Shown here: one piece after another, positions 1 through 64,000 of the stretch
Position numbering within the stretch: the first letter of the stretch is position 1
Layout: every line of letters starts with the position of its first letter
Virus record (IMG/VR): IMGVR_UViG_3300050821_017219
Coordinates: 14,383 to 78,382 of that record
Direction: 5' to 3' (one strand)
DNA from: a virus
DNA: 64,000 nt
The notes under the pieces: generated by a model
The model's database searches: none
What the model saw: only the letters and a program-made list of their open reading frames with translations
Told to the model about the DNA's origin: nothing
Translations under genes and position numbers: made by a program

Positions 1-99
1 AGCGCGGCAGTAAAAGCCGCCGACGTGGAGATGCGCTGGAAGATAGCGCGACTCGCCGCACTAGAGGCTATCGCCAAAGACGCCGAGATAGAGGTTTGA

Positions 100-2739
100 T
101 TGAGTGCCAACGGCCCCCCCGGTAATCCCCAGCTCGATGTGCTCCGTGCTCGCGTAGCCATCGGCGGCATCGGCGGGGGTGCGTCCGGCCCTACCGGTGC
201 GACGGGTCCGGCCGGTTCACCAGGGGGAGCGACGGGCGCAACTGGTGCCCCCGGAGCAACAGGCGCAGGCGCAACCGGAGCAGTCGGGGCTACAGGTGCG
301 ATCGGCGCTACTGGCGCAGTCGGGGCAACTGGCGCTACCGGCTCTGGCGCTACCGGGGCAACCGGAGCAACAGGTTCCGCCCCTCTCTTTTCGATCACAA
401 ATCCAGCGTTTGCGGGAGGCGCCAGCGCCGCTGCCACACCGACGCAGAACGTCGCCGCTATCAATGCGACAATCGCGGCAGCAAATGCCGCGGGGGGCAC
501 GGTCTATGTCCCGAACGATCCGGCCGGGGCATACCGCATCAACGCGCCGATCTCGATCCCTCATGACACGGTGATCGTCGGGGAAGCCTCGTCGATCGGT
601 ACGCCCAAAAGCGTATTGCAAGCGGCCGTTGCTATGCCGGCCATGCTGCAAGTTGAAACGCAGCAAAATCAAACCCTGCCGACCCCTGCGCAGATCCGCG
701 CGATCACGCTCGACCAAAATCTTCTCGCGATCTGGGGCATCGATCGCCGAAGTGACCTCTCGAGCCGATATAGCAGTGTGCAGTGTCGTAACGCGCCGCT
801 CGATGGCTTCCACTCGAGCTCACATTCGGTGGCCGTCGCGATTTCGGCTATCGTTCCGGGCGGTGGCGCTGGCGCAGGACAGCTCACGCTCTCGCAACCG
901 GATGTCAGCTACGCGGGCGACATCTCAAGTTCGGGTACGCACTACGCCATCAAGTTTGTGGTCGCTGGAGGGTACGGCGTCGGGCAATTCGTACTGTCGC
1001 AAGACGGGGGCGTAACCTTCGCTACGGCGCGGCAGACAGTCCAGGCCGTCTCCAATCTCATTGTGACACAGGCTGCTCAGTATACCCACGCGATGGGGTT
1101 GCAGGCAACCTTTGCCAATATCGTATACGGTCTCAACTGGACTTATACATGGACGGCCACGGGTGGGCTTGAGCCCAACACGAGCAATACGACAATCAAC
1201 GCGCTCGTGCGCTTCGACGATTGCTCTGTCGTCAATCTCGGTGTGGCGTATTGCTCGGACGCCGGTACGCGCGCGATCTACAGCAATCTTTTGGCTCAGG
1301 CCTTCACGACTGGTGGGACCGTCACCTCGACGCCAGGCTCGCAGCTCTTGGTCGGCACCGGGACGGCGTTTCTCACAGGCTCGCAACCGAATTTGGCGCC
1401 TCGACCCGGCGATACTATCTGGCTGAATAACAGCCCGGCGGACCCTCGGATCGCCAACTTTCAGATCCTCGCCGTCATGGACGACTTCACGGTGGTCGTA
1501 TCCGTGGGCGATGCCCCCAACTTGCCCGCCCTCGCGGGTGTGCACTTCGCGCTCGTCGTCGGAGCCGGCTGCTACGTCACCGATGGCGGCGACAACATCG
1601 GAGAGGCTTGGCACGACGGCTACATGGAGACGGTCGCCAATGGTTGGCGGCTAAGCGGCGTCTCGCCCATGAGCCTCTATAGCCCATTTCTCGAAGCCGA
1701 CTCCGCCGGTATTGGCGTGGGGATTGGCGGCCAGATGAGCGCGGGTGCTCAAACTATCGTACAAGCGCCCTACATCAAACTATCAACGCAAGGCCGCCAG
1801 TATTACGTCCAGCAGGCTTCCCTCTGCGAAATCATCGACCCCGAGGGGCCGTTCGGGCCCGATGGGCTAGGGGGCTCGGGCTTCGCGCGCGTCACGTTCA
1901 ACGGCCAGCCGTACGCCTATAACTTCGTCCAGAATGACTTTCAACCCAAAGCCAATTTGGTTTTGCAGGCAAGCGTCGTCTCGGTCACTGTGCCCAATCA
2001 AGTCCTCGTCGGCCCTCCCCTCGATGTGTTCCAGGGGGGCGCCACGGCGTACACGGTGCTTGTCCCGAATGCGGATTACATCGGGACGGCCAACACGCCG
2101 CTTTTGCCCGCGCCGAGCGTGCCCGGACAGCTTTGGCTCATCGAAAATCAGTTGAACAGCGCTCACGTCTTCGAGTTCTTCGATAACGGGACATTCGGGG
2201 CATCTCACCTGAACCTGGCGTGTCAGTCGCTTTTTATGTTTCCGGGCGAGCGGATGCTACTCGTCGCCTCGGAGGTCGCCGGCTCTGTTGCCTCGTGGCA
2301 GATCATGGGGGACGTCCAGCGGAGCTACCGCGGCCAGAGCGGCGAGGGAAGCAAGTGCGGGCCGGGCTCGGGCGTGGCGATCGGCGTCGGAACGATCAAC
2401 GTGCAGCTCTGGGACGTCGTGTTTGTTCCAACGAGAGGTTTTGCCGCAAAGCTCAACGTCAGCGTCAAGGACGCGGCATCGGCCTCGTTTGCGTGTTGGC
2501 TCGGCTGCACGGTGGGCGTCGACGGCACGGGGGCCATCATCGGGCAATTCGTACCGACGACGCAGGCGCAAGGCGCCTTCGGCAGCAACGCGGGGCTGCC
2601 CCCCGTCGGTTGGGCAATGCAATTCGCTATCGTAGTAATCGGGGGCAGTAACCAAGTGGCTGCGCAGGTGACAACGACAGGCGGCATCACGGCAAAAGCG
2701 CTTTCCCAGAGCGAGCAGATCGCTGCATACCCAATTTAG
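100..2739 (+). CDS. Collagen-like fibre/spike protein with pectate-lyase-like beta-helix domain
   Basis: GAT/GxT triplets near N-terminus, then NVAAINATIAAANAAGGTVYVP...YRINAPISIP...VIVGE, typical of pectate_lyase_3/tailspike entry motifs; TTG start. Confidence 0.7.
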   Translation: MSANGPPGNPQLDVLRARVAIGGIGGGASGPTGATGPAGSPGGATGATGAPGATGAGATGAVGATGAIGATGAVGATGATGSGATGATGATGSAPLFSITNPAFAGGASAAATPTQNVAAINATIAAANAAGGTVYVPNDPAGAYRINAPISIPHDTVIVGEASSIGTPKSVLQAAVAMPAMLQVETQQNQTLPTPAQIRAITLDQNLLAIWGIDRRSDLSSRYSSVQCRNAPLDGFHSSSHSVAVAISAIVPGGGAGAGQLTLSQPDVSYAGDISSSGTHYAIKFVVAGGYGVGQFVLSQDGGVTFATARQTVQAVSNLIVTQAAQYTHAMGLQATFANIVYGLNWTYTWTATGGLEPNTSNTTINALVRFDDCSVVNLGVAYCSDAGTRAIYSNLLAQAFTTGGTVTSTPGSQLLVGTGTAFLTGSQPNLAPRPGDTIWLNNSPADPRIANFQILAVMDDFTVVVSVGDAPNLPALAGVHFALVVGAGCYVTDGGDNIGEAWHDGYMETVANGWRLSGVSPMSLYSPFLEADSAGIGVGIGGQMSAGAQTIVQAPYIKLSTQGRQYYVQQASLCEIIDPEGPFGPDGLGGSGFARVTFNGQPYAYNFVQNDFQPKANLVLQASVVSVTVPNQVLVGPPLDVFQGGATAYTVLVPNADYIGTANTPLLPAPSVPGQLWLIENQLNSAHVFEFFDNGTFGASHLNLACQSLFMFPGERMLLVASEVAGSVASWQIMGDVQRSYRGQSGEGSKCGPGSGVAIGVGTINVQLWDVVFVPTRGFAAKLNVSVKDAASASFACWLGCTVGVDGTGAIIGQFVPTTQAQGAFGSNAGLPPVGWAMQFAIVVIGGSNQVAAQVTTTGGITAKALSQSEQIAAYPI

Positions 2740-2766
2740 CGTCTGAATTCCGAAAGCAAAATTCCA

Positions 2767-3660
2767 ATGGCAGTCGACCATCCCTTCGTTCGTCGTTCCC
2801 GCGTCGCCAACGTCGCTCTCACCGGCGGAAGTGGCGGCGGTGCCACCGGCGCTTCAGGTAGCAATGGAGCGACTGGCGCTACCGGCTCAAACGGAGCGAC
2901 AGGTGCGACCGGCGCGGGGGTAACCGGCGCGACGGGCAGTGCTGGCGCTACAGGATCTCTCGGCGCAACCGGCGCGACCGGAAGTGGAGCAACAGGCGCT
3001 ACCGGAAGCCAAGGCGCGACGGGACCTGGCGCAGGGGCGACCGGGGCTACGGGAGCGACCGGACCGGCCGGCGTTGGCGCTACAGGTGCGACTGGAGCGG
3101 GCGTTACGGGAGCCACCGGAGCCGTAGGCGCAACTGGGTCGGCGGGGGTCGGAGCAACCGGTGCAACTGGCGCAGGAACGGTCGGTGCGACTGGCGCAAC
3201 GGGCGCGGGCGGCGCAACAGGCGCTGCTGGTGCAACGGGGGCGGGCGGGGCCACCGGAGCTACGGGGGCGACACCCGCCGCGACGCTCGTTCAGACCACA
3301 AGTGTTTCTAGTGGAAATACGGGGCTAACAACGACCGGCCAAACTCTCACTTCTGTAGGGATTACAATAGCGACTGGGCAGCGCGTCTTTATTTGGGCCT
3401 CTTGCTCATCGCAAATCACTGCGGGCGTCACATCGACGGCTACCTACAAAATCACGCGAAATGGAACTCAACTTCAGGCGGCGGTGTTCCATAACCAGAC
3501 CAATGCGGCTACGAGCAGCACTCCGGTATGTATGTTCGCTTTTGATACTGCGGGCGTAGCCGGTGTGCAGACCTACGCCTTTGTCGGAACGACGAGCGGT
3601 GTCAACGGTGACATCACCGCGATCGCACCGGAGATGATATTCTTCATCACTACTGTCTAA
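2767..3660 (+). CDS. Collagen-like fibre protein with C-terminal beta-sandwich (BclA/C1q-like) head
   Basis: About 145 aa of GAT-type repeats followed by a ~125 aa beta-rich domain. Confidence 0.72.
2830..3275 (+). repeat. Collagen-coding 9-bp-period repeat (GGN GCN ACN)n; similar tracts at about 185-375, 3770-4125 and 11990-12115
   Basis: Directly visible ggcgcgacc/ggagcaacc/ggcgctacc iterations. Confidence 0.9.
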
Positions 3661-3695
3661 TCGGCTCTAGAAGGTTTCAAGAAAGCAAATACAAA

Positions 3696-5438
3696 ATGGG
3701 TCGTTCAACGCTACTTGTCCGTCGATCTCGCATCAGCGTCGATCCCTCGCCGTCGGGTGGAGGCGGAGGGACGGGGGCCACCGGATCTCCCGGCGCGACC
3801 GGGGCCAACGGCGCTACGGGTGCGACCGGCGCCGGTGTCACGGGAGCGACGGGCAGCGCGGGGGCGACCGGTTCTGCGGGAGCCACGGGGGCTACGGGAG
3901 CCGGAGTGACCGGTGCAACCGGCTCGCAAGGTGCGACCGGACCGGGCGGTGGTGCGACCGGCGCTACAGGCGCGACCGGAAGTAATGGTGCGACGGGCGC
4001 TACCGGAGCCGGTGTTACTGGCGCTACCGGCGCCGCTGGAGCTACTGGCGCGGCGGGCGCTGGAGCAACCGGAGCGACGGGGGCAGGTACAGCGGGAGCT
4101 ACGGGAGCAACTGGGGCAGGCGGGGGCGGTGCCCTCACGGCGTTCGGAGCGGACCTCGTTGGGTCGGCTGCGACAACGCAGTGGATCGCATCGATCAGCG
4201 GGCAAGGTGGTACTGGCGGGACCGTTCCCATCGGAGGGTCCGCCAATACGGTGATGCAGTTCCGGGCCGGCGCCGTTCAATCTTCGGCGGGGCTTTCGCA
4301 GGCACAGCAGACGAGTGACATCCCGACGGTCGACCTCGTCTTCGGGTCGCAGCGAGGATTCGCGACTGCAACAGGAACCAACCGCACCGCGGGCAGCATC
4401 GTCGCTGCGATTCCAGCGGTCACCAACGCTGGTACGGCTGCAGGGGCCTTCCGTGTGACGGAATCAGGCGCTGGAGTCATCGCCATCGCGCCTGGAGGCT
4501 TCGGGCAAGCGCCAACGTCTGGCGCTGCTGCTGCCGCAATTTGGTTGAACCTCACTCGCGGTACAGAGTCCGGTACGAACTACTCCATCGCAGCAAACTC
4601 TATCAATACGACCGTAAATGGAGTCTCTACCGTTCGTCTCGACGTCGCTGGTTTCGATCAGCTTTCCATGACGTCGGTTGGTGCGCAGTTCTTCCGCACC
4701 AACGGAACGGTCGCATTCGGCGGTGGGACCGGCGGAATTATCTCGATCGACAGCTCAGCGATCGTCCCACCGACGGCACTTCCGACGACTGCGGTGCTGG
4801 TTTACGCCAATACCGGCTCCCCAGGCAGCCTAGGGCTGATGGCGACGGGGATCCAGTTCAACAAGACGCTCGGGACGGTTACCGCAACGATCGGATCGGA
4901 CGGACCCACGACGGATGTCATACCAAACGGCATCCTAGTGCAAGCGGCATCGGCCTTTGCTGCTGCAGTCACCAACACCACTGGTGGGTCGGTGATTATC
5001 GCTGCTGGGGCCGCCTCTGCGCTCTCCAACGGAACGCAGATCTCACTGTCCGGCGGGGTCACCGGTGGTGGTGTACCCACCAATCTCGGGACGGTTCAGT
5101 TCCGAACGTCGGGCGTCGGCGGCAACTTGTCGGACCCATCGACGCTGTCGGTACCGTTCGCGTGGATCACGGCGCCGTCGTTCTCCATCGCGTCGGGTGG
5201 AACGATTACCCTCTCGGGCGCGCAGGCGGCATCGCCGGTGCTGACGATGACTGGGACGACGGCCGGAACGACGATCGCGTTTCCGAACGTTCCTGGCTTC
5301 TGGCTAGTCGACTTCAGCACCGTAACAGGTCCGCTCACCTTCACGAGCGGATCTGGAACGACGGCCGCGTTGACGGCAGTGGCGGGAGCCATCGTGACCG
5401 TCGTCACCATGGGTGGAAACAGAATCCGCATCAAGTAA
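3696..5438 (+). CDS. Collagen-like fibre protein with long Gly/Thr/Ala-rich beta-repeat C-terminus
   Basis: GAT-type repeats at about aa 25-145; A-rich leader before ATG. Confidence 0.72.
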
Positions 5439-5459
5439 GACGTTTGCAATCGACGACGT

Positions 5460-5837
5460 CTATGGCGACGCCGTCTTCGACGAGGCCGCATTCGACGGCT
5501 TCGTCTCCGGCGCATCCAAGACGGCCTGGGTGAACGGGAGCAGCCGTACGGCGATGGTGGGGGGGAAGAACGCCTTCGGCTGCTCCGCGATGCTCCGAAG
5601 CGTCGCGTAGTCTTCGTCTTCCAACGCCAACACGTCGCCGGCTTTGACGGCATCGAAGGCATCGATGACATGGCTCCACCGTACGAGCCTCGTGAAGGCA
5701 CCTTGCGTCGCGCGCTCGTCGTTCAGCCAGATGTTGAGCGCGTACTTCTTGAACGAGACCGCCTCGGGTCGCGCGTCGGGCGCGATCTCGCGGTGGGGGG
5801 TGACGATGATGTCGGCGGGGATGGTGATGTAACGCAT
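5460..5837 (-). CDS. Hypothetical protein
   Basis: Globular-looking 125 aa ORF, converges on the fibre gene. Confidence 0.6.
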   Translation of the reverse strand: MRYITIPADIIVTPHREIAPDARPEAVSFKKYALNIWLNDERATQGAFTRLVRWSHVIDAFDAVKAGDVLALEDEDYATLRSIAEQPKAFFPPTIAVRLLPFTQAVLDAPETKPSNAASSKTASP

Positions 5838-5882
5838 TAGTTTCGCCTTTCGATTGTTGAAATCGTTTTGAATTTACAAAAT

Positions 5883-6449
5883 TTATAGAATCCACGCGCG
5901 GCCAAAACATTCAGACTCGCCGCGTAGTGTGACGACTCTGCCTTGTTGGTTTGTCCAACTGTTCAACGCAGCTTCGGTCAAAGTTTGCGGATGGCCTTCG
6001 TGTGGCGGCGTGTCTATCCACTCGAAGATCTTCAGCTGCTTCGCGCAGGCCTTCGCGTTGGCGATGATCTTCGCTGGGTCGTCGGTATGTTGGAGGCAAT
6101 TGTAGATGAGCGCAACGTCGAAAACAGACGCCTGGACGATGTCTTCGCCGCGAGCTTGCAGGGAGACGATATTGGCCGAACGATATCTGTCGTAAACCCA
6201 TTGTGGGTAGACGCCAGGATCGACAACGAGGCAATGCCTCACATTCTCGAATTTCAATAAGACACTGCAAGGACCACCGCCGATGTCGATGAAGGATTGA
6301 TTGTTGCCGTTGAAACTCCAGGCCGTTCGCCAAGTGGGGTAGGATAGAAATCCCATCTCTCGAAGGTAGAGAAGCTGCTTCGTCTCTTCGTTGTAGCTGT
6401 TACAGCAGTTACCCCAGAAGCGAGATTCGAGATCATCATGCGAATCCAT
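5883..6449 (-). CDS. Class I SAM-dependent methyltransferase
   Basis: Motif I FIDIGGGPCS, FDVALIYNCLQHTDDP; likely start MDSHDD at 6449, just after the upstream stop. Confidence 0.8.
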   Translation of the reverse strand: MDSHDDLESRFWGNCCNSYNEETKQLLYLREMGFLSYPTWRTAWSFNGNNQSFIDIGGGPCSVLLKFENVRHCLVVDPGVYPQWVYDRYRSANIVSLQARGEDIVQASVFDVALIYNCLQHTDDPAKIIANAKACAKQLKIFEWIDTPPHEGHPQTLTEAALNSWTNQQGRVVTLRGESECFGRAWIL

Positions 6450-6451
6450 GT

Positions 6452-7336
6452 TTAGCCTCGTTTGAAGATTAGACCGTTTTGGGTCAACCAACCGAGATGG
6501 TAGCCACCGCGCATCCAATCGAGCCATTCGTCGGTAGCGTCAGGGTCTAGCCAATAGCTAGCGTGGTGTAGCTTCTCCACCCAGTAGGCTTTCGGTTGGC
6601 AGTTGATATGGCCTTCGCCGCCTTGACCGGGGCGAGCCGCGCTGAAGTAGACCGTCGACGGATTGTTTGCAGCGATAAATTCGACGTAGGCGTCGGCTTT
6701 TTCTGCGGGTATATGCTCGCCGACTTCGAGACTCAGTACGACGCCTGGTTGCGGACACCAACTGCAAAAGCCCGGCTTGTCATCAGCGATGATATCGACT
6801 CGTTTGAGATGATCGCCTTCGACCAATCGCGAGTCGTTGTCTACGCCAAATGCGATCAAGCCGGCGTCGCGCATCGCTTTGACGTAGATGCCTGGGCCGC
6901 ATCCGACGTCTAAGATTGTTGCGTCTTTACGATGAAGACGAAACCAGTCGGCGATGCGTATTGCCTGCGGCGTCTCTTCGCGCGTAATTCTATCGAAGTC
7001 ACATTTTTCGACTTGATTCATCTGTCTTTTCTTTCGCTGAGACTTTCGTGTCAATTCGGCCGATTTTTGGCGATGCTCGACGCAGTAGTAGAAGCCTTCC
7101 GACGAATTATTGCAGCGACTCCAACCGCAGATTTTAGTTTCGTCGTCTGTTAGCGGCGTCGCGCAAGCGTCGATGGCTTCTTGTAGCCATCTCTGACTGG
7201 CGATGCGCGTTTCGTTTTCGACGGCGGCGATGTTGGCGTGGCTGAGCAGACCGAGGCGAACGGCGAGGCGCTGCATCGACAGATTGGCCTTGTGTCTAGC
7301 CTTTCGTAAGTCGAAGCCTGTCAACCGCGACGCCAT
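6452..7336 (-). CDS. XRE-HTH + Cys/His finger + class I SAM methyltransferase fusion
   Basis: N-terminal LRKARHKANLSMQRLAVRLG..ANIAAVEN (HTH), CGWSRC...YYCVEH, then ILDVGCGPG and LSLEVGEHIP...PGQGGEGHINCQ. Confidence 0.75.
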   Translation of the reverse strand: MASRLTGFDLRKARHKANLSMQRLAVRLGLLSHANIAAVENETRIASQRWLQEAIDACATPLTDDETKICGWSRCNNSSEGFYYCVEHRQKSAELTRKSQRKKRQMNQVEKCDFDRITREETPQAIRIADWFRLHRKDATILDVGCGPGIYVKAMRDAGLIAFGVDNDSRLVEGDHLKRVDIIADDKPGFCSWCPQPGVVLSLEVGEHIPAEKADAYVEFIAANNPSTVYFSAARPGQGGEGHINCQPKAYWVEKLHHASYWLDPDATDEWLDWMRGGYHLGWLTQNGLIFKRG

Positions 7337-7338
7337 CG

Positions 7339-8514
7339 CTACGGTAACGTCAGTGTTTCCAGATTGCGCATCTCGTAGTAACCTTCAAACCATCTCGCGT
7401 AGAGACGATCAAAATAACGCTCGTATTTCACCGCGATTGCATCGAGCGAATACAACGACGACGCCTTCAGTTTGATGTTGGCGCGATCAGCTGACGTCAA
7501 CTTCTGCGCGCGCAACGCTGCTTCGACAAATTCTCGGTGACTCGCACATCTCCAGCCTTCTTCAACTGTCTGCGTAAAGGCGCCATGGTCTGTCGTGATC
7601 GCTGGTGATCCGGCGAGTTGCGCTTCGACGGCCGTTCCGCCGAAGGGCTCACGAAAGTCGGTGGGGCAGAAGCAAGCGATGGCCCCGCTCATCAACCGCG
7701 CGCGCTCGGCGGTATCGGCGCGGCCGAAGAAGAAGACGTGGTCGTTACGCGAATCGTCGAGAAACTCTTGCCCGACGCCGCCTTGACCGGCGATGATGAG
7801 TTTTGCGCCGATGTCGCGGCAGACGTCGACGGCTACGTTCCATCCTTTGTCAACGATGATACGACCTAAAAAAAGATAATAGTCGCTACCGACGCCTTCG
7901 ATGAATTCGTTCGCGTCGTCTGAGATTGGTTTGACGACAAAGTCTTCTAAATCCCAGTAATTCTCACAGACGATCGTGTCGTTATCTGATACCTTGTGAC
8001 CGGCGGCGCCCATCATCCATTCGCGATGCGCATGCGACTCAAAGACACGGTAACGACTGAAGGTACCGTAATACCCTACCCCCGCCTCAACGAAGAAAGG
8101 CCCCGTTGCGATGCCAGTGTGACTGCCAGGGAAAGCCATTGCGATTGGCGCTTGGCAGTTGCCGGACCATGAGCAGATGAAGTCACCCTTGGCGACGCGT
8201 AGCTTCAACGCTTCGATGCAGCGATCGTTGAAGAGCCGCCAGTAAGGCTCATTGGCGTCCCAGCGGAGATCATACAATTTCTGCGGATCGTGTTTACCAA
8301 ACCAACTTGCGCGTTCAGCTTCGGAAAGAATATCAACGCATTCGATATCGACGCCGACGTCGGCGCCTTCGTTGGAGTAGAGGATTACTTCATGGCCGCG
8401 CGGCGCAAGCATCCCAGCGAGCTTTAGGATCTTCTGGCTGTAGGCGCAACAATTGAACTCTTTCGTGATTGTCGTATGCGGTAGGCCAAGCAAATGTAGA
8501 CAGTGCGTTTTCAT
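7339..8514 (-). CDS. Glycosyltransferase family 4 (GT-B)
   Basis: YYLFLGRIIVDKG and PTDFREPFGGTAVEAQLAGSPAITTDHGAF; start MKTHCLHLLGLPHT. Confidence 0.88.
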   Translation of the reverse strand: MKTHCLHLLGLPHTTITKEFNCCAYSQKILKLAGMLAPRGHEVILYSNEGADVGVDIECVDILSEAERASWFGKHDPQKLYDLRWDANEPYWRLFNDRCIEALKLRVAKGDFICSWSGNCQAPIAMAFPGSHTGIATGPFFVEAGVGYYGTFSRYRVFESHAHREWMMGAAGHKVSDNDTIVCENYWDLEDFVVKPISDDANEFIEGVGSDYYLFLGRIIVDKGWNVAVDVCRDIGAKLIIAGQGGVGQEFLDDSRNDHVFFFGRADTAERARLMSGAIACFCPTDFREPFGGTAVEAQLAGSPAITTDHGAFTQTVEEGWRCASHREFVEAALRAQKLTSADRANIKLKASSLYSLDAIAVKYERYFDRLYARWFEGYYEMRNLETLTLP

Positions 8515-8567
8515 TGACGACAAGCCTACCGCCGCGTCTGCTTCTCCGCAAGCCGAAAGCGGACGCG

Positions 8568-8984
8568 TCAGTGCAGCAGCTTCAGCAGCGCGTGGATCAA
8601 AACGGTTGCAAGCGCAACCAAGATGATCGTCGCTGGCTTCTCCGTCACCCGCGCGAGCCACGGCGGCGTCGACGGCCGTTTGGACCGCAGCGGCGTGACG
8701 ATCGGCAGGGCAACCGGGGGGATGTTGAACCTTCCGGTCGCCTCCCCTTGCGCTCGCGAGATGGCTTGCTCAAGTTCACGGATGCGTTCGTCGATGGCGT
8801 CGTGACGCCTCTCGTCAGCACTGAGATGCTCGTTGTGACGTTTCTCGGCGAAAGCGCCGTGCTCGGACAGCTGACGGTTGAGCGCACGAAGGTTGATGCC
8901 GTCGAAGGTGTCGCGGCGGCGCTCTTCGAGTAGCTCTCGGATCTGCTCCAAGACCAGGTCGTTGCTGCTCGATCGGTCAGGCAT
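8568..8984 (-). CDS. Coiled-coil protein with C-terminal TM helix (holin-like candidate)
   Basis: Heptad-like region HDAIDERIRELEQAIS; C-terminal hydrophobic IILVALATVLIHALL; near the lysin. Confidence 0.5.
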   Translation of the reverse strand: MPDRSSSNDLVLEQIRELLEERRRDTFDGINLRALNRQLSEHGAFAEKRHNEHLSADERRHDAIDERIRELEQAISRAQGEATGRFNIPPVALPIVTPLRSKRPSTPPWLARVTEKPATIILVALATVLIHALLKLLH

Positions 8985-9056
8985 CGAGATGAAATTGTAG
9001 CATAATCGGCTACGGATGCTTAGATTCATCCGCAACCGTGACGTTGCAGTTGGTCG

Positions 9057-9254
9057 ATGCCTCCGAAGTTTCCGTCTGAACCCCCGACGAACCCCGACCT
9101 CCGCCGCTTCGCCTGCCCGGAATGCGCCGGTGTCGGCAGCATTGCATCCGTTGACGAACGCGGCGCCGCTTGCCGACGTGGCTGCGACGCTTGCTTCGGC
9201 AAGAAGTGGCTCGACCGGCAGGGGTACGATCGATGGAGGAAAAACCGTGGATAG
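9057..9254 (+). CDS. Small DnaJ-type zinc-finger protein
   Basis: CPECAGVG...CDACFGK (CxxCxGxG-like pair). Confidence 0.6.
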   Translation: MPPKFPSEPPTNPDLRRFACPECAGVGSIASVDERGAACRRGCDACFGKKWLDRQGYDRWRKNRG

Positions 9255-9470
9255 TTACAGTTTCTTCTTTCGTCGCTGCGTTATCGACTCAGCCTCAAAC
9301 GTCGGTGGTGGATCAGTATCTATCTTCGTCAGAATCCACTGGTAGCGCGTGGTCGCCGCCAACAACGCGAGAGACGCTGCATCTTTCGGCGTAGCACTTC
9401 GCGTGTTTGCCCATTCGACGCAGAGCTTCAACACCAACGCTTCGGCTTCAAGCAACTGGCGTCTACGCAT
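9255..9470 (-). CDS. Hypothetical protein
   Basis: Overlaps the lysin stop; same operon. Confidence 0.45.
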   Translation of the reverse strand: MRRRQLLEAEALVLKLCVEWANTRSATPKDAASLALLAATTRYQWILTKIDTDPPPTFEAESITQRRKKKL

Positions 9471-10110
9471 TCACAATAATAGCAGATTTGATCGACCATG
9501 TCGGCAGATCGCCAAAGTTGTCCGGCTGGATGAAGTCGTGGTCGACCTGAACACCGTCGAGCCAAACATCGAGGGGGTAGCCTTGGACGTTGCAGAAGCC
9601 TCGCTGCTCCGGCGTAGGCACGTTCGACCCTGACTTCCAATAGCGCGTCATCTTCAGCGCGTGAAACCACTGCGCCGCCGTCAGAATCGACTGGAAGCCG
9701 ACGTAGACGCCCGGCTGAAACCCTGCGGCGGCAACGGCGTCAAACCAGGCGTTGGCGTAGACGATGACGTCGAGACTTGAGCATTCCAGCGAGACGCCTT
9801 CGATGTCACACCAGAGAGTCGTTCCAGCGGCGAAGCCGGCGCGTTGGGCGAAGTTGGCGAGGTTCATCCCGTCGAGCGCGCCCATACCGGCGTTGGGCTT
9901 CCAGGGAGGGTAGCGCACATGCCCCGCGCCCATGATCGCCAAACCGGCGTCGATAATGACGTTGAATTCGGCGGGTTGCACGTCGCGCGCGTAGCGAATG
10001 ACGAAATCGACGCCGTCTGATTTGAGTTTTTGACAAATCTCCGCCGTCAAGACGGTGTTGCAGTCGATGCCCTTCGCGCCGGGTCGGGCCAATGTTGCGA
10101 TGGCTGTCAT
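9463..10110 (-). CDS. DUF1906/GH25-like glycoside hydrolase, putative endolysin
   Basis: GIDCNT...GVDFVIRY...TLWCDIEG...GFQPGVYVG TIM-barrel pattern of Rv2525c-like peptidoglycan hydrolases. Confidence 0.78.
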   Translation of the reverse strand: MTAIATLARPGAKGIDCNTVLTAEICQKLKSDGVDFVIRYARDVQPAEFNVIIDAGLAIMGAGHVRYPPWKPNAGMGALDGMNLANFAQRAGFAAGTTLWCDIEGVSLECSSLDVIVYANAWFDAVAAAGFQPGVYVGFQSILTAAQWFHALKMTRYWKSGSNVPTPEQRGFCNVQGYPLDVWLDGVQVDHDFIQPDNFGDLPTWSIKSAIIVNA

Positions 10111-10343
10111 GACACCTTCTCGAATGACACCTTCTCGAAGAGCCCGAGCGCGATCTCAATGTCTTCGACGAGGGTCGCTGGGGTATTCGTCAAGTCAGTT
10201 TCGTCGAACCAAAACCACTGCGGGTCATCATTGACCCAAACGCAGACGCCGCACTTCTCATCCCAGAGAAACAAACCGTGGCGCCGCTCGCCAGGCGGAA
10301 ATTTGGCCGTCAGAAGACGAAGAAACTCGTAGGCGTTTGTCAT
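10107..10343 (-). CDS. Hypothetical protein
   Basis: ATGA-coupled on both sides; start MTNAYEF. Confidence 0.55.
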   Translation of the reverse strand: MTNAYEFLRLLTAKFPPGERRHGLFLWDEKCGVCVWVNDDPQWFWFDETDLTNTPATLVEDIEIALGLFEKVSFEKVS

Positions 10344-10573
10344 TTCCCCAACCAATGGCTGATCCAGCCAGCCGCAATGAGAACTCCACCCGTCACCTCG
10401 ACGGTCTTCGCGAGGCGCGCCGCCTTCTCGTCGGCGACGCATTGAATTTTGTCAGCATCTGTCACTTGCGGATTGTTGAGGCAGGGCAAGAACGCACCCT
10501 TGCGCAGCGTCAGAAGCAGACCGGTTCCACCAACAACGGCGCCACCGATGAGCAGAGCCGTCGACACGCGCAT
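10340..10573 (-). CDS. Small membrane protein (2 hydrophobic segments)
   Basis: LLIGGAVVGGTGLLL and GGVLIAAGW. Confidence 0.6.
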   Translation of the reverse strand: MRVSTALLIGGAVVGGTGLLLTLRKGAFLPCLNNPQVTDADKIQCVADEKAARLAKTVEVTGGVLIAAGWISHWLGK

Positions 10574-11070
10574 CAGACAGGCTTGCCGGCGTTCGCCGCG
10601 ATGTTCGTCGCGAGGTTGACCAGGATAAGCGCGCCCAATCCGATGCCCGCCGTCGCGAAGCCGACGTTGCGATTGGCGGGGGAGACCAGACCGACGACGA
10701 AGCCGCCGAGCGCCGTCGCACCGACGCCGACGCTGCCCCCACCGACTGCTCCGCCGAGGATGTCGACGGGCTTCGCCATCGCCCCTCCGAACGCGCCGAG
10801 ACCCCCGCCGACCGCGGCGCCGAGACCGAGGTAGCCGAGGGCGCCACCGATGGCGCTGTTGCTGGTAGGGTTGGCGTAGGCGAGACCGCGGTCGCGACGA
10901 CGAGAAAGTCGGTGAGACATGTTTCGCTTCTTTTTCTGCTGCTTTGACGCTGCTTTGCGTTGAATGCGGTAGGCGATGGCTGCGGCTTGCGCGGGTGGGT
11001 AGCCGTCGCGGCGAAGGGTCGCGATGTTGCGGCTTCGGGTAGCGTCGCTTGAGCCTCGGAGGAGAGGCAT
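10573..11070 (-). CDS. Basic N-terminal domain + NP motif + Gly-zipper membrane protein (putative virion protein)
   Basis: MPLLRGSS..RNIATL..GYPPAQAAAIAY phage-type small domain, RRRDRGLAYANP, three Gly-rich hydrophobic helices. Confidence 0.65.
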   Translation of the reverse strand: MPLLRGSSDATRSRNIATLRRDGYPPAQAAAIAYRIQRKAASKQQKKKRNMSHRLSRRRDRGLAYANPTSNSAIGGALGYLGLGAAVGGGLGAFGGAMAKPVDILGGAVGGGSVGVGATALGGFVVGLVSPANRNVGFATAGIGLGALILVNLATNIAANAGKPV

Positions 11071-11151
11071 GCGTCTACTCTAGCAGCGACGTCGATTCGG
11101 CGGTAGAGTCAAGTAGTAGACATGCGCCGTCAGACGAGACGTTGCTGAGAC

Positions 11152-11889
11152 ATGCTTGACTTCCCCGCCGCCGCCGCTGCACTCTGGGCGATCACCGCTG
11201 CGACGGGGGTAAAGCCCGAGCATCTGTTGCCGCCGTTGTTTTTGGAGAGCGGATTCGATCCGAGCATCCCGAATGCGGCAGGGCAGCCATTTTATGGGAT
11301 CAACCAGGCATCGACGCAGCTGATCTCCACCTATGCCGGAGTCGATCCGCAGACGTATCTGACGTGGCCGGCGTCACAGCAGCTCTCGACGGTCGTCAAG
11401 GGAATGATCGCAGACATCGTCCACCGGTACGGTCCGATCCGAAGTGCGACCAGAATGTATCAAGCGAATTTCCTGCCAGCGACGCTACCGACCGCGCGAC
11501 AGCTTTCGGATGTTCTGACGTCGCCGCCGTCACCCTTCTACAATGCCAACTCGGGACTCGACGCGAACCACGACGGCGCCATTACCCTCGGCGACCTCGC
11601 GGTAAAGATGACGCAGATGGCGCATCGCCCACAGGTGCAGCAGGCGATTCGCGACACCTACGCGGCGCGTGACGGCGCAACCGCTTCGGCGTCAGCTGCG
11701 GCATCGCCGACGGACATCAACGAGATCGTCTACGGCGACGACTTCAGCTTCATGCAGCAAAATCCGACGCTACGAAACGCGTTGGTCGTTGCTGGCATCC
11801 TCGCGGTTGGCGGCGGTGTCATCTACGCCATCGAGACGCGGCGGTTGGATCGATTTATTCTACCGAAGCGAAACCGACGTCGCCGTTGA
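11152..11889 (+). CDS. Lytic transglycosylase (lysozyme-like) with C-terminal TM anchor and basic tail
   Basis: LFLESGFDP (catalytic Glu), FYGINQ, YNANSGLDANHDGAIT; TM LVVAGILAVGGGVIYAI followed by KRNRRRR. Confidence 0.78.
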   Translation: MLDFPAAAAALWAITAATGVKPEHLLPPLFLESGFDPSIPNAAGQPFYGINQASTQLISTYAGVDPQTYLTWPASQQLSTVVKGMIADIVHRYGPIRSATRMYQANFLPATLPTARQLSDVLTSPPSPFYNANSGLDANHDGAITLGDLAVKMTQMAHRPQVQQAIRDTYAARDGATASASAAASPTDINEIVYGDDFSFMQQNPTLRNALVVAGILAVGGGVIYAIETRRLDRFILPKRNRRRR

Positions 11890-11922
11890 ATCGATTCATC
11901 TAAAAGAATCTGAGAATCACAA

Positions 11923-13476
11923 ATGGCCGGAACACTCATCGTTCGTCGAGCTCGCGTCGTCACCAACGTCGGCTCGGGTAGCGGCAACGGCGCAACCGGC
12001 GCAACTGGACCGGGCGGAGGCGCGACTGGACCGACGGGGGCGACAGGTGCAACCGGGGCCGTCGGCGCATCAGGTGCCACGGGTGCTTTCGGTGTCACCG
12101 GCGCTACGGGGCCGACCGCACGCACGCCGCTTGGCGCAGTCAGATTCATCGATCCATCCAACTCATCTGGCCTGGCGTCAGACAGCAACAACGGCGCAAC
12201 CAACGTAACGCCAATTCTGACGACAGCGCATCTCAATAACCTTCTGTTCTTCAAATCGCTGACGGCCAATACGACGATTACGTATATGAGCGACGATCTT
12301 AGCGGCGTTGGGTTGGATTATTCAACGATGGCGTTGGGCAATTTCAACTTGACGTTTCAGATGACGCCGGTCGTTACGCATACGGGTGGAACGCTCAACG
12401 CCGGCACGGTCGCGATCAATCCGTTGGCGGCGTCTGGCGGTCAACGCCAAGTCGTTCATACTTCCGACGTTGTGACGTTCAATCCGTTTGTCTTTACAGG
12501 ATTGGGCGGAGCGTCGGCGCATCCACAACGACTCGTCGCGACGAGTGGAGGCGACGTCAATACTGGCGCGTGGATCGTCTCAGCAACAACCCCAGCTTCG
12601 CCGTCGATGTCTCGGTCAATCACGCCTGGTGGAACCAACGGCAATCTAACGATTGGCGACACCTACAAGATTCAGCGTGGGGGGATCATCAACGTCACGC
12701 AAGGCCAACCTCCCACACAAGACGCCGGGCCGTCTGGAGGTGGCGGTGGTCTAGTGTTCTTCAACGACGCCGCCTTTGGCCTAACGAGCTGGGGCATCGG
12801 AGGTATACAATACGCCCGATGTAGCTTTGAGAATTCACTTGTCGTTGCTGCGGGTCTTACCGATTGCTTCGTCGGCGCTGGTATTATCGAGATTCTACCG
12901 ATTGGATCTATCTCGATGACAGCCGGTGTTCTTGTGACGACTATCTTCGATTTACTTCATTCGTCCATTAGTTTTGCTGACGATACGTACATCACCGGAT
13001 CAGCCTTTATTCTTTCGGGCAACGTCTATGGTAGCGTAACGGCTCTGCCAGGTAGTGGTAACGGGATTCAAATCCAAGATATGACGAACCCTACCGGCGC
13101 GCTCATCGTTTTGACCGCCATCCCGTTTGCGAATCAGACGGGGTCGCCGTCGAACCCGCTCATCTGGGGAAACGGTAACGTCGGACCGGGTATCACGATC
13201 GGACCGGGAGCGTGTATCACGGTGGCTGACGAGGTTGGGGTTGTACCGAGCGTCACCGGAACCGGCGGAGACTTCGCATTCATCGCCGAAAATAGCGGAC
13301 CGCTTGTGACGGTAGCGCGCGCTTGGAACAACGCGACGGGCGCCTACACGGAAGCGGGGGGCGTTGCGACCAGAACGACGACCTGGGCGCATTTCGCTGC
13401 TAGTATCTCCCCCGGTGGCGGTTTTCTCTTTCAAGCGCATAACGTAGCGACAGCAGCGTCAATCATTGCGGTCTGA
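11923..13476 (+). CDS. Collagen-like fibre/spike protein with beta-rich head
   Basis: Short GAT tract, then FIDPSNSSGLASDSNNG..T.PILT motif typical of beta-helix adhesin starts. Confidence 0.7.
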   Translation: MAGTLIVRRARVVTNVGSGSGNGATGATGPGGGATGPTGATGATGAVGASGATGAFGVTGATGPTARTPLGAVRFIDPSNSSGLASDSNNGATNVTPILTTAHLNNLLFFKSLTANTTITYMSDDLSGVGLDYSTMALGNFNLTFQMTPVVTHTGGTLNAGTVAINPLAASGGQRQVVHTSDVVTFNPFVFTGLGGASAHPQRLVATSGGDVNTGAWIVSATTPASPSMSRSITPGGTNGNLTIGDTYKIQRGGIINVTQGQPPTQDAGPSGGGGGLVFFNDAAFGLTSWGIGGIQYARCSFENSLVVAAGLTDCFVGAGIIEILPIGSISMTAGVLVTTIFDLLHSSISFADDTYITGSAFILSGNVYGSVTALPGSGNGIQIQDMTNPTGALIVLTAIPFANQTGSPSNPLIWGNGNVGPGITIGPGACITVADEVGVVPSVTGTGGDFAFIAENSGPLVTVARAWNNATGAYTEAGGVATRTTTWAHFAASISPGGGFLFQAHNVATAASIIAV

Positions 13477-13490
13477 AAAGGAGACTAAAA

Positions 13491-13898
13491 ATGTTCAAGC
13501 AAAGCTATCCAATACCGGCGCCTACCTACTTCTCGGCATCGTCGGCTCAACCGTTCAATCTTGTCCTAAACCTAGCGACCGGGCCTAATCCGATTCCAGT
13601 CGCAGCGACACAAGCTCGGATGCTCATTATCAAAGCTAAGTTCATATTCTTATGCCCTACCCCAGCCAATTCTGGCGCGGACGGCTGGGACGATTTGGTG
13701 TTTACGGTAATATCCGGTTCAACGCTGAGCGTCTCAACGCACAACACCGGCGGCGGTGGCGGATTCTCTAATGCAATAGCAGCTGCTTCGATCAATGCTA
13801 ACGGAGACTTGCAGATCAGTCTCGGGTCGGCAGGTGGCGTAACCCCGTATGATATTTGGTTTGAAGTCGACGAGATGACACTATATGGCGATACTTGA
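13491..13898 (+). CDS. Small beta-rich protein, probable virion accessory
   Basis: AGGAG RBS, follows the fibre gene. Confidence 0.6.
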   Translation: MFKQSYPIPAPTYFSASSAQPFNLVLNLATGPNPIPVAATQARMLIIKAKFIFLCPTPANSGADGWDDLVFTVISGSTLSVSTHNTGGGGGFSNAIAAASINANGDLQISLGSAGGVTPYDIWFEVDEMTLYGDT

Positions 13899-13908
13899 AT
13901 CGCGACGT

Positions 13909-15147
13909 TTATTTGACGCGCAATTCTTTGCGTTCGCCAGATTCGATACAGCCTAGTTTTTTCAACTTCTCAATCATTCGGCCGCCTTCGAGTTGGCCGA
14001 GCGCGCGTATGATGCTGGCCTGGCTAAGATTCGTGAATGGCCGCGAAACGAAATCGACCGGTCTTCCGTCTGGTCTGATCGCCTCGCCGTTTTGACGAAT
14101 CCAAGCGCGAATTTCGGCGTCGATGACGTCGGCCATCGATTCAAATCGTTTCTTCATCTCCGACAGCTTTTGATGCGCCGCGCCGACATCTTCAGCCGTT
14201 TGAAGTTGCTTTCCATTTCGTAATTCAATCAAGGCTGGCTGATTGACTGGACATGCCGAGAATGTCTGGCAGTAGCGGCAGTAGAAGTCGGGCCGAATGA
14301 AGCCACTGTCGCGTCGACTTTCGGCTTCTTTCAATGCGTCGGCGTGTCGATTCAAGTCGTCTGAATCTAATGTGTCGGCGTAAACCGTCGGCGTCATACC
14401 AGCTGGCGCATGCATGAAAGCGATGATCGCGAAGTCAGCTTCATAGAGACGCGTCGCAGCCAACGCCAATGTCTTCAGCTGGCCTGACTCCATCGGCGAG
14501 CCGACGTCGAAGCCGCTCTTGTGGTCTAACACCAAGACGTAGCTACGTTGGCGATACATACCGACGCCAAGCAGGTCGATGGCGCCTGGAATCTCGTGCG
14601 TCTGACGGTCGCGATACTCGTGAGTGTCACTCGTTGGCGGATCGCATCGACGCGCTTCGCCGGTTTCGATGTTGTAGGCGATCGTCTCTTCGTAGGAGAG
14701 ACGCCATGTTTTCACTTGAAAATTGATTCGCCACGGATTCTCTCCGCCAAGCCACGCGCGTAGGATTGGAAGAGCAGCTTCGACGCGTTCGCCGACGGCT
14801 TTCGCATCGACGTCGAATTTGGCTGCGGTCGTCTTCAAGGTTGTAGCTGCGTCTCTGCCTCGTTTTCTTTTGAGGCGAGACTCTAAGACGGCATGAAAGG
14901 CAGAACCGAAACGCGCAGGCTCGCCGACTTCGTTGTCAGTTTGAGGCTTACCCCACGGAAACGAGCAGCCGAGGAAGCGATCTGTTTTCGACGCGGTTGG
15001 CTCAACCACCACCGGCGCGACGTCGATAGCATATGCTTCAGGAAGTCGGCAGTAGGGAAGCGATGACGGTTCGATGGTTTTGGCGGCATCTAAGGCGGCG
15101 AGACTCTCCATCAATTCTCGCGAAGCCGCTTCGACGCGTTTCTTCAC
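13909..15147 (-). CDS. PD-(D/E)XK Cas4/RecB-like exonuclease
   Basis: FGSAFH, GAIDLL, VLDHKSG, GQL, C-terminal CRYC...CP plus N-terminal Cys (Fe-S ligands). Confidence 0.8.
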   Translation of the reverse strand: MKKRVEAASRELMESLAALDAAKTIEPSSLPYCRLPEAYAIDVAPVVVEPTASKTDRFLGCSFPWGKPQTDNEVGEPARFGSAFHAVLESRLKRKRGRDAATTLKTTAAKFDVDAKAVGERVEAALPILRAWLGGENPWRINFQVKTWRLSYEETIAYNIETGEARRCDPPTSDTHEYRDRQTHEIPGAIDLLGVGMYRQRSYVLVLDHKSGFDVGSPMESGQLKTLALAATRLYEADFAIIAFMHAPAGMTPTVYADTLDSDDLNRHADALKEAESRRDSGFIRPDFYCRYCQTFSACPVNQPALIELRNGKQLQTAEDVGAAHQKLSEMKKRFESMADVIDAEIRAWIRQNGEAIRPDGRPVDFVSRPFTNLSQASIIRALGQLEGGRMIEKLKKLGCIESGERKELRVK

Positions 15148-15160
15148 GACGCCGTCTCCA

Positions 15161-15583
15161 TCAGCCGCATCGCCTCGTAGATTCGCTTCGCCTGTCTACC
15201 AGATCGAAAGCGTCGTCGACGGCGGCTTTCAGCGCTTCCCAGGTCTCGCGCGTGTGATCGACTGAGGCGAGGCGCAGGGTCGGCGGGAAGGGCCCGTGGG
15301 CGTGCGGCGCGGGCGTCTCTTCGTCGACGGCCTGGTCGACGAGCACGGCGAGCTCGACGGGCGCCGTGCGGCCCGGGAGCACGGCCCGGACCGACAGCGT
15401 GCGATCGCGCACGCGCCATTCGCGGGCCAGGTACCCGCGAATGTGCCAATCGGCGATCCGCAAGCACCCATCGGGCGCGACGGCGATCGCGCCCGCCTGG
15501 ACGACGGCGACGCCGGCGGCGCCGAGCAGCTCCGCGCAGACGCGCGCCGCGAGGGCCTCGTCGAAGGGCTTCAGGACGGCCAC
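15161..15583 (-). CDS. Hypothetical protein (C-terminus paralogous to 15747-16067)
   Basis: GTG start; shared PP..L....TR..WE..K.AVD.AFD motif. Confidence 0.55.
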   Translation of the reverse strand: MAVLKPFDEALAARVCAELLGAAGVAVVQAGAIAVAPDGCLRIADWHIRGYLAREWRVRDRTLSVRAVLPGRTAPVELAVLVDQAVDEETPAPHAHGPFPPTLRLASVDHTRETWEALKAAVDDAFDLVDRRSESTRRCG

Positions 15584-15750
15584 CCTTTCGAGAGAAAGCC
15601 GACGAGGTAGACGAGGCCCATGCCCCACACGGTGGCCGTCGCCCAGGGCGGCCACTTGTCGCCCTGGCCGAGCGTGTAGCCGGCGGCGAAGCTGAGCGAG
15701 GCGCACGCGACCGCCCCGGCGACCGCCCCCGTGCGTCGGCCGGCGTTCAT
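15571..15750 (-). CDS. Small membrane protein
   Basis: Two hydrophobic segments; ATGA coupling. Confidence 0.5.
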   Translation of the reverse strand: MNAGRRTGAVAGAVACASLSFAAGYTLGQGDKWPPWATATVWGMGLVYLVGFLSKGWPS

Positions 15751-16067
15751 GGCGACGGCCACTTTCCCTCGAACGCGTCGAAGGCCCGATCGACCGCCCG
15801 CTTGACCGTTTCCCAGTCGGCGCGCGTGAGGTCGCGGAGGTCCACGAGCGTGACGCGCGGCGGGTCGTCAAAGACGCCGGCGCGGTTCGAGTGCTGCGCG
15901 ACCGTGCCGAGGTGCGTGGTGGGGGGGCGGTCTCCGAACACCACGAAGGATGCCCGGCGCACGCGGTCGAGCCGCTCGGATTCGACGAGCTCGAGCTCGA
16001 TCGCCGGGGCGTCGGAGGGGTTCGAGACGCTGTGCACGGCGTCGGGCGGGGGCGGGGTGTGGACCAT
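15747..16067 (-). CDS. Hypothetical protein (paralogous to 15161-15583)
   Basis: GGAGG upstream; shared C-terminal motif. Confidence 0.55.
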   Translation of the reverse strand: MVHTPPPPDAVHSVSNPSDAPAIELELVESERLDRVRRASFVVFGDRPPTTHLGTVAQHSNRAGVFDDPPRVTLVDLRDLTRADWETVKRAVDRAFDAFEGKWPSP

Positions 16068-16182
16068 GGGAAATCCGTGGAGGAAAAGGTTGATTGCATC
16101 CCAGTCGATGATGCATCGCTGGGCGGGCGGCGGCTGACGCATGTTTAACCGTGCCGTCCGTTGGCGGCCTTGCCGGTCTTTC

Positions 16183-16631
16183 TCATCCCGAACGACCGAT
16201 TGACCCCCGAGGGGCGCGCGAGGCCGAGCCCAGCTCGTCAGCCTGATCGGCGGACTCAACGAGCATTCTGGCAAGCTCGCGCGCGTCGCGAGATGAAAGA
16301 AGCGTCTCTATGGCGGTGTGATCCGACTGAGAATCGACGAGAAGGCGTACGACGTTCCCCGGTGACGGCCCGACGAGTGATCTAACCACCACTTCAAACA
16401 TCGTCTTCATTTGCGGCTCACCACCGGCGCTTCGTCGACGGAGACGCGCGCATCAGCATCCACCATTGGGATTTCGACGACGCTCACGATGCTGCCGACG
16501 CCGTTCATCCACTGCTTCGCGTTGCTCGATGCACCGGCCGACGTGGCAGCGTAGACGATTACTTTGCGTTCGATCGTCACCTCCCACCGTCTAACCTTCG
16601 ATGCTGCTTCCGTCGTCGTTTCGTCGGTCAT
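16183..16631 (-). CDS. Two coupled small hypothetical proteins (16407-16631, 16183-16410)
   Basis: ATGA overlap; GAAGGGAG RBS upstream of 16631. Confidence 0.55.
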
Positions 16632-16759
16632 TTCGACGTCTCCCTTCGGTCTCCCACTTGCTGAGTCACAACCGTCACGGTAGTGTCTGCTTGTCGTTTC
16701 GTGCTGCCCGACTTAGTCTAAGCAGACGCGGCAGTAACGCAAGCGAAAAGGCGGCTAGA

Positions 16760-16948
16760 ATGAAAAACGTATCGACTGAAAAAGTCGACGAGTTGTTTCG
16801 TGCGGTCGAAGCGCATCTCGCGCAAGCGCCGGATTTGGCGGATCGGCTAGAGGCGGAGCTTCAGCATCATCTCGCCCGCGCGCGAGAAATCGAGACGGCG
16901 CTCGTTCATATACGACCGATTGCCCTTGCGCATCGAAGCCGTCGATGA
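16760..16948 (+). CDS. Small helical hypothetical protein, first gene of the rightward replication operon
   Basis: Coupled to the next gene by ATGA. Confidence 0.5.
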   Translation: MKNVSTEKVDELFRAVEAHLAQAPDLADRLEAELQHHLARAREIETALVHIRPIALAHRSRR

Positions 16949-17322
16949 CGAAGCGCATCCTCGTCGTCGGGGGTCGCTCCTTCAAAGACTGGCGTCTCCT
17001 GTTTCGCATCCTCGGCGAGATCAAGGCAGCGCTCGACGAGAAGCCCGTCATCGTCACCTGGAACGCCATCGGCGAGAAGACCGACGGCGCCGTTAGGCTG
17101 GCGCGGAAGTTCGCGCGTGAGAACGACCTGCTTTGGGTCGAGAATCTCTTCGCGGAGCTACAGCTTGTCGTCGCCTTCCCGGGGGCCGGCACAGAGCGAG
17201 CGCTGCAGCATGCATGGCGCAAGCGCATCCCGGCGCTGAAGGTCTTCGCCGACGGCAACGTCATCGTCGTCGGAAGTAGCTGCAAACAATTCTTTGCGAC
17301 ACGGAAGGCGGCACCACGATGA
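16945..17322 (+). CDS. SLOG-family (DUF2493/YspA-like) protein
   Basis: RILVVGGRSF...VVAFPGAGT. Confidence 0.7.
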   Translation: MTKRILVVGGRSFKDWRLLFRILGEIKAALDEKPVIVTWNAIGEKTDGAVRLARKFARENDLLWVENLFAELQLVVAFPGAGTERALQHAWRKRIPALKVFADGNVIVVGSSCKQFFATRKAAPR

Positions 17323-17741
17323 GGGTTCTGGTCTGCGGCGGTCGCGACTATCGCGGCATCGAATGCGTCAACGCGACGCTCGATCGCCTCCACGCCGTCT
17401 ACGGCATCGAGGTGGTCATCCATAGCGGCGTCGGTAGTCTTACTGATTTTTACGCCGGAGGATGGGCGACTCATCACGGCGTTGGCCAGCATGTTTTTCG
17501 CGCAGATTTCAGAAGCTACGGCAAGTCTGCCGGCCCGCGCCGCAACGCCGAGATGCTCCGCAAAGGGAAGCCTGACCTGGTCGTGGTCTTCCCGGGGAGA
17601 TGCGGAACGCGCGACATGTTTCACAAGTCGATCCGCGTCGGTGTCGCTGTCGTCGAAATAATGTCGTCGCGCGTCGTAAAAATTCATGGCGAGGCCGTTC
17701 GATACGCGCGCGCCTTCGCTGAAGAAAAGGCGACGCCATGA
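17319..17741 (+). CDS. SLOG-family (DUF2493/YspA-like) protein
   Basis: MRVLVCGGRDY...YGKSAGPRRNAEML..KPDLVVVFPG..GTRDM. Confidence 0.82.
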   Translation: MRVLVCGGRDYRGIECVNATLDRLHAVYGIEVVIHSGVGSLTDFYAGGWATHHGVGQHVFRADFRSYGKSAGPRRNAEMLRKGKPDLVVVFPGRCGTRDMFHKSIRVGVAVVEIMSSRVVKIHGEAVRYARAFAEEKATP

Positions 17742-17872
17742 CGCTGCCGATTTTTTGGATGATTCTGCTGCTCGGCGCCTTCGCTATCGTTTTCTGCGGT
17801 CTGCTGATCTGGCTGTCATTCGTCGAGACGAAGTTTTTAGACGGCTCCAACAAAAACGGCGACGGCGAATGA
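17738..17872 (+). CDS. 44-aa membrane peptide (not in the ORF track)
   Basis: MTLPIFWMILLLGAFAIVFCGLLIWLSF...; ATGA overlaps with both neighbours. Confidence 0.55.
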   Translation: MTLPIFWMILLLGAFAIVFCGLLIWLSFVETKFLDGSNKNGDGE

Positions 17873-19584
17873 CCGCCGCCAACCCGAAACGGCCGTCACC
17901 CCTGGCGGCTGCGGCAGCCATCGTTGACGACGACAGCAACGCCAACGGCGGCGACTTCGACGGCATCAGCGGCATCGTCGCTAAAATTCAACAACAGAAT
18001 CAATCGTCGACGACTCCGACTGCTTCTGCTTCGACACCGCCACCAACAACGCCGCCGAAGCAACGCCAGCAGCCACCGGCGAACACCAAGCGCTTCGCGA
18101 AGACCGACACCGGCAACGCCGAGCGACTCGCCTACTACTTCGGGCAGCGCTTCCGCTACGTCGAGGAGTGGGACGAATTTCTGGTCTGGCGATCGACCCA
18201 CTGGCAACGCGACCCCCAGCACGTTCGGGTGGAGGCGTTGACGAAGGAGGTCATCGCCAAAATTCGCGACGAAGCGCGTGGCTTCGGATCAACGACAGCA
18301 GAAGGTCGCGCGCTCTACGCATGGAGTTTAGAAAGTCAGAAGCGGGCGAAGCGTCAGGCGATGGCCGCGCTCTCCCGAAGCGAGCTGGGGGTAGCCGTCT
18401 CCCACGAGAAGTTGGACGCCAACGCGTGGCTGCTGAACGTCAAGAACGGCGTTTTAGATCTACGCAGCGGTGAACTGTCGCCGCATCGACCGACCGACTT
18501 GATCACACGCGTCGCCGACGTCAGATTCGATCGCAAAGCTAAAGCCGAAAATTTCAAACGATTTCTGTCGCGTGTGTTGCCGGATGAAGAGACGCGTCTA
18601 TTTTTGCAGCGCTTCATCGGCTACAGCCTCACGGGGGATGTGGGGGAGCGCGTTTTCGTCGTTTGCTACGGCGGTGGCCGCAACGGCAAGTCGGTGTTGC
18701 TGCGCATCATCCAAGCGATGCTCGGCAAATATTCGACGACCTGCGCGCCTGGTCTTTTGATGGCGCGCAAGGATGAAGCTCACCCCGCCGACGTCGCCGA
18801 CTTATTTGGCGCGAGGTTGGCGGTGGCTTCTGAAGTCAAAAAAGGCCGAACGTTCGACGAAGAGAAGGTCAAGCGCATCACCGGCAACGACATGCTCAAG
18901 GCGCGGCGGATGCGCGAGAATTTCTGGGAGTTCTTGCCGACGCACAAGATCATCTTGGCGACCAACCACAAGCCGAGGGTGGCGGATGCGACCGACAGTT
19001 TTTGGGACCGCATCGCGCTCATCCCGTTCGACGTGCGCATCGACGATGGTGAAGTCGATCGAAGTCTCGCCGAGCGTCTGATCAAGGAGGAGCTCTCCGG
19101 CATCCTTACGTGGGCGATGGAGGGCTGCTTGGCGTGGCAGAAGGAGGGGCTGCGCATCCCGAAGGCCATCGTCGACGCGACGCGGGAGTATCGCGCTGCC
19201 GAGGACGTCGTAGGGGGCTTCGTGGGCGAACGCTGCTTGTTCAGCACCATTGAGTTTGAGTCGATAGCGACGCTCATGGCGGCGGCGCAGAAGTGGTGCG
19301 CGACCAACGAACGCTTTCCCTTCAGCAAAAAAGACCTGGGCGAGTGGTTGAAGCAGCACAAGTGCATCGAGGGCCGAGATAAAGCCTGCAAAGTGCGTGG
19401 ATGGAAGGGAATTCGCCTACGAACGCTCTCCGAAATGGCTCCAGACGTTCAAGACGTTCTAGACTCAAATTTACCCTTATCGGTAGGATCGGGAGTTACA
19501 GATCCCAATACGCGCGCCATAGGTAAAACAGCGTCTGAAACGGCTAGAACGTCTAACGCTAAAAAAGGCGATAAAATCAACTAG
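17869..19584 (+). CDS. D5/P4-family SF3 helicase (D5_N + helicase + wHTH), no primase domain
   Basis: TDTGNAERL, LNVKNGVLDL, Walker A GGGRNGKS, LATNHKPRV, RIALIPF. Confidence 0.9.
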   Translation: MTAANPKRPSPLAAAAAIVDDDSNANGGDFDGISGIVAKIQQQNQSSTTPTASASTPPPTTPPKQRQQPPANTKRFAKTDTGNAERLAYYFGQRFRYVEEWDEFLVWRSTHWQRDPQHVRVEALTKEVIAKIRDEARGFGSTTAEGRALYAWSLESQKRAKRQAMAALSRSELGVAVSHEKLDANAWLLNVKNGVLDLRSGELSPHRPTDLITRVADVRFDRKAKAENFKRFLSRVLPDEETRLFLQRFIGYSLTGDVGERVFVVCYGGGRNGKSVLLRIIQAMLGKYSTTCAPGLLMARKDEAHPADVADLFGARLAVASEVKKGRTFDEEKVKRITGNDMLKARRMRENFWEFLPTHKIILATNHKPRVADATDSFWDRIALIPFDVRIDDGEVDRSLAERLIKEELSGILTWAMEGCLAWQKEGLRIPKAIVDATREYRAAEDVVGGFVGERCLFSTIEFESIATLMAAAQKWCATNERFPFSKKDLGEWLKQHKCIEGRDKACKVRGWKGIRLRTLSEMAPDVQDVLDSNLPLSVGSGVTDPNTRAIGKTASETARTSNAKKGDKIN

Positions 19585-19654
19585 TTGCAGAAACGTCTAC
19601 GTGACCGATCTCACAAACAGCCACGGTTTTATAGCTCAGCCGGAAAGCCGCCAG

Positions 19655-20014
19655 ATGAAGACCGCCAAGCACTACGCCGACCTTCTCGTCAACAACGTCA
19701 CAAAAACGGTGGCGGCGCCGACCATCGAAGACTGGCGCGCCGAAGCCGAAAAAATCTTCGCCTTCATTCTGTTCCAACCGCAGCATCGGCCCAACATTCG
19801 CGTCAACGAGCAGATCATCGCTACGACGGTCATCTACATCGACAGCGTCGGCAACAAGTGGGGCGAGATCGAGACGGCAGAAGCGATTCGTCGCGCGAAG
19901 GCGTTAGGGTTGTCACTCGTCGAGATCAACCCGCGCGCGTCGCCACCGGTCTGCAAGGCGATCAAGTGGCCCTACAGAAAAAAGCCGACCGAACCACCGC
20001 CGGAGATCGTATGA
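19655..20014 (+). CDS. Protein containing only the translation initiation factor IF3 N-terminal domain
   Basis: IRVNEQI.ATTV.YID..G...G.....EA...A...GLSLVEINPRASPPVCK matches the IF3-N consensus RINE.I...VRLID..G...G......AL..A...GLDLVE..P.A.PPVCK. Confidence 0.8.
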   Translation: MKTAKHYADLLVNNVTKTVAAPTIEDWRAEAEKIFAFILFQPQHRPNIRVNEQIIATTVIYIDSVGNKWGEIETAEAIRRAKALGLSLVEINPRASPPVCKAIKWPYRKKPTEPPPEIV

Positions 20015-20322
20015 GCAACGTCAACGGCAAGACGAATGGCATCGCCAAAAAATCCGAAGCTGATGCCGCTTCCGACGACGACGTCGATACGCTTCCGACC
20101 ATCGAAGCCGTCGTCGAAGCCTTCCTCGCCGACTCGACGTCGCCCGATCGTGCCTCCTTCACGTCGACGGCGGACATCATGGCGGCGGCGCGCGCGTGGT
20201 GCGACGACCGCGGCGAGTTTCGCTTCGGCCGGCGCTTGCTCGCGAAGCAGCTGCAGCAGCGTGGGTGCAAGCCGCAGCGGACGAACACACAGCGGGGATG
20301 GAGAGGAGTGAGGTTGCGATGA
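20011..20322 (+). CDS. Stand-alone D5 C-terminal winged-helix paralogue
   Basis: MAAARAWC...F....L...L...GC......RGWRGVRLR aligns with helicase C-terminus MAAAQKWC...FSKKDLGEWL....C.......RGWKGIRLR. Confidence 0.7.
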   Translation: MSNVNGKTNGIAKKSEADAASDDDVDTLPTIEAVVEAFLADSTSPDRASFTSTADIMAAARAWCDDRGEFRFGRRLLAKQLQQRGCKPQRTNTQRGWRGVRLR

Positions 20323-23300
20323 CGAAGGAATGGTTTGAAGGCGTCACGCGAGAATTCGGCATGCCGGGCCGCGCGGAGGAACGCATCCGCCGATGCCCTA
20401 GAACGCCGGGTTGGTACATCGCCGAGCTCGAGTTCGCTTGCTGCGGCGTCGGTGGGGCCGCCCACCTGATCCCTATCGGCGCGTGGATCTACGTCGCCGA
20501 CGATGACGGATACGTTTGCTGCGAGAATCATCCGCCTTACGGCGGGTTTCCAGTACGTCGATGAACTACGTCGTCAAAGACGAGCACAACCGCTACCACC
20601 GCGAGGTGCACGAGCTGCGCGGGAAGCGTTGGCATCGCCGCTTCGAGTGGGTCACGTCGCGGCTCGAAGCGACGGTCTTCACGACTTACACGGCGGCGAA
20701 GTTTCGGCGCGACAGCCTCTACACGACGGCGGCGATTTTCGTCGTCGAGCTGACGTGAATAGAAGCGCGGCGGGTGACGTCTAACGAGGCGGAGGCTGAG
20801 TCTTCGATGAAAACAGAGCGCAACTACGAGACCGAGAAGGCTGCGCATGAAAAGACACGTCTGGAGCGCAACGACGCCCAGAAGCGCGCGCAAAGCCTGA
20901 TCGGAACCGTCAGAGGCCTCGAAGCGAAGGTGAAGCGTCTCGAAGAGCAGAACTTGCGGCAGGAAAAATTGATCGCTGGTCTCGAAAGCGGAGAGAGACG
21001 TGAGTTTCAGCAGCGATGCCGCCTTCTAGATCAACTTCGACAACTAGTGACGGAGGCAGACGACCGATGACTGAGCCGCTCCGGTGTGATTTCTGCAGGC
21101 GCACGGATGGTGGGCCATTCGCTGAAAAGACGAGGCGCGGGCGTATTTTGAAGCAGGCTGACTTCCCGTGGATCATCTGCAAGCGTTGCTGCGACGCGGC
21201 ATCGAGGTCAAGTGGGGACCGACGTACACATTCAAGGTGGAGCCATGAACGACGAAGACAAGAAGCTGATCGAAGAGGCGGAGCGACTCGACGCGGAAGC
21301 GACGCCGGGGTGGGCTAGCTATCCAGTGGGGTTCTGCGGGTACGCCTACGAAACCGTTTGGGCGAAAAACGTAGACGACGAACCTCTGTTTGAATCGTAC
21401 AGCCAACCCGACACGCGCTTCGTCGTCGCCGCTCGTACGCTGCTGCCTCAGCTCGCGAAGCGTCTGCGCGAAGCGTTGAACGTTCCCGACGTTCCGCCGG
21501 AGCCGCCGAAGCTGCCGGAGCCGCTCGTCGACGGCTACTACTGGGTCCGCCTCCCTAGCGACGCGCCGATCATCGCCGAGCGCGAAACGTATGGCGGACG
21601 CGCTCACTGGTTCCATTTCGGTGCCGATGGTTCTGACAACGTCGAACCGCTGTTCGGCCCACTGCAGCCACCCGCCGTCACAAACACGTCGCCGATTGTT
21701 CCATGGCCTGTCGATCTACCTCCGCGTTTCAATGGCGGAGTTCAATGCGATGCCCTCGAAGGCCCGTGCGCATGCGGCGCGTGGCACTCTAAGGTCACAA
21801 ACGTCACGAAATAACAGCCAGATTTGACGGAGCGACCAAAATGTCTCATCATCGACTCAACGATCGGCGACGCGTCGTGGCGGATGTCGGTCTCGCGCTT
21901 CCGTCGCCCCCCTCGCCTAGCCGCCAGGGGGGCGACGGTTTCTCAGGCGCAGACGTCAAGATGCCGTTGACTCCGCCAGCGGCAATCTACGTCACGACGA
22001 TGCGTCTCGTGGGCGGCGAAGGCGGCGTCTGGGTTTGGTTCAACGTCGAGGTGCCATTGTGATGCGCCACGGCTACTTCCTTCCCGGGCGCGGTCTCTTC
22101 GGCGACATCGACCTCGCTGTTGATGCGCAAACGTTCTGGTCCCTAAGCCCAGCGGGGGACTTCCTCTGGAAGCACCTCGGCCACTACGACGGCGCTTCGA
22201 TATGGATCACCAATGACGGCCGAACCACCATCCGTTTGTGCCTCCAAGACTTCTTCAGCGAGAAGTTCCGCGTCGAGGTTCGCGACTGGAGTGGTATCAG
22301 TTGGGAGCGCGCGCGATGAAACACTCGCCACTCGTCGGCGACTCCGTCAGCATCACTCGGGGCGTCTCCCTCGTCTGCCCATTCTGCGGCGGTACCGTCG
22401 ACATGGGCGACCTCTCCTGTGGTGGCGTTGGCGCGATCCATACGTTCCCCACCTGCGACACGTTCGATCGTCTCACCGTCGACGAGTTTGCCTACGCCTG
22501 CCGCATCGCCATCGAAGCGACGGTGAAGGCGGAAAAAGCATCGTGATCGATCTTCATGAAGGCGTCGCCGAAATCTTCGCTGCGGCGCAACAAGACGACG
22601 GCGTCGACCACGGCGACCTTCGGTTCGACTCAGACACCGCGCGGAGCCTCACCTACGAAGCCGCTTTCATTGCGCAGGCGCGCCTCGCCGAAGGTGTCAC
22701 GCGATGGCGTTGCGCTACCTGCGGCGAGGAAGTAGAACAACGACCCGGCGTTCGTGTGGCGTTTCACATGGGAAACCTACGCGACTCGAACTGTGGCCGA
22801 CGAGAAGCGCCTAGAGACTTTCAAGAGACGCAAAATCGTCTTGCTGTCGCGCCCGCTTTGACTTACCGTAACTCCTCACGCTGACGCCGCCGCTTCGTGC
22901 CGCCGCGTCGGTAGCTACCGCGAGACTTGAAGTCGACGAAAATTCAATCGTCGAAAACCACGACTGAAAGGCGTTGCCGATGGCGTCGAAGTTTCGACAG
23001 ATTTCTGTGTCGTCTGTTCCCGACGATAATGATGGCGTCATCGATAGCGTCTACGCGCTCGATGAAGCCGGCGTCGTCTGGCTGTTCAACAACACCGACG
23101 AGCGGTGGGAGGCGCTCTCGAAGCAGCGGTATGTCGCTGGCGCGTCGAACGACGATGCCGGCGAAGACGAGGGGGAGTGATGCCACCGACAAAAGAAGAA
23201 GTTGCTGACGTTCAGGAAACTTGGTTCGGTTGGTTGCTGAAGGATGGTGGTTGATGCCATCTTACAACGACTGGCCGACGAACGACGAAGATTGGGCCTT

Positions 23301-23502
23301 CCGTCAACAGCTTCGTCTTCGCGACGCGCGATGGCAGCGGTTGGAGCCGACCTACAACGAGCTCGAAGCGGCGCTCAACAAGGCCACCGCCGAAATCATC
23401 GCGCTGAAGGCCGCGCACAAAGCCGCGATGGAGACGGCGCTAAAGGCGCAACAGGAATACTACGACGGGCAAGCAATCCACCAAGCCTCGTGGGGCGGCT
23501 GA
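20319..23502 (+). CDS. Cluster of about 10 small hypothetical genes (20319-20564, 20561-20758, 20807-21070, 21245-21814, 22062-22319, 22316-22546, 22543-22884, 22980-23180, 23254-23502)
   Basis: Consecutive start/stop-overlapping ORFs, several with CxxC pairs or coiled coils. Confidence 0.55.
21901..21943 (+). terminator. Intrinsic terminator-like hairpin
   Basis: Perfect 13-bp inverted repeat ccgtcgcccccct / aggggggcgacgg, 12-nt loop, followed by tttct; lies after the stop of 21245-21814. Confidence 0.5.
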
Positions 23503-24323
23503 TGCCCATCCCCTCTTCCGCGCTCGAGAACGATCCGTTCCTCCGCGTCTTGGTGATGGGACCACCGAAGCTCGGAAAGACGACCACCGCCATCACTACC
23601 TCCGAAGGCAAGACGCGCGTTCTGCTCTGCGAAGCCGACTCGGCGCTCTCCGAGGCCAAGCGCCGCAAGGGCAACTTCGACTTCGAGCGTTGCCTTAGCG
23701 ATAAAGCCTACGAGCAGATGACGACCTTCCTTGCGCAAGCGAAGGAGGACGCCAAATCCGGAAGCATCCAGAATCTTCTGATCGATCCGTTGAGCGACTT
23801 TGCGGATCGACTGTTGGCGCAGTCGCACAAACTCAACCTGACGAAGGGTGGAGAAGAAGACGGACGGCGCGCCTACCCGCAGTGCACCAAACGGCTGCTA
23901 CACTGCCTCGACCTCGCCTTTACTATTCCCTGCCACGTCATCGTCGTCTGCCACTACATCGACGTCGGCGGCCAAGAGTTACCCGGCGCGCTGGAAAAGA
24001 CCGGAGACGGCATCGTTCCTCTTCTTCCCGGGCAAGCACGCGCTCGCGTGGCGGCGAAGTTCAACGACGTCGTCTGGTTCGACATCGACAAGGCCGACAA
24101 CGAGAAGCGCATCTTCGTTACCGGCCCGCAAGGCGCGTGGGGGCCGGGATGCCGAAGTCTGAGCCGCTTCGCGATCCTGCCGGCCGACTTCACGAAGCTG
24201 ATCGAAACCTTCAAGACCGGTCTGCCGAAAAAGGCTGCGCCAACGACGACGCCAACGAATGGCGTTGCGAAGTCGCCGTTGAAATCGCCAACAAAACCGC
24301 AGCCGCCGCAGCCACGCAAATAA
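23502..24323 (+). CDS. AAA_24 family ATPase (Sak4-like recombinase/annealing protein)
   Basis: VLVMGPPKLGKTT, LLIDPLS, HVIVVCH; directly upstream of an SSB-like gene. Confidence 0.8.
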   Translation: MPIPSSALENDPFLRVLVMGPPKLGKTTTAITTSEGKTRVLLCEADSALSEAKRRKGNFDFERCLSDKAYEQMTTFLAQAKEDAKSGSIQNLLIDPLSDFADRLLAQSHKLNLTKGGEEDGRRAYPQCTKRLLHCLDLAFTIPCHVIVVCHYIDVGGQELPGALEKTGDGIVPLLPGQARARVAAKFNDVVWFDIDKADNEKRIFVTGPQGAWGPGCRSLSRFAILPADFTKLIETFKTGLPKKAAPTTTPTNGVAKSPLKSPTKPQPPQPRK

Positions 24324-24419
24324 AGACGTTGCCTCGATTGTCGCTGCCTTCAGACTCATCGACAATCTAAGCGCGAAACCGACACGACAACCTCAAACCG
24401 AGACAAGAGAACATCATCA

Positions 24420-25025
24420 ATGCCTCCCTCCAATCACGCAGAAGAGCAGCAATCCTACGGCGGTCAGTCCTTCCAGCCCTTCGAGTTCGACGAGACGGTC
24501 GAGCCCGATCTCTACGACGGCAGCTACGAGCTCGAAATCTCCGACGTCAAGTTTCGGATGTCGAACCCCGATGCGTCGACGGGCGTCGCCTACCCGCAGC
24601 TCGTCATCGAGTGGAAGGCCATCGAGACCACCGAGGAGAGCGAAGAGTGTCGCCGCAGCGTCGGTAACACCATCAGCGAGTTCCTCACCTTCCGACCGAA
24701 GGGCGACCGCAAGGGGAACATGTCGAAGCAGCGGTTGACCCTACTGCGCAACAAATTCGGCATCGGCAGCGACGTCATGCCGACGCAGATCACTTCCCCC
24801 AGCGACTTCGACGACCTCCGCGGCGCGCTGAAGGGCCAACGCATGACGGCGACAGCGGTCAACAAGACCGACAAGACCGGCGCGTTGCGAACGAATCTCG
24901 TCATCGAAGCGGCGGGCGGTGGCGCCGTCGAGGCGGAGGAAGAGGAGACGGTTGCGAAGCCTGCAGCGAAGTCGCCGAAGGCAACCGCAGCCAAATCGAA
25001 GGCGGCGCCGTCGAAGCGTCGATAA
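24420..25025 (+). CDS. Putative single-stranded DNA-binding protein (DUF669-like)
   Basis: PD..DGSYELEISDVKF...PQLVIEWK OB-like pattern; follows the Sak4-like ATPase. Confidence 0.55.
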   Translation: MPPSNHAEEQQSYGGQSFQPFEFDETVEPDLYDGSYELEISDVKFRMSNPDASTGVAYPQLVIEWKAIETTEESEECRRSVGNTISEFLTFRPKGDRKGNMSKQRLTLLRNKFGIGSDVMPTQITSPSDFDDLRGALKGQRMTATAVNKTDKTGALRTNLVIEAAGGGAVEAEEEETVAKPAAKSPKATAAKSKAAPSKRR

Positions 25026-25093
25026 AGACGTCGGTCGACGGTTAGTTGAGTGTCGTTTTCGATTCTCATCGGCCATCGAGTCTGAATAGCGGC

Positions 25094-25230
25094 GCCGCAG
25101 CGCTACGACGAAGGCTTCTGCGGCATCTTGAGGCGGCTGCTTCGGTCATACGAGCAGCAGACATAGACCCGTGGAGGGTTGAAAGCGGTGGTTCGTAACC
25201 CCGTCGCCTCTCTGACGCTTCGATAGCGTT
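25094..25230 (+). ncRNA. Candidate structured RNA (multi-stem junction)
   Basis: Intergenic; closing stem gaggcg/cgcctc encloses stems ctgct/agcag, accc/gggt and gcgg-ggtt/aacc-ccgt; flanking hairpins. Confidence 0.3.
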
Positions 25231-25294
25231 TATTTGCGCGCGCAGACAGACGCAATCGATGCGTCACATTTGAATTCGATTTTGGAGAAACAAA

Positions 25295-25558
25295 ATGTCT
25301 GAAAACCACGACAACGATTCGTCTACGCCGAAGAAGCTTCACGGCTTCGCAGCTTGGTCGAAAGAGCGTCAACGTGAGGCTGCCTCGAAGGGCGGTAAGA
25401 CCGCTCACGCTCTGGGTACAGCTCACAAATTCTCTGGCGACGAAGCGAGAGAAGCCGGCCGACGCGGCGGGTTGGCCATCGCAGCGAAGAAGCGGCGCAT
25501 GAAAGAAGAAGCAGAATTGAAGACATTCGTCGAAATCGAAGAAACGACGCCGCGATGA
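25295..25558 (+). CDS. KGG-repeat (stress-induced, YciG/GsiB-like) protein
   Basis: GFAAWSKERQREAASKGGKTAH...AHKFSGDEAREAGRRGG. Confidence 0.8.
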   Translation: MSENHDNDSSTPKKLHGFAAWSKERQREAASKGGKTAHALGTAHKFSGDEAREAGRRGGLAIAAKKRRMKEEAELKTFVEIEETTPR

Positions 25559-26022
25559 TGCCGATGATGCCGCGAGTATTTCTCGTCACGCCTTACGCCG
25601 AAGTCATCGCAGACAAATACAAGACAGATGGATACAACTGGCTTCATCGGCCAAACGTCATCTTCGCGCAGCGTTGCATGGCTGATTGTCTTCGTCGCGA
25701 GGAAGCCGTCTTCGCTTGCCACTTGCTCTACACGCAACCCGGCGTCTTAGACGACGCCAAAACCGACGAAAGGCATCTCGGTCTAACCGCCGGTCGTCGG
25801 TTCCTCGCGGTCTGCGACCGCGCCGTCTGCTACGTCGATCGCGGCATCTCGAGCGGAATGCGCGGCGACTTGGAAGAGGCGTTGAGACTGAAGACGCCGA
25901 TCAACTTTCGGCGGCTCGACGGAGCGATGGTCGGTGGAACGTTTCTTCATACGTATTCGGTTCCGCATTGGCCGTGCGGTTTGTGTCTAGACGTGGCGTT
26001 GTCGAAAGTCTCGGCGAGATGA
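25555..26022 (+). CDS. Nucleoside deoxyribosyltransferase-like (DUF4406/DUF7768-type) protein
   Basis: VFLVTPYA...HLLYTQPGVLDD...ER..G......FL..CD....YVDRGISSGM. Confidence 0.65.
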   Translation: MMPMMPRVFLVTPYAEVIADKYKTDGYNWLHRPNVIFAQRCMADCLRREEAVFACHLLYTQPGVLDDAKTDERHLGLTAGRRFLAVCDRAVCYVDRGISSGMRGDLEEALRLKTPINFRRLDGAMVGGTFLHTYSVPHWPCGLCLDVALSKVSAR

Positions 26023-26461
26023 TGCAATCCTTCATCGTTGGCTTCGAGGATTTCGCCGACAAGCCGGCTTGCGTCATCAAATCCAACGACGGCGAAAACG
26101 CGTTCATTCTCGTTGCGCTGACGCGTGGCGAGATGACGATCGAGCGGCGCAATCGCATCGCGCGGTTGGCGCAATCGCTCGCCGTCGAATGTACGGGCGG
26201 GATGCCGCTAGAGATCAGCAACAACCCGAAGGATGCGTCGTGAAAGTCGAAGATTTGGTCGGCAAACGCGTGCGACTCCACCTCTCGGGCGGGCGCGTCG
26301 TCGAAGGTGTCTGCGGCGATACGGTCTCCCACGGTATTCGAGGCAACAGTTTCGTAGTGTTTCCGTCGCCGGACAAGCGAGGAATGTACTACGTCGATGC
26401 GTCGCGCCAGGTCGACGTTTGGCGCGACGAGGCGTGGATGGCGGTGGAGTTTGACAAGTGA
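26019..26461 (+). CDS. Two small hypothetical proteins (26019-26243; 26240-26461, Sm/SH3-like)
   Basis: Coupled overlaps. Confidence 0.45.
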
Positions 26462-26633
26462 TCCCAATGCCTGACGAATTGGTGGGTCAATCAGAAGGAT
26501 TCGATCTTCATCGAATTCTACTGATCCTAGGTGGAATGGCCTTCGTTATGCCGTTCTCGGTGGCATTCGTCTATTCTCTTGCGTGGCTAGTAAAGCGAGT
26601 CGACAACGAATTGTATCGTCGTGGTTACCGCAA

Positions 26634-29204
26634 ATGAACGCCCTTCCAACCGGCGTCGCCTACGACGCTCGCGCGCATCTCGCCGAATGCGATAGGTGTC
26701 CGCTCGGTGGGAATGTTGTCGTTCCCCCCGACCCCCCGCGTCGGGCGTTGAAGCTCATCGTAATTGGCGAAGGCCCAGGCCGTTTAGAAGAACGATACGG
26801 AAGAGCCTTCGTCGGTCCGAGCGGCAAGATGCTCGATGCGGCGCTGCTCGAAGCCGGCGGCCATCGCCAAAACAGCTACGTCACCAACGTCATGCTTTGC
26901 CGCGTCGACGACGACAAGCAGATGGATGCAGCCATCGCCTGTTGCGCGCCACGTCTCGCCAAAGAATTGTCTGAATTGCCATCAGACATACCGATTCTAT
27001 CGCTTGGCGCTGGCGCCTCTCGGATGACCATCGGCAAGTCGGGCATCCAAAAGTATCGCGGCTTCGTCTGGAAGGCGCCAGAGATAAAACAACAACAGAT
27101 AAGAAATGCTGAAAGGCTTTACGAAAAACGCATCGAAAAAAAGCGAAGCCTCAAAGACGTCGAGAAGGCGTTGAACAGCTGGACGATTCTGAAGGCGAGA
27201 CAGCAGATTCAAGGCCGAACCGTTATTCCGACAGTACATCCGGCCTACTTGCTTAGGGGTGCAGACGGGTGGTATCCGATCTTCCGCGTGGACGTCAAGC
27301 GCGCCATCGCCTTGTCGCTGAATCCTCATACGATTCTCGAAGATGAAGGCGCGTTCGTCAAGACGACGTCGCCGAAGGAGGCAGCAAAACTACTCCGAGG
27401 CTTCTCGCAAACAGTCTTGGTCGACATCGAGACCGACGCCCCCGACGCCATGCGAGCCGGCATCACCTGCGTTGGCGTCGCCGACGTCGGCGATCCGACC
27501 AAGATTGTCGTGATGGATCGCCGCAGCGAAAATCATCCGTGGCCTCGTGGCTTCATCAAAGTGTTGAAGCGATTCTTGCGCCGCCGAACCGTCGTCGGCC
27601 ACAACATCAAAAACTTCGACGAGCCGGTATTGAACCGCTACGGCATCTTTCTCGGCAGCGTCGAGGATACACTAGTGGCGCATCGAAGTTACGCGAGTCA
27701 TTTGCCGCAGTCGCTGGCGCACGTAGCTTCGGTTTATTGCACGAGCGCGCCGTGGAAGTTGAAATTCAAGACGTCGGAAGAGAAAGGAGCGGTCGCTGGG
27801 TTTGGCGTCAAGGCAGAGGACCTCGCCATGTACAACGCCGCTGACTGTAGGCTCAACGCCTTCGCTTGGTTGCGGATGCAACCCGACTTGAAGCGAGAGA
27901 TGAGCGTCTACCGCGACGACACGGCGATGGCGGGGCTGTTCAGCCAGATGCAGCGGACCGGATTGCTTGTCGACGTCGAGAAGCAGCGTCAGCTCTCCAA
28001 GAAGTTGAAGCATCGCGCCGCCGCTTTGGTAGGTGAGATGCGCCAACTATTGCGCCGCCGCCAATTCAGCCCCGGTAAAACGGCCGACATCCGCAAGGCG
28101 TTGTACGGTCAGCTGAAGGCACCGCTTTGGCTCGCCCCGCCAACCCCCACCGGCCTTCCATCGACCGCCGCCATCGTCTTGGAGGCCCTAAAGGAGAGCG
28201 ACACGCGCGCCGGCAAGCTCGCCGACTTGATCATCCGCTGGCGCTCCGCCAATGACAGCCGCAGCGAATACTTGGACGTGTATGTTCACCCTGATGGCCG
28301 CGTCAAACCAAGTTGGGGGCAAGTCGAAACTGGGCGGCCCCGCACGCGTGGGCCGAACATCCTCAACATCCCCCGCATCGCTTTCTGCTCGGGTTGCGGC
28401 GCGAAGCTGCTCGACGGCGTCATCCACAAAGACACCTGCAAAAAACGAGACGTACCGCAACCGGAGGAGATGCTCCGCGACATCTACGTTTGCGCGCCGG
28501 GGTGTAGCTTTGTTTACTATGATATTTCTCAGGCGGAGATGCGCCTAGCGGCCTATCTGTCTGATGACGAAAACTTCATCGCGTCGTGCGCGAAGGATAT
28601 CCATACGGAGAACGCATGCGTGTTGTTCCCCGATGGCGCCGACTTGATCAGAAGTGATCCGCAGGGTCGAGGCAAGAAGTTCCGTGAGATCGCAAAAAGC
28701 TGCGGTTTCGCAGTCAGCTACCTCGCGGAGGCGCCTAAGATTTTCGCTACGCTCCGAGGAAAAGGTTTCGACGTGTCGATGGATGACGTCGAGACGATGC
28801 TCGACAACCTTCGCTCGTCCTACCGGCGCTACTACGCCTACGTCGAAGGCAACGTCGAGTTTTGCCGCAAGCATGGGTTTCTCAGAACGCCATTCGCCGG
28901 TCGGATCAGGTGGCTTGGTTATTTCCCCCGACCTACGCAGGTGGCCAACTTTCCGATTCAGTCGGGCGTCGCCGACATCGTCAACCGACGGCTCTTGGAG
29001 ATGGAGAAGAGACGCACTAAAAACGCTCGGTTGGTCGTCTACCACTACGATGCTGCGATCTACGAGACGCCAGCTGCGGAGGTCGAGACGATGAAAGGTC
29101 TCATCAAGGAATTGTGGGAGGAACCGGTGGTCGTTCCGACGAACGGGCGCAGCTTCGTACTACCGATTGAGCTCAAAGATGGGAGTAGGTTGAGTGACTT
29201 CTGA
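26634..29204 (+). CDS. Family A DNA polymerase with N-terminal family-4 uracil-DNA glycosylase and 3'-5' exonuclease domains (SPO1-like architecture)
   Basis: CDRCPL, IGEGPG..E...G.AFVGPSG, HPAYLLR (UDG4); VDIET, GHNIKNFD, YNAAD (Exo I-III); DISQAEMR, R..AK...F...Y, NFPIQS, HYDA (Pol motifs). Confidence 0.92.
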   Translation: MNALPTGVAYDARAHLAECDRCPLGGNVVVPPDPPRRALKLIVIGEGPGRLEERYGRAFVGPSGKMLDAALLEAGGHRQNSYVTNVMLCRVDDDKQMDAAIACCAPRLAKELSELPSDIPILSLGAGASRMTIGKSGIQKYRGFVWKAPEIKQQQIRNAERLYEKRIEKKRSLKDVEKALNSWTILKARQQIQGRTVIPTVHPAYLLRGADGWYPIFRVDVKRAIALSLNPHTILEDEGAFVKTTSPKEAAKLLRGFSQTVLVDIETDAPDAMRAGITCVGVADVGDPTKIVVMDRRSENHPWPRGFIKVLKRFLRRRTVVGHNIKNFDEPVLNRYGIFLGSVEDTLVAHRSYASHLPQSLAHVASVYCTSAPWKLKFKTSEEKGAVAGFGVKAEDLAMYNAADCRLNAFAWLRMQPDLKREMSVYRDDTAMAGLFSQMQRTGLLVDVEKQRQLSKKLKHRAAALVGEMRQLLRRRQFSPGKTADIRKALYGQLKAPLWLAPPTPTGLPSTAAIVLEALKESDTRAGKLADLIIRWRSANDSRSEYLDVYVHPDGRVKPSWGQVETGRPRTRGPNILNIPRIAFCSGCGAKLLDGVIHKDTCKKRDVPQPEEMLRDIYVCAPGCSFVYYDISQAEMRLAAYLSDDENFIASCAKDIHTENACVLFPDGADLIRSDPQGRGKKFREIAKSCGFAVSYLAEAPKIFATLRGKGFDVSMDDVETMLDNLRSSYRRYYAYVEGNVEFCRKHGFLRTPFAGRIRWLGYFPRPTQVANFPIQSGVADIVNRRLLEMEKRRTKNARLVVYHYDAAIYETPAAEVETMKGLIKELWEEPVVVPTNGRSFVLPIELKDGSRLSDF

Positions 29205-29348
29205 AAGCGACAAACCTGATGCTCGCGAGCGAGAGCAGACGGCCCGCGCTTTGATCGTACGTCTTCGCGACAAGGCGTTTCTATACTCGGCCGACCCGAT
29301 TCTTGAAGAGGCGGCTGACGAAATAGAACGCCTGCTGTCGGAGACGAA

Positions 29349-30125
29349 ATGACCACCGACAAGCAGCTGACACGCGAAGACTTGTCGCCGGACCAGCGCG
29401 AGGTCTACGAAGCGATAATTAGATGGTGCCACGGTAGCCTCGGCGAACGTTATGGCAACTCGATGCTTCTCACGATCGGCGGATTTGCTGGCGTTGGAAA
29501 ATCTAGCCTTTTAGGCGTCTTCGCAGCCGAGACCAAGCTGCGCGTCGCCTACTGCGCCTTCACCGGCCGAGCCGCATCTGTCTTGCAGCGAAAACTCCGC
29601 GCCGCTGGCTGCAACGCAGCGGTGACGACAATCCACCGCCTAATTTATCTTCCGGTCATCGATTCAAAAACCGAAGAAGTCTTAGGCTGGAAGAAGCGAC
29701 AGCATCTCGACGGTATCGACTTGATTGTCATCGATGAAGCGTCGATGGTCAGCGGTAAGATGCTTGACGACTTGAAAATCTATGGCAAGCCGATCCTCGC
29801 CGTCGGCGACCACGGCCAACTCCCACCGGTGATGGATTCGGGCGACTTGATGAAGAACCCCGACTTGAGGCTTGAAAAAATACATCGCCAAGCTGAGTCA
29901 TCGCCGATTATTCAATTCTCGAAGGTTGTTCGCGAGACCGGCTGCCTCGATCGGCGGTTGGCCGATGGCGACAAGATTCGTTTTGCGTCGAGACGTGACA
30001 TTGAATCTGTTTTGGCTGATGCTTACAGATTCGTCGATCCTAGCTGGGAGCTCGTCTCCTACGCGTATCAAGAGCCGGGCTATGCGCTGATGTTCTTCAA
30101 ACGGCAGCGAAAGGAAAACACATGA
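29349..30125 (+). CDS. RecD/Dda-like SF1 helicase, N-terminal half only (probably truncated)
   Basis: LSPDQ, GFAGVGKS, AFTGRAA, TIHRLIY, IDEASMV, GDHGQLPPV, LEKIHRQ; no motifs V/VI. Confidence 0.8.
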   Translation: MTTDKQLTREDLSPDQREVYEAIIRWCHGSLGERYGNSMLLTIGGFAGVGKSSLLGVFAAETKLRVAYCAFTGRAASVLQRKLRAAGCNAAVTTIHRLIYLPVIDSKTEEVLGWKKRQHLDGIDLIVIDEASMVSGKMLDDLKIYGKPILAVGDHGQLPPVMDSGDLMKNPDLRLEKIHRQAESSPIIQFSKVVRETGCLDRRLADGDKIRFASRRDIESVLADAYRFVDPSWELVSYAYQEPGYALMFFKRQRKENT

Positions 30126-30397
30126 GAGTCAACATTTACGCCGAAGAGATGACAGACCGCGTCGAGATCATCTCGAAGGAAATTGAAGGTCAGAAGTTCA
30201 CCGGGTTGCGCCTCTACTTGGAGCTGCCAGTTACGTTACCGCCAGAAATGGGAGTCGGTAGCGTGAGGGGACCGTTTCTGCATCACGCGGGCGACGACGA
30301 CTCGGCGGCGGTGACCTTCTGGGGGAAGCGTGACCTCCGAGACGTTTTGCGCAAGATGCTCACGATGCTCGATGAGCACTACGCGAAGGGCGCTTGA
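30122..30397 (+). CDS. Hypothetical protein
   Basis: AAGGA RBS, ATGA coupling. Confidence 0.6.
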   Translation: MRVNIYAEEMTDRVEIISKEIEGQKFTGLRLYLELPVTLPPEMGVGSVRGPFLHHAGDDDSAAVTFWGKRDLRDVLRKMLTMLDEHYAKGA

Positions 30398-30432
30398 CAG
30401 AAACCGGAAGCGAGCTCATCATTGGAGGCAAC

Positions 30433-31104
30433 ATGAGCGACTGGAGCGAGGCTGAGTATCAAAACGCGTACGCCGATCCACCAGACCCGGAAGACGAGGA
30501 AGAAGACATGGACGAGTTGAGCCACTTTCGACGCATCGGAGGCGCAGAAGGCGCCGCCAAGCGAACCGGCGCTGGCTTCAACCGCGGCGCATCCAAACAA
30601 GACTATGCGACGCCTGTCGAATTCATCAAGGCCGTCAAGCGTAAATTCGCCATCAAGCGCTTCGCGTTTGATCTCGCTGCGACGCGCGACAACGCCGTCG
30701 ACAACCTCGGACCGGCCGATCTTTATCTCGGACCCGACCACACCAACGCAACGTGCCGCGACGCGCTCACGTTCGCTTGGTCGAGACTGCCGAATGGTGA
30801 CCTATGGCTCAACCCGCCATTTTCGCGCATCGAGCCATGGGCCAAAAAGTCTTACGAGTCATCTCTGATTCGTTTGAATGCTTCTGATTTGCCGCCGACG
30901 CCTCGACTGTTTCTGCTGATCCCCGCCGCCGTCGGAGCCAACTGGTGGTCGCGGTGGGTTCACAAGAAGTGTCGCGTTTACTTCTTGAATGGGCGCATCA
31001 GCTTCGACGGAAAGAATGGGTATCCGAAGGATTGTGCGATTTGCTTGTATGGCGCGCCTATTGGCTATCGCGTCTGGCGTTGGAAGGAGACGAAGGCGAA
31101 ATGA
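30433..31104 (+). CDS. Phage-type DNA N6-adenine methyltransferase
   Basis: QDYATP, FDLAA, WLNPPFS, GRISF; GGAGG RBS. Confidence 0.85.
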   Translation: MSDWSEAEYQNAYADPPDPEDEEEDMDELSHFRRIGGAEGAAKRTGAGFNRGASKQDYATPVEFIKAVKRKFAIKRFAFDLAATRDNAVDNLGPADLYLGPDHTNATCRDALTFAWSRLPNGDLWLNPPFSRIEPWAKKSYESSLIRLNASDLPPTPRLFLLIPAAVGANWWSRWVHKKCRVYFLNGRISFDGKNGYPKDCAICLYGAPIGYRVWRWKETKAK

Positions 31105-31774
31105 AACTGACAGACGAAGAGTTGCGCCGTCTTCGGTTGGAGACGCCGCGTGGCGTAACGCGAGAGGCATTCGCCGAATATCTAACGCGCGAGCGATTCA
31201 ACGATATCATCGATGAGCTGCTCGCGGCGCGGCGTGTCGTCGAAGCGGCGAGGCAACATCTCGTTGCAGCTGTTTCGCAGCAAAGAATAATCGACGCCAT
31301 CGTCGACTACGACAAGGCGACGCGATGACACCGACGACAATGCCTATCTGCGGCGTCAAACTTCGCGACTCCGGCGTCTGCGGTAGCGCCGCCACCTGGG
31401 TGGTCGTCACCCCCTGGAATCAACGCCGACTCGTCTGCGACGACTGCGCGCGTCACTACGCAGCAGTGTCGGGGTTCATCGCAAGGCCGATCGACCAGGT
31501 CTGTGATAGCTGCAATCAACCGCTGCCGAAGAACTACGGCTTCTATTGCTGGTGTGGTTCAGCGACCAACGTCAAGCGTTACAACGTCGACGGCTTGTGG
31601 TTCACGTTGTGTGAAACACATCAGCCGCTACGGCTGTCTATTCTCTGGCGTCGGCTGTGGCTTCGTCTGAAATTTCGATTGATTAGTCTTTTCAAGAAGC
31701 CGAAGGAGATGTCTGCTGCAGACATCGCTGATTTGACGGAGATGGCGCGACGGCGCGCGAAGGGAAGCAAATGA
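31101..31774 (+). CDS. Two hypothetical proteins (31101-31328; Cys-rich zinc-binding 31325-31774)
   Basis: Coupled overlaps; several CxxC motifs. Confidence 0.55.
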
Positions 31775-32418
31775 ATCTTATCGGCATCTGCGGTCGAGCC
31801 GGCGCAGGAAAGGATACTGCCGCCGACGTCTTGGTGAAGGATTTCGGCCACGTCAAAGTCGCCTTGGCCGACCCGATGAAACGCGCATGCGCTGAATGGT
31901 TCGGCTGGGATGAACAAACGCTGTGGGGTCCAAGTGAACGGCGGAACGAGCCTCACGCGCGTCTCGGTGGTCTGACGCCGCGTCACGCGCTGCAGACGCT
32001 CGGCACCGAGTGGGGTCGCCGATGCTACAAAGACGTTTGGGTAGACATCGCGATCCGAACGGCGGCGAAGCTGCTGGACAATCAAACGCTATCGCAAATT
32101 GACCGGCGAGATGGGCAATGGATGTATAATCCACAAGAAGGCGCGTACTGGCTTTATTTCAACGTAGAGACTTTGCCGCAACACCGCGGCGTCGTCATCT
32201 CCGACGTGCGCTTCCCGAACGAAGTCGCCGCCATCAAAGCCGCCGGAGGCCGCATCTGGAAAATCGTTCGGTCTGAGTGGTCTATAAAAGACTTCGCGTG
32301 GAAACACCACGCGAGCGAATCATACGCCGACGGTATCGAAGCTGATCTCGACATCGCCAACGTCGGGTCGCTCGAAACGTTCCAACAGATGATTCGAGAT
32401 TTGATGAGGACGGGATGA
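31771..32418 (+). CDS. Deoxynucleoside monophosphate kinase (T4 gp1-like)
   Basis: IGICGRAGAGKDT, LADPMK, TPRHALQTLGTEWGR, VISDVRFPNE, HASE. Confidence 0.9.
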   Translation: MNLIGICGRAGAGKDTAADVLVKDFGHVKVALADPMKRACAEWFGWDEQTLWGPSERRNEPHARLGGLTPRHALQTLGTEWGRRCYKDVWVDIAIRTAAKLLDNQTLSQIDRRDGQWMYNPQEGAYWLYFNVETLPQHRGVVISDVRFPNEVAAIKAAGGRIWKIVRSEWSIKDFAWKHHASESYADGIEADLDIANVGSLETFQQMIRDLMRTG

Positions 32419-33185
32419 CGAATCGAACCGACTGTATTTACGTCTTAGATCACGGCTTCGTCAAAGTCGTCGAATCGTGGGGGAGCGACGAGCGCATCAT
32501 CGAAGCCGCGCGGATGTCGACGGGGAAGGGCTTCTTGGGATGGGGGCCGAAGCATTCGAGCGAATGCGCATGCGGCGGAAATGTCGATGCTGATTCGACT
32601 TGCGTTGGCGTCTCCGGCGACGAGAAGTTGCTTCGCTATCTCTACGAGAACAAGCACGCGACCCCCTTCGAGTTCGCCGGTCTCATCGTCGAGGTGCAAG
32701 CGCCTATCTTCGTCTTTCGAGAATGGTTGCGCCATCGGACACAAAGTTTCAACGAAATGTCCGCTCGTTACACGCCGCTGCCCGACCTCAACTACATTCC
32801 AACCGTCGAAAGATTGCTCATCCAAAGCGGCACCAACAAGCAAGCGGCTTCGACCGGCGCGACGCTGACGGAAGAAAACGCCAAACGCTTTCAGAAGCAA
32901 CTCGGCGAAGTCTATCGTCACCAGCAAGACATCTACGAGAACGCGCTCGCCGCTGGTGTTCCGAAAGAACTGGCGCGGATTCATCTCCCCGTCGGCCGCT
33001 ACAGCCGCATGCGCGCATCGGCGAATCTCCGCAACTGGCTTGCCTTCCTGACGCTACGGATGGCCCCAACGGCTCAATTCGAGATTCGCCAATACGCCGA
33101 CTGTGTTTGTCAAATTGTCAGAGAGAAGTTTCCGCGCACGTGGCAGCTATTTATCGAAGCAGATGAAGCATCAAGACGCCGATGA
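32415..33185 (+). CDS. thyX: Flavin-dependent thymidylate synthase
   Basis: H.TPFE, APIFVFREWLRHRTQSFNEMSARY, KELARIHLP, NLRNW..FL.LR....AQFEIR. Confidence 0.95.
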   Translation: MTNRTDCIYVLDHGFVKVVESWGSDERIIEAARMSTGKGFLGWGPKHSSECACGGNVDADSTCVGVSGDEKLLRYLYENKHATPFEFAGLIVEVQAPIFVFREWLRHRTQSFNEMSARYTPLPDLNYIPTVERLLIQSGTNKQAASTGATLTEENAKRFQKQLGEVYRHQQDIYENALAAGVPKELARIHLPVGRYSRMRASANLRNWLAFLTLRMAPTAQFEIRQYADCVCQIVREKFPRTWQLFIEADEASRRR

Positions 33186-33712
33186 TTCGTCTCACTGCCA
33201 TCATCTGCTTCACAATGACGACGTCGTGTCTTGACTATCCATCGTCTTACTCCGTCGGCATCTCCGGCTTCACCACCGACCGCAAAGCCGTCGTCATCGA
33301 GGCCATCGACAAGTGGAGCGACGCCACCGACGCGCGCCTCGTCACCTACGACGGCTGCGATGGCAACAGCGACAACGACATCTGCGTTTACGGCATCGAC
33401 AACGCCGAGACGGCCCGACGTGGCTTCGTCGACGCTCATCAGCCGCGACTTGGCTTCACTTACATCATGACGCGCCAAAATCCGTTCGACCCGTTCGGAC
33501 CGCAGGTCTTCATCAACAACGACAAGACGGGCCTACTCGGCGTCTTGAGCCACGTCGTGCAGCACGAGATGGGGCACGCGATGGGATTGGAGCACACCGG
33601 CGTCGGGACGGTCATGTACCACGCCACCAGCGGCATCGTCGAAACGCAGACGGTGGCAGCGCAAGACGTGACGACGGCAGACGTAGAGCAGTGGCGGAGG
33701 CTACGGAGGTAG
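33182..33712 (+). CDS. Matrixin-like (metzincin) zinc metalloprotease, possible lipoprotein
   Basis: HEMGHAMGLEH plus Met-turn VMY; hydrophobic N-terminus ending TSC. Confidence 0.8.
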   Translation: MIRLTAIICFTMTTSCLDYPSSYSVGISGFTTDRKAVVIEAIDKWSDATDARLVTYDGCDGNSDNDICVYGIDNAETARRGFVDAHQPRLGFTYIMTRQNPFDPFGPQVFINNDKTGLLGVLSHVVQHEMGHAMGLEHTGVGTVMYHATSGIVETQTVAAQDVTTADVEQWRRLRR

Positions 33713-33845
33713 AATGTTTCGCTTTATCGTTTCGTCGGTGGTCGAGCGCGTTGTCTTCGCGCTGCCGCTCTACCTGTCGGCCCGACGGCTTGGATTGAGT
33801 CGATGGCGAGCGCTCCGCATCGCTGTAGCGCCGTTGAAGAAGTAA

Positions 33846-34238
33846 ATGAAAGCCGATAGTTCAATCGCGCTTGTCATTAGCTGGTACGCCCAACCGATGC
33901 TTTTGGCCGTTCGCGAACCACGTGGTTTGTGTTTGCCAGGTGGAAAAGTAGAGCCCGATGAGACGCCACAAGCAGCGTGCTGCCGTGAGCTTCGCGAAGA
34001 GACCGGCATCAAAACATTACCTGGGCACATCGTCTATATCGCCGAGGGCTTGAGCGGCACCGAAGACGATCGGTTGGTGCGCATCTACCACGTCCGAGAA
34101 GCAATTCTACGTGGAGCGTGTGGTCAGTGGACGACCTTCGAGAAGCTGCTCGCCGAATCGCCGTTCGCCGACTTCTACAGGCGCCATCTGCCGAGCGGCA
34201 TTGTTCACCTACCGCTGACGCGCTTCCACGTTGGCTGA
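33846..34238 (+). CDS. Nudix hydrolase
   Basis: Nudix box GGKVEPDETPQAACCRELREETG. Confidence 0.88.
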   Translation: MKADSSIALVISWYAQPMLLAVREPRGLCLPGGKVEPDETPQAACCRELREETGIKTLPGHIVYIAEGLSGTEDDRLVRIYHVREAILRGACGQWTTFEKLLAESPFADFYRRHLPSGIVHLPLTRFHVG

Positions 34239-34252
34239 GCTACACTGACGCC

Positions 34253-36391
34253 ATGCCTTCCACCCGCCTCTCCAGCGCCGAAAAGCCCACCATCGAAGGT
34301 CTCGTTGCAGAACGCCGCACCTACGACGGCAAGTGGGTAGGATTTTGGAACGACGGTACGATCGTTGTCGGTCATCCGGTGGTGAACAAAACGATCGCGC
34401 GGAACGTACCCAAAGCGCTCTGGTTTATCATCGCCGATGACGTTTCGCTCTACGACGAAGCTGAACTAAAAGGACTCGTCAAAGCGGCGCGGAAGGCATA
34501 TGACCTCCACAAGCGCGAGCCACATCGAGTCCGAAGCGAAGATCTACTCCGTCTCATGCGTTCGTATGCGCCGCCAACGCATGCGGCAGCATCAGAGACG
34601 ACGCGTCTCTCCAGCGGCGACGTCTCCTCGTCCGATCGCCCGACGACGACCCCCGACGAGTCCGGCCCCCGCATCGTCGCCGCCGGTACCTACGAGGCGG
34701 TGCTGCGCCGTTGTCTCTCAGATTTAGGATCGAACGACCCGGACATCTTGCTGCGGATGAGCGGCGACTTCTGGAAGCGTTGCCGCGACGCCGGAGTCGA
34801 TCCGAAGGTGGCGGCGACGACCATCTACACCGCCGAGCGGCATCACCATGAAGTCGCGCGCGTCGTGATCAAAGAAGCATCCGAAACATCTTCAGCGTCA
34901 GAATCGCCAACGATGCTCGGCGAAGAGTGGGAAGTCATCGTCAGGCGTCACGGCGCATCGATGAACAAGATCGTCGAAGCTGCTGGTAAGAAGGCTGACG
35001 CCGTCGAAGGCCCGAACGTCATCTTCGGAGACTTCCGCGACGATGAGAAGGCAGCGGCGTTTGCGCGCAAGATGACGAAGGCTGGTTTTGTTAGCTACTA
35101 TGGCCCGCACAAACAAATCTCTGCTGAGGCCAAAGAGACTTCGACGTCGCCGTTTCAGCGGCCAGACGCGCTAACGCATGCGCGCGGCTACTACAAGCAG
35201 TATCTACAGGTCGAGAAGGAAGATCCGGGCGGTCTCCACTCGAGCGAGCTTCGCGGCTACCTTCTCGCGCAATTGCTTCGCCAAGATGGATCGATCCCCA
35301 CCTGGGATGAAGCGGTCGCGCTGATCGATGGCGGCGCCGAATTGTCGGACGCAGAAATCGCCGCCATCGCCGCCGCTGTCGTCGCCTCGGGTGGATCGAC
35401 CGACAAAAACGTGGAGAAGCTAGGCGGAAGATCATTCAGTCACTATGGCGCGCCACGACGATTGACCGACCACGAATTGGCGCGCGTGCAGCAATGTATC
35501 CACGCAGCAGACGAAGCAACCGAAGCCGACGACAAAAAACCAGACTGGGCGCAGCGCCGTTTCCTCAAGCTGATCAAAGAGGTCCGCACCAACGGCGGGC
35601 GCGCCCGAATCGCCGACCTGCGCGATCGCCTTCCATTGCTATCGAAGTCGGAGTTCGATCAGACGCTCGTACGGATGCAGCGCGAGGGCTTCATCGTACT
35701 CTACCCCATCGACAACCCTCAAGAGATGAAGCAGCGCGACATCGACTCCGCCGTGAGCATCGCCGGTGACCCGCGGATGCTTATCTACATCGAGCCGGCG
35801 TGGGAGAGCTTCGTAGTCAACGAGGCTGAGGAGATGCCGCGCGGCGAAGGTGGCGTGCAGTCGCAAATCGCAGCGCGAATGCAGCCGGTTGAAGTAACGC
35901 CAGACAAATCAGCTTGTGTGACGTGCATCCCATGGATCAAAGTCTCTCGCGACCCCGCGCAGCACGCGGCCATCGCTGAGCTCGCGAAGAAGTTCGGCAA
36001 GATCCGAACGCCGCGCGATGTCTACGCCATCGTCGGCGACGACTTGAACCGCGAGACACAAGAGGTCTTCCTCGTCATCGCGCTGAACGTTCACTCGCGG
36101 CTGATGTGCGCCCCCTACGAGATTGCACGAGGGCAGCGTGACCGAGTCGCCGTCGGCATCGACAACGTCATGGACGCCGCCTCCGACGCGCGATGCGCCG
36201 CCTTTCTAGTTTGCCATCAACATCCTGGAGACTCACCCGAGCCCTCCGAGGCCGACTGGAAGCTCTACAAGGATATCGTCAAGGCGACCCCACCTGGTAG
36301 AGTTTGTATCGACAGCCTCGTCGTCGGACCAGCGAGCATCTATAGCTGCGCCGAGAAAAAGCTCCACAAAATCGCTGCGTCGAGGCGTTGA
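34253..36391 (+). CDS. Polyvalent multidomain protein with C-terminal RadC/JAB domain
   Basis: QEVFLVIALN...HQHPGDSPEPSEAD...IDSLVVG; upstream wHTH-like and other small domains. Confidence 0.75.
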   Translation: MPSTRLSSAEKPTIEGLVAERRTYDGKWVGFWNDGTIVVGHPVVNKTIARNVPKALWFIIADDVSLYDEAELKGLVKAARKAYDLHKREPHRVRSEDLLRLMRSYAPPTHAAASETTRLSSGDVSSSDRPTTTPDESGPRIVAAGTYEAVLRRCLSDLGSNDPDILLRMSGDFWKRCRDAGVDPKVAATTIYTAERHHHEVARVVIKEASETSSASESPTMLGEEWEVIVRRHGASMNKIVEAAGKKADAVEGPNVIFGDFRDDEKAAAFARKMTKAGFVSYYGPHKQISAEAKETSTSPFQRPDALTHARGYYKQYLQVEKEDPGGLHSSELRGYLLAQLLRQDGSIPTWDEAVALIDGGAELSDAEIAAIAAAVVASGGSTDKNVEKLGGRSFSHYGAPRRLTDHELARVQQCIHAADEATEADDKKPDWAQRRFLKLIKEVRTNGGRARIADLRDRLPLLSKSEFDQTLVRMQREGFIVLYPIDNPQEMKQRDIDSAVSIAGDPRMLIYIEPAWESFVVNEAEEMPRGEGGVQSQIAARMQPVEVTPDKSACVTCIPWIKVSRDPAQHAAIAELAKKFGKIRTPRDVYAIVGDDLNRETQEVFLVIALNVHSRLMCAPYEIARGQRDRVAVGIDNVMDAASDARCAAFLVCHQHPGDSPEPSEADWKLYKDIVKATPPGRVCIDSLVVGPASIYSCAEKKLHKIAASRR

Positions 36392-36449
36392 CTTTCGGCG
36401 CAAGCAGACTCATCATTGACGACGCATCGATTCGTTGGAGAAAGAAAAA

Positions 36450-36995
36450 ATGACAGCCACGACAACGCCGACGCCGGTGACGCCAGAAGCCGCCGATGAC
36501 ATCGTCGACTTCGACGAGCGAAAATTCGAGACGCAGGAAGACTTCTCGAAGGCGCTCTTCAAGGAGATCCTCGATCGATCCGGCCTGGATTCGTTCGGAG
36601 ACGTCCCGATCCCCAAGCGCGCCGTGTGGGAAGACCCCGGTGGGTCGCTGATGAACATCGAGATCAACGAGCCGTCGCCCTTCGACAAAAACTCCATCGT
36701 ACTTGGGCTCTTCCACGACGATGAAGAGGTGCGTGTCTATACCCTCCCGAAACAACGAGGCGAAGCGAAGCGCTACTGTCTCTCCAAGCGCGGTCGCACG
36801 TTCGTCGTCGAGACCTTCTCGTCGCTCGAGATGATCATCGACTCGTTGGCCGAAGAGTATCACGTCTTAGGTATCACTACCGAAGTCATCGACGACGATG
36901 ACGACGACGACGAAGACGAAACTCCAGCGAATGGCGTCACAAACGATGGCGTTGCTGCAACGCCTTCGTCGGCAACGCCGTCGGTGACGTCGTGA
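36450..36995 (+). CDS. Acidic hypothetical protein
   Basis: GGAG RBS; poly-Asp tail. Confidence 0.65.
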   Translation: MTATTTPTPVTPEAADDIVDFDERKFETQEDFSKALFKEILDRSGLDSFGDVPIPKRAVWEDPGGSLMNIEINEPSPFDKNSIVLGLFHDDEEVRVYTLPKQRGEAKRYCLSKRGRTFVVETFSSLEMIIDSLAEEYHVLGITTEVIDDDDDDDEDETPANGVTNDGVAATPSSATPSVTS

Positions 36996-37801
36996 ATACC
37001 ACCGTCACGTGCGTCTATCGCATCGCGCAAGGCGGCGCGGCGTTGACGACGCTTCAGTCGAAGGTCGCCGCCGTCGTCGTCAACTCTTCCATTCTGTCGA
37101 CGCTCGGCGCGCGTATCACGAGCGACGTCACTACCATCGCCGCCGGTTTCGCCATCCGAACCATCGTCTTTTCGATCGTGCCGACGGTCGCAGCCGGCGC
37201 GACGGCAGCGCTCAACTCCAACGACTTCCTCTCCGGCGTGTCGGTCTTCTCGGCCGGCTCTGACTACATTCTGCCGCCCGTCGTCAAATTCGCTGGTGGA
37301 AACCCCTACAAAATCGCGTCGGCGCGCGCGACGTTGAAGGCCGTCGGCGTCAACGTCGTCGCTGGTGGCTCAGGCTATACCGCAGCGGCGGTCGCAACAG
37401 CCGTCGGTGCGATCAACCCCAACCATGACATCAAGCTCGGCCAAGCCCCACCGAAGCCTGTCTTGATGACGTTGACGCTTGGCGGTGGCGGAGCCATCGT
37501 CGGCGTCGCCATCACCGATGCGGGCGCTAACTACGAAGGCGTTCCCTCGGTTGTCGTCACCGACGTCGTTGGGGGTGGAAGCGGCGCCATCATCGATCTG
37601 TCGATGGGCGTCAGCGCCGTCGATGTGATCTACCCCGGGCAAGGCTTCCAGGCGGTTCCGGCGTGTCAGCTGATCCCAGCCTTCCGTGTGATGTTCCCCG
37701 ACGGACCTTCGCAGGCGGCACCTTTCGCGAACCTCATGACGACGGCGATTGCGCAAGCAGTGATGACGCCGGTCGTTGCGGATGCGCCGGTGTTGTCATG
37801 A
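36992..37801 (+). CDS. Beta-repeat structural protein
   Basis: Four VxVxxxGxxY/F repeats (AGSDY, GGSGY, AGANY, PGQGF) as in virion/surface proteins. Confidence 0.6.
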   Translation: MNTTVTCVYRIAQGGAALTTLQSKVAAVVVNSSILSTLGARITSDVTTIAAGFAIRTIVFSIVPTVAAGATAALNSNDFLSGVSVFSAGSDYILPPVVKFAGGNPYKIASARATLKAVGVNVVAGGSGYTAAAVATAVGAINPNHDIKLGQAPPKPVLMTLTLGGGGAIVGVAITDAGANYEGVPSVVVTDVVGGGSGAIIDLSMGVSAVDVIYPGQGFQAVPACQLIPAFRVMFPDGPSQAAPFANLMTTAIAQAVMTPVVADAPVLS

Positions 37802-39303
37802 CGCGCGAAGATGACAACTACGACGAGCGAGACGACGATGACGGCGAAGGCGAGCCGCCTGAAGAAGTCGTCGAAGCCAAAACGAAGGCAATACCGCCGA
37901 AGAAGCGCAATCCGAAAGCGCGAAACGGCGTCGGTGGAGCGTTGGGTGGTGCGCCCGAAGATTCGCCGCGTGAAGCTGAGCTGCTCTGGCTGTGGATTCT
38001 CGCGCGACTTCCCAGCGAAGGCCGCTCCGCCTACGACGTGACCATCCAAGTCTTGCAGCTCGATCCACCCGCCTCAAACGGCCGCGCCTTCATGGTGGGA
38101 AGCTTCGGCGGTGGCGCAATCCGCGGCAGCGAAACTGTTGATCCGTCGCAGGCGTTGATCAGCTACGTCACCGACAACTTTCACATGCCGCGGTCTCAGT
38201 CGAGACAGTCGGTGACCTACCAGATCCGCTTCATCTGGGCATCGAACAGCCAGCAGATGAAGCGCGGCGAGCTGACGCTTCCCCCGCGCGACGAGATCAT
38301 CGCCGTTCGACAAGAAGAGGCGCGCCAGCGGCAGGCCAACGGCGAGCCGGTGACCCCCTACAACCCGCCGCCGATGCATCAGCAAGGCGTCGGTGTGCCG
38401 CAACCATGGCCGCAGCCGTTTGGCTTTCCGCCGTCTTACTACCCCCCGCCTGCCGGTGGCGATGCGCAGATGATGCCGCAGCTGCTGACGATGATGCAGG
38501 AGATGTGGCGCGCGCAGCTCGAAGGCCGCCCACCCAATCCCGCAGCTGCCGGTGTCGCTGCGCCACCACCCGCGCCTCTCAACGAAGACAGCATCGTACA
38601 GAAAACGACCGCCAGCGTCTTGATGGCGCTGCAGCAAGCCGGCATCTTGACGAAGCCAACCGCCGGTGTCGCCGCCGCAACGCCAACGCCTGCGGTCTCG
38701 CCTGCGTCGCCGGCTGCATCGAATCCATTCGCAGGCATGATGGAAAAAGCCGTCGGTCGCATGTTCGAGGCGGCCGTCGGTGAGGTGGAGAAAAGCGTCA
38801 AGAAGACCATCGCTGGCGTCGGCAAGCCGCAAGACGACGACTATTACTTCGACGACGATGACGATGGAAAGAAAGGCGGATCATCTTCGCCTGCATCTGC
38901 AGCCGTTGGCGTTGGCGCGCCACCGACACCGCCGAAAGAAGACGCCTTCGATCTGCCGTGGGCGACGAAGCCAGTCGCCGATGCGAAGTGGGGCGACGGC
39001 CGCCCAGTCGTCTACGCCGAAGACAAAGAGACCGGCAACTTCTCGTGGCAGGGCGCGCTCATGAGCAACCCCACCGTGCTCGAGAAGGGGATGGAAGCCG
39101 CGCAGGGTCTCGCCGGAGCGTTGACGAACATCGTGAAGCAGGTCGGCGCCAAAGCTTCCGCCGGCTTCGCGCAGGCGCCGCAGAATCCGCCGCCGCAGAT
39201 GACGCCGAAGACGGTTTCGATACCGCCTGCCGCAACGGTTGTGGCGGAGACGCCCGCGGGCGCGGTGGATGCGACGCCAAAGTCTTGGAAAGACGGCGAC
39301 TAG
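37798..39303 (+). CDS. Pro/Gln-rich multidomain protein with repeated GVG/GVA motifs (putative scaffold/assembly protein)
   Basis: ATGA coupling; six GV(G/A) motifs in low-complexity linkers. Confidence 0.65.
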   Translation: MTREDDNYDERDDDDGEGEPPEEVVEAKTKAIPPKKRNPKARNGVGGALGGAPEDSPREAELLWLWILARLPSEGRSAYDVTIQVLQLDPPASNGRAFMVGSFGGGAIRGSETVDPSQALISYVTDNFHMPRSQSRQSVTYQIRFIWASNSQQMKRGELTLPPRDEIIAVRQEEARQRQANGEPVTPYNPPPMHQQGVGVPQPWPQPFGFPPSYYPPPAGGDAQMMPQLLTMMQEMWRAQLEGRPPNPAAAGVAAPPPAPLNEDSIVQKTTASVLMALQQAGILTKPTAGVAAATPTPAVSPASPAASNPFAGMMEKAVGRMFEAAVGEVEKSVKKTIAGVGKPQDDDYYFDDDDDGKKGGSSSPASAAVGVGAPPTPPKEDAFDLPWATKPVADAKWGDGRPVVYAEDKETGNFSWQGALMSNPTVLEKGMEAAQGLAGALTNIVKQVGAKASAGFAQAPQNPPPQMTPKTVSIPPAATVVAETPAGAVDATPKSWKDGD

Positions 39304-39324
39304 CAGCTCTGCTACGATTGCGGT

Positions 39325-40665
39325 GTGACAACGACGCCGCATTGGCCGCAGGTAGTGGTGCCGCGCCGTGTCGGTGTCGCCGGTCTGACCGATTTTGAGG
39401 CGCACTTCGCGTCCGACCCCAACTTTGCGTCGGCGTGGAACGATGTCGGTGGCCAGCTCCTCGCCGAAGGCGCTAGCAGCTCGCAGGTCGACCAAGCGAA
39501 GACGTGGTTCGTCAACGCCGTCGAGGGAGCTGTCCCTGGGGTAACCGGCGACCAGGCCATCGCCTCCGCGAAGCAGCTCGTGCTGCTTGGGCAGACGGTC
39601 ATGGGCGCCGTCGCTACGGTGCAAGGTCTTCTCCAGACCGTCGAAAGTGGGTCGGTCCCACAAATTACGCAGGCGTTTACCGGCGTCTTGATCAGCCTCG
39701 GCGTCGGCACTGGGTTAGTCTCGGCCGGTATCGGCGCGGCCATCGCGCTCGGCATCTCCGTCGTGTTGGCGGCGCTTCAAGACCTTGGATTTTTTACTAG
39801 CAACGCCCCTCCGACATTTGACATCCCTGGGTGCGGCAAGTGGTACTGGGTGCCGGACTACCTCATCGGATGCATGGGCGTTCAAGCGAAGGGCGGCACT
39901 GCCAACGATCCGCTCTTGACGCAACCCTTTCATGTCGCGCCGGGCTCCCCCAACTGGCGGACGTTCCCGGTGCCGGGCAACATCATCCCATACGTCGAAG
40001 GCGCGGACAAAGAATGGTACGTCCCTGGGTTGGGGATGGTTGGCCACTGGAAGGGCATCTTCATCGACTACGGCGCCGTCGATGCAAGCGATGGGCGGCG
40101 GCCGATCGATCGCGCGTTTCCGAATTTTCGGCAGCTCGAAGCGGACAGCGGACCGGGAGCAAGCGACTTCCAGCGCGCGTTCGGTGGCGCATGGCGAAGC
40201 AACGCGGAGTATGCGTTCAACGGGTTGAAGCCGCAGCCAGACGAACAGGTGCTGCTCCATACCATTCGATTGTGGAACCGTTCGCACGATGGCCCCGCAG
40301 TTACGCTCGATCAAAGCAACGCGACCTACGCCAATTCGCTCGTCGACGCCGCCGTCAACAACGTGATGTCGAGTGACATCGGTTTGCTGTCTGGCCAAAG
40401 CTTGCTCGTCAACGCCGGTGGGTTGAAAACCCAAACGCCACGTGTCGTCACGCTGCATCTAGGCGGTAGTTTCGATTCAGCGACGTCGCCAACAACCGGC
40501 CTTATGTCGTCGACGGGTGGAAAAATTCTCGCGGGTACAGCTGCAATCGGCGGCGCCGCACTGCTCGGAAGCGCGGCGTACGCCTTCGCAAAGAAAGAGA
40601 GCATCGGCGCCGTCTGGAAGAACGTCTTCAAGACGGTGACGAAACCTCTGAGAGGTGGAAGATGA
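39325..40665 (+). CDS. Membrane-associated putative virion protein
   Basis: N-terminal TTPHWPQ..VGVAG; internal and C-terminal hydrophobic helices. Confidence 0.7.
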   Translation: MTTTPHWPQVVVPRRVGVAGLTDFEAHFASDPNFASAWNDVGGQLLAEGASSSQVDQAKTWFVNAVEGAVPGVTGDQAIASAKQLVLLGQTVMGAVATVQGLLQTVESGSVPQITQAFTGVLISLGVGTGLVSAGIGAAIALGISVVLAALQDLGFFTSNAPPTFDIPGCGKWYWVPDYLIGCMGVQAKGGTANDPLLTQPFHVAPGSPNWRTFPVPGNIIPYVEGADKEWYVPGLGMVGHWKGIFIDYGAVDASDGRRPIDRAFPNFRQLEADSGPGASDFQRAFGGAWRSNAEYAFNGLKPQPDEQVLLHTIRLWNRSHDGPAVTLDQSNATYANSLVDAAVNNVMSSDIGLLSGQSLLVNAGGLKTQTPRVVTLHLGGSFDSATSPTTGLMSSTGGKILAGTAAIGGAALLGSAAYAFAKKESIGAVWKNVFKTVTKPLRGGR

Positions 40666-40988
40666 GACGAAGACACGGTCGTAGAAATCCTTCGACGCAA
40701 ACGACGACGCTGCTGATCGCCGGTGGCGGTTTGGCGCTGCTCGGCGTTGGCGTCTACCTCTTCACGAAGAAGCCAGCGGCGGCGACAACGACGACTGCGA
40801 TCACGGCGACGTCACCAAATTCTCGACCGTTCGGTGACCCCGCCAACACGTCGAGCGTCGCGTTCGCGTGCAACACCTGCTGGAAGCTGAACGCACTCGG
40901 CCATCCGACGCAGGCGACGGCGTGGTGCACGAAATGCACCGCCAACGGTGGGGTAGTACCGCAAAGCGCTGCTCAGTTGTATACTTGA
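40662..40988 (+). CDS. Small membrane protein (RRNP + TM + Cys-rich domain)
   Basis: MRRRHGRRNP, TM LLIAGGGLALLGVGVYLF, CxxC pairs. Confidence 0.7.
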   Translation: MRRRHGRRNPSTQTTTLLIAGGGLALLGVGVYLFTKKPAAATTTTAITATSPNSRPFGDPANTSSVAFACNTCWKLNALGHPTQATAWCTKCTANGGVVPQSAAQLYT

Positions 40989-41036
40989 GGCGCCGGTAGT
41001 CATTTTTGACGGCGACGCAAGACGAAAAGATAAAAA

Positions 41037-41393
41037 ATGGCCGACATTTACGACACGCTGACCCCCGCCGACCAGGCAACGGTTCGCTCGAAGCTGCTCG
41101 CGATCGTGCAGTCGAAGCCCTGCCCGAACGTCGACGTGACAGGCATCACCACCGTCGACAGCCTCACCAGCGCGGACAATCGCGGCATCGCCATCGATTG
41201 CTTCCAGCAAGCGCACAAGGTTGGCGCCGTCGCAGGCGCGCTCGATCAGGCGACTTACAGCGCGCTCGTCGGATGGTGGCCCGCGCGGCCGTTGTGGCAG
41301 AAAGCGGCGATCGTCGGCGGAGGCGTCGCAGCGGTGGCGGTTGGATACCATCTCATGGCGAAGCGAAGCCGTCGGCGTCGGCTAAGTCGTTGA
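41037..41393 (+). CDS. Peptidoglycan-binding-like domain with C-terminal TM and basic tail
   Basis: AIDCFQQAHKV..VAGALDQATYSAL resembles PG_binding_1; TM followed by KRSRRRR. Confidence 0.6.
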   Translation: MADIYDTLTPADQATVRSKLLAIVQSKPCPNVDVTGITTVDSLTSADNRGIAIDCFQQAHKVGAVAGALDQATYSALVGWWPARPLWQKAAIVGGGVAAVAVGYHLMAKRSRRRRLSR

Positions 41394-41459
41394 TGTAAAC
41401 GTCTGAAATTTCAGACAATTTTCAACTTTCAAACGCAAAAACAACCAAACGAGACTCCG

Positions 41460-41858
41460 ATGACGAAGAAACATCAGACGTACATGATCGTTGGTGGCGT
41501 CGCGCTCGCGGCGCTCGCCGTCGGTGGCATCGCCTACGCGCGCATGAAGGCGGCAGCGCCTCCAGTTCCTGCCGGTCAGCTTCCCGCCGGGACCCCCGCG
41601 ACCACTTTCACCGCCGGTACGAAGTACACCTTCGCCGCCGTCCTCCCCGCGGGCGCGACCGACCAGGCGACGCTCGTGACGATGCTCCACACCGCAGGGT
41701 GGCAGACGCCTGCGGTCATCTTCTTCGGTCCGACGAACACCGGAACGATTCCGACCGGTCTCGAGGCCAACACGTCGGGGTACGTCGCGACGGGCATTTG
41801 GCAGGGCCCCGCCACACCGGTACCGGCGGGTGTCATCGCTGTCGTGTCGCCTCCGTGA
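41460..41858 (+). CDS. N-terminally anchored small membrane protein
   Basis: TM IVGGVALAALAVGGIAY followed by a beta domain. Confidence 0.7.
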   Translation: MTKKHQTYMIVGGVALAALAVGGIAYARMKAAAPPVPAGQLPAGTPATTFTAGTKYTFAAVLPAGATDQATLVTMLHTAGWQTPAVIFFGPTNTGTIPTGLEANTSGYVATGIWQGPATPVPAGVIAVVSPP

Positions 41859-42259
41859 TCGACGCTGCGGTCTCCTCACAGCTTTCGACGCTTCGCTTTC
41901 GGCAAAGTCTCGTCGACGCTGCGCCATCGCCCGGCGGCAGTAGCGAAATCGTCGCGCTCGTTCCGTTCAACTTCGCGACGACGACGTTGGTGCTCGGCCC
42001 AATCCACGCTGGGTGGGTCGTCAACGAGGTCGTCTACGACATCCTGACGCCCTTCGCTGGCGCAACGGCGCTGAAGTTCGGCACGTCGACCAACGCGAGC
42101 CTCTTCTTCGAGCTCGATACCCCCATCATCGGCATCGCGCAGCAGTACGTTTCTCCGCTCATCATCGTCGCTCCGATCAACGATATCCTGCTGTTGAACG
42201 TCAGCGGTGGCGCTTTGGCGGGCGCAGGTTTACTGTTCTACCGGATCTTCACGCCGTAG
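41855..42259 (+). CDS. Small beta-sandwich virion protein (paralogue of the 42270 C-terminal domain)
   Basis: GTGA coupling; motif match to the C-terminus of the next gene. Confidence 0.65.
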   Translation: MIDAAVSSQLSTLRFRQSLVDAAPSPGGSSEIVALVPFNFATTTLVLGPIHAGWVVNEVVYDILTPFAGATALKFGTSTNASLFFELDTPIIGIAQQYVSPLIIVAPINDILLLNVSGGALAGAGLLFYRIFTP

Positions 42260-42269
42260 GTAAGACCAG

Positions 42270-43085
42270 ATGGCGAACGCATTTCAACGACTTGCCGGCG
42301 TCATCGCCAACTTCTTCCAGATCGGCGGCCCCGCCGGCCCCGGCTGGAACGCGAACGGCGGCGCCATCGAAGGCCGCAACGCCGCCAATTCAGCGTTTGC
42401 GATCGTTCGGGGCGCGACCCCCGTCGGCGACAACGACCTGACGACGAAGACCTACGTCGATACGATCTTCAAGCCGATCCCCGTCTCGCTTCAGTTCAAC
42501 GGTGGCAGCGCGCTGCCGAGCAACAGCGGCACCGAGCAGTACTACGTCGTCACGACGACCGGGGTCAACGCGACCATCGGTCAAGTTCTCTGGGATGACG
42601 GGTCTGGCGTTGGAACGGTCACCGTCCTTCCCGCGAAGACGGGCAACGAGATCGTCACGACGGCTTCGTTCTCTGGCGGCACGATCACGCTTCAGTCGAA
42701 CCAAAACTACGTCTGGTCCGGTACGGCGTGGCTCAACATCTCCCCCTCGGTTGCTGGCGCGCTCCTCTGCATCCGTCTGCCGATCACCAATGCGGCATCG
42801 CAGAGCTCCGCCACAACGATCCCCGCCAACGCCGTCGTCGCGCGAGCGCTCCTCAACATCACGACCCCCTACTCCGGTGGCGCGACCATCTCCGTTGGCC
42901 AAACAGGATCGACGGCGCTGCTGATGGCGACGGGTGACAACGTCGCGACGCTCGCCAACATCTACGACGCCCCCCAAGACACCGCGTGGGGCGCGAGCGC
43001 GCTGGCGTTGCTCGTGACCGTCGGTGGCGCGCCAGCTGCAGGTGCTGGCTTCGCGGTTGTATATTACAGCATCCCGCAGGTTTGA
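42270..43085 (+). CDS. Beta-rich virion (spike/vertex-like) protein
   Basis: Strong C/G-ending codon bias, Gly/Thr/Ala-rich. Confidence 0.7.
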   Translation: MANAFQRLAGVIANFFQIGGPAGPGWNANGGAIEGRNAANSAFAIVRGATPVGDNDLTTKTYVDTIFKPIPVSLQFNGGSALPSNSGTEQYYVVTTTGVNATIGQVLWDDGSGVGTVTVLPAKTGNEIVTTASFSGGTITLQSNQNYVWSGTAWLNISPSVAGALLCIRLPITNAASQSSATTIPANAVVARALLNITTPYSGGATISVGQTGSTALLMATGDNVATLANIYDAPQDTAWGASALALLVTVGGAPAAGAGFAVVYYSIPQV

Positions 43086-43107
43086 CGCATGCAACTTCGA
43101 GTCTGAG

Positions 43108-43362
43108 ATGAGCGGTTTCAACAACAACAGCGGCACGACGCAGTCGTCTTTCGAGATCGGCGGCCCCGCCGGACCGGCGCTGCAAAGCGATCCGCTCGTT
43201 CAAGCGATCAATCTGCTCGACCCGACGGGAACGATCCTTCTCGCACTGCGAGCCGGTTGGGCCGTCAACCCCAACGACGTCGTGACGCTCGTGCGGCTGC
43301 AATCGATTCTGAATCCACCGCCGCCGTTGGGCGATCCATGGGCGTCTTCTTCCGCAGGATGA
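43108..43362 (+). CDS. Small protein paralogous to the 42270 N-terminal domain
   Basis: FEIGGPAGP vs FQIGGPAGP; shared DNA agatcggcggccccgccgg. Confidence 0.6.
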   Translation: MSGFNNNSGTTQSSFEIGGPAGPALQSDPLVQAINLLDPTGTILLALRAGWAVNPNDVVTLVRLQSILNPPPPLGDPWASSSAG

Positions 43363-43375
43363 TGGGGATGACATC

Positions 43376-44107
43376 GTGAGCCAACAAGGACCGACCGGCT
43401 TCATCACCTCGCAGGGGCTGCCCAACCCGAAGCTGCCCGATGGCCAAGGCGTGTTGGCTCGTGTTGGACCGCACCGTGAGGTCTACACGAACCTTGTGCT
43501 GCCCGACTTCAAGACGTCGGCGGACGAGGGGAGCTACTTCACGGGAACGAACGCAACGTTTGGCGCGGCTATAGCCGCAGCAAATCAAGCGGCCTTCTCG
43601 GCGACGTCGGCTATCTTCACCTTCTTGAACAAGGCTGGCGTCGGTGGGCCGCGAACCTATCTCGACTACATCCGTTTGATTTGCACGGCAGCTGGAACAG
43701 CGTCGGCGAGTATGCAAATCGGCGTCGTTACCGACGCGATCGTACGTGGAAGCGCCGGAACCCCCGTGACGTTGGTGTCGCCCAACCAAGACGCTGGTGT
43801 CGGCGCGAACACGCAAGTGCTCTACACCCCGACGGTAGCGGCTGCAGGTCTTGCTGCGAGAAACGTCGATCGCGCTTGCGCCAAAGGCGCAGGACTCGCG
43901 ATAGGCGATGAAATTCTGCTCGTCTTCGGAACCGTCGAGAAGTCAGCGAGCGCCGCATTCGCTGCAACAGCCGGGCGATTCGTGGTGCCGATGGCTCCAG
44001 TCATCCTTGGGCCTGGCAGCGTTCAGAGCGCCGTCATTCATGCGTGGTTTCCGAGTATCACCGCAGCAGCATCGTTCGAGTTCGCCGTTGGTCTCCTCGA
44101 ACGTTGA
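43376..44107 (+). CDS. Beta-rich putative minor capsid/vertex protein
   Basis: Jelly-roll-like alternating pattern, ends ASFEFAVGLLER. Confidence 0.6.
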   Translation: MSQQGPTGFITSQGLPNPKLPDGQGVLARVGPHREVYTNLVLPDFKTSADEGSYFTGTNATFGAAIAAANQAAFSATSAIFTFLNKAGVGGPRTYLDYIRLICTAAGTASASMQIGVVTDAIVRGSAGTPVTLVSPNQDAGVGANTQVLYTPTVAAAGLAARNVDRACAKGAGLAIGDEILLVFGTVEKSASAAFAATAGRFVVPMAPVILGPGSVQSAVIHAWFPSITAAASFEFAVGLLER

Positions 44108-44143
44108 TTGTCAAGCGCTTTCGCTGCTAGACTGACACCCATG
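44104..44143 (+). promoter_or_regulatory. Sigma70-type leaderless promoter (representative example)
   Basis: TTGATT-18nt-(TGc)TAGACT-7nt-ATG, no SD. Confidence 0.5.
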
Positions 44144-44617
44144 GCGAAGAAACCCGAGCAAGACCGCGCTCTCATCATCGTCGGCATCGTCGGCGCTGCT
44201 GCGGTCGTCGGAGGGGCGCTCTACTTCGCCTTCACGTCGCAGCCGAAGACAGCGACGGCATCGCAGGCCAACCCCACCCCGACGCCGCCAACGACCGACA
44301 CCGCTTCGGCGACTCCGCCAACGCAAGCGCCGTCGTCGACGACTTTCGCGATGCAAGTCACCGGCGACACGTCGATCGCGCTGAAGAGCGGTGAATCTGT
44401 CGCGCTTTCGTTGCCAACCGTTCCTGCGCCAGCGGCGATGTGGCAGGTCGTCATGGAGAACCACGACGGTCGTGCGGAATACACGGTGGTGGATGCGACG
44501 CACTTCAACGTGATCGCAGAGATGCCCGGCGTTTCGGTGCTGCGGTTCACCCCCATCAGCGCGCAGGGCGGATCGATCGGCCTTCCTGGCCTCAACATTA
44601 CGCTGTCGATCAGCTGA
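44141..44617 (+). CDS. TM-anchored Ig-like protein
   Basis: N-terminal TM, Pro/Thr linker, IALKSGESVALSL beta domain. Confidence 0.7.
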   Translation: MAKKPEQDRALIIVGIVGAAAVVGGALYFAFTSQPKTATASQANPTPTPPTTDTASATPPTQAPSSTTFAMQVTGDTSIALKSGESVALSLPTVPAPAAMWQVVMENHDGRAEYTVVDATHFNVIAEMPGVSVLRFTPISAQGGSIGLPGLNITLSIS

Positions 44618-45039
44618 TGAGCGCCTGGACGGGCATCATCATCGGCGGTCTCGTCGGTGGAGGCTTAGGTTTCGTCGCGACGAAATTCTTGTTGAAGAAG
44701 CCTGACGCTGGCGTCATCGGCGCTGCCGCAGCTGCGGGCGCGCTCGCCGGTGGCGCGTTGACCGCGACCCCCGCAACCGCCTCGTCGTCACCGACGTTGC
44801 ACATGCTCTTGTTGGCGCACGGCGACACCGCCCTCGCGACGAAGATCGGCGACGTCGTCGATTTGCTTCCCGCCGCTGGTTTGACGGTGAGCGCCATCGA
44901 CGCGCATGGCAGCGACGCCATCGTCGTTGCGTCGGTCAATCCCGCCACCGTCAATGCGGTGAAGCTCGGCGGTGCGCTGCTGGCGGTGACGCTTTCCGAC
45001 GCGTCGAAGGTCAACGTCAAAATCACCGTCGCCGCTTGA
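44617..45039 (+). CDS. Membrane protein with Ig-like C-terminal domain
   Basis: Gly-zipper helices then LATKIGDVVDLL...VNVKITVAA. Confidence 0.7.
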   Translation: MSAWTGIIIGGLVGGGLGFVATKFLLKKPDAGVIGAAAAAGALAGGALTATPATASSSPTLHMLLLAHGDTALATKIGDVVDLLPAAGLTVSAIDAHGSDAIVVASVNPATVNAVKLGGALLAVTLSDASKVNVKITVAA

Positions 45040-45078
45040 CTTTCGACGCTAGCGGCGTCTTGCGGTAGACTGAACGCC

Positions 45079-45345
45079 ATGGACATCAATGGCGGCGCTA
45101 AGGTAGGGCTCGCGACGGTGCTCGGAGGCGGCGCCGGTCTCGTCTTCGGGTTCTTCGTCGGTGAAATCCTCGACGTGAAACGTCCCGGTCAAATGTCGCT
45201 GGCGTTGGCGGCGCTGGGTGGGCTCACCGGCGCGATGGTCGGCGGAACCTTTGTCGCTCCGACGCCTGCGTCACCGACAACTCCGGCTCTGCAGCCCATC
45301 GCTTCGACGGCCGTGACGACTCCGCCGACGCCTGCGACGCCGTAA
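45079..45345 (+). CDS. Small 2-TM Gly-zipper membrane protein
   Basis: Two hydrophobic helices, Pro/Thr tail. Confidence 0.7.
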   Translation: MDINGGAKVGLATVLGGGAGLVFGFFVGEILDVKRPGQMSLALAALGGLTGAMVGGTFVAPTPASPTTPALQPIASTAVTTPPTPATP

Positions 45346-45349
45346 AAAG

Positions 45350-47653
45350 ATGAGCGACTTCTCGCCTTCGCTGCAAAACGCGGCCGCCGCCGGTATCCCG
45401 ACGACGCGGCAGCCGTATCTCGACGGCAACGCTGGCGTTCGCCAGAGCCTCGAAGCGATGGCGCTGAAGATGCGCGAGGGCCGCGTTGATCCTGCGGTAG
45501 TCGGTTGGGCGGGTGGCGTTTTGAAGGATGCGGGGTTGGACGGTCGCGACGGCTTTCCGATCCGTCGTCAAGTCTCGGCGTTGCTCGAAGCGTTGCGCAG
45601 CCAAGTCATTTACGCGCCCGATGCGTACGGCGCTGAAGTCGTGTCGAGCGCGGCTGCAACGCTCTGTCTACGACCGAACCTCTGTCTTCACCGCGGCGAC
45701 TGTTTCCCGAGCGGGACGTTGCTTCTTCGAGAAGACTACGAGCTCGTTCCGATCGAAAAGATCAAGGTAGGCGAGCGAATCTGGGGGCTCGACGGTTGGA
45801 CGACCATCAAAGCGACCGCCTTCAAGGGCAACCTCGCCGTCGACGCGATCGAGATGAACAACGGCTCGACGATGTTTTTGACCGGCGAGCACAAGGTCTT
45901 CGTCGGGCGATGCAAACACGATCGGACGATCTGCCCGTCGTGCTATCCGGCGCTACGACGAGAGCGCTTCGAGCGGGTCTCTGTTGCGGACCTTCAAGAA
46001 GGAGAGGTTCTTCTTCAACCCGAGCGAATCGCCTTCGGCTCTGAAGAACCAGATCCCGGACGCATGTATATCGAAGGGCTGTACATCTCCGACGGTTGGT
46101 CGGAAGAAAACCGCTTCGCCATCTCCGGCAAGGACGGCTGTCGAAAAGAAGCGCAGAAGCACGAGGTCAAAGCGATCTGTGAGCGGCTCGGCATCCCGAC
46201 CTACTGGCACAAGAGGTACATCCGCATCAACGATGCCGCATGGGCCAATCGTCTAGCGCAGCGTGGAACGCGTGCACGCTTCAAGCACATCGAGACGCTC
46301 AACCTCAACGAAGCCGCCGCCGAAGCACTGCTCCGCGGGGTTATGGCCGACAGTACCGCGAACACGAACGGCCCCGGTCGAACATTCTCGACGACGTCTC
46401 GAGAGCTGATGGTTCAGATGCGCATCTTGCAGCGCATGTTCGGCGTATCGACGGGGCTCAAAATGTTGACCCCCGCGCAACACGGCGGCGTTGGAACGCA
46501 TAATCTGTGGCGTCTCGGCGTCCGAGCGACGAACGGCCGTACCGAAAAAACGCTGGCCGTGAAGTCGATCGACCGCGCCGTCCGAAAGGTTCCGTGTTGG
46601 GACATCCAGACGGAAGACCACTACGTCTACCTCGCCGAGCATGATGTGACGGTCTCCAACTGTGACGATCTCGCCGTCGCGCTTGGTTCTGCAACCCTTT
46701 CGTTGGGCATTCCGACCGTCATCGTGAAGCAAAACTTCGGCGGCGAAAATCAAGAGCATGTTCTCATCGCCTTCCAGGACGAGAACCAAGAGTGGACCTA
46801 CGCTGATCCCTCGACGAAGCTTCCCGTCGGTCGCGCACCGCAAGGTGCCGTCGATGAGATCTGGATCGACCCGATGGGGCCGGTTGGACCGATTCCAGAG
46901 GCTGGCGCTGAAATCGTCACGCTTGGATCTGCGATAGCGTCTTCGTTTTCGTCTGAGATTCATTCGCCAGTCGAAAGACGGATGCATTTCGCCGGCAACC
47001 ATTGGTGGCATCACGATGCGTCGGGTGTCTCTGTCTACGTCGACGACGCATGGCTTTCGACAGGTCTCTCTGGAATCCCTTCCGAAGTCGGCGTCGGCAC
47101 CATCTTCGGTGCGCCAACGGTCAACGAGATGATCGATTTCGCTTCGGTGGTCGGCGCCGAGATGAAAGACATCGGCGCGGTACCGACGACGTGCACCGGT
47201 TGGCCGAAAGACCCCGTCGGCTACCAAGCGTGGCTGATGGACATGCAAGACACGATGGCCGAGTTTCAGACGGCGAGCGACGCAGCGTTGGCGAAATTCA
47301 ACTCGACGTCGAAGTATCTGCGCGACTTCACGTCGGCACCGGAGGAAATGAACGCGCTCGCCGATGTGGCTCGACAAATCACCGACTTGGATCGCCGACT
47401 GCGCGCAGCAACGGGTGGCGCCGGTTGCTCGGCCCCGACCTACGCCGACGTGCAGCAACCCCAGGCTATCGATTGGGACCTGCAGGGCTATCAAGGCGCC
47501 GACTTCGCCGCGAAGGTCGTCGAAAACGCCGGCAAAAAAATCGCAGGCGCGGCGCAACCAGCGGGCATCGCGTTTGGTGGTCTCATCGTCGGCGCTGCGC
47601 TCGCCGTCGCCGGCTTGATCGTGTTGGACCACATGCTGCCGTCGCGTCGTTAG
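45350..47653 (+). CDS. Transglutaminase-like cysteine protease precursor with intein and C-terminal TM anchor
   Basis: Spliced extein gives RGD-CDDLAVALGS...EHVLI...WTYADPS (Cys-His-Asp triad); C-terminal TM followed by PSRR. Confidence 0.82.
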   Translation: MSDFSPSLQNAAAAGIPTTRQPYLDGNAGVRQSLEAMALKMREGRVDPAVVGWAGGVLKDAGLDGRDGFPIRRQVSALLEALRSQVIYAPDAYGAEVVSSAAATLCLRPNLCLHRGDCFPSGTLLLREDYELVPIEKIKVGERIWGLDGWTTIKATAFKGNLAVDAIEMNNGSTMFLTGEHKVFVGRCKHDRTICPSCYPALRRERFERVSVADLQEGEVLLQPERIAFGSEEPDPGRMYIEGLYISDGWSEENRFAISGKDGCRKEAQKHEVKAICERLGIPTYWHKRYIRINDAAWANRLAQRGTRARFKHIETLNLNEAAAEALLRGVMADSTANTNGPGRTFSTTSRELMVQMRILQRMFGVSTGLKMLTPAQHGGVGTHNLWRLGVRATNGRTEKTLAVKSIDRAVRKVPCWDIQTEDHYVYLAEHDVTVSNCDDLAVALGSATLSLGIPTVIVKQNFGGENQEHVLIAFQDENQEWTYADPSTKLPVGRAPQGAVDEIWIDPMGPVGPIPEAGAEIVTLGSAIASSFSSEIHSPVERRMHFAGNHWWHHDASGVSVYVDDAWLSTGLSGIPSEVGVGTIFGAPTVNEMIDFASVVGAEMKDIGAVPTTCTGWPKDPVGYQAWLMDMQDTMAEFQTASDAALAKFNSTSKYLRDFTSAPEEMNALADVARQITDLDRRLRAATGGAGCSAPTYADVQQPQAIDWDLQGYQGADFAAKVVENAGKKIAGAAQPAGIAFGGLIVGAALAVAGLIVLDHMLPSRR
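45701..46660 (+). mobile_element. Intein (320 aa) with LAGLIDADG-type endonuclease region
   Basis: Block A CFPSGTLL, block B LTGEHKVF, IEGLYISDG and LLRGVMAD blocks, block F VPCWDIQT, ends VSN|C. Confidence 0.9.
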
Positions 47654-47660
47654 GCGTCGA

Positions 47661-48125
47661 ATGATCATCGTCAAAGGGAAGGCAGTCAGCTTCGACATGG
47701 CGAACGGCGACGAAATCGATGCGCCAGCGCGCTCGGCGATGTTGCACGATCCGCGCGGCAAATTCTGGCGTCGAAATTCTATTCTTGTTGCGCCATTCAA
47801 ACGCGGCGGCGGTGGTGAAGTCGACGGCGACAGCGACTCGAAAGACTATCTCGGCCGAACGCATCTGACGCGCGTCGGTGATGTACCGCTTCCCCCGAAA
47901 GAGTTGTCGGCCTGGACGTACGAAGGCGAAGTGAGCGAGATTTGGTACACGCGTCACGGCGCAAAGTACGGCGGCAAGCGGTTCCGCCACGCGTTCAACA
48001 AGTCGTTGCTCGGCCGGCTCGTGAAGGGAACCGGCAAGGCGCGGCTGTACAGCCGTGGTAGTCTCTACCGATTGGAGCTACCGCGCGGCGCCATTGTCGA
48101 TGGGAGAGGATTTTTATGGCCGTGA
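47661..48125 (+). CDS. Basic hypothetical protein (putative virion/core protein)
   Basis: GEVSEIWYTR...KRFRHAF; located in the structural block. Confidence 0.6.
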   Translation: MIIVKGKAVSFDMANGDEIDAPARSAMLHDPRGKFWRRNSILVAPFKRGGGGEVDGDSDSKDYLGRTHLTRVGDVPLPPKELSAWTYEGEVSEIWYTRHGAKYGGKRFRHAFNKSLLGRLVKGTGKARLYSRGSLYRLELPRGAIVDGRGFLWP

Positions 48126-48637
48126 TCTGGAAGTCTGTCGTCGGTTACGAGGGGTTGTACGACGTCTCTGACGAAGGACAGATCCGGCGTGTGGCGCCGG
48201 GGCGACGTACACACCCCGGGCGTATCGTTGTCGGTGGCGTCTCGAAGGGGCGTTACCGCATCGTCAAACTCTATCGAGGAACGACGAAGAGCGACTTCCG
48301 CGGGTTCTCCGTTCACGGTCTCGTCGCGGCAGCCTTTCTTGGCCCGCGTCCGGAAAGGGGCGAGGTGAACCACAAGAACGGCATCAAGACGGACAACAGG
48401 CTCGAGAATTTAGAGTACACAACCCGCCTCGGAAACGCGCGCCACGCAGCAGTGAACGGGCTGCTCCGAAACGGCGAACGAGTCGTCGGCTCCAAGCTTA
48501 CGGCCGACAATGTTCGCTCCATCCGCGCTCTGTCCGCTTTTGGCGTTCCGAAGCGACGGATCGCGAAGATGTTCGGCATCGCGCATTCGACCACGCAAAG
48601 CATCATCGACCGTCGTTGGTGGAAGCACGTCGCATGA
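48116..48637 (+). CDS. NUMOD4-HNH homing endonuclease
   Basis: WKSVVGYEGLYDVSDEGQIR, VHGLVAAAFLG, VNHKNGIKTDNRLENLEY. Confidence 0.92.
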   Translation: MAVIWKSVVGYEGLYDVSDEGQIRRVAPGRRTHPGRIVVGGVSKGRYRIVKLYRGTTKSDFRGFSVHGLVAAAFLGPRPERGEVNHKNGIKTDNRLENLEYTTRLGNARHAAVNGLLRNGERVVGSKLTADNVRSIRALSAFGVPKRRIAKMFGIAHSTTQSIIDRRWWKHVA

Positions 48638-50166
48638 TCGATTATTCGCGCATGATTGACGCCAGCCGCAACGCGCCCGAACACGCGGCATCTGCGCCCG
48701 TCTTCTACGAAACAGCGAAGACGAAGACGCGCGCGCGTAGCCGTCGTTTGACAAAGCGCAAGAAACAAGCTTCACTTACAAAAGCGCGCGACCGGAAATC
48801 CACGAACCGTCGTCGTCGAAGCACCCCAGGGAAGGCTGCATCGATGGCAAAGCGAAGAATGTCGAGAAAGCAGCGCGCAGCGGCGCTGAAGAACCTCAAG
48901 AAGGCTCGCTCCGCCCGTCGGAGCAAAGCTTCTCGGCGCGGGATGCGCGTTCGGCTTCATCGGAAGTCGCCCCGTCGGCGCCGCTACATGACCGGCGGTG
49001 GTGTGAAGACGAAGCGTCGTCGTCGCCGCAAGGCCAAGCCGGAAGCAGAAGCAACACCGAAGCGTCGTCGGCGTAAGTCGGGCGGCAAGCGGAAGTCGGC
49101 CAAGCGAGTCGCGGCTGGCAAGAAGGCCGCTCGTACGCGCAAGCGCCGTCACTCCCGCAAGGGTGGCGCACCGAAACGCCGTCGTCGTCGGTCGCGCAAA
49201 GCCTCGGCGGCTCCCCGGCGGCGGCGTCGGCGTTCACGTCGGTCGTCTCCCCGTCGTCGTCGGCGCAGCCGCAAGACCGGTCGGGCGATGTCGATGCGAC
49301 TCCCCCGTCGGGCGCGCAAGGTCTACGTCGTCGCCGCCGAGAAGCGCCGTCGTCGTGGACGCGGCCGTCGTCGTCACGGCGCGATGGAAAATCCGCTCTC
49401 TGGCGTCGAGCTGTTCGTCGGAAGCCTCTTCGGGTTGACCGGCTTCGCCATCGGCGATCTCACCGACCGCCTCATCGCGACCCACGCGTTGACGTTGAAG
49501 AGCGCCGCGACCACCACCACGCCGGCCCTCTACGCCGACAACCCCCCGACGACCGGCAGCTACGCTGGCCTCTTCAATCCGACGGCGATCACTTCGCCGA
49601 TGAACCTCCCCCGATGGGCGAACGCGGTCGGTGCTCCGGCGCTGATCTTCACCGTCGCACACTTCGTCAAGTCGCCGGTCGCGCGCAGTTCGATGCAGTT
49701 CTTCGCCTTCGGTTACGGCGTCCGTGGTGTCGGCAAAGGCATCATGGACCTCATGGCCAAAGTGACGACCAGCTTCGGCCTCGGTCAGCGCCTCTACGAC
49801 GGCGAGATGCGAGCGCAGGTGCTCAAGGCCAACAGCGGCAGCAACCAAGCGGCAGCGCTTGCGAACTTGCCCGCCGCTGGCCTCGGTCAACCGGCTCGGC
49901 AATTGGCGGTAGCGCCTTGCGCCAATTGCGGCAATTGCGCGAAATGCAAAGCAGCAGCGGCACCGAGCGGCGTGGGTTGGCCTTCGCAGCCCCGCGAAAT
50001 CACCAGCCAGTCGACGCAGACGCAACCGCAGGCTCCCGTATCCGCGACTGCCCCACCGCGTCAGCCCCCGCCTCCCCCCAACGCTCCTCCGATTCGACAG
50101 CAGTCGTTTCTCACCGGCGCAGCGGCGCATCCTACCTACAAGAAGTGGGGCGGCTACGATTTGTGA
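48634..50166 (+). CDS. Arg/Lys-rich protamine-like protein with C-terminal hydrophobic domain (putative DNA-condensing core protein); alternative start 48844
   Basis: About 180 aa dominated by R/K/S with SPRRRR-type motifs, then AMENP, hydrophobic helices and CxxCxxCxxC. Confidence 0.75.
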   Translation: MIDYSRMIDASRNAPEHAASAPVFYETAKTKTRARSRRLTKRKKQASLTKARDRKSTNRRRRSTPGKAASMAKRRMSRKQRAAALKNLKKARSARRSKASRRGMRVRLHRKSPRRRRYMTGGGVKTKRRRRRKAKPEAEATPKRRRRKSGGKRKSAKRVAAGKKAARTRKRRHSRKGGAPKRRRRRSRKASAAPRRRRRRSRRSSPRRRRRSRKTGRAMSMRLPRRARKVYVVAAEKRRRRGRGRRRHGAMENPLSGVELFVGSLFGLTGFAIGDLTDRLIATHALTLKSAATTTTPALYADNPPTTGSYAGLFNPTAITSPMNLPRWANAVGAPALIFTVAHFVKSPVARSSMQFFAFGYGVRGVGKGIMDLMAKVTTSFGLGQRLYDGEMRAQVLKANSGSNQAAALANLPAAGLGQPARQLAVAPCANCGNCAKCKAAAAPSGVGWPSQPREITSQSTQTQPQAPVSATAPPRQPPPPPNAPPIRQQSFLTGAAAHPTYKKWGGYDL

Positions 50167-50324
50167 TTGATTCGATAATCGTTTCGCTGTTCGACGGACG
50201 TATCGAAGGCAACGAAAAACGCGAGACTTACTTCTCTCCACGACGCTGCGACGATCGACACCCACACAAGAGACGACGATAAGAGCCTGAGAGGTTACTC
50301 GTCATCTCTGGAGTCGATCACCAA

Positions 50325-51692
50325 ATGGCTACGCAAATCGTTTCTCGACCCAGTCAGTTCAAGACGCGAGCGAAGATGCTCTCGCGCGCCGAGCGCGGCA
50401 TCGCTCTCGTCAAGGCCGTCGGAACCGGTCTTCCCATCGACGCGGCGAAGATCAAGGCGTCAGGGAATGACCCCCGGCGCGGCATGGGCGCCGTCCTCGA
50501 CCTCATCAAGGCGTCGAAGGAAAACCCCTGGTGGAACATGGACGTCGTCGAGCAGGTCCGTTGGACCCTCGGCGGACCCCAGACCAATCAGTCGATCACC
50601 GAAAACTTCGGTGCGACCATCGACTTGTTCGCTTCGGGGAAGTCGCCGGTCGACATCGACTTCGTCGAGACGACCATGGCGCAGCCTGGTCAGACGCAGA
50701 CCTTCTTCGTCGCCTGCTATGTCGGCTTCCACCTCGAGCCCGACCCCATGACGTTCACCCTCCGAGGGAACGCGTGGACGCATCCGACCGCGGCGGTCGC
50801 GAAGCCCCCGTCTCCCGACGTGTTCAGCGCGAACGACGTCGCCAACGGCGCGCTCGGCCCCGCCTTCGCCGGCACGCCGACGCAGACGATGCTTCCCGCG
50901 ATCATGGAGCACGGCTGGTGGCTCAACCGAGCCTTCTGGGAGCTCGTGCGCGCCTACAACTTCCGATGGAAGATCGGCCAGCACATCAACATCATGGACG
51001 AGCAGTTGCGCCACACGGCGTACATGCCCCCGAACGCTCAGGAAGGCAGCGCGTCGAGCTCGGAAGTGGATCCGTTCAATCTCATCAATCAGATGAACAC
51101 CCGCTACGACACGCTCGGAACGGCGCTCGACTTCCTCCCGATCGACTTCTTGAGGATCGGATCAGTCGGAAGCACGACCGTCAACAACGGCCGCTTCACG
51201 CCGAGCCGTGACTTCGATACCGTCGGCGTCACCTACGGTGGTTCCGACCTCCGAAGCATGCTGCGCGGCAACAGCGAGTTCCGCCAGCTGTGCGTTCCCT
51301 ACGTGATCGAGCCGGGCGTTCCCATCGGCATCTTCCTCCAGGAATGCGACAGCGTTCAGGCGGACATCATGCGCGCGCTGCTCAGCATCTCGCAGGTCGG
51401 CGGAAACTTCGGCGGATCGATTCCCCCGGCAGTCACCCCCGACGGCAACATCAACGGCGGCTTCACGAGCACGGGCGCCGCGGTCATGTTGGAGCGCACC
51501 CTCGACGGTGCAGACGTCCCCCAGCAGATCGACACCCAGCGCGTCATCTACAAGAGCGGCGTCGGCAAGATCACGCTGCCGATCAAGGGCTTCGAGGTCA
51601 CGAAGGATTGGTACAACCAACTCTCTTCGGATTCGGACATCCGAGACATCGTGCTCTCCGACTGCGGGATGCGATTCGCGGCCTACGGTTGA
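50325..51692 (+). CDS. Putative major capsid protein (non-HK97, possibly jelly-roll)
   Basis: Very strong C/G-ending codon bias by eye, GGAG RBS, beta-rich, follows the core-like protein; no HK97 signature seen. Confidence 0.5.
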   Translation: MATQIVSRPSQFKTRAKMLSRAERGIALVKAVGTGLPIDAAKIKASGNDPRRGMGAVLDLIKASKENPWWNMDVVEQVRWTLGGPQTNQSITENFGATIDLFASGKSPVDIDFVETTMAQPGQTQTFFVACYVGFHLEPDPMTFTLRGNAWTHPTAAVAKPPSPDVFSANDVANGALGPAFAGTPTQTMLPAIMEHGWWLNRAFWELVRAYNFRWKIGQHINIMDEQLRHTAYMPPNAQEGSASSSEVDPFNLINQMNTRYDTLGTALDFLPIDFLRIGSVGSTTVNNGRFTPSRDFDTVGVTYGGSDLRSMLRGNSEFRQLCVPYVIEPGVPIGIFLQECDSVQADIMRALLSISQVGGNFGGSIPPAVTPDGNINGGFTSTGAAVMLERTLDGADVPQQIDTQRVIYKSGVGKITLPIKGFEVTKDWYNQLSSDSDIRDIVLSDCGMRFAAYG

Positions 51693-51720
51693 TCGGAGCG
51701 CCGCCTAAAGGAGGCGTTTC

Positions 51721-52470
51721 ATGACTCAGCCGTTGATCACGATGACGGAAGAGCAGCTCCAAAGGCTGCTCGCTTCGTCGCAGAAAACCACAACCGGAGT
51801 GGCTGGCCCGCCCAAACAGCGCGTTCAAGGCTTCGGTTGCCCCGGCGATGGAAACCCGCAGCTCGACGCGGTCTACGCGATGCTTGCTGCGGGTAACCCC
51901 CGTCTCGCCTTGGCCCGCGCCCGCGGCGTGCCGTTCGCGCCGTTCTACATCAACATCCGCGCTACCTTTCCCGATACGGCCACCACGGTCGTGCCGAGCG
52001 TCGGTAGCGACGTGAAGATCTCGCAAGACACGCTCGTCAACGAGATGGTCGTGCGCATCTTCAACCGATCGTTGACGGCGAATCAGAACCAGTTCCAGGC
52101 GCAATCGGATTGGTACTACACGTGGCAGAGCGGCATCGAAGCAACGTTCGACATCCAAGGCGCACCCCGCCCGACGATTGCGGACCGCTTCACGCCCCTC
52201 GCCAATCTGCTCGACGCCTTCAACGGCTACAGCAAGCGCGCCGGTCACGGGTGGATCCTTACCTACCAGCAGCAGCTCTTCATGGCGTTCAACGCTACGA
52301 TCACGCTGCCGACGGCGCCCATCGAAGTCGTGTGCACGTTCGCCTGCGAGACACCGGTGTCGCAAGCGTTTACGCGCATGTCCAATAGCGAAGCCATCGC
52401 GTCGCTGCGGAGCGAATTCGGTGTCGAGATCGCAGACGCCTACGAGCAACAGGCGCTTCTCTACGGTTGA
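51721..52470 (+). CDS. Putative second capsid protein (beta-rich)
   Basis: AAGGAGG RBS, strong codon bias, N-terminal GVAG/GFG motifs. Confidence 0.45.
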   Translation: MTQPLITMTEEQLQRLLASSQKTTTGVAGPPKQRVQGFGCPGDGNPQLDAVYAMLAAGNPRLALARARGVPFAPFYINIRATFPDTATTVVPSVGSDVKISQDTLVNEMVVRIFNRSLTANQNQFQAQSDWYYTWQSGIEATFDIQGAPRPTIADRFTPLANLLDAFNGYSKRAGHGWILTYQQQLFMAFNATITLPTAPIEVVCTFACETPVSQAFTRMSNSEAIASLRSEFGVEIADAYEQQALLYG

Positions 52471-52475
52471 TCTGA

Positions 52476-53327
52476 ATGCGCTCTCTCGCCGAAAAAGCGT
52501 CGCTCGGCGCCGAGACGGGAAGCCGCCGCGTCTTTGAAATTTCAACGTCAGGAATTGACGAAAATCTTCAGAGTCTCGGCGGCGATCCGTTTGGTGGGTC
52601 GTCGTACGTCGGGTTGCGTGTTCCGACGTTGGCGACGCCATCGCTGCCCAACGGCGGCGGTCGATATTTGTTCAACCTCGCGTCGTTTTCGATCGCGACT
52701 GGCATCAAGGCGAGAATCGTCGGCTACCGCCAGCTGTTGACGCTCGGCGCCGTCATCACCGCCGCCGGCAGCGAAACAGCGGCGCGCTTCGTCGAGATGG
52801 AGGTCACGACGCCGACGTTTCGTCTACCCGACGGCAACGTCAGCTGGCACATTCATCGCCTCGGCCCGCCGAACAGCCAAGGCTTTCCGCGTGGCATCGC
52901 CGACAAGACTGACTTGCGCAGCTTCAAGAAATACTGGTGTGAAAATCCTGCGCTGCTCTACCAGAGCTACGCGATTCCCGCTGGCAACGCGTTCTACCCC
53001 GACTTGACGGCCTATACGCCACCGAATGGCGGCAAGCCGTGGGGTGTTGCGTTACGCGCGGGCGAACAAGCAACGTTTTACGATTTGCGAACCGAGTGGC
53101 GTACGCACGGCGGTTGGCATTCGCTCGACGTCGAGCTGGATGGACCAGACACCGTCTGCTTCTTCGCGTCTGTGAAGCAAAGCGTTGGCGCATCAGAAGC
53201 CGGTGCGTTGGCTGCGATTCCGAATGGGATGCCGGAAGAGCAATTCGTCAGCGCTTTTGCGGCGAGCGTGACCGGAGCAATCTACTGGCGCGTTGCGGGC
53301 GCGCTGATGGTGGAGGTACGTCCGTGA
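52476..53327 (+). CDS. Putative capsid-associated beta-rich protein
   Basis: Ends YWRVAGALMVEV like a terminal jelly-roll strand. Confidence 0.45.
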   Translation: MRSLAEKASLGAETGSRRVFEISTSGIDENLQSLGGDPFGGSSYVGLRVPTLATPSLPNGGGRYLFNLASFSIATGIKARIVGYRQLLTLGAVITAAGSETAARFVEMEVTTPTFRLPDGNVSWHIHRLGPPNSQGFPRGIADKTDLRSFKKYWCENPALLYQSYAIPAGNAFYPDLTAYTPPNGGKPWGVALRAGEQATFYDLRTEWRTHGGWHSLDVELDGPDTVCFFASVKQSVGASEAGALAAIPNGMPEEQFVSAFAASVTGAIYWRVAGALMVEVRP

Positions 53328-53977
53328 GATGGTCGGCCGCTCGCCAAGGTCGCCGTAGCTATTATCGCGCCGAGAGCTCGAAGGGCTATTACCGCATCGA
53401 ACATCGCCCGAGCGGTTGGGTCGTCGACATGACTATACACAACGGGCGTGATCATGTCATCGGAACATTCTCATCACTTGCCGGAGCCAAAACAGCTGCC
53501 TCGCAGCATGATCGAGGGTTTATGAGTCGTCGTCGTAGAAGCCGTCGTCGCCACCACGCTGCAGAAGCGAACCCCATCTCGTCGTCGACCAAGAAGTGGC
53601 TTGTCATCGGTGGCCTCACCGCAGTTGCCGGAGTCGGTCTCTACCTCTACATGAAGAAGATGTCGGCCTTGACGCAGATGCCGATGCCTGCGGCGCTACC
53701 GCCCGGTACTGCGCCGATCAACCTAACGCTGTCGCCCGGCAACCTGTCGGCGGTCACACTCAGCGCCGGCAACAAGGCCGCGTTGAGCCTCTTCGCGCCG
53801 CAGGGCTCAACGTTGCAGGTGATGAACTGGAACCCCGTCGCGCCGCTCGCTCCGGCGACGACGTCGAACTACGAAGTCGTCGCGGCGACGCCAGGCAACT
53901 CGACCGTCACCGCGACCTACAAAGACGCGTCGGGCGCAACGCAGACGGCGACCATCCCCATCGTCGTCACCGCTTAG
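53324..53977 (+). CDS. Small domain + Arg-rich + NP motif + TM + Ig-like protein (alternative start 53522)
   Basis: GGAGG-GTG start; SRRRRSRRRHHAAEANP, TM WLVIGGLTAVAGVGLYLYM. Confidence 0.65.
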   Translation: MRWSAARQGRRSYYRAESSKGYYRIEHRPSGWVVDMTIHNGRDHVIGTFSSLAGAKTAASQHDRGFMSRRRRSRRRHHAAEANPISSSTKKWLVIGGLTAVAGVGLYLYMKKMSALTQMPMPAALPPGTAPINLTLSPGNLSAVTLSAGNKAALSLFAPQGSTLQVMNWNPVAPLAPATTSNYEVVAATPGNSTVTATYKDASGATQTATIPIVVTA

Positions 53978-53983
53978 ATTTCA

Positions 53984-54400
53984 ATGTCAACGGCGATCGT
54001 CAAATTCAACCATGTCGATCGTCGCATCGGCGTTGGCGATCCGCTGACTGACGCGGGCGCAGCTCTCGCGCAGGCGATGATAGCGTTGCAAGCGGGTGTC
54101 GCTTCGTTGCCGGCGAATGATTTGCTGACGTCGCAGCTGTCGACGCAAGTCGCCGCAGTCGCTACGGCGCTCGGCGGTTACATCGCGCAGGTCGGCGCGC
54201 TCGAGACGAGCCTAGCGGCGACGCAACATCAACTCGAGTTATGCCAAGCCGCGCAAGCGACGCCGACGACACCGGTTGGCGCAGCGACAACGACTCCGAC
54301 GGCTGGCGTGTCGCCGTCGGCCGCAAGCTTCATCGCCGTCGGTAGCGCGCTTCTAGGCGGCGTCGCCGGCTACGCGGTTCGTGGTAAGATGAAACGCTGA
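53984..54400 (+). CDS. Coiled-coil protein with C-terminal TM
   Basis: N-terminal RRIGVGDPLTD; C-terminal TM followed by RGKMKR. Confidence 0.7.
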   Translation: MSTAIVKFNHVDRRIGVGDPLTDAGAALAQAMIALQAGVASLPANDLLTSQLSTQVAAVATALGGYIAQVGALETSLAATQHQLELCQAAQATPTTPVGAATTTPTAGVSPSAASFIAVGSALLGGVAGYAVRGKMKR

Positions 54401-54413
54401 AGAAAGCCGAATC

Positions 54414-54929
54414 ATGATGCAATCAACAACGCCGCATTGGCCGCAACCCCCGCAACACCATCACGTCGGTGTCGGCGCCGTCAACCAAGGCTTGACCGAT
54501 GCTGCGCAAGCGGTGGTCAACTTCTTCGCGGCGAATGCGTGCACTCGTGCATCAATCCCCGAAGTCGCGTCGTTTCAAGCGACGTACAACGGAAGCGGGA
54601 TGCCAGGGCATCTCACCGTCGACGGACAGTACGGCGGCAACACCGAGCGCGCATTGCAGATCGTGCTCAACAATGCCCCCGCGGCTGGTGGTGGTGGTCC
54701 AGTGCAAGCTGTACCTCCGAACTGCTTCGGTATGGCGGTGCCTGATACTCCGGCGTTGGATCCGTCAACACCGACAGCGCCAACCGCGCCGGCAACGACT
54801 ACAACGACGACGACAACTACGTCAACCCCTTCGACGATGTCACCGTGGATCATCGGCGGTGCTGCAGCTGTCGTCGCCGGTGGCGTCGGCTACGCCGTCT
54901 ACCGCGCGCGCAAACGCCGTCGCGGCTAA
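54414..54929 (+). CDS. Peptidoglycan-binding-domain protein with C-terminal TM and basic tail
   Basis: VASFQATYN...LTVDGQYGGNTERAL (PG_binding_1), Thr linker, TM, RARKRRRG. Confidence 0.75.
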   Translation: MMQSTTPHWPQPPQHHHVGVGAVNQGLTDAAQAVVNFFAANACTRASIPEVASFQATYNGSGMPGHLTVDGQYGGNTERALQIVLNNAPAAGGGGPVQAVPPNCFGMAVPDTPALDPSTPTAPTAPATTTTTTTTTSTPSTMSPWIIGGAAAVVAGGVGYAVYRARKRRRG

Positions 54930-54984
54930 GCGACGAAGACGTATCTGAAGACGCATTCCAAATCCAACAGCCGAAGACAAAACG

Positions 54985-55464
54985 ATGCCCATCCCCTACG
55001 GTAATGGCGCTGACTACGCGGCGGCAGCGCTTCTCAGCCTCGCTGTCTACGGCCAAGGCGCACTGAAAAATCAACAGCCGGGCGGTGTTCTCGCAACCTT
55101 CGAGGTGTTGAGCACCGGAACGCACGTGCTGACCGGAAGCTTCCAGACACTCGCGCAGACCGGAAGCATCACCTACGTCGCAGGGCAGAAGGCCATCTTG
55201 ACGGTGTCGGTCGCCGCCGATGTGACGAGCTCGGGGTTGAGCGGAAACCTGGAGATTCAGGTCACCGACAACGGCGTGCCGATCACAACGGGCATCACCC
55301 AGAGCTACCCGACGACCGGCCCTGGCGTCTCCGCGATGTGGCAGGTCGAAGTGTCACCGGTCGGGCCGCATGTGTTCGCTGTGCAAGCGCTCGCGGCTGG
55401 CGACGGTACGCTCTCCGTTGCTGCCGGACACGGCCGCATCGGCGTCATCAATTCTGCCGTCTGA
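54985..55464 (+). CDS. Beta-sandwich (C1q/BclA-head-like) protein
   Basis: Resembles the head of 2767-3660 (GQKAILTVS vs GQRVFIWAS; GPHVFAVQ vs GVQTYAFV). Confidence 0.55.
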   Translation: MPIPYGNGADYAAAALLSLAVYGQGALKNQQPGGVLATFEVLSTGTHVLTGSFQTLAQTGSITYVAGQKAILTVSVAADVTSSGLSGNLEIQVTDNGVPITTGITQSYPTTGPGVSAMWQVEVSPVGPHVFAVQALAAGDGTLSVAAGHGRIGVINSAV

Positions 55465-55538
55465 TTTTCGCTGCGACGATTGAAGCAGACGCGACAGCTT
55501 GCGTCTAAGCAAACGCGGCGTTAGACTCTCACGCGTAG

Positions 55539-55844
55539 ATGCCGCGTCGACGCAAAACGAAGCCGCCGACGCGCGACGTGTCGGAGACTGAGCCAAAAAC
55601 GCCATCGAAGCGCGGCTTCGCTGGCATGTCTGCAGAAAAGCAGCGGAAGATCGCGGCGGCGGGCGGGAAGGCAGCGCACGGCGCCGGTGTTGCGCATCAG
55701 TTCGACGCCACGACGGCATCGAAGGCAGGACGTAAGGGCGGACGCGTCGTCGCTCGAGATCGCGCGCACATGGCGGAGATTGGCCGTAAGGGCGGTAGCA
55801 AGCGCAAGAAACGAAAAACGAAGTCAACGAAGGAAGGCGGCTAG
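55539..55844 (+). CDS. KGG-repeat stress protein (second copy)
   Basis: RGFAGMSAEKQRKIAAAGGKAAH..GVAHQF...ASKAGRKGG...DRAHMAEIGRKGG. Confidence 0.85.
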   Translation: MPRRRKTKPPTRDVSETEPKTPSKRGFAGMSAEKQRKIAAAGGKAAHGAGVAHQFDATTASKAGRKGGRVVARDRAHMAEIGRKGGSKRKKRKTKSTKEGG

Positions 55845-55847
55845 ACG

Positions 55848-56066
55848 ATGCTGAAATATGAAGTGTGGGCATGCGATCATTGCGGCAAGGAAGCGAAGAC
55901 GCCGCGGGGCCTGCCCGAAGGTTACCTTTGCGTCGAGCTGTACGTGCACGATGCGAACACCAACGCCCTTGTCGTCGAAGGAGGGCAGAGCAAGCGCAAA
56001 CTCGTCTGCTCGAAAGAGTGCGCCAGCGACATCTGCGCAACGCTGATCAGATCGGCGCGACAATGA
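55848..56066 (+). CDS. Small zinc-finger protein
   Basis: CDHC...CSKEC. Confidence 0.55.
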   Translation: MLKYEVWACDHCGKEAKTPRGLPEGYLCVELYVHDANTNALVVEGGQSKRKLVCSKECASDICATLIRSARQ

Positions 56067-56374
56067 GCTTCACACCCCTCGGTGACCGTATCTTCGTCAA
56101 AGCTGACGCAGCCGCGACGAAAGTCGGCAGCCTCTTCATTCCGGCGTCAGCCGCCGAGAAGCGACGCAAGGAAGTCGGTTGCACCGGCATCGTTCGTTTC
56201 ATCGGACCGGGCATGCTCACCAAAGACGGTGGCCGGTGGCCGATGCCCGACGTGCGCATCGGCGACCGCGTCATCTACCTCGACCAACCATGGCCGACGG
56301 TGAAGATCGGCGACGAGGAGCTGGTCTCTCTGCGAGATGACGGTCTGCTCGCCGTCGTCGAAAACGACACCTGA
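56063..56374 (+). CDS. groES: GroES/Cpn10-like co-chaperonin
   Basis: FTPLGDRIFVK...GSLFIPASAAEK...GIVRFIGPG...DVRIGDRVIY...IGDEELVSLRDDGLLAVVE. Confidence 0.85.
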   Translation: MSFTPLGDRIFVKADAAATKVGSLFIPASAAEKRRKEVGCTGIVRFIGPGMLTKDGGRWPMPDVRIGDRVIYLDQPWPTVKIGDEELVSLRDDGLLAVVENDT

Positions 56375-56375
56375 G

Positions 56376-56585
56376 ATGTGGACAACGCGCCTCAAGCGTC
56401 ACGGCGGTCGCGGCGCCATCGTCGAAAAGCGTCGACGTCAAACCGTTATGTTGCTTCGCGCTTTCAGCAACGGCGGCAAACCAATCGAAGCTGAAGCCAA
56501 AGAGACGTTGAAGTGGCTGCAAGAAAATGACAACCGCTGCCTTACGGTAGCCGAAGAAGAACGCTGGAAGGAATTCGACTCATGA
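56376..56585 (+). CDS. Hypothetical protein
   Basis: Fills the gap, ATGA coupled to the next gene. Confidence 0.45.
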   Translation: MWTTRLKRHGGRGAIVEKRRRQTVMLLRAFSNGGKPIEAEAKETLKWLQENDNRCLTVAEEERWKEFDS

Positions 56586-57115
56586 ACGTCATTCAAACTT
56601 GGCTGGTGGCGCATCAAGCGCTTGCAGCGATGCTCATTCTCTTCTGGCCGACGCTGACCGGTCTTGCGTCGCTTGGGGTCCAGCTGCTCGATGCGACCTC
56701 ACGCGGTCACGCCGTTCTGTCGTTCCTCGCCGCCATCGGCGTCGACATCCCGAAGATCATCGACGCCATCGGTCGGATGATCACGCCGCCTTCGTCGAAG
56801 CCACCGTCGCCACCTGCAGGCTTGGCCGTCTTCGCCTTCGTCGTCATCGGTGGTGTCGCTGGCATCAGCAGCATCGTCGCTGTCTCGAGCTGCACGCCGC
56901 AAGGTGGTGTTCAGGCGCCAATCGCCAACACCGCAAGCTGCCTCATCGATACGATCAGCAAAGACTTGCTCGCCGGGATGAGCCTCCCTAGCGCGTTAGA
57001 AGACGCGACCATCCGTTGTCTCGGTTCGGCGACGCCAGCGAACGTGACGGCGGCTTCTCAGGTCTGGTCTTCGCACAAAGCAGCCGAACAACGCGAAGTC
57101 GACGGCGGCAAATAA
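56582..57115 (+). CDS. Multi-TM membrane protein (holin-like candidate)
   Basis: Three hydrophobic segments. Confidence 0.55.
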   Translation: MNVIQTWLVAHQALAAMLILFWPTLTGLASLGVQLLDATSRGHAVLSFLAAIGVDIPKIIDAIGRMITPPSSKPPSPPAGLAVFAFVVIGGVAGISSIVAVSSCTPQGGVQAPIANTASCLIDTISKDLLAGMSLPSALEDATIRCLGSATPANVTAASQVWSSHKAAEQREVDGGK

Positions 57116-57137
57116 ATCTTCAAATTCGGAGACGCAA

Positions 57138-57926
57138 ATGATGACGCAAGAAAGCACGCCCATTCGATGGGCATTCATCGACTCGACCAACGGCGCGCCC
57201 TGCGCCAACGGCGAAGTCATGACGCCGGAGGCCCTCGCGACCATCGCGGCGGCTTGTACATTGCAGCTCAATAGAGACTACGGCTCCAATAGCTCGGCGC
57301 GTGCCACAACCGCCGACTCCATCCAACCGGGGGAGCGCGTCTTCACGTGGCTCAACGGCTTGTCGGTGCAAGGTGCGCTTGCCTTCCACTCGATCGATGG
57401 TCAAGGCGTCGAGTTCGGCGAGGAGGACATCTCCGGCTGCTCGAGTCTCTTCGGGGAAGGTGCATCCGCGAGCGCAGCAGCGTCGCATGAGATGCTCGAG
57501 ACGGAGAACGACCCCGGCTGCAATCGCGGCGTCGACGATGGCCAGGGTACGACCCACGCGATGGAAGCGTGTGACGCCATCGAGGTCCAGACCTACGCGG
57601 TGCAGATCAACGGTGTCGATGTCTACGTGTCGAACTTCTTGCTCGATTCGTGGGGCATCCCCGGCGCACCTCCGCCCTACACGTTCATGACCGCGAACGG
57701 CATCCCCGGTGGTGTCGATCCCCCCGGACCCATGCAGACGGCGCCGGGCAACGGCGGCAACTACCAAAGCGTATGGCCGTCACCGACGTCGTTTGGTCAA
57801 GTCACTGCGGAACACATCGTTGCTTTCGCGACCGGCAAACACGCGCCGCGCATCGTCGGCACGCCGCGAAAACCGGCGAAGGTGAAACACTGGAATTCGC
57901 GAACGGTCAAACGCGGCGTTAGATGA
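57138..57926 (+). CDS. Putative HExxE metallopeptidase-like protein
   Basis: GALAFH...ASHEMLETENDP...EACDAIE...VSNF. Confidence 0.5.
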   Translation: MMTQESTPIRWAFIDSTNGAPCANGEVMTPEALATIAAACTLQLNRDYGSNSSARATTADSIQPGERVFTWLNGLSVQGALAFHSIDGQGVEFGEEDISGCSSLFGEGASASAAASHEMLETENDPGCNRGVDDGQGTTHAMEACDAIEVQTYAVQINGVDVYVSNFLLDSWGIPGAPPPYTFMTANGIPGGVDPPGPMQTAPGNGGNYQSVWPSPTSFGQVTAEHIVAFATGKHAPRIVGTPRKPAKVKHWNSRTVKRGVR

Positions 57927-58117
57927 CAGCGACTGCGCTCATCTACTTTGGCATCGTTGCAACGGTTATCGCTGTCATCATCTTTTTTCTTTGCTTCGAC
58001 GCTGATGATCGCTTCGTTGAGACGCTTGTCTTGGCTGGCGCATGCGCAGCCGTCGGATTTCTATTCTTCTTGCTTCTCGTTGGCGCAACCGAGGCGTTCC
58101 GACTTGTAACGCGGTAA
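57923..58117 (+). CDS. Small 2-TM membrane protein
   Basis: Two hydrophobic helices, ATGA coupling. Confidence 0.6.
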   Translation: MTATALIYFGIVATVIAVIIFFLCFDADDRFVETLVLAGACAAVGFLFFLLLVGATEAFRLVTR

Positions 58118-58122
58118 AAACC

Positions 58123-58482
58123 ATGACTAATGAACAAATCGAAGCGATGGCGCGCGCCGCACACGAAGTGAACCGCGCGTGGTGTTTAGCGTACGGAGAC
58201 ATTAGCCAGCCATCGTGGGACGATGCCCCACAATGGCAGCGGTCGTCGGCAATCAATGGTGTCGCCGGCGCCATCGCTGGGAACACACCGGAGCAGTCGC
58301 ATGAATGCTGGCTTGCGGAGAAGCGAGCCAACGGCTGGCGATACGGTCCGACCAAAGACCCCGAACAGAAGACGCATCCGTGCTTCGTACCATACGCGGA
58401 GCTACCTCCAGAACAGCGCGCGAAGGATTCGCTATTCGTCGCTACGGTTCGGTCTATGGCAGCGGCCTTCGGTGCGGTGTGA
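58123..58482 (+). CDS. Phage RyR-domain protein
   Basis: HECWLAEKRANGWRYGPTKDPEQKTHPCFVPYAELPPEQRAKD. Confidence 0.85.
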   Translation: MTNEQIEAMARAAHEVNRAWCLAYGDISQPSWDDAPQWQRSSAINGVAGAIAGNTPEQSHECWLAEKRANGWRYGPTKDPEQKTHPCFVPYAELPPEQRAKDSLFVATVRSMAAAFGAV

Positions 58483-58487
58483 CAACG

Positions 58488-59390
58488 ATGCATCCAGTCG
58501 CCAAAGAATTTCTCGTTGGTCTCGCGAAGCTCGGTGCGCGCGCAACGGCAGCAGCCGTCGACGTTGCGCTCGAGGAAGCGCAAACGCTCGTCGGCGAAGT
58601 GCAGACGCGTCTATCGAATGGTCGTCAGAAGGCGCAGAGCATCGGCAAGAGGCCACGCGCTGGCGTTGGCAAGGTCAAAGTCTCGGTATCGAAGCCGCAG
58701 CAGACGGATTTTCGTGGCGTCGAAGTCGACGCCGAAGTTGTCGAAGGAGAAGGCCAATGAGTGACACCAATAGCGGCGGCGGTAACGTTTCGGCGTTTCC
58801 GCTGCAGCCGCGAGAGATCGTCGGCTTGGTTCAGCAGTACATCGAATCGACGAAGCCGCCGCCGGTTGATCCGACGACGGCCGAGAAGCAGCTCTGGGAT
58901 GGCGTCGTGATGCAGTTCATCGCGCTTGGCTGCAACGCTGAAGCGGCTATTGCAGGCGCAAACGACGTCATCGCGGCGCGACGACAACAATTCGACGATG
59001 CGAAAGAAGAAGGCGACAAATGACATTCTCGAAGCGGTGGAACCCACAACCCAAAGCGAAGCAGTGCGCGCAGTGCAACAAGGAAGACGCGCTTCCCCTG
59101 CGTACCGACAAGCTCGGGAAGAACTGCGCGAAGACGATCGATGAGGCGCGCGCGAAGCTGGCGAAGAAACACGAAGCTGACGCGAAGTAACGATGGATCG
59201 AACCAAACTGCGAACGGATATCGAAAGCGCCATCAACCGCTACAGCGCAGAGAACGGCAGCGATACGCCAGATTTTATCCTCGCCGAGTATCTGATGGCG
59301 TGCCTCGCGGCGTTCGACGCTGCTTCCAATGCTCGCCGGAAGTGGTACGGCGAAGAAGAGACGAGTCGCATTGGCGGTAAGCGCAAGTGA
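58488..59390 (+). CDS. Small hypothetical genes (58488-58760, 58757-59023, 59193-59390)
   Basis: Coupled ORFs; the last has AINRYSAENGSDTPDFILAEYL, a phage-type motif. Confidence 0.55.
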
Positions 59391-60190
59391 AACGCTGCCT
59401 CATCGGGACCCCCGTCTACGGTGGCGCGCACCCCGACTTCGTCGCGTCGCTCGACGATACAGTCGCAGCTCTCCCGAAGATTGGATGGGCCGTCAAACCG
59501 ATGATGCGCACCGGCTCGCTCATCACGTTGCAGCGCAACGGCATCTGCGCCGACTTCTTCCTCAACACCGACGCCGATGTGCTCTTGTGGATCGACGCCG
59601 ACGAAGGCTTCCCCGTTAGCGACGTGGCGAGTGTGCTCGAAGCGACGACGCATTTCCCGATCGTCGGTGGTGTCTACCGCGAGAAGCCGCTCTCCGTTGG
59701 TCTGCTCGACTGGGGAGCTATCGCCGCCGCAGCGAAGGCCGGGATGTCGCCGAAGCAGCTGCAGTTCGTCGGCCAGAAGCTGACGTTGGATTTTCTCCCC
59801 GACGACGTCGACGGCAAACGCGGCTACATCGGCCCAACGCGAATCAGCTACGGCCGTCGTTTCGTTCGCGTTGCGCACGTCGGAACGGGCTTTCTCGCCG
59901 TCACGCGCGCGGCCGTCGCGACGCTCTACGAAGCGACGCCGCAGCTTCTCTGCAACGGCGGGATGCACGCGCTCTTCAACAGCGGCATCGCTGATGGCGC
60001 CTTCAACGGTGAAGATTGGCTCTTCTGCAACTTAGCGCGCGCCGCAGGGCTCGAGGTGTGGGTCGACACCGAAACGGAGATCGATCACATCGGCCCAACG
60101 GCGTGGCGCGGAACGTTGAAGGGCGAGTGGCTGAACGACTACGCGCGGCAGCAATCACATCGCGTCGAAAGAGGATCGAATGAGCGCTAA
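59387..60190 (+). CDS. GT-A fold (GT2-like) glycosyltransferase
   Basis: IGTPVYGG, LLWIDAD (DxD), VGTGFL, GEDWLFC, VWVD...HIG. Confidence 0.82.
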   Translation: MKRCLIGTPVYGGAHPDFVASLDDTVAALPKIGWAVKPMMRTGSLITLQRNGICADFFLNTDADVLLWIDADEGFPVSDVASVLEATTHFPIVGGVYREKPLSVGLLDWGAIAAAAKAGMSPKQLQFVGQKLTLDFLPDDVDGKRGYIGPTRISYGRRFVRVAHVGTGFLAVTRAAVATLYEATPQLLCNGGMHALFNSGIADGAFNGEDWLFCNLARAAGLEVWVDTETEIDHIGPTAWRGTLKGEWLNDYARQQSHRVERGSNER

Positions 60191-60383
60191 ATTGGAGCCT
60201 AATGTCGCGTTGAATAATGCACGCCACGCACTTGCTGCTTACCGTGAGCCGCAAGACGCTGGCGATCTTTTTGACGCGATCGAAACGCTAGCCGACGCCT
60301 TTGAAGCGTTGGATGAGTGGATCACTAAGGGTGGAGTGCTCCCTCGCGAATGGAGCAAGCCCAATCGCAAGAGCCGTAAATAA
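60180..60383 (+). CDS. Small hypothetical protein (paralogue of 63718-63906)
   Basis: LADAFEALDEWITKGGVLPREW. Confidence 0.65.
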   Translation: MSAKLEPNVALNNARHALAAYREPQDAGDLFDAIETLADAFEALDEWITKGGVLPREWSKPNRKSRK

Positions 60384-60404
60384 TCGCTCTAGGCCATGTT
60401 TCTG

Positions 60405-60704
60405 TCACCGCTTGCGCAACGCCGTTGCGACTCTAGCGCGCTGCCCAACGATATCGAAAGCTGACGGCGTCTGCGGCTCACTCTTCGGCGTCGGCGTTCG
60501 CCCGAGCATGTTGCTGACTTGAATGTGCGTGAACGCCGTTCCCCGCCGTGTCTTGAAGCCTTCAAGATCGAGCATCGACGCGATGCCGCGTAGGGGCAGC
60601 CCCCGTTCGTCGAGCTCTCGCACACGCGCGATGACCGCTTGCTCGTCGGGCGCCTCTTCAAGAGACCCATCGGCGCCAGCGCGAAACCCGTAGGGAGTAT
60701 TCAT
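60405..60704 (-). CDS. Stand-alone serine-recombinase-type DNA-binding (Recombinase) domain
   Basis: PYGF...L...PDEQAVI..V.EL...G..LRGIA..L...G.KTRRG..F....V..ML; ATGA-coupled to the integrase. Confidence 0.7.
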   Translation of the reverse strand: MNTPYGFRAGADGSLEEAPDEQAVIARVRELDERGLPLRGIASMLDLEGFKTRRGTAFTHIQVSNMLGRTPTPKSEPQTPSAFDIVGQRARVATALRKR

Positions 60705-61738
60705 GTCTTCTCCGTCGTCGGTGGTCGCCAGACGCTCCACGTTTGGCGCTTCTCGCCGATCTCTTCGAGCTGGCGCTTGTCGTAGCCCTTGGTCGTCTCC
60801 GGCCGCGCGTGCCCTGCGATGGTCTGCACCGCGAAGATGTCTCCCCCGCTCATGCGAATCGATCGGGTGATGAACGTGCGACGCAGGTCGTGCGGACGAA
60901 ACGAAGCGATGCCCGTCTCCTTTGAGATGCGCCGACAGATCTGAATGAGAGCTTGCTCGTTGAGCATCGGCTTGTCGCCCGAGACGGTATCGTCAAGCTG
61001 AACGCGCAGAAGGAGCGTCGGCGCTTCGACGGCAAAGGTTTGGCGATGGTGGAGCCACTGTTGAACCGAAACGACGTCGCCGGACCCTAGCGGGACGACG
61101 CGCGTCTTGTTTCCCTTGCCGAGCACCGTGATCGTGCTGGCGTGCGCGTCGAGGGCTCCTACAACCGCGTGGCTGGCCTCCACGGCGCGGAGCCCCCCGC
61201 CCAGGCAGAGCGCGAAGACGGCTTCCAACAGCGCGCCGTAGGGCCGCCCAGCGAGCGCCGTGACATAGCGCTGTACCGCATCGATCTCCGCTTGGGCGAG
61301 CTCGCGCCCGACGGCCGCGTTATCTCCCCCGATGGGGTCCCATTCGACGGCCGCCTGGTAGTCCGCGAAGGGCAGGTGGCCCATGCGCTGCGCCTGGCGC
61401 AAAACCCCCCGCAAAGCGGCTAGGGTGACCAGCACCGTACGCCGGCCGAACGCCCCGCCGAGCAATCGAGCCCGCAAAGCGTCGGTGTGCTGGAAACGAA
61501 GCATGTGCCAAGGGATCGTTTCCGGCTCGGCGCCGAGTAGGCCAGCCAGCCTGCGAAGGGCCGCGAGCATCGTTCGACGGCTATGCGCGCTCACTCTCGA
61601 CGCAACGTAGGACGTCATTACCGCGCGGCCTATGGCTTCCGGGGGTGTTTGCGTCTTTTCGAGTGCTGTAGCCCCCCCTAGACGCGCTAGTATGGCCGAT
61701 GGAGCTAACTCGTTGATATCATTAGGTTTTTCGCTCAT
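60701..61738 (-). CDS. Tyrosine recombinase/integrase
   Basis: GLRAVE (R), GKGNKTR (K), HDLRR (HxxR), AGHARPETTKGYD (H,Y); N-terminal PWHMLRFQHT; start MSEKP. Confidence 0.92.
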   Translation of the reverse strand: MSEKPNDINELAPSAILARLGGATALEKTQTPPEAIGRAVMTSYVASRVSAHSRRTMLAALRRLAGLLGAEPETIPWHMLRFQHTDALRARLLGGAFGRRTVLVTLAALRGVLRQAQRMGHLPFADYQAAVEWDPIGGDNAAVGRELAQAEIDAVQRYVTALAGRPYGALLEAVFALCLGGGLRAVEASHAVVGALDAHASTITVLGKGNKTRVVPLGSGDVVSVQQWLHHRQTFAVEAPTLLLRVQLDDTVSGDKPMLNEQALIQICRRISKETGIASFRPHDLRRTFITRSIRMSGGDIFAVQTIAGHARPETTKGYDKRQLEEIGEKRQTWSVWRPPTTEKT

Positions 61739-61986
61739 ACGTAGCCTTTCGCGACAGATAACGCCGATTATCTTGACGCGAAAGCGCCTTCGATGCGAGC
61801 CGAGCTGCGCGGTCTTCCGCATCTTTATCGGTTCGACGCTGGCGACGTCGCTGGTCGCGCGGGGGAGTCGCTCCGCTAGGCCGCGCCGTCTCTCCGATGG
61901 CTTGCGGTGTTGGAACCGCCACAACGCGAAAAGCCGAGGCTTGCTTTGCGGCTGCCTCGGCTTGCGTTTTGGAGCCGTTTTAGTGT

Positions 61987-63161
61987 CTACGGATGAGCTT
62001 GGTAGTAGGCCATGCATTCGGCGCAGTGACAGACGCGCGTGTCGAATCGAGGCGCGCTCGTCTGCCAAAGGTGCGCGTAGGCTCGCCATTCATCTTCGGT
62101 GCACACCCCTACATTGCGCCAGTAGGTTGCTTGGTCGAGCGTCAACGTTCGCATGCGATCGGGCGCCGCCGCGCGGTGCGGCGGGTTGACAGGGCAATCG
62201 GCGCCGCAAAAGTGCGCGTGATGTTCGCGGTCCGTATCGCATCGCGGCTCGGGATCGTCTACGTAGGCGATGATATCCGCGCCGCAATCGACGCACTCGA
62301 CCTCGTGACTTGCGCGCTTCATCGTCTCACCTTCGGTGTAGAGGGAATCAAGCAGACTTCAGCGCGATCGATCGCTCGCATCGCGGCCAACCGCCAGTTA
62401 TCCGCGTGGAACGACGCAAGCGCGTAGCTGCACGGGGGGACCGCGTCAACGACAACGCCGTCAACGATGAGGGTAACGAGCCAACGCGGCGCGGGCTCGG
62501 GCGATGCCGCGAGAGATGCGGCGCGCATGCCTGGGATGGTGGCGCTCATGACTGCGGCAACTTGGCGACGAGTTCGCCGGCCGCTTGGCTAGGGGTAAGG
62601 CCACGATGATAGAGCGCGCGCAACCCCTTCGCTTTTTTGACAACGTCTTGGGCCACGTCACGCGCTGTCCAGTAGGATGTCTTGTGTACCTTCTCAAGCC
62701 AGTGCACGAGAGACATCTCGATAGCTCCGCGCCACGTATCGAAGCTCATGGCTTGAACCGCGCGAGTGCTTCCGCGCGTTCGGTCTCCAGGGTCGGCAGT
62801 GTCGGCCGCTCATCTTCGATGCTCGGCAACGTGTCACGCTCGTGAAAGGTGGCGTCGACGGATGTTGCTGCAATTCGCTGCAATTCGCGCCGTCGACGGA
62901 TGGTGTCGAACACCGCGAGAGTCGACGCGGCGAAGAGGGGGAGCGCAAGAGCGAGGCAGAAGCAGATCATGACTGCGCCACTTCGACGCGTGCGCCTCCG
63001 CGCGTCTCCCAACCTTCGGAGTGCAGCGCGTCGAACACACGCGCCCTAGCTTCCGCCGCGTCGGCGGCTGAGACCACCGAAGTGGTCCACTTGAAAACGC
63101 CGATCGCGCCGGCTCGGCGGACCTCGTACCAGACTCGAAAAACGGGGGTTGTTGTGGGCAT
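61987..63161 (-). CDS. Operon of five small hypothetical genes (62967-63161, 62746-62970, 62546-62749, 62319-62549, 61987-62322)
   Basis: Chain of ATGA overlaps. Confidence 0.55.
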
Positions 63162-63189
63162 CGCTTTTCCCTTTCGCACTGTTGGACGG

Positions 63190-63300
63190 CGGGGAAAAGC
63201 CGATATTCAACCTTTCTACGTTACAGTCAGGCTGTAATCGCCTGCCCACATGTCGGCTTTCCAGGTAGGCTGTAAAAGCCGATAAAACCGACATGTAGGA
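63190..63300. promoter_or_regulatory. Divergent control region with repeated AAA(A)GCCGA boxes and nested inverted repeats
   Basis: aaaagccgata at 63195 and 63274, inverted tcggcttt at 63253, acatgtcgg/ccgacatgt at 63248/63288, ttacag/ctgtaa at 63221/63232. Confidence 0.5.
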
Positions 63301-63377
63301 TAAACTTTGAGTCGACGGTGAATCTTCCGGCCGGCCGAGCGTCAAACTGGGTGAAGCAAAGGAAAGCGAGCACGACA

Positions 63378-63590
63378 ATGAACCGGCGACGATTAGATAG
63401 CCGCTACGACGTTACTTTCGGCCCATGCGACCCGCTCAATCTGGGCTGTGGGTACTACATCAAGATCGAAAGGGATGGCGTGCCAATCCTACACACCTCC
63501 AGGCATCCCGACACCGGTAAGGACCTCGACTACGCATCATGTGTCGAGATTGCAGGCCAGTATGGTCCTCCGCGTGCGGTGCGCGCATGA
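63378..63590 (+). CDS. Hypothetical protein
   Basis: First rightward gene after the control region. Confidence 0.5.
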   Translation: MNRRRLDSRYDVTFGPCDPLNLGCGYYIKIERDGVPILHTSRHPDTGKDLDYASCVEIAGQYGPPRAVRA

Positions 63591-63717
63591 CCCTCCTCTT
63601 GTGGCTCCCCCTCCTCGCCTTCGCCGTCGGGATTCTTCCCGCGACGCTAGCGATCGGCGGGCGACGTTGAATCTTTTTTGAAGCAACACCGTCAAACAGA
63701 GTGAACGGAGAACGACG

Positions 63718-63906
63718 ATGGATCCTGACGAAGCTCTCAAGAAGGCGCGCGCGGCATTGAAAGCGTTTCACGATGCGCCAGACGCTGAACGATCGATGAT
63801 CGCTGGCGCCGACCTTGCCGACGCTTTCGAGGCACTCGACGGTTGGCTCTCCAAAGGCGGGTTTCTCCCGCGCGATTGGCAACGCGAATATCAACGCAAA
63901 GCTTGA
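63718..63906 (+). CDS. Small hypothetical protein (paralogue of 60180-60383)
   Basis: GGAG RBS; LADAFEALDGWLSKGGFLPRDW. Confidence 0.7.
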   Translation: MDPDEALKKARAALKAFHDAPDAERSMIAGADLADAFEALDGWLSKGGFLPRDWQREYQRKA

Positions 63907-64000
63907 ATCTTCGCCGTTTGCGTCCGTCCAACAGACGTACGCAAGAGGCGGGCGAATCAACCGCAACGGTCAACGGATGCCGCAACATCCGCGCAACGAA

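Follow-up and report, generated by a model that had tools for sequence, protein, structure and literature searches.

In an uncultured soil virus of 78 kb (IMG/VR record IMGVR_UViG_3300050821_017219) and its relatives, the dipeptide Asn-Pro (NP) usually stands between an Arg-rich segment and an adjacent membrane helix, and sequence comparison shows this joint to be conserved and non-random. An Arg-rich tract, NP and a hydrophobic segment follow one another in all four open reading frames under study, P0001, P0002, P0003 and P0004 (Table 1), which lie in the window, a stretch of 64,000 nucleotides covering positions 14,383 to 78,382 of the record. The reading that we tentatively prefer, at a probability of about 40%, is that NP is a helix-stopping juxtamembrane hinge joining modules on the cytoplasmic side.

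Table 1. Features of the four NP-bearing genes (positions in the window)
Feature	Position (nt)	Strand	Basis or remark
P0001 gene, 165 aa	10573..11070	-	translation
P0001 optional phrog_2423-like N-terminal domain	10927-11070	-	phrog_2423, E 1e-16
P0001 Lys/Arg linker, then RRRDRGLAYA-NP joint	joint 10867-10902	-	conserved
P0001 Gly-zipper-like hydrophobic region	10591-10854	-	Gly-rich, starts 5 aa past NP
P0002 gene, 108 aa	40662..40988	+	translation
P0002 N-terminal Arg tail and NP (MRRRHGRR-NP)	40665-40691	+	helix about 6 aa later
P0002 signal-anchor helix	40707-40763	+	then Thr/Ala linker and small Cys-rich C-terminal domain
P0003 gene, 510 aa	48634..50166	+	translation; short conserved N-terminus
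P0003 protamine-like arm, 220 aa	~48715-49383	+	R/K-rich
P0003 junction G-A-M-E-N-P	49378-49395; NP 49390-49395	+	follows ...RRRH
P0003 conserved membrane-associated domain	opens with helix 49396-49452	+	conservation; directly past NP
P0004 gene	53522..53977 (ATG, 151 aa); GTG 53324 start gives 217 aa	+	translation
P0004 Arg tail and NP (RRRRSRRRHHAAEA-NP)	53528-53575; NP 53570-53575	+	helix 7-9 aa later
P0004 anchor helix	53597-53653	+	then linker and beta-rich C-terminal domain
P0004 possible N-terminal extension, 66 aa	53324..53521	+	GGAGG 7 nt before GTG 53324; coding uncertain

The whole 78,382-bp contig was scanned in six frames for at least four R/K in 12 aa, NP, and a hydrophobic 19-mer within 35 aa. 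P0001 to P0004 were the only four matches, with none in spurious frames, and the scan and the translations together confirm the claim of the sequence-only reading that four proteins share this architecture. Its claim that three of them carry a distinct N-terminal domain holds in part: the domain of P0001 is real by its phrog_2423 match but optional, and that of P0004 is uncertain from its GC3. The four proteins are not of one kind and comprise two anchor paralogues (P0002 and P0004), one core gene (P0003) and one gene of a lysis-like cassette (P0001). R/K residues number 5-9 before the helix versus 1-2 after it, a charge bias to the N-side, and the Kyte-Doolittle means of the 19-mers are 1.6-2.0 in P0002-P0004 and 1.4 in P0001. 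Three of the four tracts share RRRH-G/H. Searches of Pfam, PHROG and the ESM Atlas assigned no family to P0002-P0004, the P0003 domain or seven long P0003 homologues, and a literature search turned up no report of an Arg-NP-helix motif in a phage. The genomes of relatives are about 60-80 kb and come from soil-type metagenomes. A search of the window for tRNA genes gave none.

NP is kept in orthologues. Asn is present in 76/76 and Pro in 74/76 P0003 homologues (both exceptions have Asn-Ala), and NP is retained in 32/32 homologues of P0001 and in 7 of 8 of P0004. Loss of NP among orthologues, which the sequence-only reading had named as telling against it, is therefore not what was found.

The P0003 family contains more than 76 clusters joined at G-A-M-E-N-P. 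The fused architecture of arm and membrane domain was identified at 32 loci, where the arms contain 29-49% R/K and are hypervariable. Conservation runs unbroken from G-A-M-E-N-P into the helix (L/M-x-G-x-E-L-F-V-G), so NP is the first part of a folded or embedded domain and no isolated tag. An Arg-rich peptide of 14-19 aa is flanked by NP at both ends in five of the 76 homologues; such peptides were rejected as a general feature of the arms, in which 10 extra NPs were seen and 12 expected. The gene calls of two homologues (P0041 and P0060) begin exactly at M-E-N-P, and scans of IMG/VR for their contigs gave no match. An internal translation start at this Met was rejected, as 17/76 homologues have Tyr, Arg, Leu or Lys in its place. 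By inspection, the sequence shown has no Shine-Dalgarno-like run before the Met codon. A P0003 profile scan of genome contigs returned one 2.3-kb contig from a Polyangiaceae MAG, which is too weak for host assignment.

P0001 is located in a lysis-like cassette outside the structural block and lies upstream of genes for a 77-aa protein with two helices and an Rv2525c-like glycoside hydrolase. The N-terminal domain is absent in about 10 of its homologues, which start a little ahead of the basic tract.

P0002 and P0004 are paralogues (phmmer E 5.6e-6) within a multi-copy family of N-terminal anchors. The P0002 orthologue in L014 retains RRNP, and the sole P0004 homologue without NP is also without the Arg tail. 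Among the anchors of relatives, NP occurs in 18/52 N-terminal tails, where it is the second commonest dipeptide, versus 1.9 expected from within-tail shuffles; none of 20,000 shuffles reached 18, a figure that overstates the significance because paralogues are not independent. The other 34 anchors have Ser/Thr or Asn-x in place of NP. The commonest spacing in NP-bearing anchors is NP-x4-W, and those without NP carry Ser, Thr or Asn at the same -6/-5 positions before Trp. NP is gained and lost together with the arm: one anchor core was found both with and without the extension M-x-RR-x-RRNP-H-x (L039 and L041), as in the P0004 homologue that lost both. Some paralogues have Lys-only tails or almost no tail, and entire clades are without NP (L004, L024-L026 and L033). 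At L001:836-1312 the same anchor is followed by PG_binding_1 (E 6e-5; 23.5 bits against a cut-off of 23; 23/57 profile positions matched), which by this domain assignment would fit an N-in, C-out topology. GC3 in the possible extension of P0004 (53324-53521) is 0.56 in all three frames versus 0.81 downstream, and coding is doubted because this value is non-coding-like; a counterpart in two of seven relatives speaks for coding.

The positive-inside rule is von Heijne's rule that positive charge flanking a membrane helix stays in the cytoplasm. Under the hinge reading, the polybasic segment would, following this rule, keep its side of the protein cytoplasmic, and would also provide a charged arm that could bind DNA, the acidic head groups of lipids or an acidic face of the capsid. 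NP, about one helical turn ahead of the interfacial Trp or the first hydrophobic residues, would act as helix stop and N-cap, terminating the helix-prone Arg/Ala segment, setting the start of the membrane helix and freeing the arm to move independently of the anchor. Asn/Asx and Ser/Thr are classic helix N-caps (PMC4515027), and in the anchor family S, T and N do interchange at the same positions. Positive-inside type II signal anchors likewise have an N-terminal positive cluster, an uncleaved helix, and Asn/Ser/Thr and Pro at the helix start, and here too the C-terminal domain presumably lies outside the cytoplasm. The optional soluble module, the Arg arm, NP and the helix form a cassette that has been gained and lost whole in this virus lineage. 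The tails of P0002 and P0004 (8-17 aa) need be no more than positive-inside determinants, and DNA binding is plausible only for the 220-aa arm of P0003. The architecture, its conservation, the charge bias and the gain and loss of modules are observed directly, and from sequence we infer the hinge function, the N-in topology and any DNA binding.

Several findings count against the hinge. In none of the P0003 (76) and P0001 (32) homologues, whose identity goes down to about 40%, does Ser, Thr or Asp stand in for the Asn, a constraint stricter than a plain N-cap requires. Four lineages of the P0005 family have a helix, x3-6, [KR][EDK]-NP, a Gly-rich stretch and a basic cluster; here N-capping leaves NP unexplained, because it comes after the helix, where breakers of the Gly-Pro or Ala-Pro kind are in place already. 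The present proteins also depart from type II anchors: the Asn in two families is strictly invariant, NP also occurs after helices and at helix-free joints, and the charges (5-9 Arg, or a 220-aa arm) go far beyond the needs of topology. Basic-NP joints with no following helix, which also count against the hinge, are found at residue 66 of the D5-like primase-helicase and at residue 83 of a 546-aa protein (37663-39303).

A less likely but live alternative is that NP, in many cases with E, A, R or K just before it, is a maturation cut mark at which a virus protease frees Arg peptides, arms and modules from their tethers after assembly, or at which Asn cyclisation causes self-cleavage. It stays in play on two grounds, the invariance of the Asn and the four lineages with NP behind a helix. 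An invariant Asn with a nearly invariant Pro, NP on either side of the helix or at helix-free joints, the optional soluble modules upstream of the unit and the doubly NP-flanked Arg peptides of P0003 homologues would all suit cleavage, and most P0005 orthologues are soluble and without tether. Two proteins could be involved. One is a nearby transglutaminase-like protein, conserved and membrane-anchored (45350-47653), whose L001 orthologue has a sub-threshold match to Transglut_core (E 2.6e-4); the other is an M10-like zinc peptidase (33182-33712). Against this reading, no cleavage product has been seen and no protease is tied to the motif, the flanks differ between substrates with NP alone in common, extra NPs are not enriched inside the arms, and most anchors manage without NP. 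In addition, most proteases cut poorly where a Pro adjoins the scissile bond.

Self-cleavage at Asn-Pro has precedents. Reovirus mu1 is cleaved in this way at Asn42-Pro43. EscU/YscU/FlhB contain a self-cleaving NPTH site (PMC3189125). Both resemble the present joint in an invariant Asn followed by Pro and adjoining a membrane-associated segment. NPTH sits in a folded domain and needs Thr-His next, whereas here NP is followed by L/M/T/S/I and then S/T/G, and the upstream context is probably disordered. With Thr-His missing, no conserved His and variable residues past NP, autocleavage of the EscU/FlhB type was rejected. Adenain cuts the adenovirus core proteins pVII and pre-mu (pX) at (M/I/L)XGX-G. 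These are also Arg-rich protamine-like virion proteins processed at short flanking motifs, but the present arm is fused to a membrane domain. Adenain-type processing was rejected, as the junction is G-A-M-E-N-P and not (M/I/L)XGX-G or (M/I/L)XGG-X, and no adenain-like protease was matched by Pfam among the scanned open reading frames. Should NP nevertheless be a cut-here code, which we consider less likely than not, it would belong to an extensive and so far undescribed lineage of prokaryotic viruses with a membrane, in which tethers gather arms, Arg peptides and cargo at the assembling viral membrane and release them at NP, by viral protease or Asn self-cleavage, to condense the genome. Such a code would be the bacterial-virus counterpart of adenovirus core maturation, and the cytoplasmic membrane face would end up towards the DNA.

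The sequence-only reading had proposed that NP is a processing or sorting signal placing DNA-binding basic segments and cargo on the inner face of the viral membrane. The conserved joint stands, and so does the word cargo, since the basic-NP-helix unit can carry a soluble module at its N-terminal end. The sorting part is not supported: NP occurs in only 4 of about 17 membrane proteins of the genome and is absent from 34 of 52 homologous anchors in relatives. With so few carriers, NP cannot be a general ticket to the viral membrane. For the membrane face, the charge bias and the positive-inside rule predict arms on the cytoplasmic side, and the assembly route would decide if this face ends up in the virion interior. 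In the pinch-off model of PRD1 the cytoplasmic side faces the capsid and not the DNA, and only a PM2-like co-condensation model places it inside (PMC6356626). The P0003 family poses a topological puzzle in this respect. A polyarginine arm of 200-400 aa cannot cross the host membrane: either it is placed between capsid and membrane, or the viral membrane does not arise by simple inward pinching.

An internal membrane is itself inferred. The capsid candidate (50325-51692) was modelled from 77 sequences as a beta-rich protein (pLDDT 88.9). Foldseek gave no match in PDB or BFVD, and VIA gave a best Z of 5.0 to an HCIV-1 capsid protein, followed by SPV1, HHIV-2, P23-77 VP16/VP17 and PRD1 P3 at Z 3.6-4.2; the virion type therefore stays an indirect assignment. 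The candidate has no match among deposited phages or in a profile scan of genome contigs. In a search for an FtsK/HerA-type packaging ATPase, Walker A motifs were present in three proteins only, namely the D5-like helicase, an AAA_24 protein and a helicase of RecD/PIF1-like type; a divergent ATPase may still be encoded. The many small single-pass proteins of the structural block and the apparent lack of a tail resemble the internal-membrane phages (PRD1 P16; PM2 P3 and P6; PMC6356626). No sequence or fold relationship to the PRD1 and PM2 membrane proteins was found. To our knowledge, no PRD1 or PM2 protein with a polyarginine-NP joint or a protamine-like arm has been described.

It is improbable that NP in basic context is a docking or sorting motif, bound by an assembly factor or capsid protein that recruits proteins and bound DNA to a virus membrane patch. 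NP conservation in the P0003, P0001 and P0004 families and a position always near the membrane on the predicted cytoplasmic side agree with docking, as does PM2-type assembly, which is thought to involve a membrane area interacting with the genome (PMC6356626). Most membrane proteins of the structural block and whole anchor clades are without NP, P0001 lies in its lysis-like cassette, and no partner has been identified. As a hinge only, NP would be an elegant but unremarkable rule for fastening polybasic arms to a membrane; as a cut or docking mark, it would define a maturation code of a new kind in a widespread group of uncultured viruses, and would show how genome condensation is linked to the acquisition of a membrane in viruses that lack a tail.

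Shared descent alone, with the four segments copied from one ancestral N-terminal cassette and NP lacking a specific function, is more improbable still. The detectable paralogy of P0002 and P0004 and the recurrent RRRH-G/H favour it, but P0001, P0003 and P0005-type proteins are unlike the anchors outside the motif, and NP is fixed while adjoining residues diverge. A Tat or other export signal is very improbable: RR pairs and Gly/Ala-rich helices that might direct Tat-dependent insertion are present, but the consensus (S/T-R-R-x-F-L-K type) has hydrophobic residues after RR-x where N-P or a 4-7-aa spacer stands here, homologues with KK or no basic pair, and paralogues with Lys-only or nearly no tails, have the same anchor, and in P0003 a 220-aa polybasic arm precedes the motif. 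Class III signals consist of a basic leader, Gly at -1 and Glu at +5, and are cut by prepilin peptidase. A type IV prepilin-like signal was rejected, as Pro and not Gly is at -1, the anchors are without the Glu, and no peptidase A24 was matched among the scanned open reading frames; in P0003, a conserved Glu lies five residues past the Pro in 70/76 homologues.

A six-frame scan of the whole contig for at least four R/K in 12 aa, followed by an Asn-Pro pair (NP) and then by a hydrophobic 19-mer within 35 aa, recovered exactly four ORFs in 78,382 bp (P0001 to P0004) and gave no match in spurious frames, although Arg-rich ones are numerous in this GC-rich genome. Their translations carry a basic tract, NP and a hydrophobic segment as the sequence-only reading had claimed, and that observation is both confirmed and extended. 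Helices are predicted in about 17 proteins of the window, and an Arg-rich tract precedes the helix in exactly those that bear NP. A polybasic tail follows a C-terminal helix in three proteins (genes 41037, 54414 and 11152), none of which has NP. Membrane proteins of a mirror build (Ser/Thr/Pro-rich linker, P-W, Gly-rich helix and a C-terminal polybasic tail that ends the protein, without NP) form a second class here and in relatives. The best reading of NP, with a probability of about 0.4, is a juxtamembrane hinge that ends a cytoplasmic polybasic arm; NP would act as a passive hinge or helix cap where the arm meets the membrane helix. No published description of the Arg-NP-helix motif was found in a literature search on phages.

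Positions of the genes and joints discussed (window coordinates unless a locus of a relative, L, is named)
Feature	Position	Strand	Remark
P0001	10573-11070	-	first gene of cassette; NP at 10872
P0001 cassette	9463-11070	-	
Two-helix protein	10340-10573	-	77 aa
Small ORF of cassette		-	111 aa
Glycoside hydrolase	9463-10110	-	
D5-like primase-helicase	17686-19584		joint 17881-17886
M10-like zinc peptidase	33182-33712		
546-aa protein	37663-39303		joint 37909-37914
P0002	40662-40988 (NP at 40686)	+	
Transglutaminase-like protein	45350-47653		
P0005	47661-48125		soluble
HNH/NUMOD4 gene	48116-48637		
P0003	48634-50166 (NP at 49390)	+	
Capsid candidate	50325-51692		family and predicted fold
P0004	53522-53977	+	or from GTG 53324; NP at 53570
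Mirror-build proteins	41037-41393, 53984-54400, 54414-54929; L001:13264, L039:14742		
P0005-type proteins with helix	L001:6887-7882, L002:7450-8103, L043, L038		

The four NP proteins are of three different kinds. P0001 consists of a phrog_2423-type small domain, a Lys/Arg linker, the sequence ...DRGLAYA-NP and a Gly-zipper-like hydrophobic region. NP is kept in 32/32 homologues, about 10 of which lack the N-terminal domain and have as their first residue the Met that directly precedes the basic tract. The gene is followed by those of the 77-aa two-helix protein, the 111-aa ORF and an Rv2525c-like glycoside hydrolase (Pfam E 2.4e-14), an arrangement that suggests a lysis cassette and not virion structure.

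P0003 is encoded by a single-copy core gene adjoining the capsid candidate. Throughout 76 clusters at 90% identity and 32 loci, the protein is composed of a hypervariable arm (100-400 aa, 29-49% R/K), the joint G-A-M-E-N-P-[LM]-[ST]-G-V-E-L-F-V-G and a conserved domain that has two or three hydrophobic segments. The joint contains Asn in 76/76 and Pro in 74/76 (both exceptions are N-A); the residue at -1 is Glu in 65/76, and that at -2 is Met in 58/76. NP is thus conserved in the orthologues of P0003, as in those of P0001 and P0004. For two homologues, P0041 and P0060 (on 74-kb and 58-kb contigs), the gene call omits the basic arm and begins exactly at M-E-N-P, which points either to genes split at this joint or to artefactual calls. 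The HNH/NUMOD4 homing-endonuclease gene lies between the genes of P0005 and P0003 and overlaps both; a different small ORF occupies this place in L001 and L002.

P0002 and P0004 are paralogous (phmmer E 5.6e-6 and 4.7e-7) and belong to a family of multi-copy N-terminal anchors, which are built of a basic tail, usually a Trp, a Gly-rich helix ending in G-x-G-x-Y, a Ser/Thr/Pro/Ala linker and a small domain. When searched with an HMM of 15 members, the relatives yielded 66 copies, spread over 33 non-redundant loci with at most 9 in any one. NP was found in 18 of the 52 non-redundant N-terminal anchors and N-G-P in one, whereas within-tail shuffles give 1.9; NP-x4-W is the commonest spacing. The NP-less anchors, which include all those of L004, L024-L026 and L033 and two of this genome, have Ser-Thr, Thr-Thr, Ser-Ser or Asn-x at the NP position. 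In L039 and L041, the core R-L-L-W-I-G-G occurs both bare and with an added M-x-RR-x-RRNP-H-x head. Within the P0004 family NP is present in 7/8, and the sole NP-less member also lacks the entire Arg tail. Evidence on the N-terminal domain earlier ascribed to P0004 (53324-53521) is divided: GC3 is 0.56 in every frame of this upstream stretch versus 0.81 downstream, whereas a good ribosome-binding site and a comparable extension in two relatives speak for it.

Several features argue for the hinge. Asn, Ser and Thr are helix N-cap residues (PMC4515027). Asn/Ser/Thr followed by Pro/Thr/Ser lies roughly one helical turn ahead of the interfacial Trp in an N-cap-like manner, and Asn, Ser and Thr exchange among anchor paralogues. 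NP is gained and lost together with the arm, and in P0003 there is no break in conservation between motif and helix. Against the hinge, no member of the P0003 and P0001 families has another residue in place of the Asn. P0005 is a soluble protein of 154 aa, and most of its orthologues have no anchor; an N-terminal helix is found in four separate lineages (L001/L003, L002/L016, L043 and L038), in the order helix, x3-6, [KR][EDK]-N-P, Gly-rich stretch, basic cluster and domain, so that NP follows the helix, with other helix breakers already present. PolyArg-x-NP also occurs without any helix in the D5-like primase-helicase (RRRR-MTAA-NP, residue 66) and the 546-aa protein (KKR-NP, residue 83), and the motif in this genome is therefore not tied to membranes. 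The invariant Asn, the NP after the helix and the helix-free NP together favour an Asn-Pro that is recognised or chemically active.

These same three observations support the proposal that NP is a maturation cut mark, which is somewhat less likely than the hinge. Candidate readers are the conserved membrane-anchored transglutaminase-like protein, a weak Pfam match whose gene carries an intein, and the matrixin-like (M10) zinc peptidase. The latter is small (E 1.1e-5, above the Pfam cut-off), is encoded in the nucleotide-metabolism block and is possibly a processing enzyme. Self-cleavage at Asn-Pro is known from the NPTH of EscU (PMC3189125); Asn-Pro is common to EscU and the joint described here, whereas Thr-His is found only in EscU. 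The flanks also differ between the would-be substrates, extra NPs inside the arms are not enriched (10 versus 12 expected), and only 5/76 P0003 homologues contain an Arg peptide (14-19 aa) that lies between two NPs. A role as docking motif is unlikely, recurrence by shared descent only is more unlikely still, and a Tat-like signal is highly improbable. The sequence-only reading had also considered NP a sorting signal; as a general signal this is unlikely, since NP is absent from most membrane proteins of the structural block and from whole clades of homologous anchors. Its interpretation as a whole is partly supported.

The basic arm is predicted to be cytoplasmic because R/K are concentrated before the helix (5-9 versus 1-2 after it). 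In the protein L001:836-1312, a P0001-type N-domain occurs together with a K-S-N-P anchor and a marginal match to PG_binding_1, a combination that would fit an N-in, C-out topology. Export of the 220-aa polyarginine arm of P0003 is not plausible. According to the PRD1 model, a patch of phage membrane pinches off to the inside, much as an endocytic vesicle does; the PM2 model has the membrane area interacting with the genome during vesicle formation (PMC6356626). Because a PRD1-type pinch-off would turn the cytoplasmic face to the capsid and not to the DNA, basic segments on the inner face of the membrane, as earlier proposed, are possible only under a PM2-type route.

The window (G+C about 60%) spans bases 14383-78382 of one contig and encodes a PolA-UDG fusion, a D5-type primase-helicase, a RecD/PIF1-like helicase, Dam, ThyX, a dNMP kinase, an integrase and an intein-bearing gene; small membrane proteins are abundant in a long plus-strand block. 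None of the genes across the whole 78 kb was recognisable as coding for a terminase, portal, HK97-type capsid protein or packaging ATPase. For the capsid candidate, a library of 1.8 billion proteins contains 162 representatives at 50% identity, and its predicted model (77 of the 162 used) is beta-rich and of high confidence, with a pLDDT of 88.9. Foldseek gave no match in PDB or BFVD. The best structural matches, all weak, were the capsid proteins of HCIV-1 (Z 5.0) and of SPV1, HHIV-2, P23-77 and PRD1 (Z 3.6-4.2), which are internal-membrane viruses. Judged by this model, the candidate is without a clear structural relative despite its large family. On these grounds, a tail-less, membrane-containing virus is a reasonable, unproven frame. 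Among species-representative genomes, P0003 matched only L011 (DATJYG010000466.1, 2275 bp), which is binned in a Polyangiaceae MAG and gives a weak hint of a myxobacterial host.

The Arg codons of three tracts (40665-40685, 53528-53551 and 49345-49374) are mostly CGT and AGA, although in nine reference genes of the window only about 12% and 5%, respectively, of Arg residues are encoded by these two codons. Slow decoding may be the cause, or a need to keep mRNA near the starts free of structure.

Follow-up and report, generated by a model that had tools for sequence, protein, structure and literature searches.

We identified, in a 78,382-bp virus genome from IMG/VR, an intact-looking gene that encodes the N-terminal domain of translation initiation factor IF3 by itself, fused to an N-terminal segment of its own and lacking the linker helix and the C-terminal domain of the factor. 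The best single explanation, in our judgement, is that the protein acts as an IF3 N-domain decoy that weakens the 30S-pathway checkpoint of the host. This explanation is coherent but far from shown, and we put its probability at roughly one in three. The genome is rated complete and carries a 97-bp direct terminal repeat. The stretch that we analyzed, referred to here as the window, is 64,000 nucleotides long and covers bases 14383-78382 of the record; coordinates are given as window positions, and residue numbers refer to a 137-aa form of the protein unless stated otherwise.

Reading frame and coding signal

The gene lies on the plus strand at 19655-20014, where an ATG opens a frame for 119 aa that runs without an internal stop to the TGA at 20012-20014. 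A public gene call (P0001) is identical to this reading. A GTG at 19601, 17 nt past the stop of the upstream primase gene, could extend the protein by 18 codons at its N-terminus (19601-19654, plus strand) to a total of 137 aa, and public gene calls include both the 119-aa and the 137-aa length, the longer being represented by P0151. There was no clear Shine-Dalgarno sequence ahead of either the ATG at 19655 or the GTG at 19601.

The coding signature of the 19655-20014 frame was strong and similar to that of its neighbors, with a GC3 of 0.77 versus a GC2 of 0.43. The start of the next gene overlaps the stop of this one as ATGA. Based on the GC3 value and the overlap, the gene looks native and intact.

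Identity of the IF3_N domain

An earlier note made from the DNA alone had described a clear IF3-N match that was preceded by about 45 unrelated residues and followed by no IF3 C-domain, and this description held in each of its parts. The Pfam profile IF3_N (PF05198) matched residues 68-121 of the protein over profile positions 1-54 of 70, with 54.4 bits (cut-off 26.9) and an E-value of 1.5e-14, and IF3_N was the sole recognisable domain. A six-frame search of the whole phage with the same profile gave an E-value of 4.7e-16. When the protein was compared with the PDB by phmmer, IF3 chains were the only matches, including 8jsg_A at E 2e-6. The phage IF3 family PHROG 9787 was matched as well, over positions 3-58 of 168 only (27.8 bits, E 4e-6).

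The globular core of the domain, residues 68-121, is encoded at 19802-19963 on the plus strand. We built an AlphaFold2 model on an alignment of 144 IF3_N-containing matches, and in this model the domain had a pLDDT of about 98. In Foldseek superpositions of the model, the rmsd was 0.7-1.0 Å across 53-58 residues for the IF3 N-domains 6o6d, 1tif and 5lmn_X; for the IF3 chain in 9a5a_B, an integrative model, it was 0.5 Å. A model predicted from the single sequence had a mean pLDDT of 49.7, which made it unusable, and it was dropped.

Compared with the 144 sequences, the phage protein has kept the structural signature of the domain, comprising N69, I72, G84, G88, A95, A99 and PPVC. It deviates, in E. 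coli numbering, at R20 (now I), R25 (I), the 97%-conserved D52 (S), D69 (K) and G71 (P). [quoted passage not shown] Since Arg occupies the R25 position in just 56% of IF3_N sequences, we do not consider its loss decisive. The net charge of the domain is +1 versus a mean of -0.75 in full-length IF3, a normal value that 22% of sequences reach or exceed.

Absence of the linker and C-domain, and a unique N-terminal segment

Profile searches with both halves of IF3 found IF3_N and did not find IF3_C (PF00707), which gave no match at E≤10 in the protein or in any of the six frames of the 78,382-bp genome; control genomes were matched in the same search. The IF3_N match extends to profile position 54 of 70 and breaks off where the Lys-rich linker helix, which includes Y75, should start. 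In IF3 the linker helix lies on h23/h24, and the linker and the C-domain make stable contacts with rRNA. The C-domain is responsible for anti-association and for proofreading of the P site and start codon. In place of the linker helix, the phage protein has a short basic, Pro-rich tail (KWPYRKKPTEPPPEIV; 19964-20011, plus strand). In a column comparison with the 144 IF3_N sequences, the linker consensus DxGKxKY was replaced by KWPYRKKP plus a Pro-rich end, with D69 changed to K, G71 to P and K72 to Y, and the AlphaFold2 model contained no helix after residue 121.

The region upstream of the core (19655-19801, plus strand) is unique to this protein. The number of residues ahead of IRVNEQI is 47 when counted from the ATG, which agrees with the earlier estimate of about 45, and 65 when counted from the GTG. 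Two helices are predicted in the region. The second spans residues 42-57 with a pLDDT of 83-90, while residues 1-20 were modeled with low confidence. We found no relatives of the segment in the ESM Atlas or by exhaustive phmmer search, apart from a repeat-inflated match to P0002, and the segment showed no similarity to the primase of the phage. P0002 was the second-best phmmer match and covered part of the segment; it consists of a 59-aa unit present six times, which inflates the score, and we rejected it as a relative.

Relatives of the phage protein

Searched exhaustively with phmmer, 1.84 billion representative proteins yielded the protein itself and 762 matches, with no close relative or orthologue among them. 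All of the matches listed align through the IF3_N core only, with the exception of two repeat proteins that matched other parts of the query. A word-index search returned the protein itself alone. The best full-length IF3 was 53-55% identical over the domain. The N-domain of bacterial IF3 (infC) has the same fold as the phage protein at 35-55% identity, and the two have in common the PPVCK strand, a G-x3-G turn and an A-x3-A helix. They differ in that bacterial IF3 continues into the linker helix and IF3_C, whereas the phage protein instead adds its unique N-terminal segment of 47-65 aa and carries I, I and S in place of R20, R25 and D52.

Every viral homologue that we recovered was a full-length protein of about 170-180 aa with both the N- and the C-domain. 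This set comprised eight IMG/VR loci, the seven GenBank phage records that we examined out of nine matched, and both structure matches in BFVD; several of the GenBank phage records with IF3 are short unverified scaffolds. Six of the eight IMG/VR loci were on contigs of 139-252 kb, and the other two were on contigs of 10 and 21 kb. Full-length IF3 genes have been described in huge phages, where they were read as a means of hijacking translation (Al-Shayeb 2020, PMC7162821; Iyer 2021, PMC7824862). The protein studied here is likewise virus-encoded, but it is N-only and comes from a probably temperate phage of 78 kb, whereas huge-phage IF3 (PHROG 9787) has both domains. Because all of the viral homologues recovered are full-length, in agreement with the huge-phage reports, the N-only form in a mid-size, putatively temperate phage is, judged by sequence, a distinct variant of phage-encoded IF3, which has so far been known only as a full-length factor of very large phages.

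Further scans were made in viral and metagenomic data. In IMG/VR, searches with P0001, P0005, P0032, P0055 and the degenerate pattern VEINPRAxPPVCK returned full-length IF3 or nothing, and the IF3 N-domain gene was not found near three distant relatives of the primase. A metagenome scan with P0032 gave no match, and in a scan with P0028, 78 out of 80 loci carried infC in full length. Among named full-length IF3 proteins, the closest belong to Planctomycetota, at 46-53% identity, a level too low to fix the host. Out of 401 Planctomycetota genomes, 5 had a second IF3_N match; two of these were split at contig ends, two were second full-length copies, and one was a non-conserved fusion with RMMBL.

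Core-only IF3_N modules in other sequences

Among the phmmer matches, 97 had no C-domain, and 91 of these were included in alignment A1. The linker motif was kept in 56 of the 91, and these look like infC fragments or frameshifts. The remaining sequences, about 35, have non-linker tails, and their cores end at profile positions 53-60. One architecture recurred, in which a ClpX-type C4 zinc finger (zf-C4_ClpX) is joined to the IF3_N core in proteins of 115-132 aa (P0055, P0273 and P0005). The zinc finger of P0055 scored 46.7 bits, and the contig that encodes this protein is 79.5 kb long. The papers that we searched do not describe this architecture. Other core-only modules were P0032, P0012 and the group P0028/P0094/P0109, and single metagenomic examples were seen of IF3_N joined to DUF7768 (P0025), to PP2C and to SDR.

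The phage protein fits this informal core-only group in that its core ends near positions 53-60, it has neither linker nor IF3_C, and it begins with an unrelated N-terminal segment. The metagenomic modules share the same principle, namely an unrelated N-terminal segment, an IF3_N core and a short non-linker tail. They differ from the phage protein in sequence (34-43% identity) and have N-terminal segments that are mutually unrelated; the zinc finger is not found in the phage protein. The end of P0005 (...CKIMKWPRPR) resembles the end of the phage protein (...CKAIKWPYRKKP). A basic residue at the R20 position is present in 79% of full-length IF3 sequences and drops to 43% in core-only forms. 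Judging from these sequences, most of which are single metagenomic examples, core-only IF3_N seems to be a genuine portable module, though a rare one.

In a Planctomycetota MAG, an ORF on the minus strand (L207 1489-2217; G328:C136) combines the C-terminus of an RMMBL protein (beta-CASP RNA-metabolising metallo-hydrolase) with a diverged IF3_N core. This fusion is not conserved, as the IF3_N part is lacking from its orthologues in 39 genomes belonging to the same order. A fragment of an unfused RMMBL copy, 97% identical, is present on another contig. The ESM Atlas also contained a cluster with a viral label and a score of 0.86, made up of 50 IF3_N-only proteins of 84 aa, which we treat as a lead only.

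Position within the replication operon

The earlier note had placed the gene inside a replication operon, and the neighboring genes bear this out. Two tandem YAcAr (YspA/cpYpsA-related SLOG) genes at 16945-17322 and 17319-17741, both on the plus strand, precede a D5-type primase-helicase gene at 17686-19584 (plus strand), and the second of the two overlaps the start region of the primase. The primase-helicase matched Pfam D5_N at 106 bits, DUF5906, and a PHROG DNA primase family at E 1e-115. The gene that follows the IF3 N-domain gene (20011-20322, plus strand) encodes a stand-alone paralogue of the C-terminal ∼75 residues of the primase-helicase (BLASTP 36% identity over 74 aa, E 4e-12, with a PHROG primase C-terminal match), and its product may regulate or partner the replication initiator. 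Further downstream, also on the plus strand, are genes for an AAA_24/Sak4-like ATPase, a DUF7768 protein and a PolA-type polymerase. We found no promoter-like site and no plus-strand terminator-like site adjoining the IF3 N-domain gene. ATGA overlaps are common throughout the phage, and many of its internal cistrons are stop-start coupled.

The DUF7768 gene of this operon is located at 25555-26022 on the plus strand; its product matched Pfam DUF7768 at 73 bits and is 41% identical to the DUF7768 domain of P0025. Prompted by P0025, the single DUF7768+IF3_N fusion, we predicted a complex of the IF3 N-domain protein with the phage DUF7768 protein and obtained a score of 0.31 versus a mark of 0.32, a value that speaks neither for nor against an interaction. 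The DUF7768 family is very large (more than 7000 matches) and is at times fused to an RNase_T exonuclease.

Other translation genes were absent from the phage, with no tRNA, no Rfam RNA, and no IF1 or S21 above threshold. The IF3 N-domain gene is therefore the only translation-related gene that the phage carries.

A leaderless-type promoter signature

The apparently leaderless viral transcripts on which the earlier note had relied received some support from the distribution of a promoter-like motif. The pattern GCTANNNT-N5-9-RTG, in which RTG is ATG or GTG, occurred at 16 sites, compared with 6.5±2.7 in shuffled sequences, and 0 of 100 shuffles reached 16. Exact ORF starts coincided with 6 of the 16 sites, and some of these six had TTGAC ∼17-18 nt upstream. 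The sites include 8982-9001, 9468-9483 and 11068-11084 on the minus strand, together with 34239-34255, 39311-39327, 44126-44143 and 10 more. A -10-like box ahead of starts gives some support to the presence of leaderless transcription units, as far as can be read from the DNA. The accompanying statement that IF3 antagonises initiation on leaderless mRNAs is backed by the literature, in which IF3, acting on the 30S subunit, is described as discriminating against such mRNAs (PMC8138138, citing Tedin 1997/1999).

Possible function of the protein

Any binding of the phage protein to the ribosome or tRNA, and any effect on translation, is an inference. It would be a stand-alone IF3 N-domain module, made up of a phage-specific helical segment, the IF3_N core and the Pro-rich tail, and would be transcribed together with the replication genes. 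[quoted passage not shown] With these sites occupied, the checkpoint of host IF3 that depends on its N-domain would be uncoupled, which would lead to weaker start-site fidelity and to slower canonical initiation through the 30S pathway, and the leaderless first cistrons of the phage, along with its tightly coupled downstream cistrons, would be relatively spared. For this to work, affinity or dimerisation, neither of which an isolated IF3 N-domain possesses, would have to come from the N-terminal helices.

Several observations argue for such a decoy. The IF3_N domain is well preserved (54 bits, rmsd 0.5-1.0 Å) and has no other recognisable domain beside it, two of the three elbow positions are basic (Q33 and R66 are both K), and docking of the IF3 N-domain has been documented at two sites only, on fMet-tRNA at its elbow and on the 30S subunit at the platform near uS11 (PMC5037330, PMC8266586). 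In E. coli, initiation is less faithful and growth poorer when the elbow contacts are mutated (PMC9723500), IF3 disfavors leaderless mRNAs, and the leaderless-type box is enriched in this genome. The precedent of IF3 in huge phages, the intact and native appearance of the gene, and the recurrence of the core-only boundary at positions 53-60 also speak for it.

There is evidence on the other side. Most functions of IF3 are carried by its C-terminal domain (PMC9723500), in line with the statement of the earlier note that this domain has the main anti-association and fidelity functions, and the phage protein has neither this domain nor the linker. The isolated IF3 N-domain has been reported as not binding 30S (PMC7145577). 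The earlier note had proposed that the truncated protein may compete with host IF3 and so favor leaderless viral transcripts; its premises are sound, but the simplest form of such competition conflicts with the reported binding behavior. R25, R20 and D52 are changed to I, I and S, the gene belongs to a replication module and not to a set of takeover genes, it is accompanied by no other translation gene, tRNA or Rfam RNA, and the search of 1.84 billion representative proteins left the protein a singleton without any orthologue. A more specific version of the decoy, in which the protein is a dedicated phage “anti-IF3” whose N-terminal helices aid docking on the initiator-tRNA elbow or the 30S platform, and which disables the N-domain checkpoint of host IF3 and thereby shifts initiation to leaderless and stop-start-coupled cistrons, seems unlikely to us.

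The main rival to the decoy is that the beta-grasp-like IF3_N core has been co-opted as a generic module for binding RNA or protein, for example in replication, with no link to IF3 or to start sites and with the N-terminal helices carrying the activity or the contact with a partner. We regard this as only slightly less probable than the decoy. The gene is flanked by the primase-helicase and the paralogue of its C-terminus and shares an ATGA overlap with the latter, but such overlaps occur phage-wide and the coupling is hence unspecific. Elsewhere the core-only module is joined to the ClpX zinc finger, DUF7768, PP2C, SDR and the RMMBL nuclease, and a DUF7768 protein is encoded in the same operon of the phage; most of these fusions, however, are single metagenomic sequences, and the RMMBL fusion is not conserved in the 39 same-order genomes. 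The altered R20, R25 and D52 and the reported failure of the isolated N-domain to bind 30S (PMC7145577) would be in keeping with co-option, although all ligands known for this fold are components of the translation apparatus and we identified no partner.

A further explanation, less likely and in our view rather improbable, is that the gene is the decaying remnant of a captured host infC that has lost its 3′ half and retains little or no function. That the protein is a singleton without orthologues, that it has S at D52 and K at D69, two positions that hardly vary otherwise, and that many metagenomic IF3_N-only calls are infC fragments or frameshifts that keep the linker (56 of 91) would all be compatible with decay. 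However, the frame is open with a phage-like codon bias (GC3 0.77), there is no trace of IF3_C in any frame of the genome, and the domain ends cleanly at the boundary seen in other core-only modules. Confidence in the predicted fold is very high, and the added N-terminal segment of 47-65 aa with its predicted helices is not expected from truncation alone. Identity to any bacterial IF3 is ∼55% at most, indicating long divergence without the appearance of stops. We consider it very unlikely that the protein binds the tRNA elbow off the ribosome, whether by shielding tRNA from host defence nucleases that target the anticodon or tRNA, or by sequestering initiator tRNA. The IF3 N-domain does contact the elbow of fMet-tRNA (PMC5037330, PMC9723500), basic residues occupy two of the three contact positions, and the domain is slightly basic (+1 versus a mean of -0.75). 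Yet the elbow contact of IF3 has been seen only on the 30S subunit, in a transient form, the phage protein has lost R25, the net charge of its domain is ordinary, and no defence or tRNA-repair genes lie nearby.

A natural isolated IF3 N-domain would be a ready-made probe of the domain's own role, which has been called unresolved (PMC9723500). If the decoy does bias initiation toward leaderless mRNAs, it would represent a new viral takeover mechanism as well as a tool for tuning start-site fidelity, and with an “anti-IF3” form of it, a virus would reprogram bacterial start-site selection by a route not described before. If the protein acts elsewhere, the IF3_N fold would be a portable binding module, as is also hinted by the rare fusions with the ClpX zinc finger, DUF7768, PP2C and the RMMBL nuclease.

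Other features of the phage

In addition to the long plus-strand replication module, the phage encodes an integrase, a glycosyltransferase and collagen-like/tail-fibre-like proteins. The integrase is of the tyrosine type (60701-62089, minus strand; PHROG 1, E 9e-23) and, by its sequence, indicates a temperate lifestyle. Three large plus-strand ORFs of the late region (37663-39303, 39325-40665 and 50325-51692) had zero PHROG matches, and a scan of the ten largest ORFs did not reveal a recognisable capsid, portal or terminase. Matches to tail-fibre families were limited to the N-terminal ∼100 residues in three ORFs (100-2739, 3696-5438 and 11923-13476), apart from one weak tail-fibre match of the 100-2739 ORF that reaches ∼300 residues. 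No RNA sequencing runs holding the phage were listed. Two soil-metagenome DNA runs contained short contigs identical or nearly identical to 20417-20636 and 20092-20222, which leave the IF3 N-domain ORF uncovered, and these contigs give a weak hint that the phage lives in soil.

Follow-up and report, generated by a model that had tools for sequence, protein, structure and literature searches.

A conserved Gly-hydrophobic-Gly motif in virion proteins of an uncultured bacterial virus as a candidate signal for a maturation protease

The maturation proteases of phages T4 and phiKZ are serine enzymes of the herpesvirus-assemblin type, which cut after Glu (L/I-x-E or S/A/G-x-E). As described for T4 gp21, and also for phiKZ gp175 and SPN3US gp245, a single viral protease recognizing a short motif cuts many head proteins (PMC9026906). 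In particular, the T4 major capsid protein gp23 loses an N-terminal propeptide of 65 residues, the T4-type scaffold is cut into several fragments, and T4 IPI-III carry the CTS, an N-terminal leader of 10-19 residues on unrelated bodies that targets them into the particle and is then removed; moreover, T4-type propeptides present redundant sites and the protease has its own motif (PMC9026906). Maturation of a DNA virus by a cysteine protease is described for adenovirus AVP (adenain, MEROPS C5), whose precursors include a protein that acts on membranes as well as Arg-rich core proteins, and whose sites are (M/I/L)XGG↓X and (M/I/L)XGX↓G, with the arrow marking the cut, as in IVGL↓G (PMC4246237). 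Furthermore, LapG recognizes a repeated motif and severs the bond between its two alanines (PMC4694147), the lasso-peptide B2 (C96) enzymes remove a leader peptide that needs prior recognition, and the papain-like cysteine peptidase domains of the C39 type remove short N-terminal leaders ending in GG, GA or GS (PMC10885120).

The DNA considered here, called the window, is a stretch of 64,000 nucleotides (positions 14,383 to 78,382) of the IMG/VR record IMGVR_UViG_3300050821_017219, which represents an uncultured 78-kb bacterial virus. A search of 50,697 phage records gave no match and hence no cultured relative, and no recognizable tailed-phage head genes appeared among its proteins scanned. 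A first-pass annotation had proposed that recurrent G-(V/L/M/F)-(G/A) motifs and a shared N-terminal leader form a proteolytic maturation code. All 16 motifs that it listed were located where it had placed them, and the leaders of three proteins (39325, 53984 and 54414, named by their first nucleotide) read exactly as it gave them; one listed motif, TGLSG, is present but reads G-L-S-G and thus lies outside the pattern.

The broad pattern was only weakly enriched in this genome. Across the structural set, composed of 24 structural-block proteins (5952 aa), G[VLMF][GA] was seen 45 times, compared with 30.1 expected under whole-protein shuffles (P = 0.0045) and 34.4 under 15-aa local shuffles (P = 0.032), and 31 times vs. 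22.4 with membrane segments masked (P = 0.041). The sole standout of the motif class is GVG, with 18 occurrences vs. 6.2 expected under the 15-aa local shuffles (z 5.1), ranking second among 179 tripeptides, behind RRR. G[LMF][GA] was not enriched in the structural set (16 vs. 18-20 expected). Moreover, the G-Φ-G class, where Φ is a hydrophobic residue (G[VLIMF]G), fell outside the top 12 of 237 a-Φ-b patterns in a pattern-agnostic class test on this genome, and its excess after masking was modest (19 vs. 11.6, P = 0.021). The non-structural proteins of this genome had no excess of G[VLIMF]G (19 vs. 18.4) or of GVG (9 vs. 5.8, P = 0.12); GVG still appeared 14 times vs. 3.8 expected in the structural set with membrane segments masked. 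At the DNA level, GGNGTNGGN occurred 18 times in frame vs. 2 and 4 times in the other two coding-strand frames, which places the effect at the protein level.

The case rests on the relatives, whose shared ancestry makes their counts non-independent events. Across 16 related loci, a sample including some near-duplicates, G[VLIMF]G was seen 343 times vs. 189.1 expected (1.81-fold), with z of at least 1.4 in all 16, and the controls AΦA, GΦA, AΦG, PΦP, SΦS, G[STNQ]G and G[DEKR]G were flat (0.84 to 1.12). Recurrence above chance was thus upheld, but the G/A allowed at the third position was too broad, because GΦA was not enriched in these loci, and the real motif is narrower. When three complete genomes of relatives were compared, the virion block had the excess (69 vs. 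40.2) and the remainder had none (97 vs. 87.4). Both Gly columns were kept in 73-100% of sequences, compared with pairwise identities of 15-43% in the 15-residue flanks, while the middle residue could be L, V, F, M or I: Val predominates in this genome, whereas in the relatives Leu is the most frequent, ahead of Val, Phe or Met. The motif was followed by a small residue in 68%, and the next position was Pro in 41%; acidic residues accounted for 1-8% upstream and for 20-24% four to five residues downstream. The flanks are thus asymmetric, as at a protease site.

Conserved G-Φ-G sites were found in eight virion-protein families, and comparative alignments agreed with the proposed placement of the motifs, the leaders and linkers that hold them being poorly conserved in at least eight such families. 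Two conserved virion families, 52476 (30 homologues) and 47661 (21 homologues), lack the motif, so that it does not simply reflect general composition. The sites of four of these virion proteins are as follows.

37798-39303, + strand: scaffold-like protein of 501 aa, acidic and Pro-rich, aligned with 10 homologues
37927-37935: NGVGG at residue 44 of 37798, loosely conserved (exact column 1/9; nearby motif 6/9)
38386-38394: conserved G-Φ-G at residue 197 of 37798 (8/11)
38551-38559: conserved G-Φ-G at residue 252 of 37798 (7/11, plus four with G-x-A)
38815-38823: conserved G-Φ-G at residue 340 of 37798 (10/11)
48634-50166, + strand: Arg-rich core protein, hydrophobic in its central part, alignment of 28 sequences
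49879-49887: core protein site AGLGQ, conserved in 28/28
49969-49977: core protein site SGVGW, conserved in 19/28
50325-51692, + strand: major capsid protein candidate of 455 aa, alignment of 121 sequences
50421-50429: G33-x-G35 in the N-terminal arm of the capsid candidate (G33 in 119/121, G35 in 114/121)
50481-50489: G53-Φ-G55 in the same arm, site kept in 117/121
51721-52470, + strand: conserved virion protein of 249 aa with two N-terminal sites, alignment of 35 sequences
51796-51804: 51721 site TGVAG (G-x-G in 29/35, plus four with G-x-A)
51829-51837: 51721 site QGFGC (G-x-G in 31/35, plus four with G-x-A)

Most of the motifs first listed thus proved to be conserved short linear motifs, except for the exact NGVGG column and, at residues 290 and 371 of 37798, the second AGVAA (0/11) and VGVGA (1/11). 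Other occurrences were also unconserved, namely GVGK (residue 365, 2/28) and GLGQ (residue 382, 5/28) in the core protein and GVGK at residue 412 of the capsid candidate (13/121). At least one extra upstream G[VLIMF]G was present in 81 of the 121 capsid-candidate arms, and the stretch upstream of the site was partly conserved (..P.D..KIKAA..). The capsid candidate had no match in Pfam, PHROG, PDB or Atlas.

Three tail-anchored proteins carry the leaders.

39325-39381, + strand: 19-residue leader (TTPHWPQ, then RRVGVA) of the 446-aa tail-anchored membrane protein 39325-40665
53984-54400, + strand: tail-anchored protein of 138 aa with the leader ...RRIGVGDPLTD (GVG at 54029-54037)
54414-54476, + strand: 21-residue leader (TTPHWPQ, then HHHVGVG) of the 171-aa tail-anchored protein 54414-54929

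The N-termini of 39325 and 54414 are MTTTPHWPQVVVPRRVGVAGLTD and MMQSTTPHWPQPPQHHHVGVGAVNQGLTD, respectively. The leader of 39325 was kept by its orthologues in three related loci (L002, L003 and L004); among 16 database homologues, 12 had HW within the first 25 residues and 10 had G[VLIMF]G in the leader, compared with 0.9 expected. In addition, a distant leaderless homologue, P0136, starts with M-ADF, which aligns to LTDF just past the site. For 54414, G[VLIMF]G was present within the 65 N-terminal residues of all 16 database homologues (1.8 expected), and 11 had HW within the first 25 residues; some of the 16 present two sites or a different leader, and two G-Φ-G sites were found in several leaders. 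Few relatives of 53984 were found: one in L007 reads ...PPVGVGKSQTD ahead of a near-identical C-terminal anchor, and L002 has a related N-terminus with the sequence ...HRGFGSAAVDL. Overall, the HWPQ...GΦG leader appeared on at least three different bodies (the 39325 family, the 54414 family and P0150/P0152/P0137) and also in protease linkers. Judged from these occurrences, it is a portable module, and it shares with the T4-type CTS the property of being a short N-terminal leader common to unrelated bodies.

The window encodes a putative protease of its own, interrupted by an intein.

45350-47653, + strand: membrane-anchored transglutaminase-like Cys-His-Asp protease, intein-interrupted, with a hydrophobic anchor at its C-terminal end
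45719-46660, + strand: intein with Hint and LAGLIDADG domains (Pfam Hint, LAGLIDADG_3), directly before the predicted catalytic Cys
47090-47098: GVG motif in the protease linker, residue 581

The intein-less orthologues read uninterrupted through ...GGDCDDL..., while the protease of locus L020 has the same insertion. The motifs D-C-[DE], Q-x-H-[VIL] and D-P-S were kept in all 16 intein-less orthologues, and C136, H168 and D184 were invariant in 36 diverse family members, in the order Cys, His, Asp along the chain that is characteristic of the transglutaminase-like superfamily (PF01841). Transglut_core matched five of six close orthologues (E 1.4e-4 to 0.022), the best of them scoring 22.6 bits vs. 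the Pfam cut-off of 23, and 19 of the 36 wider family members at E up to 0.01 (best 6.8e-08); the intein-split protein of the window gave no Transglut_core match in the Pfam scan. The assignment as transglutaminase-like is supported by a family with a kept triad and by the matches in the wider family, although the relatives of the window protein fall below the Pfam cut-off. No sequence match to solved structures or in NCBIfam was found, and the nearest Atlas clusters were viral Transglut_core clusters (score 0.94), a feature-based result that serves as a lead only. The protease family carries the motif as well, directly behind its catalytic domain: of 120 representatives, 102 had G[VLIMF]G at 30-150 residues past the catalytic Asp (38.7 ± 4.7 expected), at a median offset of 41 residues, and the linkers of some members also have the HW element. 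TGLSG lies just upstream of the linker GVG, and some relatives have G-Φ-G at the aligned position. A C-terminal hydrophobic segment was present in 92 of the 120 representatives.

Conserved linker motifs, a portable leader, the leaderless P0136 and a tagged protease are the patterns expected of a maturation-protease code, and on balance we lean, with some reserve, towards G-Φ-G as the candidate recognition signal of a virus-encoded maturation protease with removable leaders. The original claim of such a code is thus supported in part, by the conserved motif, the modular leader and the motif in the enzyme. The enzyme acting on G-Φ-G would be the protease 45350-47653, anchored by its C-terminal helix on the membrane face of its tail-anchored substrates and active in this genome only once the intein at the catalytic Cys is spliced out. 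It would shorten the capsid candidate by cuts at two sites of its N-terminal arm, take off about 40 N-terminal residues of 51721, cut the scaffold-like 37798 into several pieces, clip the Arg-rich core protein in its C-terminal part and remove leaders of 17-21 residues from the membrane proteins; it probably releases itself by a cut just after the catalytic domain. The HWPQ element may offer the protease an exosite, may target proteins to the particle, or may do both.

Each of the points cited for T4-type maturation (PMC9026906) has a predicted counterpart here, although the enzyme is transglutaminase-like, with a Cys-His-Asp triad, and the motif is G-Φ-G. As for AVP, Gly is the key residue, and the adenovirus site IVGL↓G itself contains G-L-G (PMC4246237). 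However, an adenain-type P4 (Met/Ile/Leu two residues before the first Gly) was rejected, as this position was hydrophobic in only 17% over nine conserved sites, and Peptidase_C5 matched neither the window protein nor its six orthologues (E up to 1) nor the 36 family members (E up to 0.01). Furthermore, the adenovirus triad is arranged in an order other than the Cys-His-Asp found here, and adenovirus is not known to cut its hexon, whereas the capsid candidate carries two sites. LapG/BTLCP (C93) and B2 (C96) share with this protease its superfamily and, as described, are sequence-specific peptidases (PMC4694147, PMC10885120), but they are cellular and not virion enzymes, and the motifs differ (Ala-Ala for LapG, Thr at position -2 for B2, G-Φ-G here). 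Neither the C93 nor the C96 model matched the six orthologues at E up to 1, where Transglut_core was the sole peptidase or transglutaminase match. Membership in C93 was discarded, as was the double-alanine code of LapG, the conserved motif being G-Φ-G and AΦA not being enriched (0.94-fold). No separate leader-recognition domain was identified for the protease. The C39 leaders end in a Gly-containing dipeptide (PMC10885120), and in the present sites Ala or Ser comes after the second Gly in 56% of cases, weighted by site. In contrast to them, however, the leaders described here lack both an amphipathic helix motif and coupling to an ABC exporter, and G-Φ-G also occurs deep inside proteins; no C39 match was found in Pfam scans of the six orthologues and the 36 family members.

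Other explanations were weighed against cleavage by this protease. G-Φ-G could be a conserved, uncut hinge or tight turn that docks arms and leaders to the shell, membrane or scaffold, with HWPQ as a permanent address tag. Two invariant Gly around a variable hydrophobic residue would also suit a pocket-inserting turn, and the partly conserved stretch upstream of the capsid-candidate site is as for a functional arm; nevertheless, we regard this as unlikely, since at least eight unrelated families share the motif, which lies in Pro-rich linkers, is often repeated within one arm and is also present in the linker of the protease itself, a single pocket for so many contexts is hard to envisage, and P0136 starts just past the site. 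A recurrence arising as a functionless by-product of Gly/Ala/Val-rich composition and shared ancestry would fit the Gly-rich structural proteins, the non-independence of the relatives and the weak excess of the broad pattern over local-composition shuffles (P 0.03-0.04). It was already disfavoured by the controls and is considered highly improbable: the GVG excess persists under shuffles that keep the composition, seven control patterns are flat in the 16 loci, the DNA pattern depends on the reading frame, conservation is far higher in the Gly columns than in their flanks and non-structural proteins have no excess.

On the other hand, the cuts could be made by a different enzyme, either a host protease or the following protein.

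34118-36391, + strand: protein of 757 aa with a C-terminal RadC-like JAB domain (Pfam RadC, E 7.3e-17), directly upstream of the virion block

Its metalloprotease domain keeps, by eye, the H-x-H...S-x-x-D metal motif, and JAB/MPN enzymes cut after Gly-Gly tails. The RadC match adjoins the virion block in all three related complete genomes and is thus as well conserved there as the Cys protease. However, it is the latter that bears the motif in its linker (102 of 120 representatives, some with HW) and is tail-anchored like the membrane substrates, and we know of no virion role of RadC, so that this option seems decidedly improbable. Even less credence is given to a true transglutaminase that would cross-link particle proteins, as Tgl does in Bacillus spore coats, with the HWPQ Gln as acyl-donor tag and G-Φ-G as flexible spacer. 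The transglutaminase core is the only family match, the HWPQ Gln is conserved in most leaders and P-Q precedes several 37798 sites. However, G-Φ-G, the universally conserved element, contains neither Gln nor Lys, most sites have no conserved Gln nearby (at most 9% at each upstream position) and HWPQ is absent from the capsid-candidate, 51721 and core sites. Furthermore, the citable bacterial superfamily members of known activity are described as hydrolases (PMC4694147, PMC10885120).

If the preferred reading of G-Φ-G as a maturation-protease signal is true, a logic like that of T4 gp21 and adenovirus AVP would operate in a virus lineage not described so far, through an enzyme of another fold.

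The source record is complete, comprising 78,382 bases with direct terminal repeats, and the window covers its bases 14383-78382, with a G+C content of 54-65% and no tRNA genes found in it. The proteins considered here belong mostly to a block of virion genes, and are named by their start in the window where no other name is available.

Features of the window
34118-36391, RadC-like JAB protein of 757 aa, domain C-terminal (E 7.3e-17)
36435-55464, single strand, virion block of ~24 genes, many with one N- or C-terminal hydrophobic segment
From 37798, scaffold-like protein
From 39325 and from 54414 (to 54929), tail-anchored membrane proteins
45350-47653, putative transglutaminase-like protease
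45719-46660, intein (Hint, LAGLIDADG_3) inside the protease, exactly before the catalytic Cys
48634-50166, Arg-rich core protein
50325-51692, capsid candidate
From 51721, virion protein
55539-55844 and 55865-56374, directly after the virion block, small basic protein carrying ...GGKAAH/GRKGG... repeat units, then a GroES-like (Cpn10) gene
In the window, outside the finding:
family-A DNA polymerase fused to a uracil-DNA glycosylase domain
D5-type primase-helicase
PD-(D/E)XK nuclease
collagen-like and pectate-lyase-like fibre proteins
glycosyltransferase
tyrosine integrase

Ten of the block's largest products matched no Pfam or PHROG family, apart from the intein signature in 45350-47653, and no tailed-phage head gene was matched among the virion-block proteins scanned. 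The pair formed by the basic protein and the GroES-like gene was also found directly after the virion block in the relatives L004, L007 and L018. Moreover, an ORF of 173 aa (48116-48637) lies between two conserved virion genes, and just 2 of the 38 related loci had a homologue of it; by eye, the ORF presumably resembles a phage homing endonuclease. Among 185,579 species genomes, relatives were restricted to two short contigs, L041 and L042 (2.3 kb, binned in a Polyangiaceae MAG, and 4.4 kb, in a Chloroflexota MAG), which are not long enough to assign a host.

The first-pass annotation had proposed that recurrent G-(V/L/M/F)-(G/A) motifs and a common TTPHWPQ leader constitute the cleavage code of the transglutaminase-like protease, and every motif quoted in it was found in the sequence. 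In the 24 structural proteins, this motif appeared 45 times versus 34.4 expected from local shuffles (p 0.032), and 31 times versus 22.4 when membrane segments were masked (p 0.041), which is above chance but weakly so. The excess in this genome came from GVG alone. In particular, GVG was present 18 times (6.2 expected, z 5.1) and ranked second of 179 tripeptides, preceded by the RRR of the core protein, while G[LMF][GA] remained at or below expectation. With membrane segments masked, the GVG excess was maintained in the structural set (14 vs. 3.8 expected) and there was none in the non-structural proteins of the window. A DNA-level motif was ruled out because the nine-base pattern was frame-specific (18 in frame vs. 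2 and 4 in the other frames). In a pattern-agnostic test of a-Φ-b patterns (Φ, hydrophobic residue) within the window alone, the G-Φ-G class, defined as G[VLIMF]G, fell outside the 12 highest of 237 patterns, which counts against a strong single-genome signal.

The enrichment was then considered in relatives, for which 38 distinct related loci were available, 16 of them, including some near-duplicates, being long enough for several genes. G[VLIMF]G was found 343 times in these 16 loci versus 189.1 expected, all 16 being above expectation, a count that is weakened by their common ancestry. It is also approximate, since genes were called by a crude GC3-based caller that placed some starts and frames wrongly, but the comparison was made solely with shuffles of the identical sequences. 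The controls AΦA, GΦA, AΦG, PΦP, SΦS, G[STNQ]G and G[DEKR]G varied from 0.84 to 1.12 of their expectation. Therefore, the motif is G-Φ-G, and the G-Φ-A part of the original proposal was dropped. The middle residue was preferentially Val in this genome and Leu in the relatives. Furthermore, in three related complete genomes, whose genes were called in this way as well, G-Φ-G occurred 69 times inside the virion block versus 40.2 expected, compared to 97 versus 87.4 outside it.

The best-conserved product of the block was 50325-51692, which also had the highest third-position G+C (0.86). It had 270 homologues, mostly on 60-80-kb contigs and without informative names, none of them in 50,697 phage records; nothing was retrieved from Pfam, PHROGs or a PDB profile search, and the best value in the protein Atlas was 0.79. 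It is proposed as a candidate for the major capsid protein. Its site G53-Φ-G55 was present in 117 of 121 aligned sequences, with Φ being L (80), F (19), M (7), V (4), I (4), A (2) or T (1), followed by S (80), A (20) or D (9). A second site overlooked in the first reading, G33-x-G35 followed by x-P-P-D, kept its glycines in 119/121 and 114/121 sequences, and 81 of the 121 arms carried additional copies upstream.

Conserved sites were likewise found in other virion proteins. The protein 51721 had two in its indel-rich N-terminal 40-60 residues (29/35 and 31/35), the second with a Cys directly after it in 22 sequences; a lipobox reading of this G-[FL]-G-C was rejected on inspection, as no hydrophobic signal segment precedes it and 9/31 sequences have S, F or A in place of the Cys. 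In the core protein, AGLG was kept in 28/28 sequences and GVG-[WY]-P in 19/28, while three sites of the scaffold-like 37798 (8/11, 7/11 and 10/11) typically read G-Φ-G-A-P-P within proline-rich linkers. Overall, the glycine columns were 73-100% conserved compared to 15-43% pairwise identity in the 15-residue flanks, conservation counts to which the shared ancestry of the relatives again applies. A consensus over nine sites, limited to those sequences whose G-x-G lay no more than 4 residues from the aligned column, had L (44%), V (22%), F (10%) or M (8%) in the middle, then a small residue (68%) and Pro (41%). Acidic residues accounted for 1-8% upstream and 20-24% downstream, basic residues for 18-22% at two to three positions upstream, and no hydrophobic residue was required upstream of the motif.

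Most of the motifs initially quoted thus stood as discrete sites in the alignments, but residues 290 and 371 of 37798 did not; residues 365 and 382 of the core protein, residue 412 of the capsid candidate and the GVG inside the intein were not conserved either. No site was found in the virion families 52476 (30 homologues) and 47661 (21 homologues). In addition, the Arg/Lys-rich tract of the core protein and its 27 homologues ends in a strongly conserved ...G-A-M-E-N-P-L..., directly before the first hydrophobic segment; as this junction lacks G-Φ-G, it may have another function.

Regarding the enzyme, 45350-47653 without its intein reads ...G-D-C-D-D-L..., as in its orthologues, and the Cys, His and Asp motifs were kept in 16/16 intein-less orthologues and invariant in 36 diverse members. 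Among peptidase and transglutaminase families, Transglut_core alone was matched, by 5 of 6 close relatives just below the cut-off and by 19 of 36 members of the wider family (best E 6.8e-08). The nearest Atlas clusters were viral Transglut_core clusters; searches against PDB returned no match or chance-level rows only (best E 0.63), and NCBIfam no match. The superfamily comprised 2567 cluster representatives at E up to 0.001. Of the best 150, 120 were used, the remaining 30 being left out because the regular expression for H...DPS did not match or was followed by fewer than 120 residues, and G[VLIMF]G was located 30-150 residues after the catalytic Asp in 102 of these 120 (38.7 +/- 4.7 expected), typically ~41 residues past it. 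A C-terminal hydrophobic segment was present in 92/120; thus, the protease carries a putative site of its own between catalytic domain and anchor. A few of these linkers read ...TTPHW-G-Φ-G..., like the leaders of the membrane proteins. The locus L020 has the same intein insertion as the window protease, and 24 of the best 150 representatives matched in two stretches, mostly split near the profile position of the catalytic Cys (460-880 aa), which suggests that this insertion site is recurrent in the family.

The sharing of the leader between different bodies was borne out and extended. In the orthologues of 39325, x-H-W-P-Q is preserved, as is a G-Φ-G-A-G-L-x-D-F that follows it after 0-13 residues. 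Leaving aside the window's own proteins (P0121 and P0138), 12 of 16 database homologues of 39325 had HW within 25 residues, and a strict G[VLIMF]G lay within 40 residues in 10/16 (0.9 expected). All 16 homologues of 54414 had G[VLIMF]G among their first 65 residues (1.8 expected) and 11/16 had HW; others presented different leaders, some of these with two sites. The database proteins P0150, P0152 and P0137 bear the same MT(Q)STTPHWPQ...VGVG leader on bodies unlike either, with a second G-F-G three residues further on in P0150 and P0152. P0136, a distant leaderless homologue of 39325, starts with M-A-D-F, aligned to the L-T-D-F directly after the site. Since no hydrophobic helix follows the site, a type IV pilin-like leader was ruled out, as was a double-glycine bacteriocin leader, for which there was no C39 match either. 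The two HWPQ leaders of this genome have 17 identical bases in common, and recent copying between the two genes is possible. Searches with the leader proteins gave no match with an informative name, one source naming a single 54414 homologue 'LPXTG-motif cell wall-anchored protein'. The body of 54414-54929 contains ...LTVDGQYGGNTERAL..., kept in all listed homologues, which by eye we take to resemble a peptidoglycan-binding repeat; no Pfam match was found at E up to 0.01.

Overall, a single motif appears in unrelated virion proteins, sits in arms, leaders and linkers, is often redundant and is flanked asymmetrically. Some virion families and the non-virion genes lack it, the protease itself has it, and a portable short leader goes with it. 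This seven-element pattern, together with known viral codes and transglutaminase-fold peptidases, is the reason why G-Φ-G is read as a putative maturation cleavage signal of the transglutaminase-like protease, a reading we judge probable, if only just. The case is weakened by the sub-threshold family scores of the closest relatives and by the non-independence of the relatives. Peptidases of this fold include the sequence-specific LapG (in the excerpt of PMC4694147) and the leader-removing C96 enzymes of lasso peptides (in the excerpt of PMC10885120). The documented pattern of T4 gp21 and capsid-targeting sequences, and of phiKZ-type phages, matches the one found here (in the excerpt of PMC9026906). 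That of the adenovirus protease AVP matches as well; its type-2 site (M/I/L)XGX|G, e.g. IVGL|G, contains G-L-G (in the excerpt of PMC4246237).

An uncut hinge or docking turn could also account for G-Φ-G, and we regard it as unlikely next to a motif that recurs in the protease's own linker. In 3/3 related complete genomes, the immediate neighbours of the virion block include a RadC match as well as the Cys protease. Cleavage of the sites by the RadC-like JAB protein, which has by eye an H-x-H...S-x-x-D metal motif, or by a host enzyme is considered improbable. Cross-linking by a true transglutaminase, to which the Gln of HWPQ would serve as donor, would agree with the Transglut_core match and is more doubtful still, the sites being centred on G-Φ-G, also with leaders other than HWPQ. 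Composition and ancestry alone, despite the non-independence of the relatives, are hardly credible beside the flat controls.

Under the preferred reading of G-Φ-G as a cleavage signal, a membrane-anchored transglutaminase-fold cysteine protease, in some genomes gated by an intein at its catalytic Cys, would free itself at its own G-Φ-G and cut at least eight virion-protein families at G-Φ-G-(A/S)-P, including the capsid arm, the Arg-rich core protein, the scaffold-like protein and the tail-anchored membrane proteins, with the portable HWPQ leader as a targeting or exosite module. The cut bond could be G-Φ-G|A/S, where P2 would be hydrophobic, in line with the preference of papain-like enzymes, or G-Φ|G, in parallel to AVP.

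In T4-like phages, adenoviruses, poxviruses and ASFV, particle assembly hinges on maturation proteases whose cleavage code can be read. Full-text searches pairing capsid maturation, jelly-roll phages or membrane-containing phages with proteases of the transglutaminase-like or cysteine type, or with proteolytic processing, retrieved no description of such a system, nor of any coded maturation protease for membrane-containing tailless bacterial viruses or with a transglutaminase fold. The principle itself is already known; what is new is the predicted fold of the enzyme, the motif, the HWPQ leader and the lineage of the virus. We consider it evenly balanced whether this virus and its relatives form a hitherto undescribed lineage of temperate soil viruses of 70-80 kb that evolved its own particle maturation, based on the anchored protease, the G-Φ-G code and the HWPQ module, which would be a third independent invention of a protease code with removable leaders, beside T4-like phages and adenovirus. 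A short portable leader with a cut site could serve to load cargo into particles, and the enzyme could provide a new sequence-specific protease. Finally, if the code is real, it would mark the boundaries between precursor and mature proteins in a family as large as the capsid-candidate homologues indicate, annotating dark proteins, and the pattern suggests an assembly path in which the shell protein is trimmed at its arm, the scaffold is discarded and leaders guide the membrane proteins.

Follow-up and report, generated by a model that had tools for sequence, protein, structure and literature searches.

Adenoviruses condense their dsDNA with the Arg-rich proteins pVII and pX/Mu, which are encoded in the structural module and packaged within a jelly-roll-capsid virion, and their protease, adenain, cuts at (M/I/L)XGG-X or (M/I/L)XGX-G during maturation. 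So far, protein-mediated genome condensation has been described for adenoviruses, baculoviruses, large eukaryotic DNA viruses, and one archaeal virus. The phage dsDNA genomes that have been studied are motor packed and neutralized by small cations. Membrane-containing tailless phages (PRD1, PM2, P23-77) have genomes of 10 to 31 kb and an FtsK/A32-type packaging ATPase, and we know of no phage of this type with a protamine-like protein. Protamine-like proteins have been listed for baculo- and asfarviruses, and the same source states that evidence is lacking for any large contribution of basic proteins to the neutralization of phage DNA (PMC3281028). Sulfolobus polyhedral virus 1 (SPV1; Portogloboviridae) combines a jelly-roll shell, a lipid layer, and a circular dsDNA genome condensed by protein (PMC8459092), its nucleoprotein core containing VP1.

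The gene analyzed here lies in a window of 64,000 nucleotides (the whole stretch of DNA that was analyzed; Table 1) from the complete 78.4-kb genome of an uncultured soil virus (DTR record). We read its product, with a probability of about one-half, as a putative polycation of the virion that condenses DNA and carries a hydrophobic anchor. Such a role has been described for no cultured bacterial virus in the literature searched, and no description of the focal protein or of its virus group was found there. Like adenoviruses, this virus carries a cysteine-protease-like gene near the focal gene. Unlike pVII and pX, to which a Pfam scan of the focal protein revealed no sequence similarity, the focal protein has an arm of ~220 aa fused to a hydrophobic three-helix domain; furthermore, the protease candidate is transglutaminase-like and not adenain, and the host is likely bacterial because lipobox-type N-termini occur among the ORF translations. 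Like the baculovirus P6.9 and asfarvirus proteins, histone H1, and the HBV core tail, the protein is extremely rich in Arg and contains [ST]P[RK][RK] motifs. However, P6.9-type proteins and the HBV core are small free-standing proteins or capsid-protein tails, whereas the focal protein, at 510 aa, combines a conserved hydrophobic domain with a Cys pair and a Pro-rich tail.

For the focal virus we predict the same overall design as in SPV1, with circular dsDNA condensed by protein and enclosed by a lipid layer and a shell. The SPV1 capsid chain 6oj0_Z was one of the best fold matches to the adjacent 455-aa protein, although this match was weak (Z 5.1, rmsd 5.1, 122 residues aligned). In contrast to the focal virus, SPV1 infects archaea and has a genome of 20 kb, and its VP1 is not known to be a polybasic tail joined to a membrane domain. 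Likewise, PRD1, PM2, and Sphaerolipoviridae/P23-77 resemble this virus in having many small transmembrane (TM) proteins beside the capsid genes, and the 455-aa protein weakly matches the folds of P23-77 VP16, HHIV-2, HCIV-1, and PRD1 P3/P5. Unlike in PRD1, PM2, and P23-77, no FtsK/A32-type ATPase was found in the 78.4-kb genome.

Table 1. Features of the focal gene and its neighbors, in window coordinates
Feature	Position	Strand	Basis
Transglutaminase-like protein with intein and C-terminal TM helix	45350..47653	+	Hint and LAGLIDADG matches
154-aa protein, always preceding the focal gene in relatives	47661..48125	+	Synteny; no family match
HNH/NUMOD4 homing endonuclease, between the 154-aa and focal genes	48116..48637	+	Pfam HNH_3 8.9e-12, NUMOD4
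Focal gene, 510 aa plus stop	48634..50166	+	ORF list and translation
Conserved nonbasic N-terminal motif M-x-DY...PEHAA...PVFYE (residues 1-27)	48634..48714	+	Found at the ORF start in most relatives, both proteins and loci
Polycationic arm, residues 28-248	48715..49377	+	Composition
Internal Met, residue 71 (MAK), conserved	48844..48846	+	SD-like sequence upstream in relatives
Junction motif GAMENP, residues 249-254	49378..49395	+	Boundary contexts, alignment, motif tally
Three-helix hydrophobic domain	49402..49773	+	AF2 model, invariant columns, hydrophobicity scans
LPxAGLG motif, residues 412-418, conserved	49867..49887	+	G-hydrophobic-G in 43/46 aligned relatives
Cys cluster CxxCxxCxxC (C429, C432, C435, C438)	49918..49947	+	Family alignment
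GVGWPSQPRE, then Pro/Gln-rich tail with conserved end LTG...WG	49969..50163	+	Alignment consensus
455-aa capsid candidate, beta-sandwich, jelly-roll-like	50325..51692	+	AF2 and fold matches

Judged by its sequence, the focal ORF is a genuine conserved gene and not a chance ORF. A library search recovered relatives in 79 clusters (406 representatives), and the basic arm was in frame and open in 36/36 related loci having upstream DNA. GC-rich DNA does give long spurious ORFs, several of which overlap the focal gene on both strands. Nevertheless, it is next to impossible that the R-rich stretch is untranslated in this frame and the ORF merely an artefact of GC-rich sequence, as the frame stays open and basic in all of these loci, exchanging R for K takes two or more base changes in a codon, and relatives keep the N-terminal motif. 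Furthermore, the arm indels listed for a related contig of ~90% identity are net multiples of three that keep the frame, and the GC3 of 0.72 matches that of other genes in the genome. The initial annotation had named homologue alignment as a test of whether the R-rich stretch is translated, and this alignment upheld the frame. All the strings quoted there, including the R-rich, GLG/GVG, and CxxCxxCxxC motifs, were found in the translation of positions 48616 to 50166 (HRKSPRRRRY, RRSSPRRRRRS, GRGRRRHGAMENP, FGLGQ/AGLGQ/RGVGK/SGVGW, and CANCGNCAKC). The protein likely starts at ATG 48634, because relatives open with the same M-x-DY-L...PEHAA...PVFYE motif.

Soil metatranscriptome contigs overlap the focal gene, and sequencing runs contained only small shares of the sampled words (≤0.11). 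A promoter/terminator scan around the gene yielded nothing above shuffles. Scans against Pfam (E ≤0.01), PHROG, and NCBIfam assigned the focal protein to 0 families, and likewise gave no family for its neighbors. A PDB sequence search found no relative, the basic arm giving one chance match (E 0.097), and ESM Atlas look-ups provided no lead.

The arm comprises 221 aa, of which 49% are R+K, and has a net charge of +103 to +105. In the window protein it contains three [ST]P[RK][RK] motifs and is encoded with runs of CGT codons and (CGT)n repeats. The R/K-rich tract first described for this protein is thus present, but it extends over ~221 aa and not ~180 aa. Across the family, the median arm has an R+K fraction of 0.38, a net charge of +73.5, and a D+E fraction of 0.036. 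R and K interchange among relatives (R 7 to 39%, K 7 to 29%), and the basic composition is kept down to ~40% identity, which bears out the expected conservation of R-richness in homologues. The [ST]P[RK][RK] motif occurred 71 times in 114 arms, compared to 17.5 ± 4.3 times in shuffles (~4-fold enrichment among relatives that are not independent), and at least one copy was present in 52/114 arms. With its very high Arg/Lys content, almost no acidic residues, and a long disordered stretch, the arm is protamine-like, and the family arms, with [ST]P[RK][RK] motifs above chance, are also SPKK-type; both terms denote a functional class of DNA condensers and not a homology family. Tail charge did not track the length of the contigs (rho 0.30, P 0.27).

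Downstream of the arm, N253 and P254 of the junction motif are nearly invariant in the family alignment. The hydrophobic domain consists of a Gly-rich helix 1 (residues 257 to 282), a hairpin loop, helix 2 (325 to 342), and helix 3 (348 to 380), modeled across its length with pLDDT values of 80 to 97 (AF2 model m352c35859672). Residues E259, D275, D278, R279, Y310, N315, R327, G367, and K368 are invariant. At 38 to 73% identity among relatives, compared to 40 to 83% for the capsid candidate, the C-domain is equally well conserved. Comparison of the C-domain with the PDB (VIA-align 2) returned weak generic TM-helix matches only (Z ≤6.8), and a fold search in BFVD gave no match. The most hydrophobic 19-residue segment, in helix 1, scores ~+3.6 kcal/mol on an apparent free-energy scale. 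Membrane insertion is not assured, given the marginal hydrophobicity of helix 1 (KD maximum, 1.63) and the lower one of helix 2. In the C-terminal part, the CxxCxxCxxC cluster noted initially is present in the window protein, but across the family near-invariance is limited to C435 and C438. The GVGWPSQPRE motif occurs in 35/46 relatives, and AF2 pLDDT is low in the C-terminal tail.

The proposed cleavage at the basic/hydrophobic junction was unsupported, as G-hydrophobic-G occurs there in only 4/46 relatives. Conserved candidate cut motifs are confined to the C-terminal part (AGLG, residues 415 to 418, and GVGW, residues 446 to 448), both with P4 off the adenain rule, and LPxAGLG is a candidate processing or docking site. 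The transglutaminase-like protein, which has its TM helix at residue 740, is a candidate protease of the module on a marginal match: its intein-less homologue in a related locus (L001) matched Transglut_core with an E value of 2.6e-4 and 21.7 bits, below the cut-off of 23.

The order of six genes (transglutaminase-like, 154 aa, focal, 455 aa, 249 aa, and 283 aa) was kept in every locus with flanks, as synteny in homologues would predict. The HNH/NUMOD4 endonuclease is missing from most relatives, occupies the same spot in three related loci (L016, L024, and L034), and is an insertion outside the module. The focal gene lies directly upstream of the capsid candidate, as originally stated, with a gap of 158 nt. 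Relatives of the 455-aa protein form 270 clusters at ≥50% identity. Its AF2 model (pLDDT 74) gave weak matches (Z 4.4 to 5.2) to capsid proteins of SPMV, SPV1, HHIV-2, HCIV-1, P23-77, and PRD1, and weak matches to CRESS/papilloma capsids in BFVD. Most of its fold matches are jelly-roll capsid proteins, all of them weak (Z ~5, Foldseek E above 1e-3), so that a vertical jelly-roll major capsid protein of the kind found in PRD1-like viruses (Varidnaviria) is a candidate assignment only. A tblastn search of 50,697 phage records with this protein found nothing, and two scans of 185,579 prokaryote genomes found no relatives of the capsid candidate. The capsid candidates have no signal peptide or TM segment and are therefore cytoplasmic, while the block beside the capsid genes encodes many small single-TM proteins.

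In six-frame searches, Terminase_6N gave no match in this genome or three related ones (CheckV, 92 to 100% complete), nor did Pox_A32 (PF04665) or FtsK (PF01580) in this genome at E ≤1. Among its 97 ORFs, structural Caudoviricetes families were absent from the best 25 of 38 Pfam and the best 25 of 81 PHROG matches, and no terminase, portal, or HK97 capsid was among the matches listed for this genome. The ten largest proteins of the structural block had 0 PHROG matches. Walker A motifs or P-loops were found only in replication genes (D5 primase, an AAA_24 protein, and a Dda-like helicase); of these, the AAA_24 protein (23244 to 24323) may be a divergent packaging ATPase. The terminase, portal, and HK97 capsid that define tailed phages were thus not recovered, the capsid candidate being a beta-sandwich and not HK97, nor was the FtsK/HerA-type (A32-like) packaging ATPase of PRD1-like viruses. 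The virus is apparently tailless, and its genome carries an integrase gene.

The analysis directly documents conserved sequence features, a gene order that does not vary, and a genome devoid of recognizable packaging genes, and from sequence we infer DNA binding, virion presence, membrane insertion, co-assembly, and any cleavage. As a DNA-condensing polycation, the protein would be a structural component of a bacterial virus that is apparently tailless and has a capsid of the jelly-roll type. Its disordered ~220-residue arm (~+103 per chain) would bind the 78-kb dsDNA electrostatically, neutralizing and compacting it, probably assisted by the SPKK/SPRR-type minor-groove motifs, and the three-helix domain would attach the arm to a layer of lipid or protein beneath the capsid. 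The DNA would collect where the particle assembles and become enclosed during shell formation, without motor pumping. The initial annotation had the protein tether and condense the genome on the viral membrane. A conserved polycationic arm covalently joined to hydrophobic helices in a structural-looking module agrees with this proposal, but the topology at the viral membrane conflicts with it. By the positive-inside rule, a highly basic arm should remain on the cytoplasmic side of the host membrane, and in PRD1-type assembly this side looks to the capsid and not to the DNA. Genome tethering on the viral membrane would need another assembly route, because the +103 arm would face the capsid.

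We tentatively suggest, as a possible though doubtful generalization, that the clade of this virus, soil and freshwater bacterial viruses of 60 to 140 kb, encloses dsDNA without a motor: a membrane-anchored polycation, perhaps in two nested sizes, would condense the genome while a jelly-roll shell closes round it, in a concurrent adenovirus/SPV1-like route. If true, bacterial viruses would have an assembly route that has not been reported for them, and protein-mediated genome condensation would extend to bacterial viruses of at least 70 kb.

The same topology could instead indicate a capsid-to-membrane linker or scaffold, whose cytoplasmic arm would come to lie between membrane and capsid after PRD1-like budding and would bind the inner capsid surface or acidic lipids, not packaged DNA. 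Besides the positive-inside rule applied to the +103 arm, the cytoplasmic capsid candidates agree with this arrangement, as does the resemblance of the junction to the N-termini of the same viruses' small membrane proteins (R-R-R-x-x-R-x-NP followed by a TM signal anchor). However, ~100 positive charges with SPKK-type motifs far exceed a linker's need, and no packaging ATPase was found to move DNA across a closed membrane, making a linker improbable. Quite improbable, too, is an intracellular role outside the virion, in which the protein would either hold replicating viral DNA on the host membrane at the sites of assembly or compact the nucleoid of the host. A polybasic arm that is cytoplasmic and joined to a membrane anchor would be suited to tethering DNA to the cell membrane, but the gene keeps its place after the protease-like gene and before the three beta-rich structural candidates that are most conserved, at a distance from the replication block.

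A role in genome delivery (pilot/ejection), in which the protein would travel with the DNA and, on infection, the Gly-rich hydrophobic helix would enter the host membrane and the arm would escort or protect the entering DNA, also appears unlikely. Helix 1 is Gly-rich and bounded by the invariant acidic residues E259, D275, and D278, as membrane-active viral peptides can be, and the sole fold matches of the hydrophobic domain are transmembrane helix bundles. Nothing points specifically to pore formation, though, and the size and charge of the arm suit bulk neutralization better. Delivery overlaps with DNA condensation by the polycation and does not exclude it.

The Met at residue 71 is a possible second start, which would yield a nested shorter form. 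SD-like GGAG/GAGG/AGGA sequences lie 4 to 16 nt before it in 15/21 related loci, compared to a background of 6.8%, while the window itself carries only AGGGAAGG upstream of this Met. About 16 library proteins, one of them on a 73.7-kb contig, start exactly at the Met of MENP, which was preceded by an SD-like motif in 0/22 loci; these proteins may be split forms, tail-less forms, or gene-call artefacts. The N-terminal 27-aa motif is possibly a docking peptide.

The gene encoding the 510-aa focal protein is a real, translated gene, and its translation matched the initial annotation, which had described an Arg-rich stretch fused to a hydrophobic domain. It lies on one contig of 78,382 bp (60% GC) that bears a direct terminal repeat of 97 bp; the window covers bases 14383 to 78382 of this contig, and CheckV completeness of the IMG/VR virus record was 100%. 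The GC3 of the gene (0.72) matches the remainder of the genome. A search with the C-terminal domain returned 79 clusters (90% identity), which were all of metagenomic origin and in many cases came from 60- to 95-kb contigs. When 1.84 billion representatives were searched with a profile, this yielded 406 relatives at E values up to 1e-3 (151 at up to 1e-30). The Arg-rich stretch, taken as coding in the initial annotation, held up in homologues: the frame ahead of the C-terminal domain was open for about 200 to 360 codons and basic (R+K, 0.29 to 0.49) in 36/36 related loci with upstream DNA, with a DY-L motif at its opening in most. Arg and Lys interchange among relatives (R, 7 to 39%; K, 7 to 29%), which indicates conservation of charge at the protein level and not of DNA sequence. 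The arm indels listed for a contig of ~90% identity were net in-frame only. Three soil metatranscriptome studies contain short contigs that map to the gene; two of these contigs match the window exactly, and DNA carry-over is possible.

Features of the focal gene, its protein and the surrounding region
Feature	Nucleotides	Residues	Strand	Remarks
Focal ORF	48616/48634-50166		+	ORF listing, translation
N-terminal motif		1-27		conserved, non-basic
Basic arm		28-248		49% R+K, net +105
Internal Met ('MAK')	48844-48846	71		conserved
Junction GAMENP		249-254
Three long helices		257-282, 325-342, 348-380		around short hairpin
Further helices		up to about 411
LPAAGLG	49867-49887	412-418
Four Cys		429-438
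GVGWPSQPRE	49969-49998	446-455
Pro/Gln-rich tail		end of protein
767-aa protein	45350-47653		+	intein (Hint + LAGLIDADG); C-terminal end a strong TM helix
HNH/NUMOD4 homing endonuclease gene	48116-48637			between 154-aa and focal genes; end overlaps focal start
G(L/M/F)G(S/A)ILDL segment	50400-50500			in capsid candidate
Small proteins, M-R-R-R-x-x-R-x-N-P start	40662-40988, 53414-53977
GroES (Cpn10) homologue	55865-56374
Protein with IF3 N-terminal domain only	19601-20014

The likely start is the ATG at 48634, as GGTGGAAG precedes this codon and relatives share the opening motif M-x-DY-L...PEHAA...PVFYE. A nested shorter product beginning at Met 71 is possible, since SD-like tetramers lie upstream of this codon in 15 of 21 related loci (background, 6.8%; binomial p about 1e-13, the loci not being independent) and many database gene calls begin there; in the window itself, only the weak AGGGAAGG is found upstream. 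An SD-like signal before the Met of MENP was detected in 0/22 loci. Of the 150 best relatives, about 16 start exactly at this Met and lack the arm (P0211, P0219, P0220, P0227, P0040 and others in the protein library), one library protein of this type coming from a 73.7-kb contig. Such proteins may be split forms, tail-less forms or gene-call artefacts.

Median values for the arm across 114 relatives were 219 aa for length, +73.5 for net charge (range, 30 to 123) and 3.6% for D+E content; residues 1 to 248 of the focal protein carry +103. [ST]P[RK][RK] motifs occurred 71 times in these arms, which are not independent, compared with 17.5 ± 4.3 in shuffles. The arm is more than pure low complexity, as it contains the conserved short modules RLTK plus either KQRAAALKNLKKAR or GRLTKAEIKKAGGIKQAW. 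CGT accounted for 39% of Arg codons in the arm (48634 to 49377) versus 16% genome-wide, and CGTCGTCGTCG runs of CGT codons occurred six times; these runs probably drive changes in arm length.

The AlphaFold2 model of the focal protein (46 sequences) reached pLDDT values of 80 to 97 over residues 255 to 415. No convincing fold relative of the C-terminal domain was found: the best matches were generic transmembrane helices, namely those of MFS transporters and of photosystem I subunit L (Z no higher than 6.8), and look-ups in BFVD and the ESM Atlas gave no match. Helix 1 is Gly-rich, with invariant E259, D275, D278 and R279 at its bounds. It is marginally hydrophobic, with a KD maximum of 1.63 and an apparent free energy of about +3.6 kcal/mol, and helix 2 is less hydrophobic. 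The junction RRRHGAMENP and the following helix resemble the signal-anchor (N-terminal R-R-R-x-x-R-x-NP and transmembrane helix) of small membrane proteins that the same viruses encode. Membrane insertion of the hydrophobic domain is plausible.

G-hydrophobic-G motifs in flexible parts of the focal protein are conserved as LPxAGLG (43/46 relatives) and GVGWPSxPRE (35/46), and the 455-aa capsid candidate carries G(L/M/F)G(S/A)ILDL in a flexible segment in 35/35. These motifs may serve as recognition or cut sites common to the two proteins. Only 4 of 46 relatives have such a motif at the basic/hydrophobic junction; if the protein is processed, cleavage at the better candidate sites would release the Cys/Pro-rich tail but would not free the arm.

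The location directly upstream of the capsid candidate, pointed out in the initial annotation, belongs to a gene order (transglutaminase-like, 154-aa, focal, 455-aa, 249-aa and 283-aa) kept in every related locus with flanks. The HNH/NUMOD4 gene and the intein of the 767-aa protein are mobile insertions, absent from most relatives. The insertion site of the former is filled in loci L016, L024 and L034 and empty in the other related loci, and the intein is apparently present in the L018 homologue. An intein-less homologue (locus L001) matched Transglut_core with an E value of 2.6e-4 (21.7 bits, just below the cut-off of 23). The 455-aa protein, with 270 clusters at ≥50% identity, shows high conservation and was modeled as a beta-sandwich (pLDDT 74). 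Its fold matches are weak and the majority are jelly-roll capsid proteins, among them those of satellite panicum mosaic virus (Z 5.2, rmsd 3.8, 122 aligned) and SPV1 (Z 5.1), with further weak matches to HHIV-2, HCIV-1, P23-77 VP16 and PRD1 P3/P5 and, in Foldseek lists, to CRESS, papilloma and parvovirus capsids. The top VIA row was human furin (Z 5.5), so capsid folds are not singled out by such scores.

When 97 ORFs were scanned against Pfam and PHROG, the matches included replication and accessory functions (PolA-UDG fusion, D5 primase, SNF2, Dda-like helicase, ThyX, dNMP kinase, Dam, integrase, RadC, GroES and IF3_N). 'Tail fiber' PHROG families matched several ORFs of the genome. Among the best 25 of 38 Pfam and the best 25 of 81 PHROG families for these ORFs, none stood for a terminase, a portal, an HK97 capsid or a tail. 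Six-frame searches of the whole genome gave no match to Terminase_6N, Pox_A32 or FtsK_SpoIIIE, nor did Terminase_6N match three related genomes (records behind L002, L003 and L008; CheckV, 92 to 100% complete). Walker A motifs were confined to replication proteins. The genome may encode a very divergent packaging ATPase.

The most economical reading, to which we assign a probability of about one half, is that the focal protein is a putative virion DNA-condensing polycation tied to a hydrophobic anchor. The polycationic arm would condense virion DNA and the hydrophobic domain would serve as the anchor; about 1,520 chains were computed to be needed for full neutralization of 156,764 DNA charges. 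The positive-inside rule predicts that the arm remains in the cytoplasm, and a sequence scan indicated that the capsid candidates are also cytoplasmic. When a coated membrane patch buds as in PRD1, its cytoplasmic side faces the capsid and not the lumen that contains the DNA. A cytoplasmic arm would thus imply either an assembly unlike that of PRD1, in which the DNA is enclosed on the cytoplasmic side, or another partner for the arm. The same topology would also fit a role as linker or scaffold, as PRD1-type budding would turn the arm toward the capsid. Due to this conflict, the linker/scaffold explanation is retained as a rival and confidence in DNA condensation is held at the level stated.

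As a DNA condenser, the focal protein would be alike in function to adenovirus pVII/Mu and baculovirus P6.9, while lying outside both families. It would belong functionally with the viral protamine-like condensers, a known kind. No description of the protein was found among the sequence families, solved structures or published literature searched. What is new is that it is fused to a conserved hydrophobic domain and occurs in a bacterial virus lineage without a recognizable packaging motor. Three adjacent ORFs in related locus L004 (genome positions 9763 to 12477) have lipoprotein-like N termini (lipoboxes LVAC, TAAC and LVAC), which argues for a bacterial host.

The structural block encodes many small proteins, each with one Gly/Ala-rich transmembrane helix. 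In one small-protein family, the M-R-R-R-x-x-R-x-N-P start is followed by such a helix, and four copies are found in L002 (at about 4184, 4624, 13766 and 14172). The GroES homologue lies just past the structural block, and the IF3 N-terminal domain protein is encoded in the replication block.
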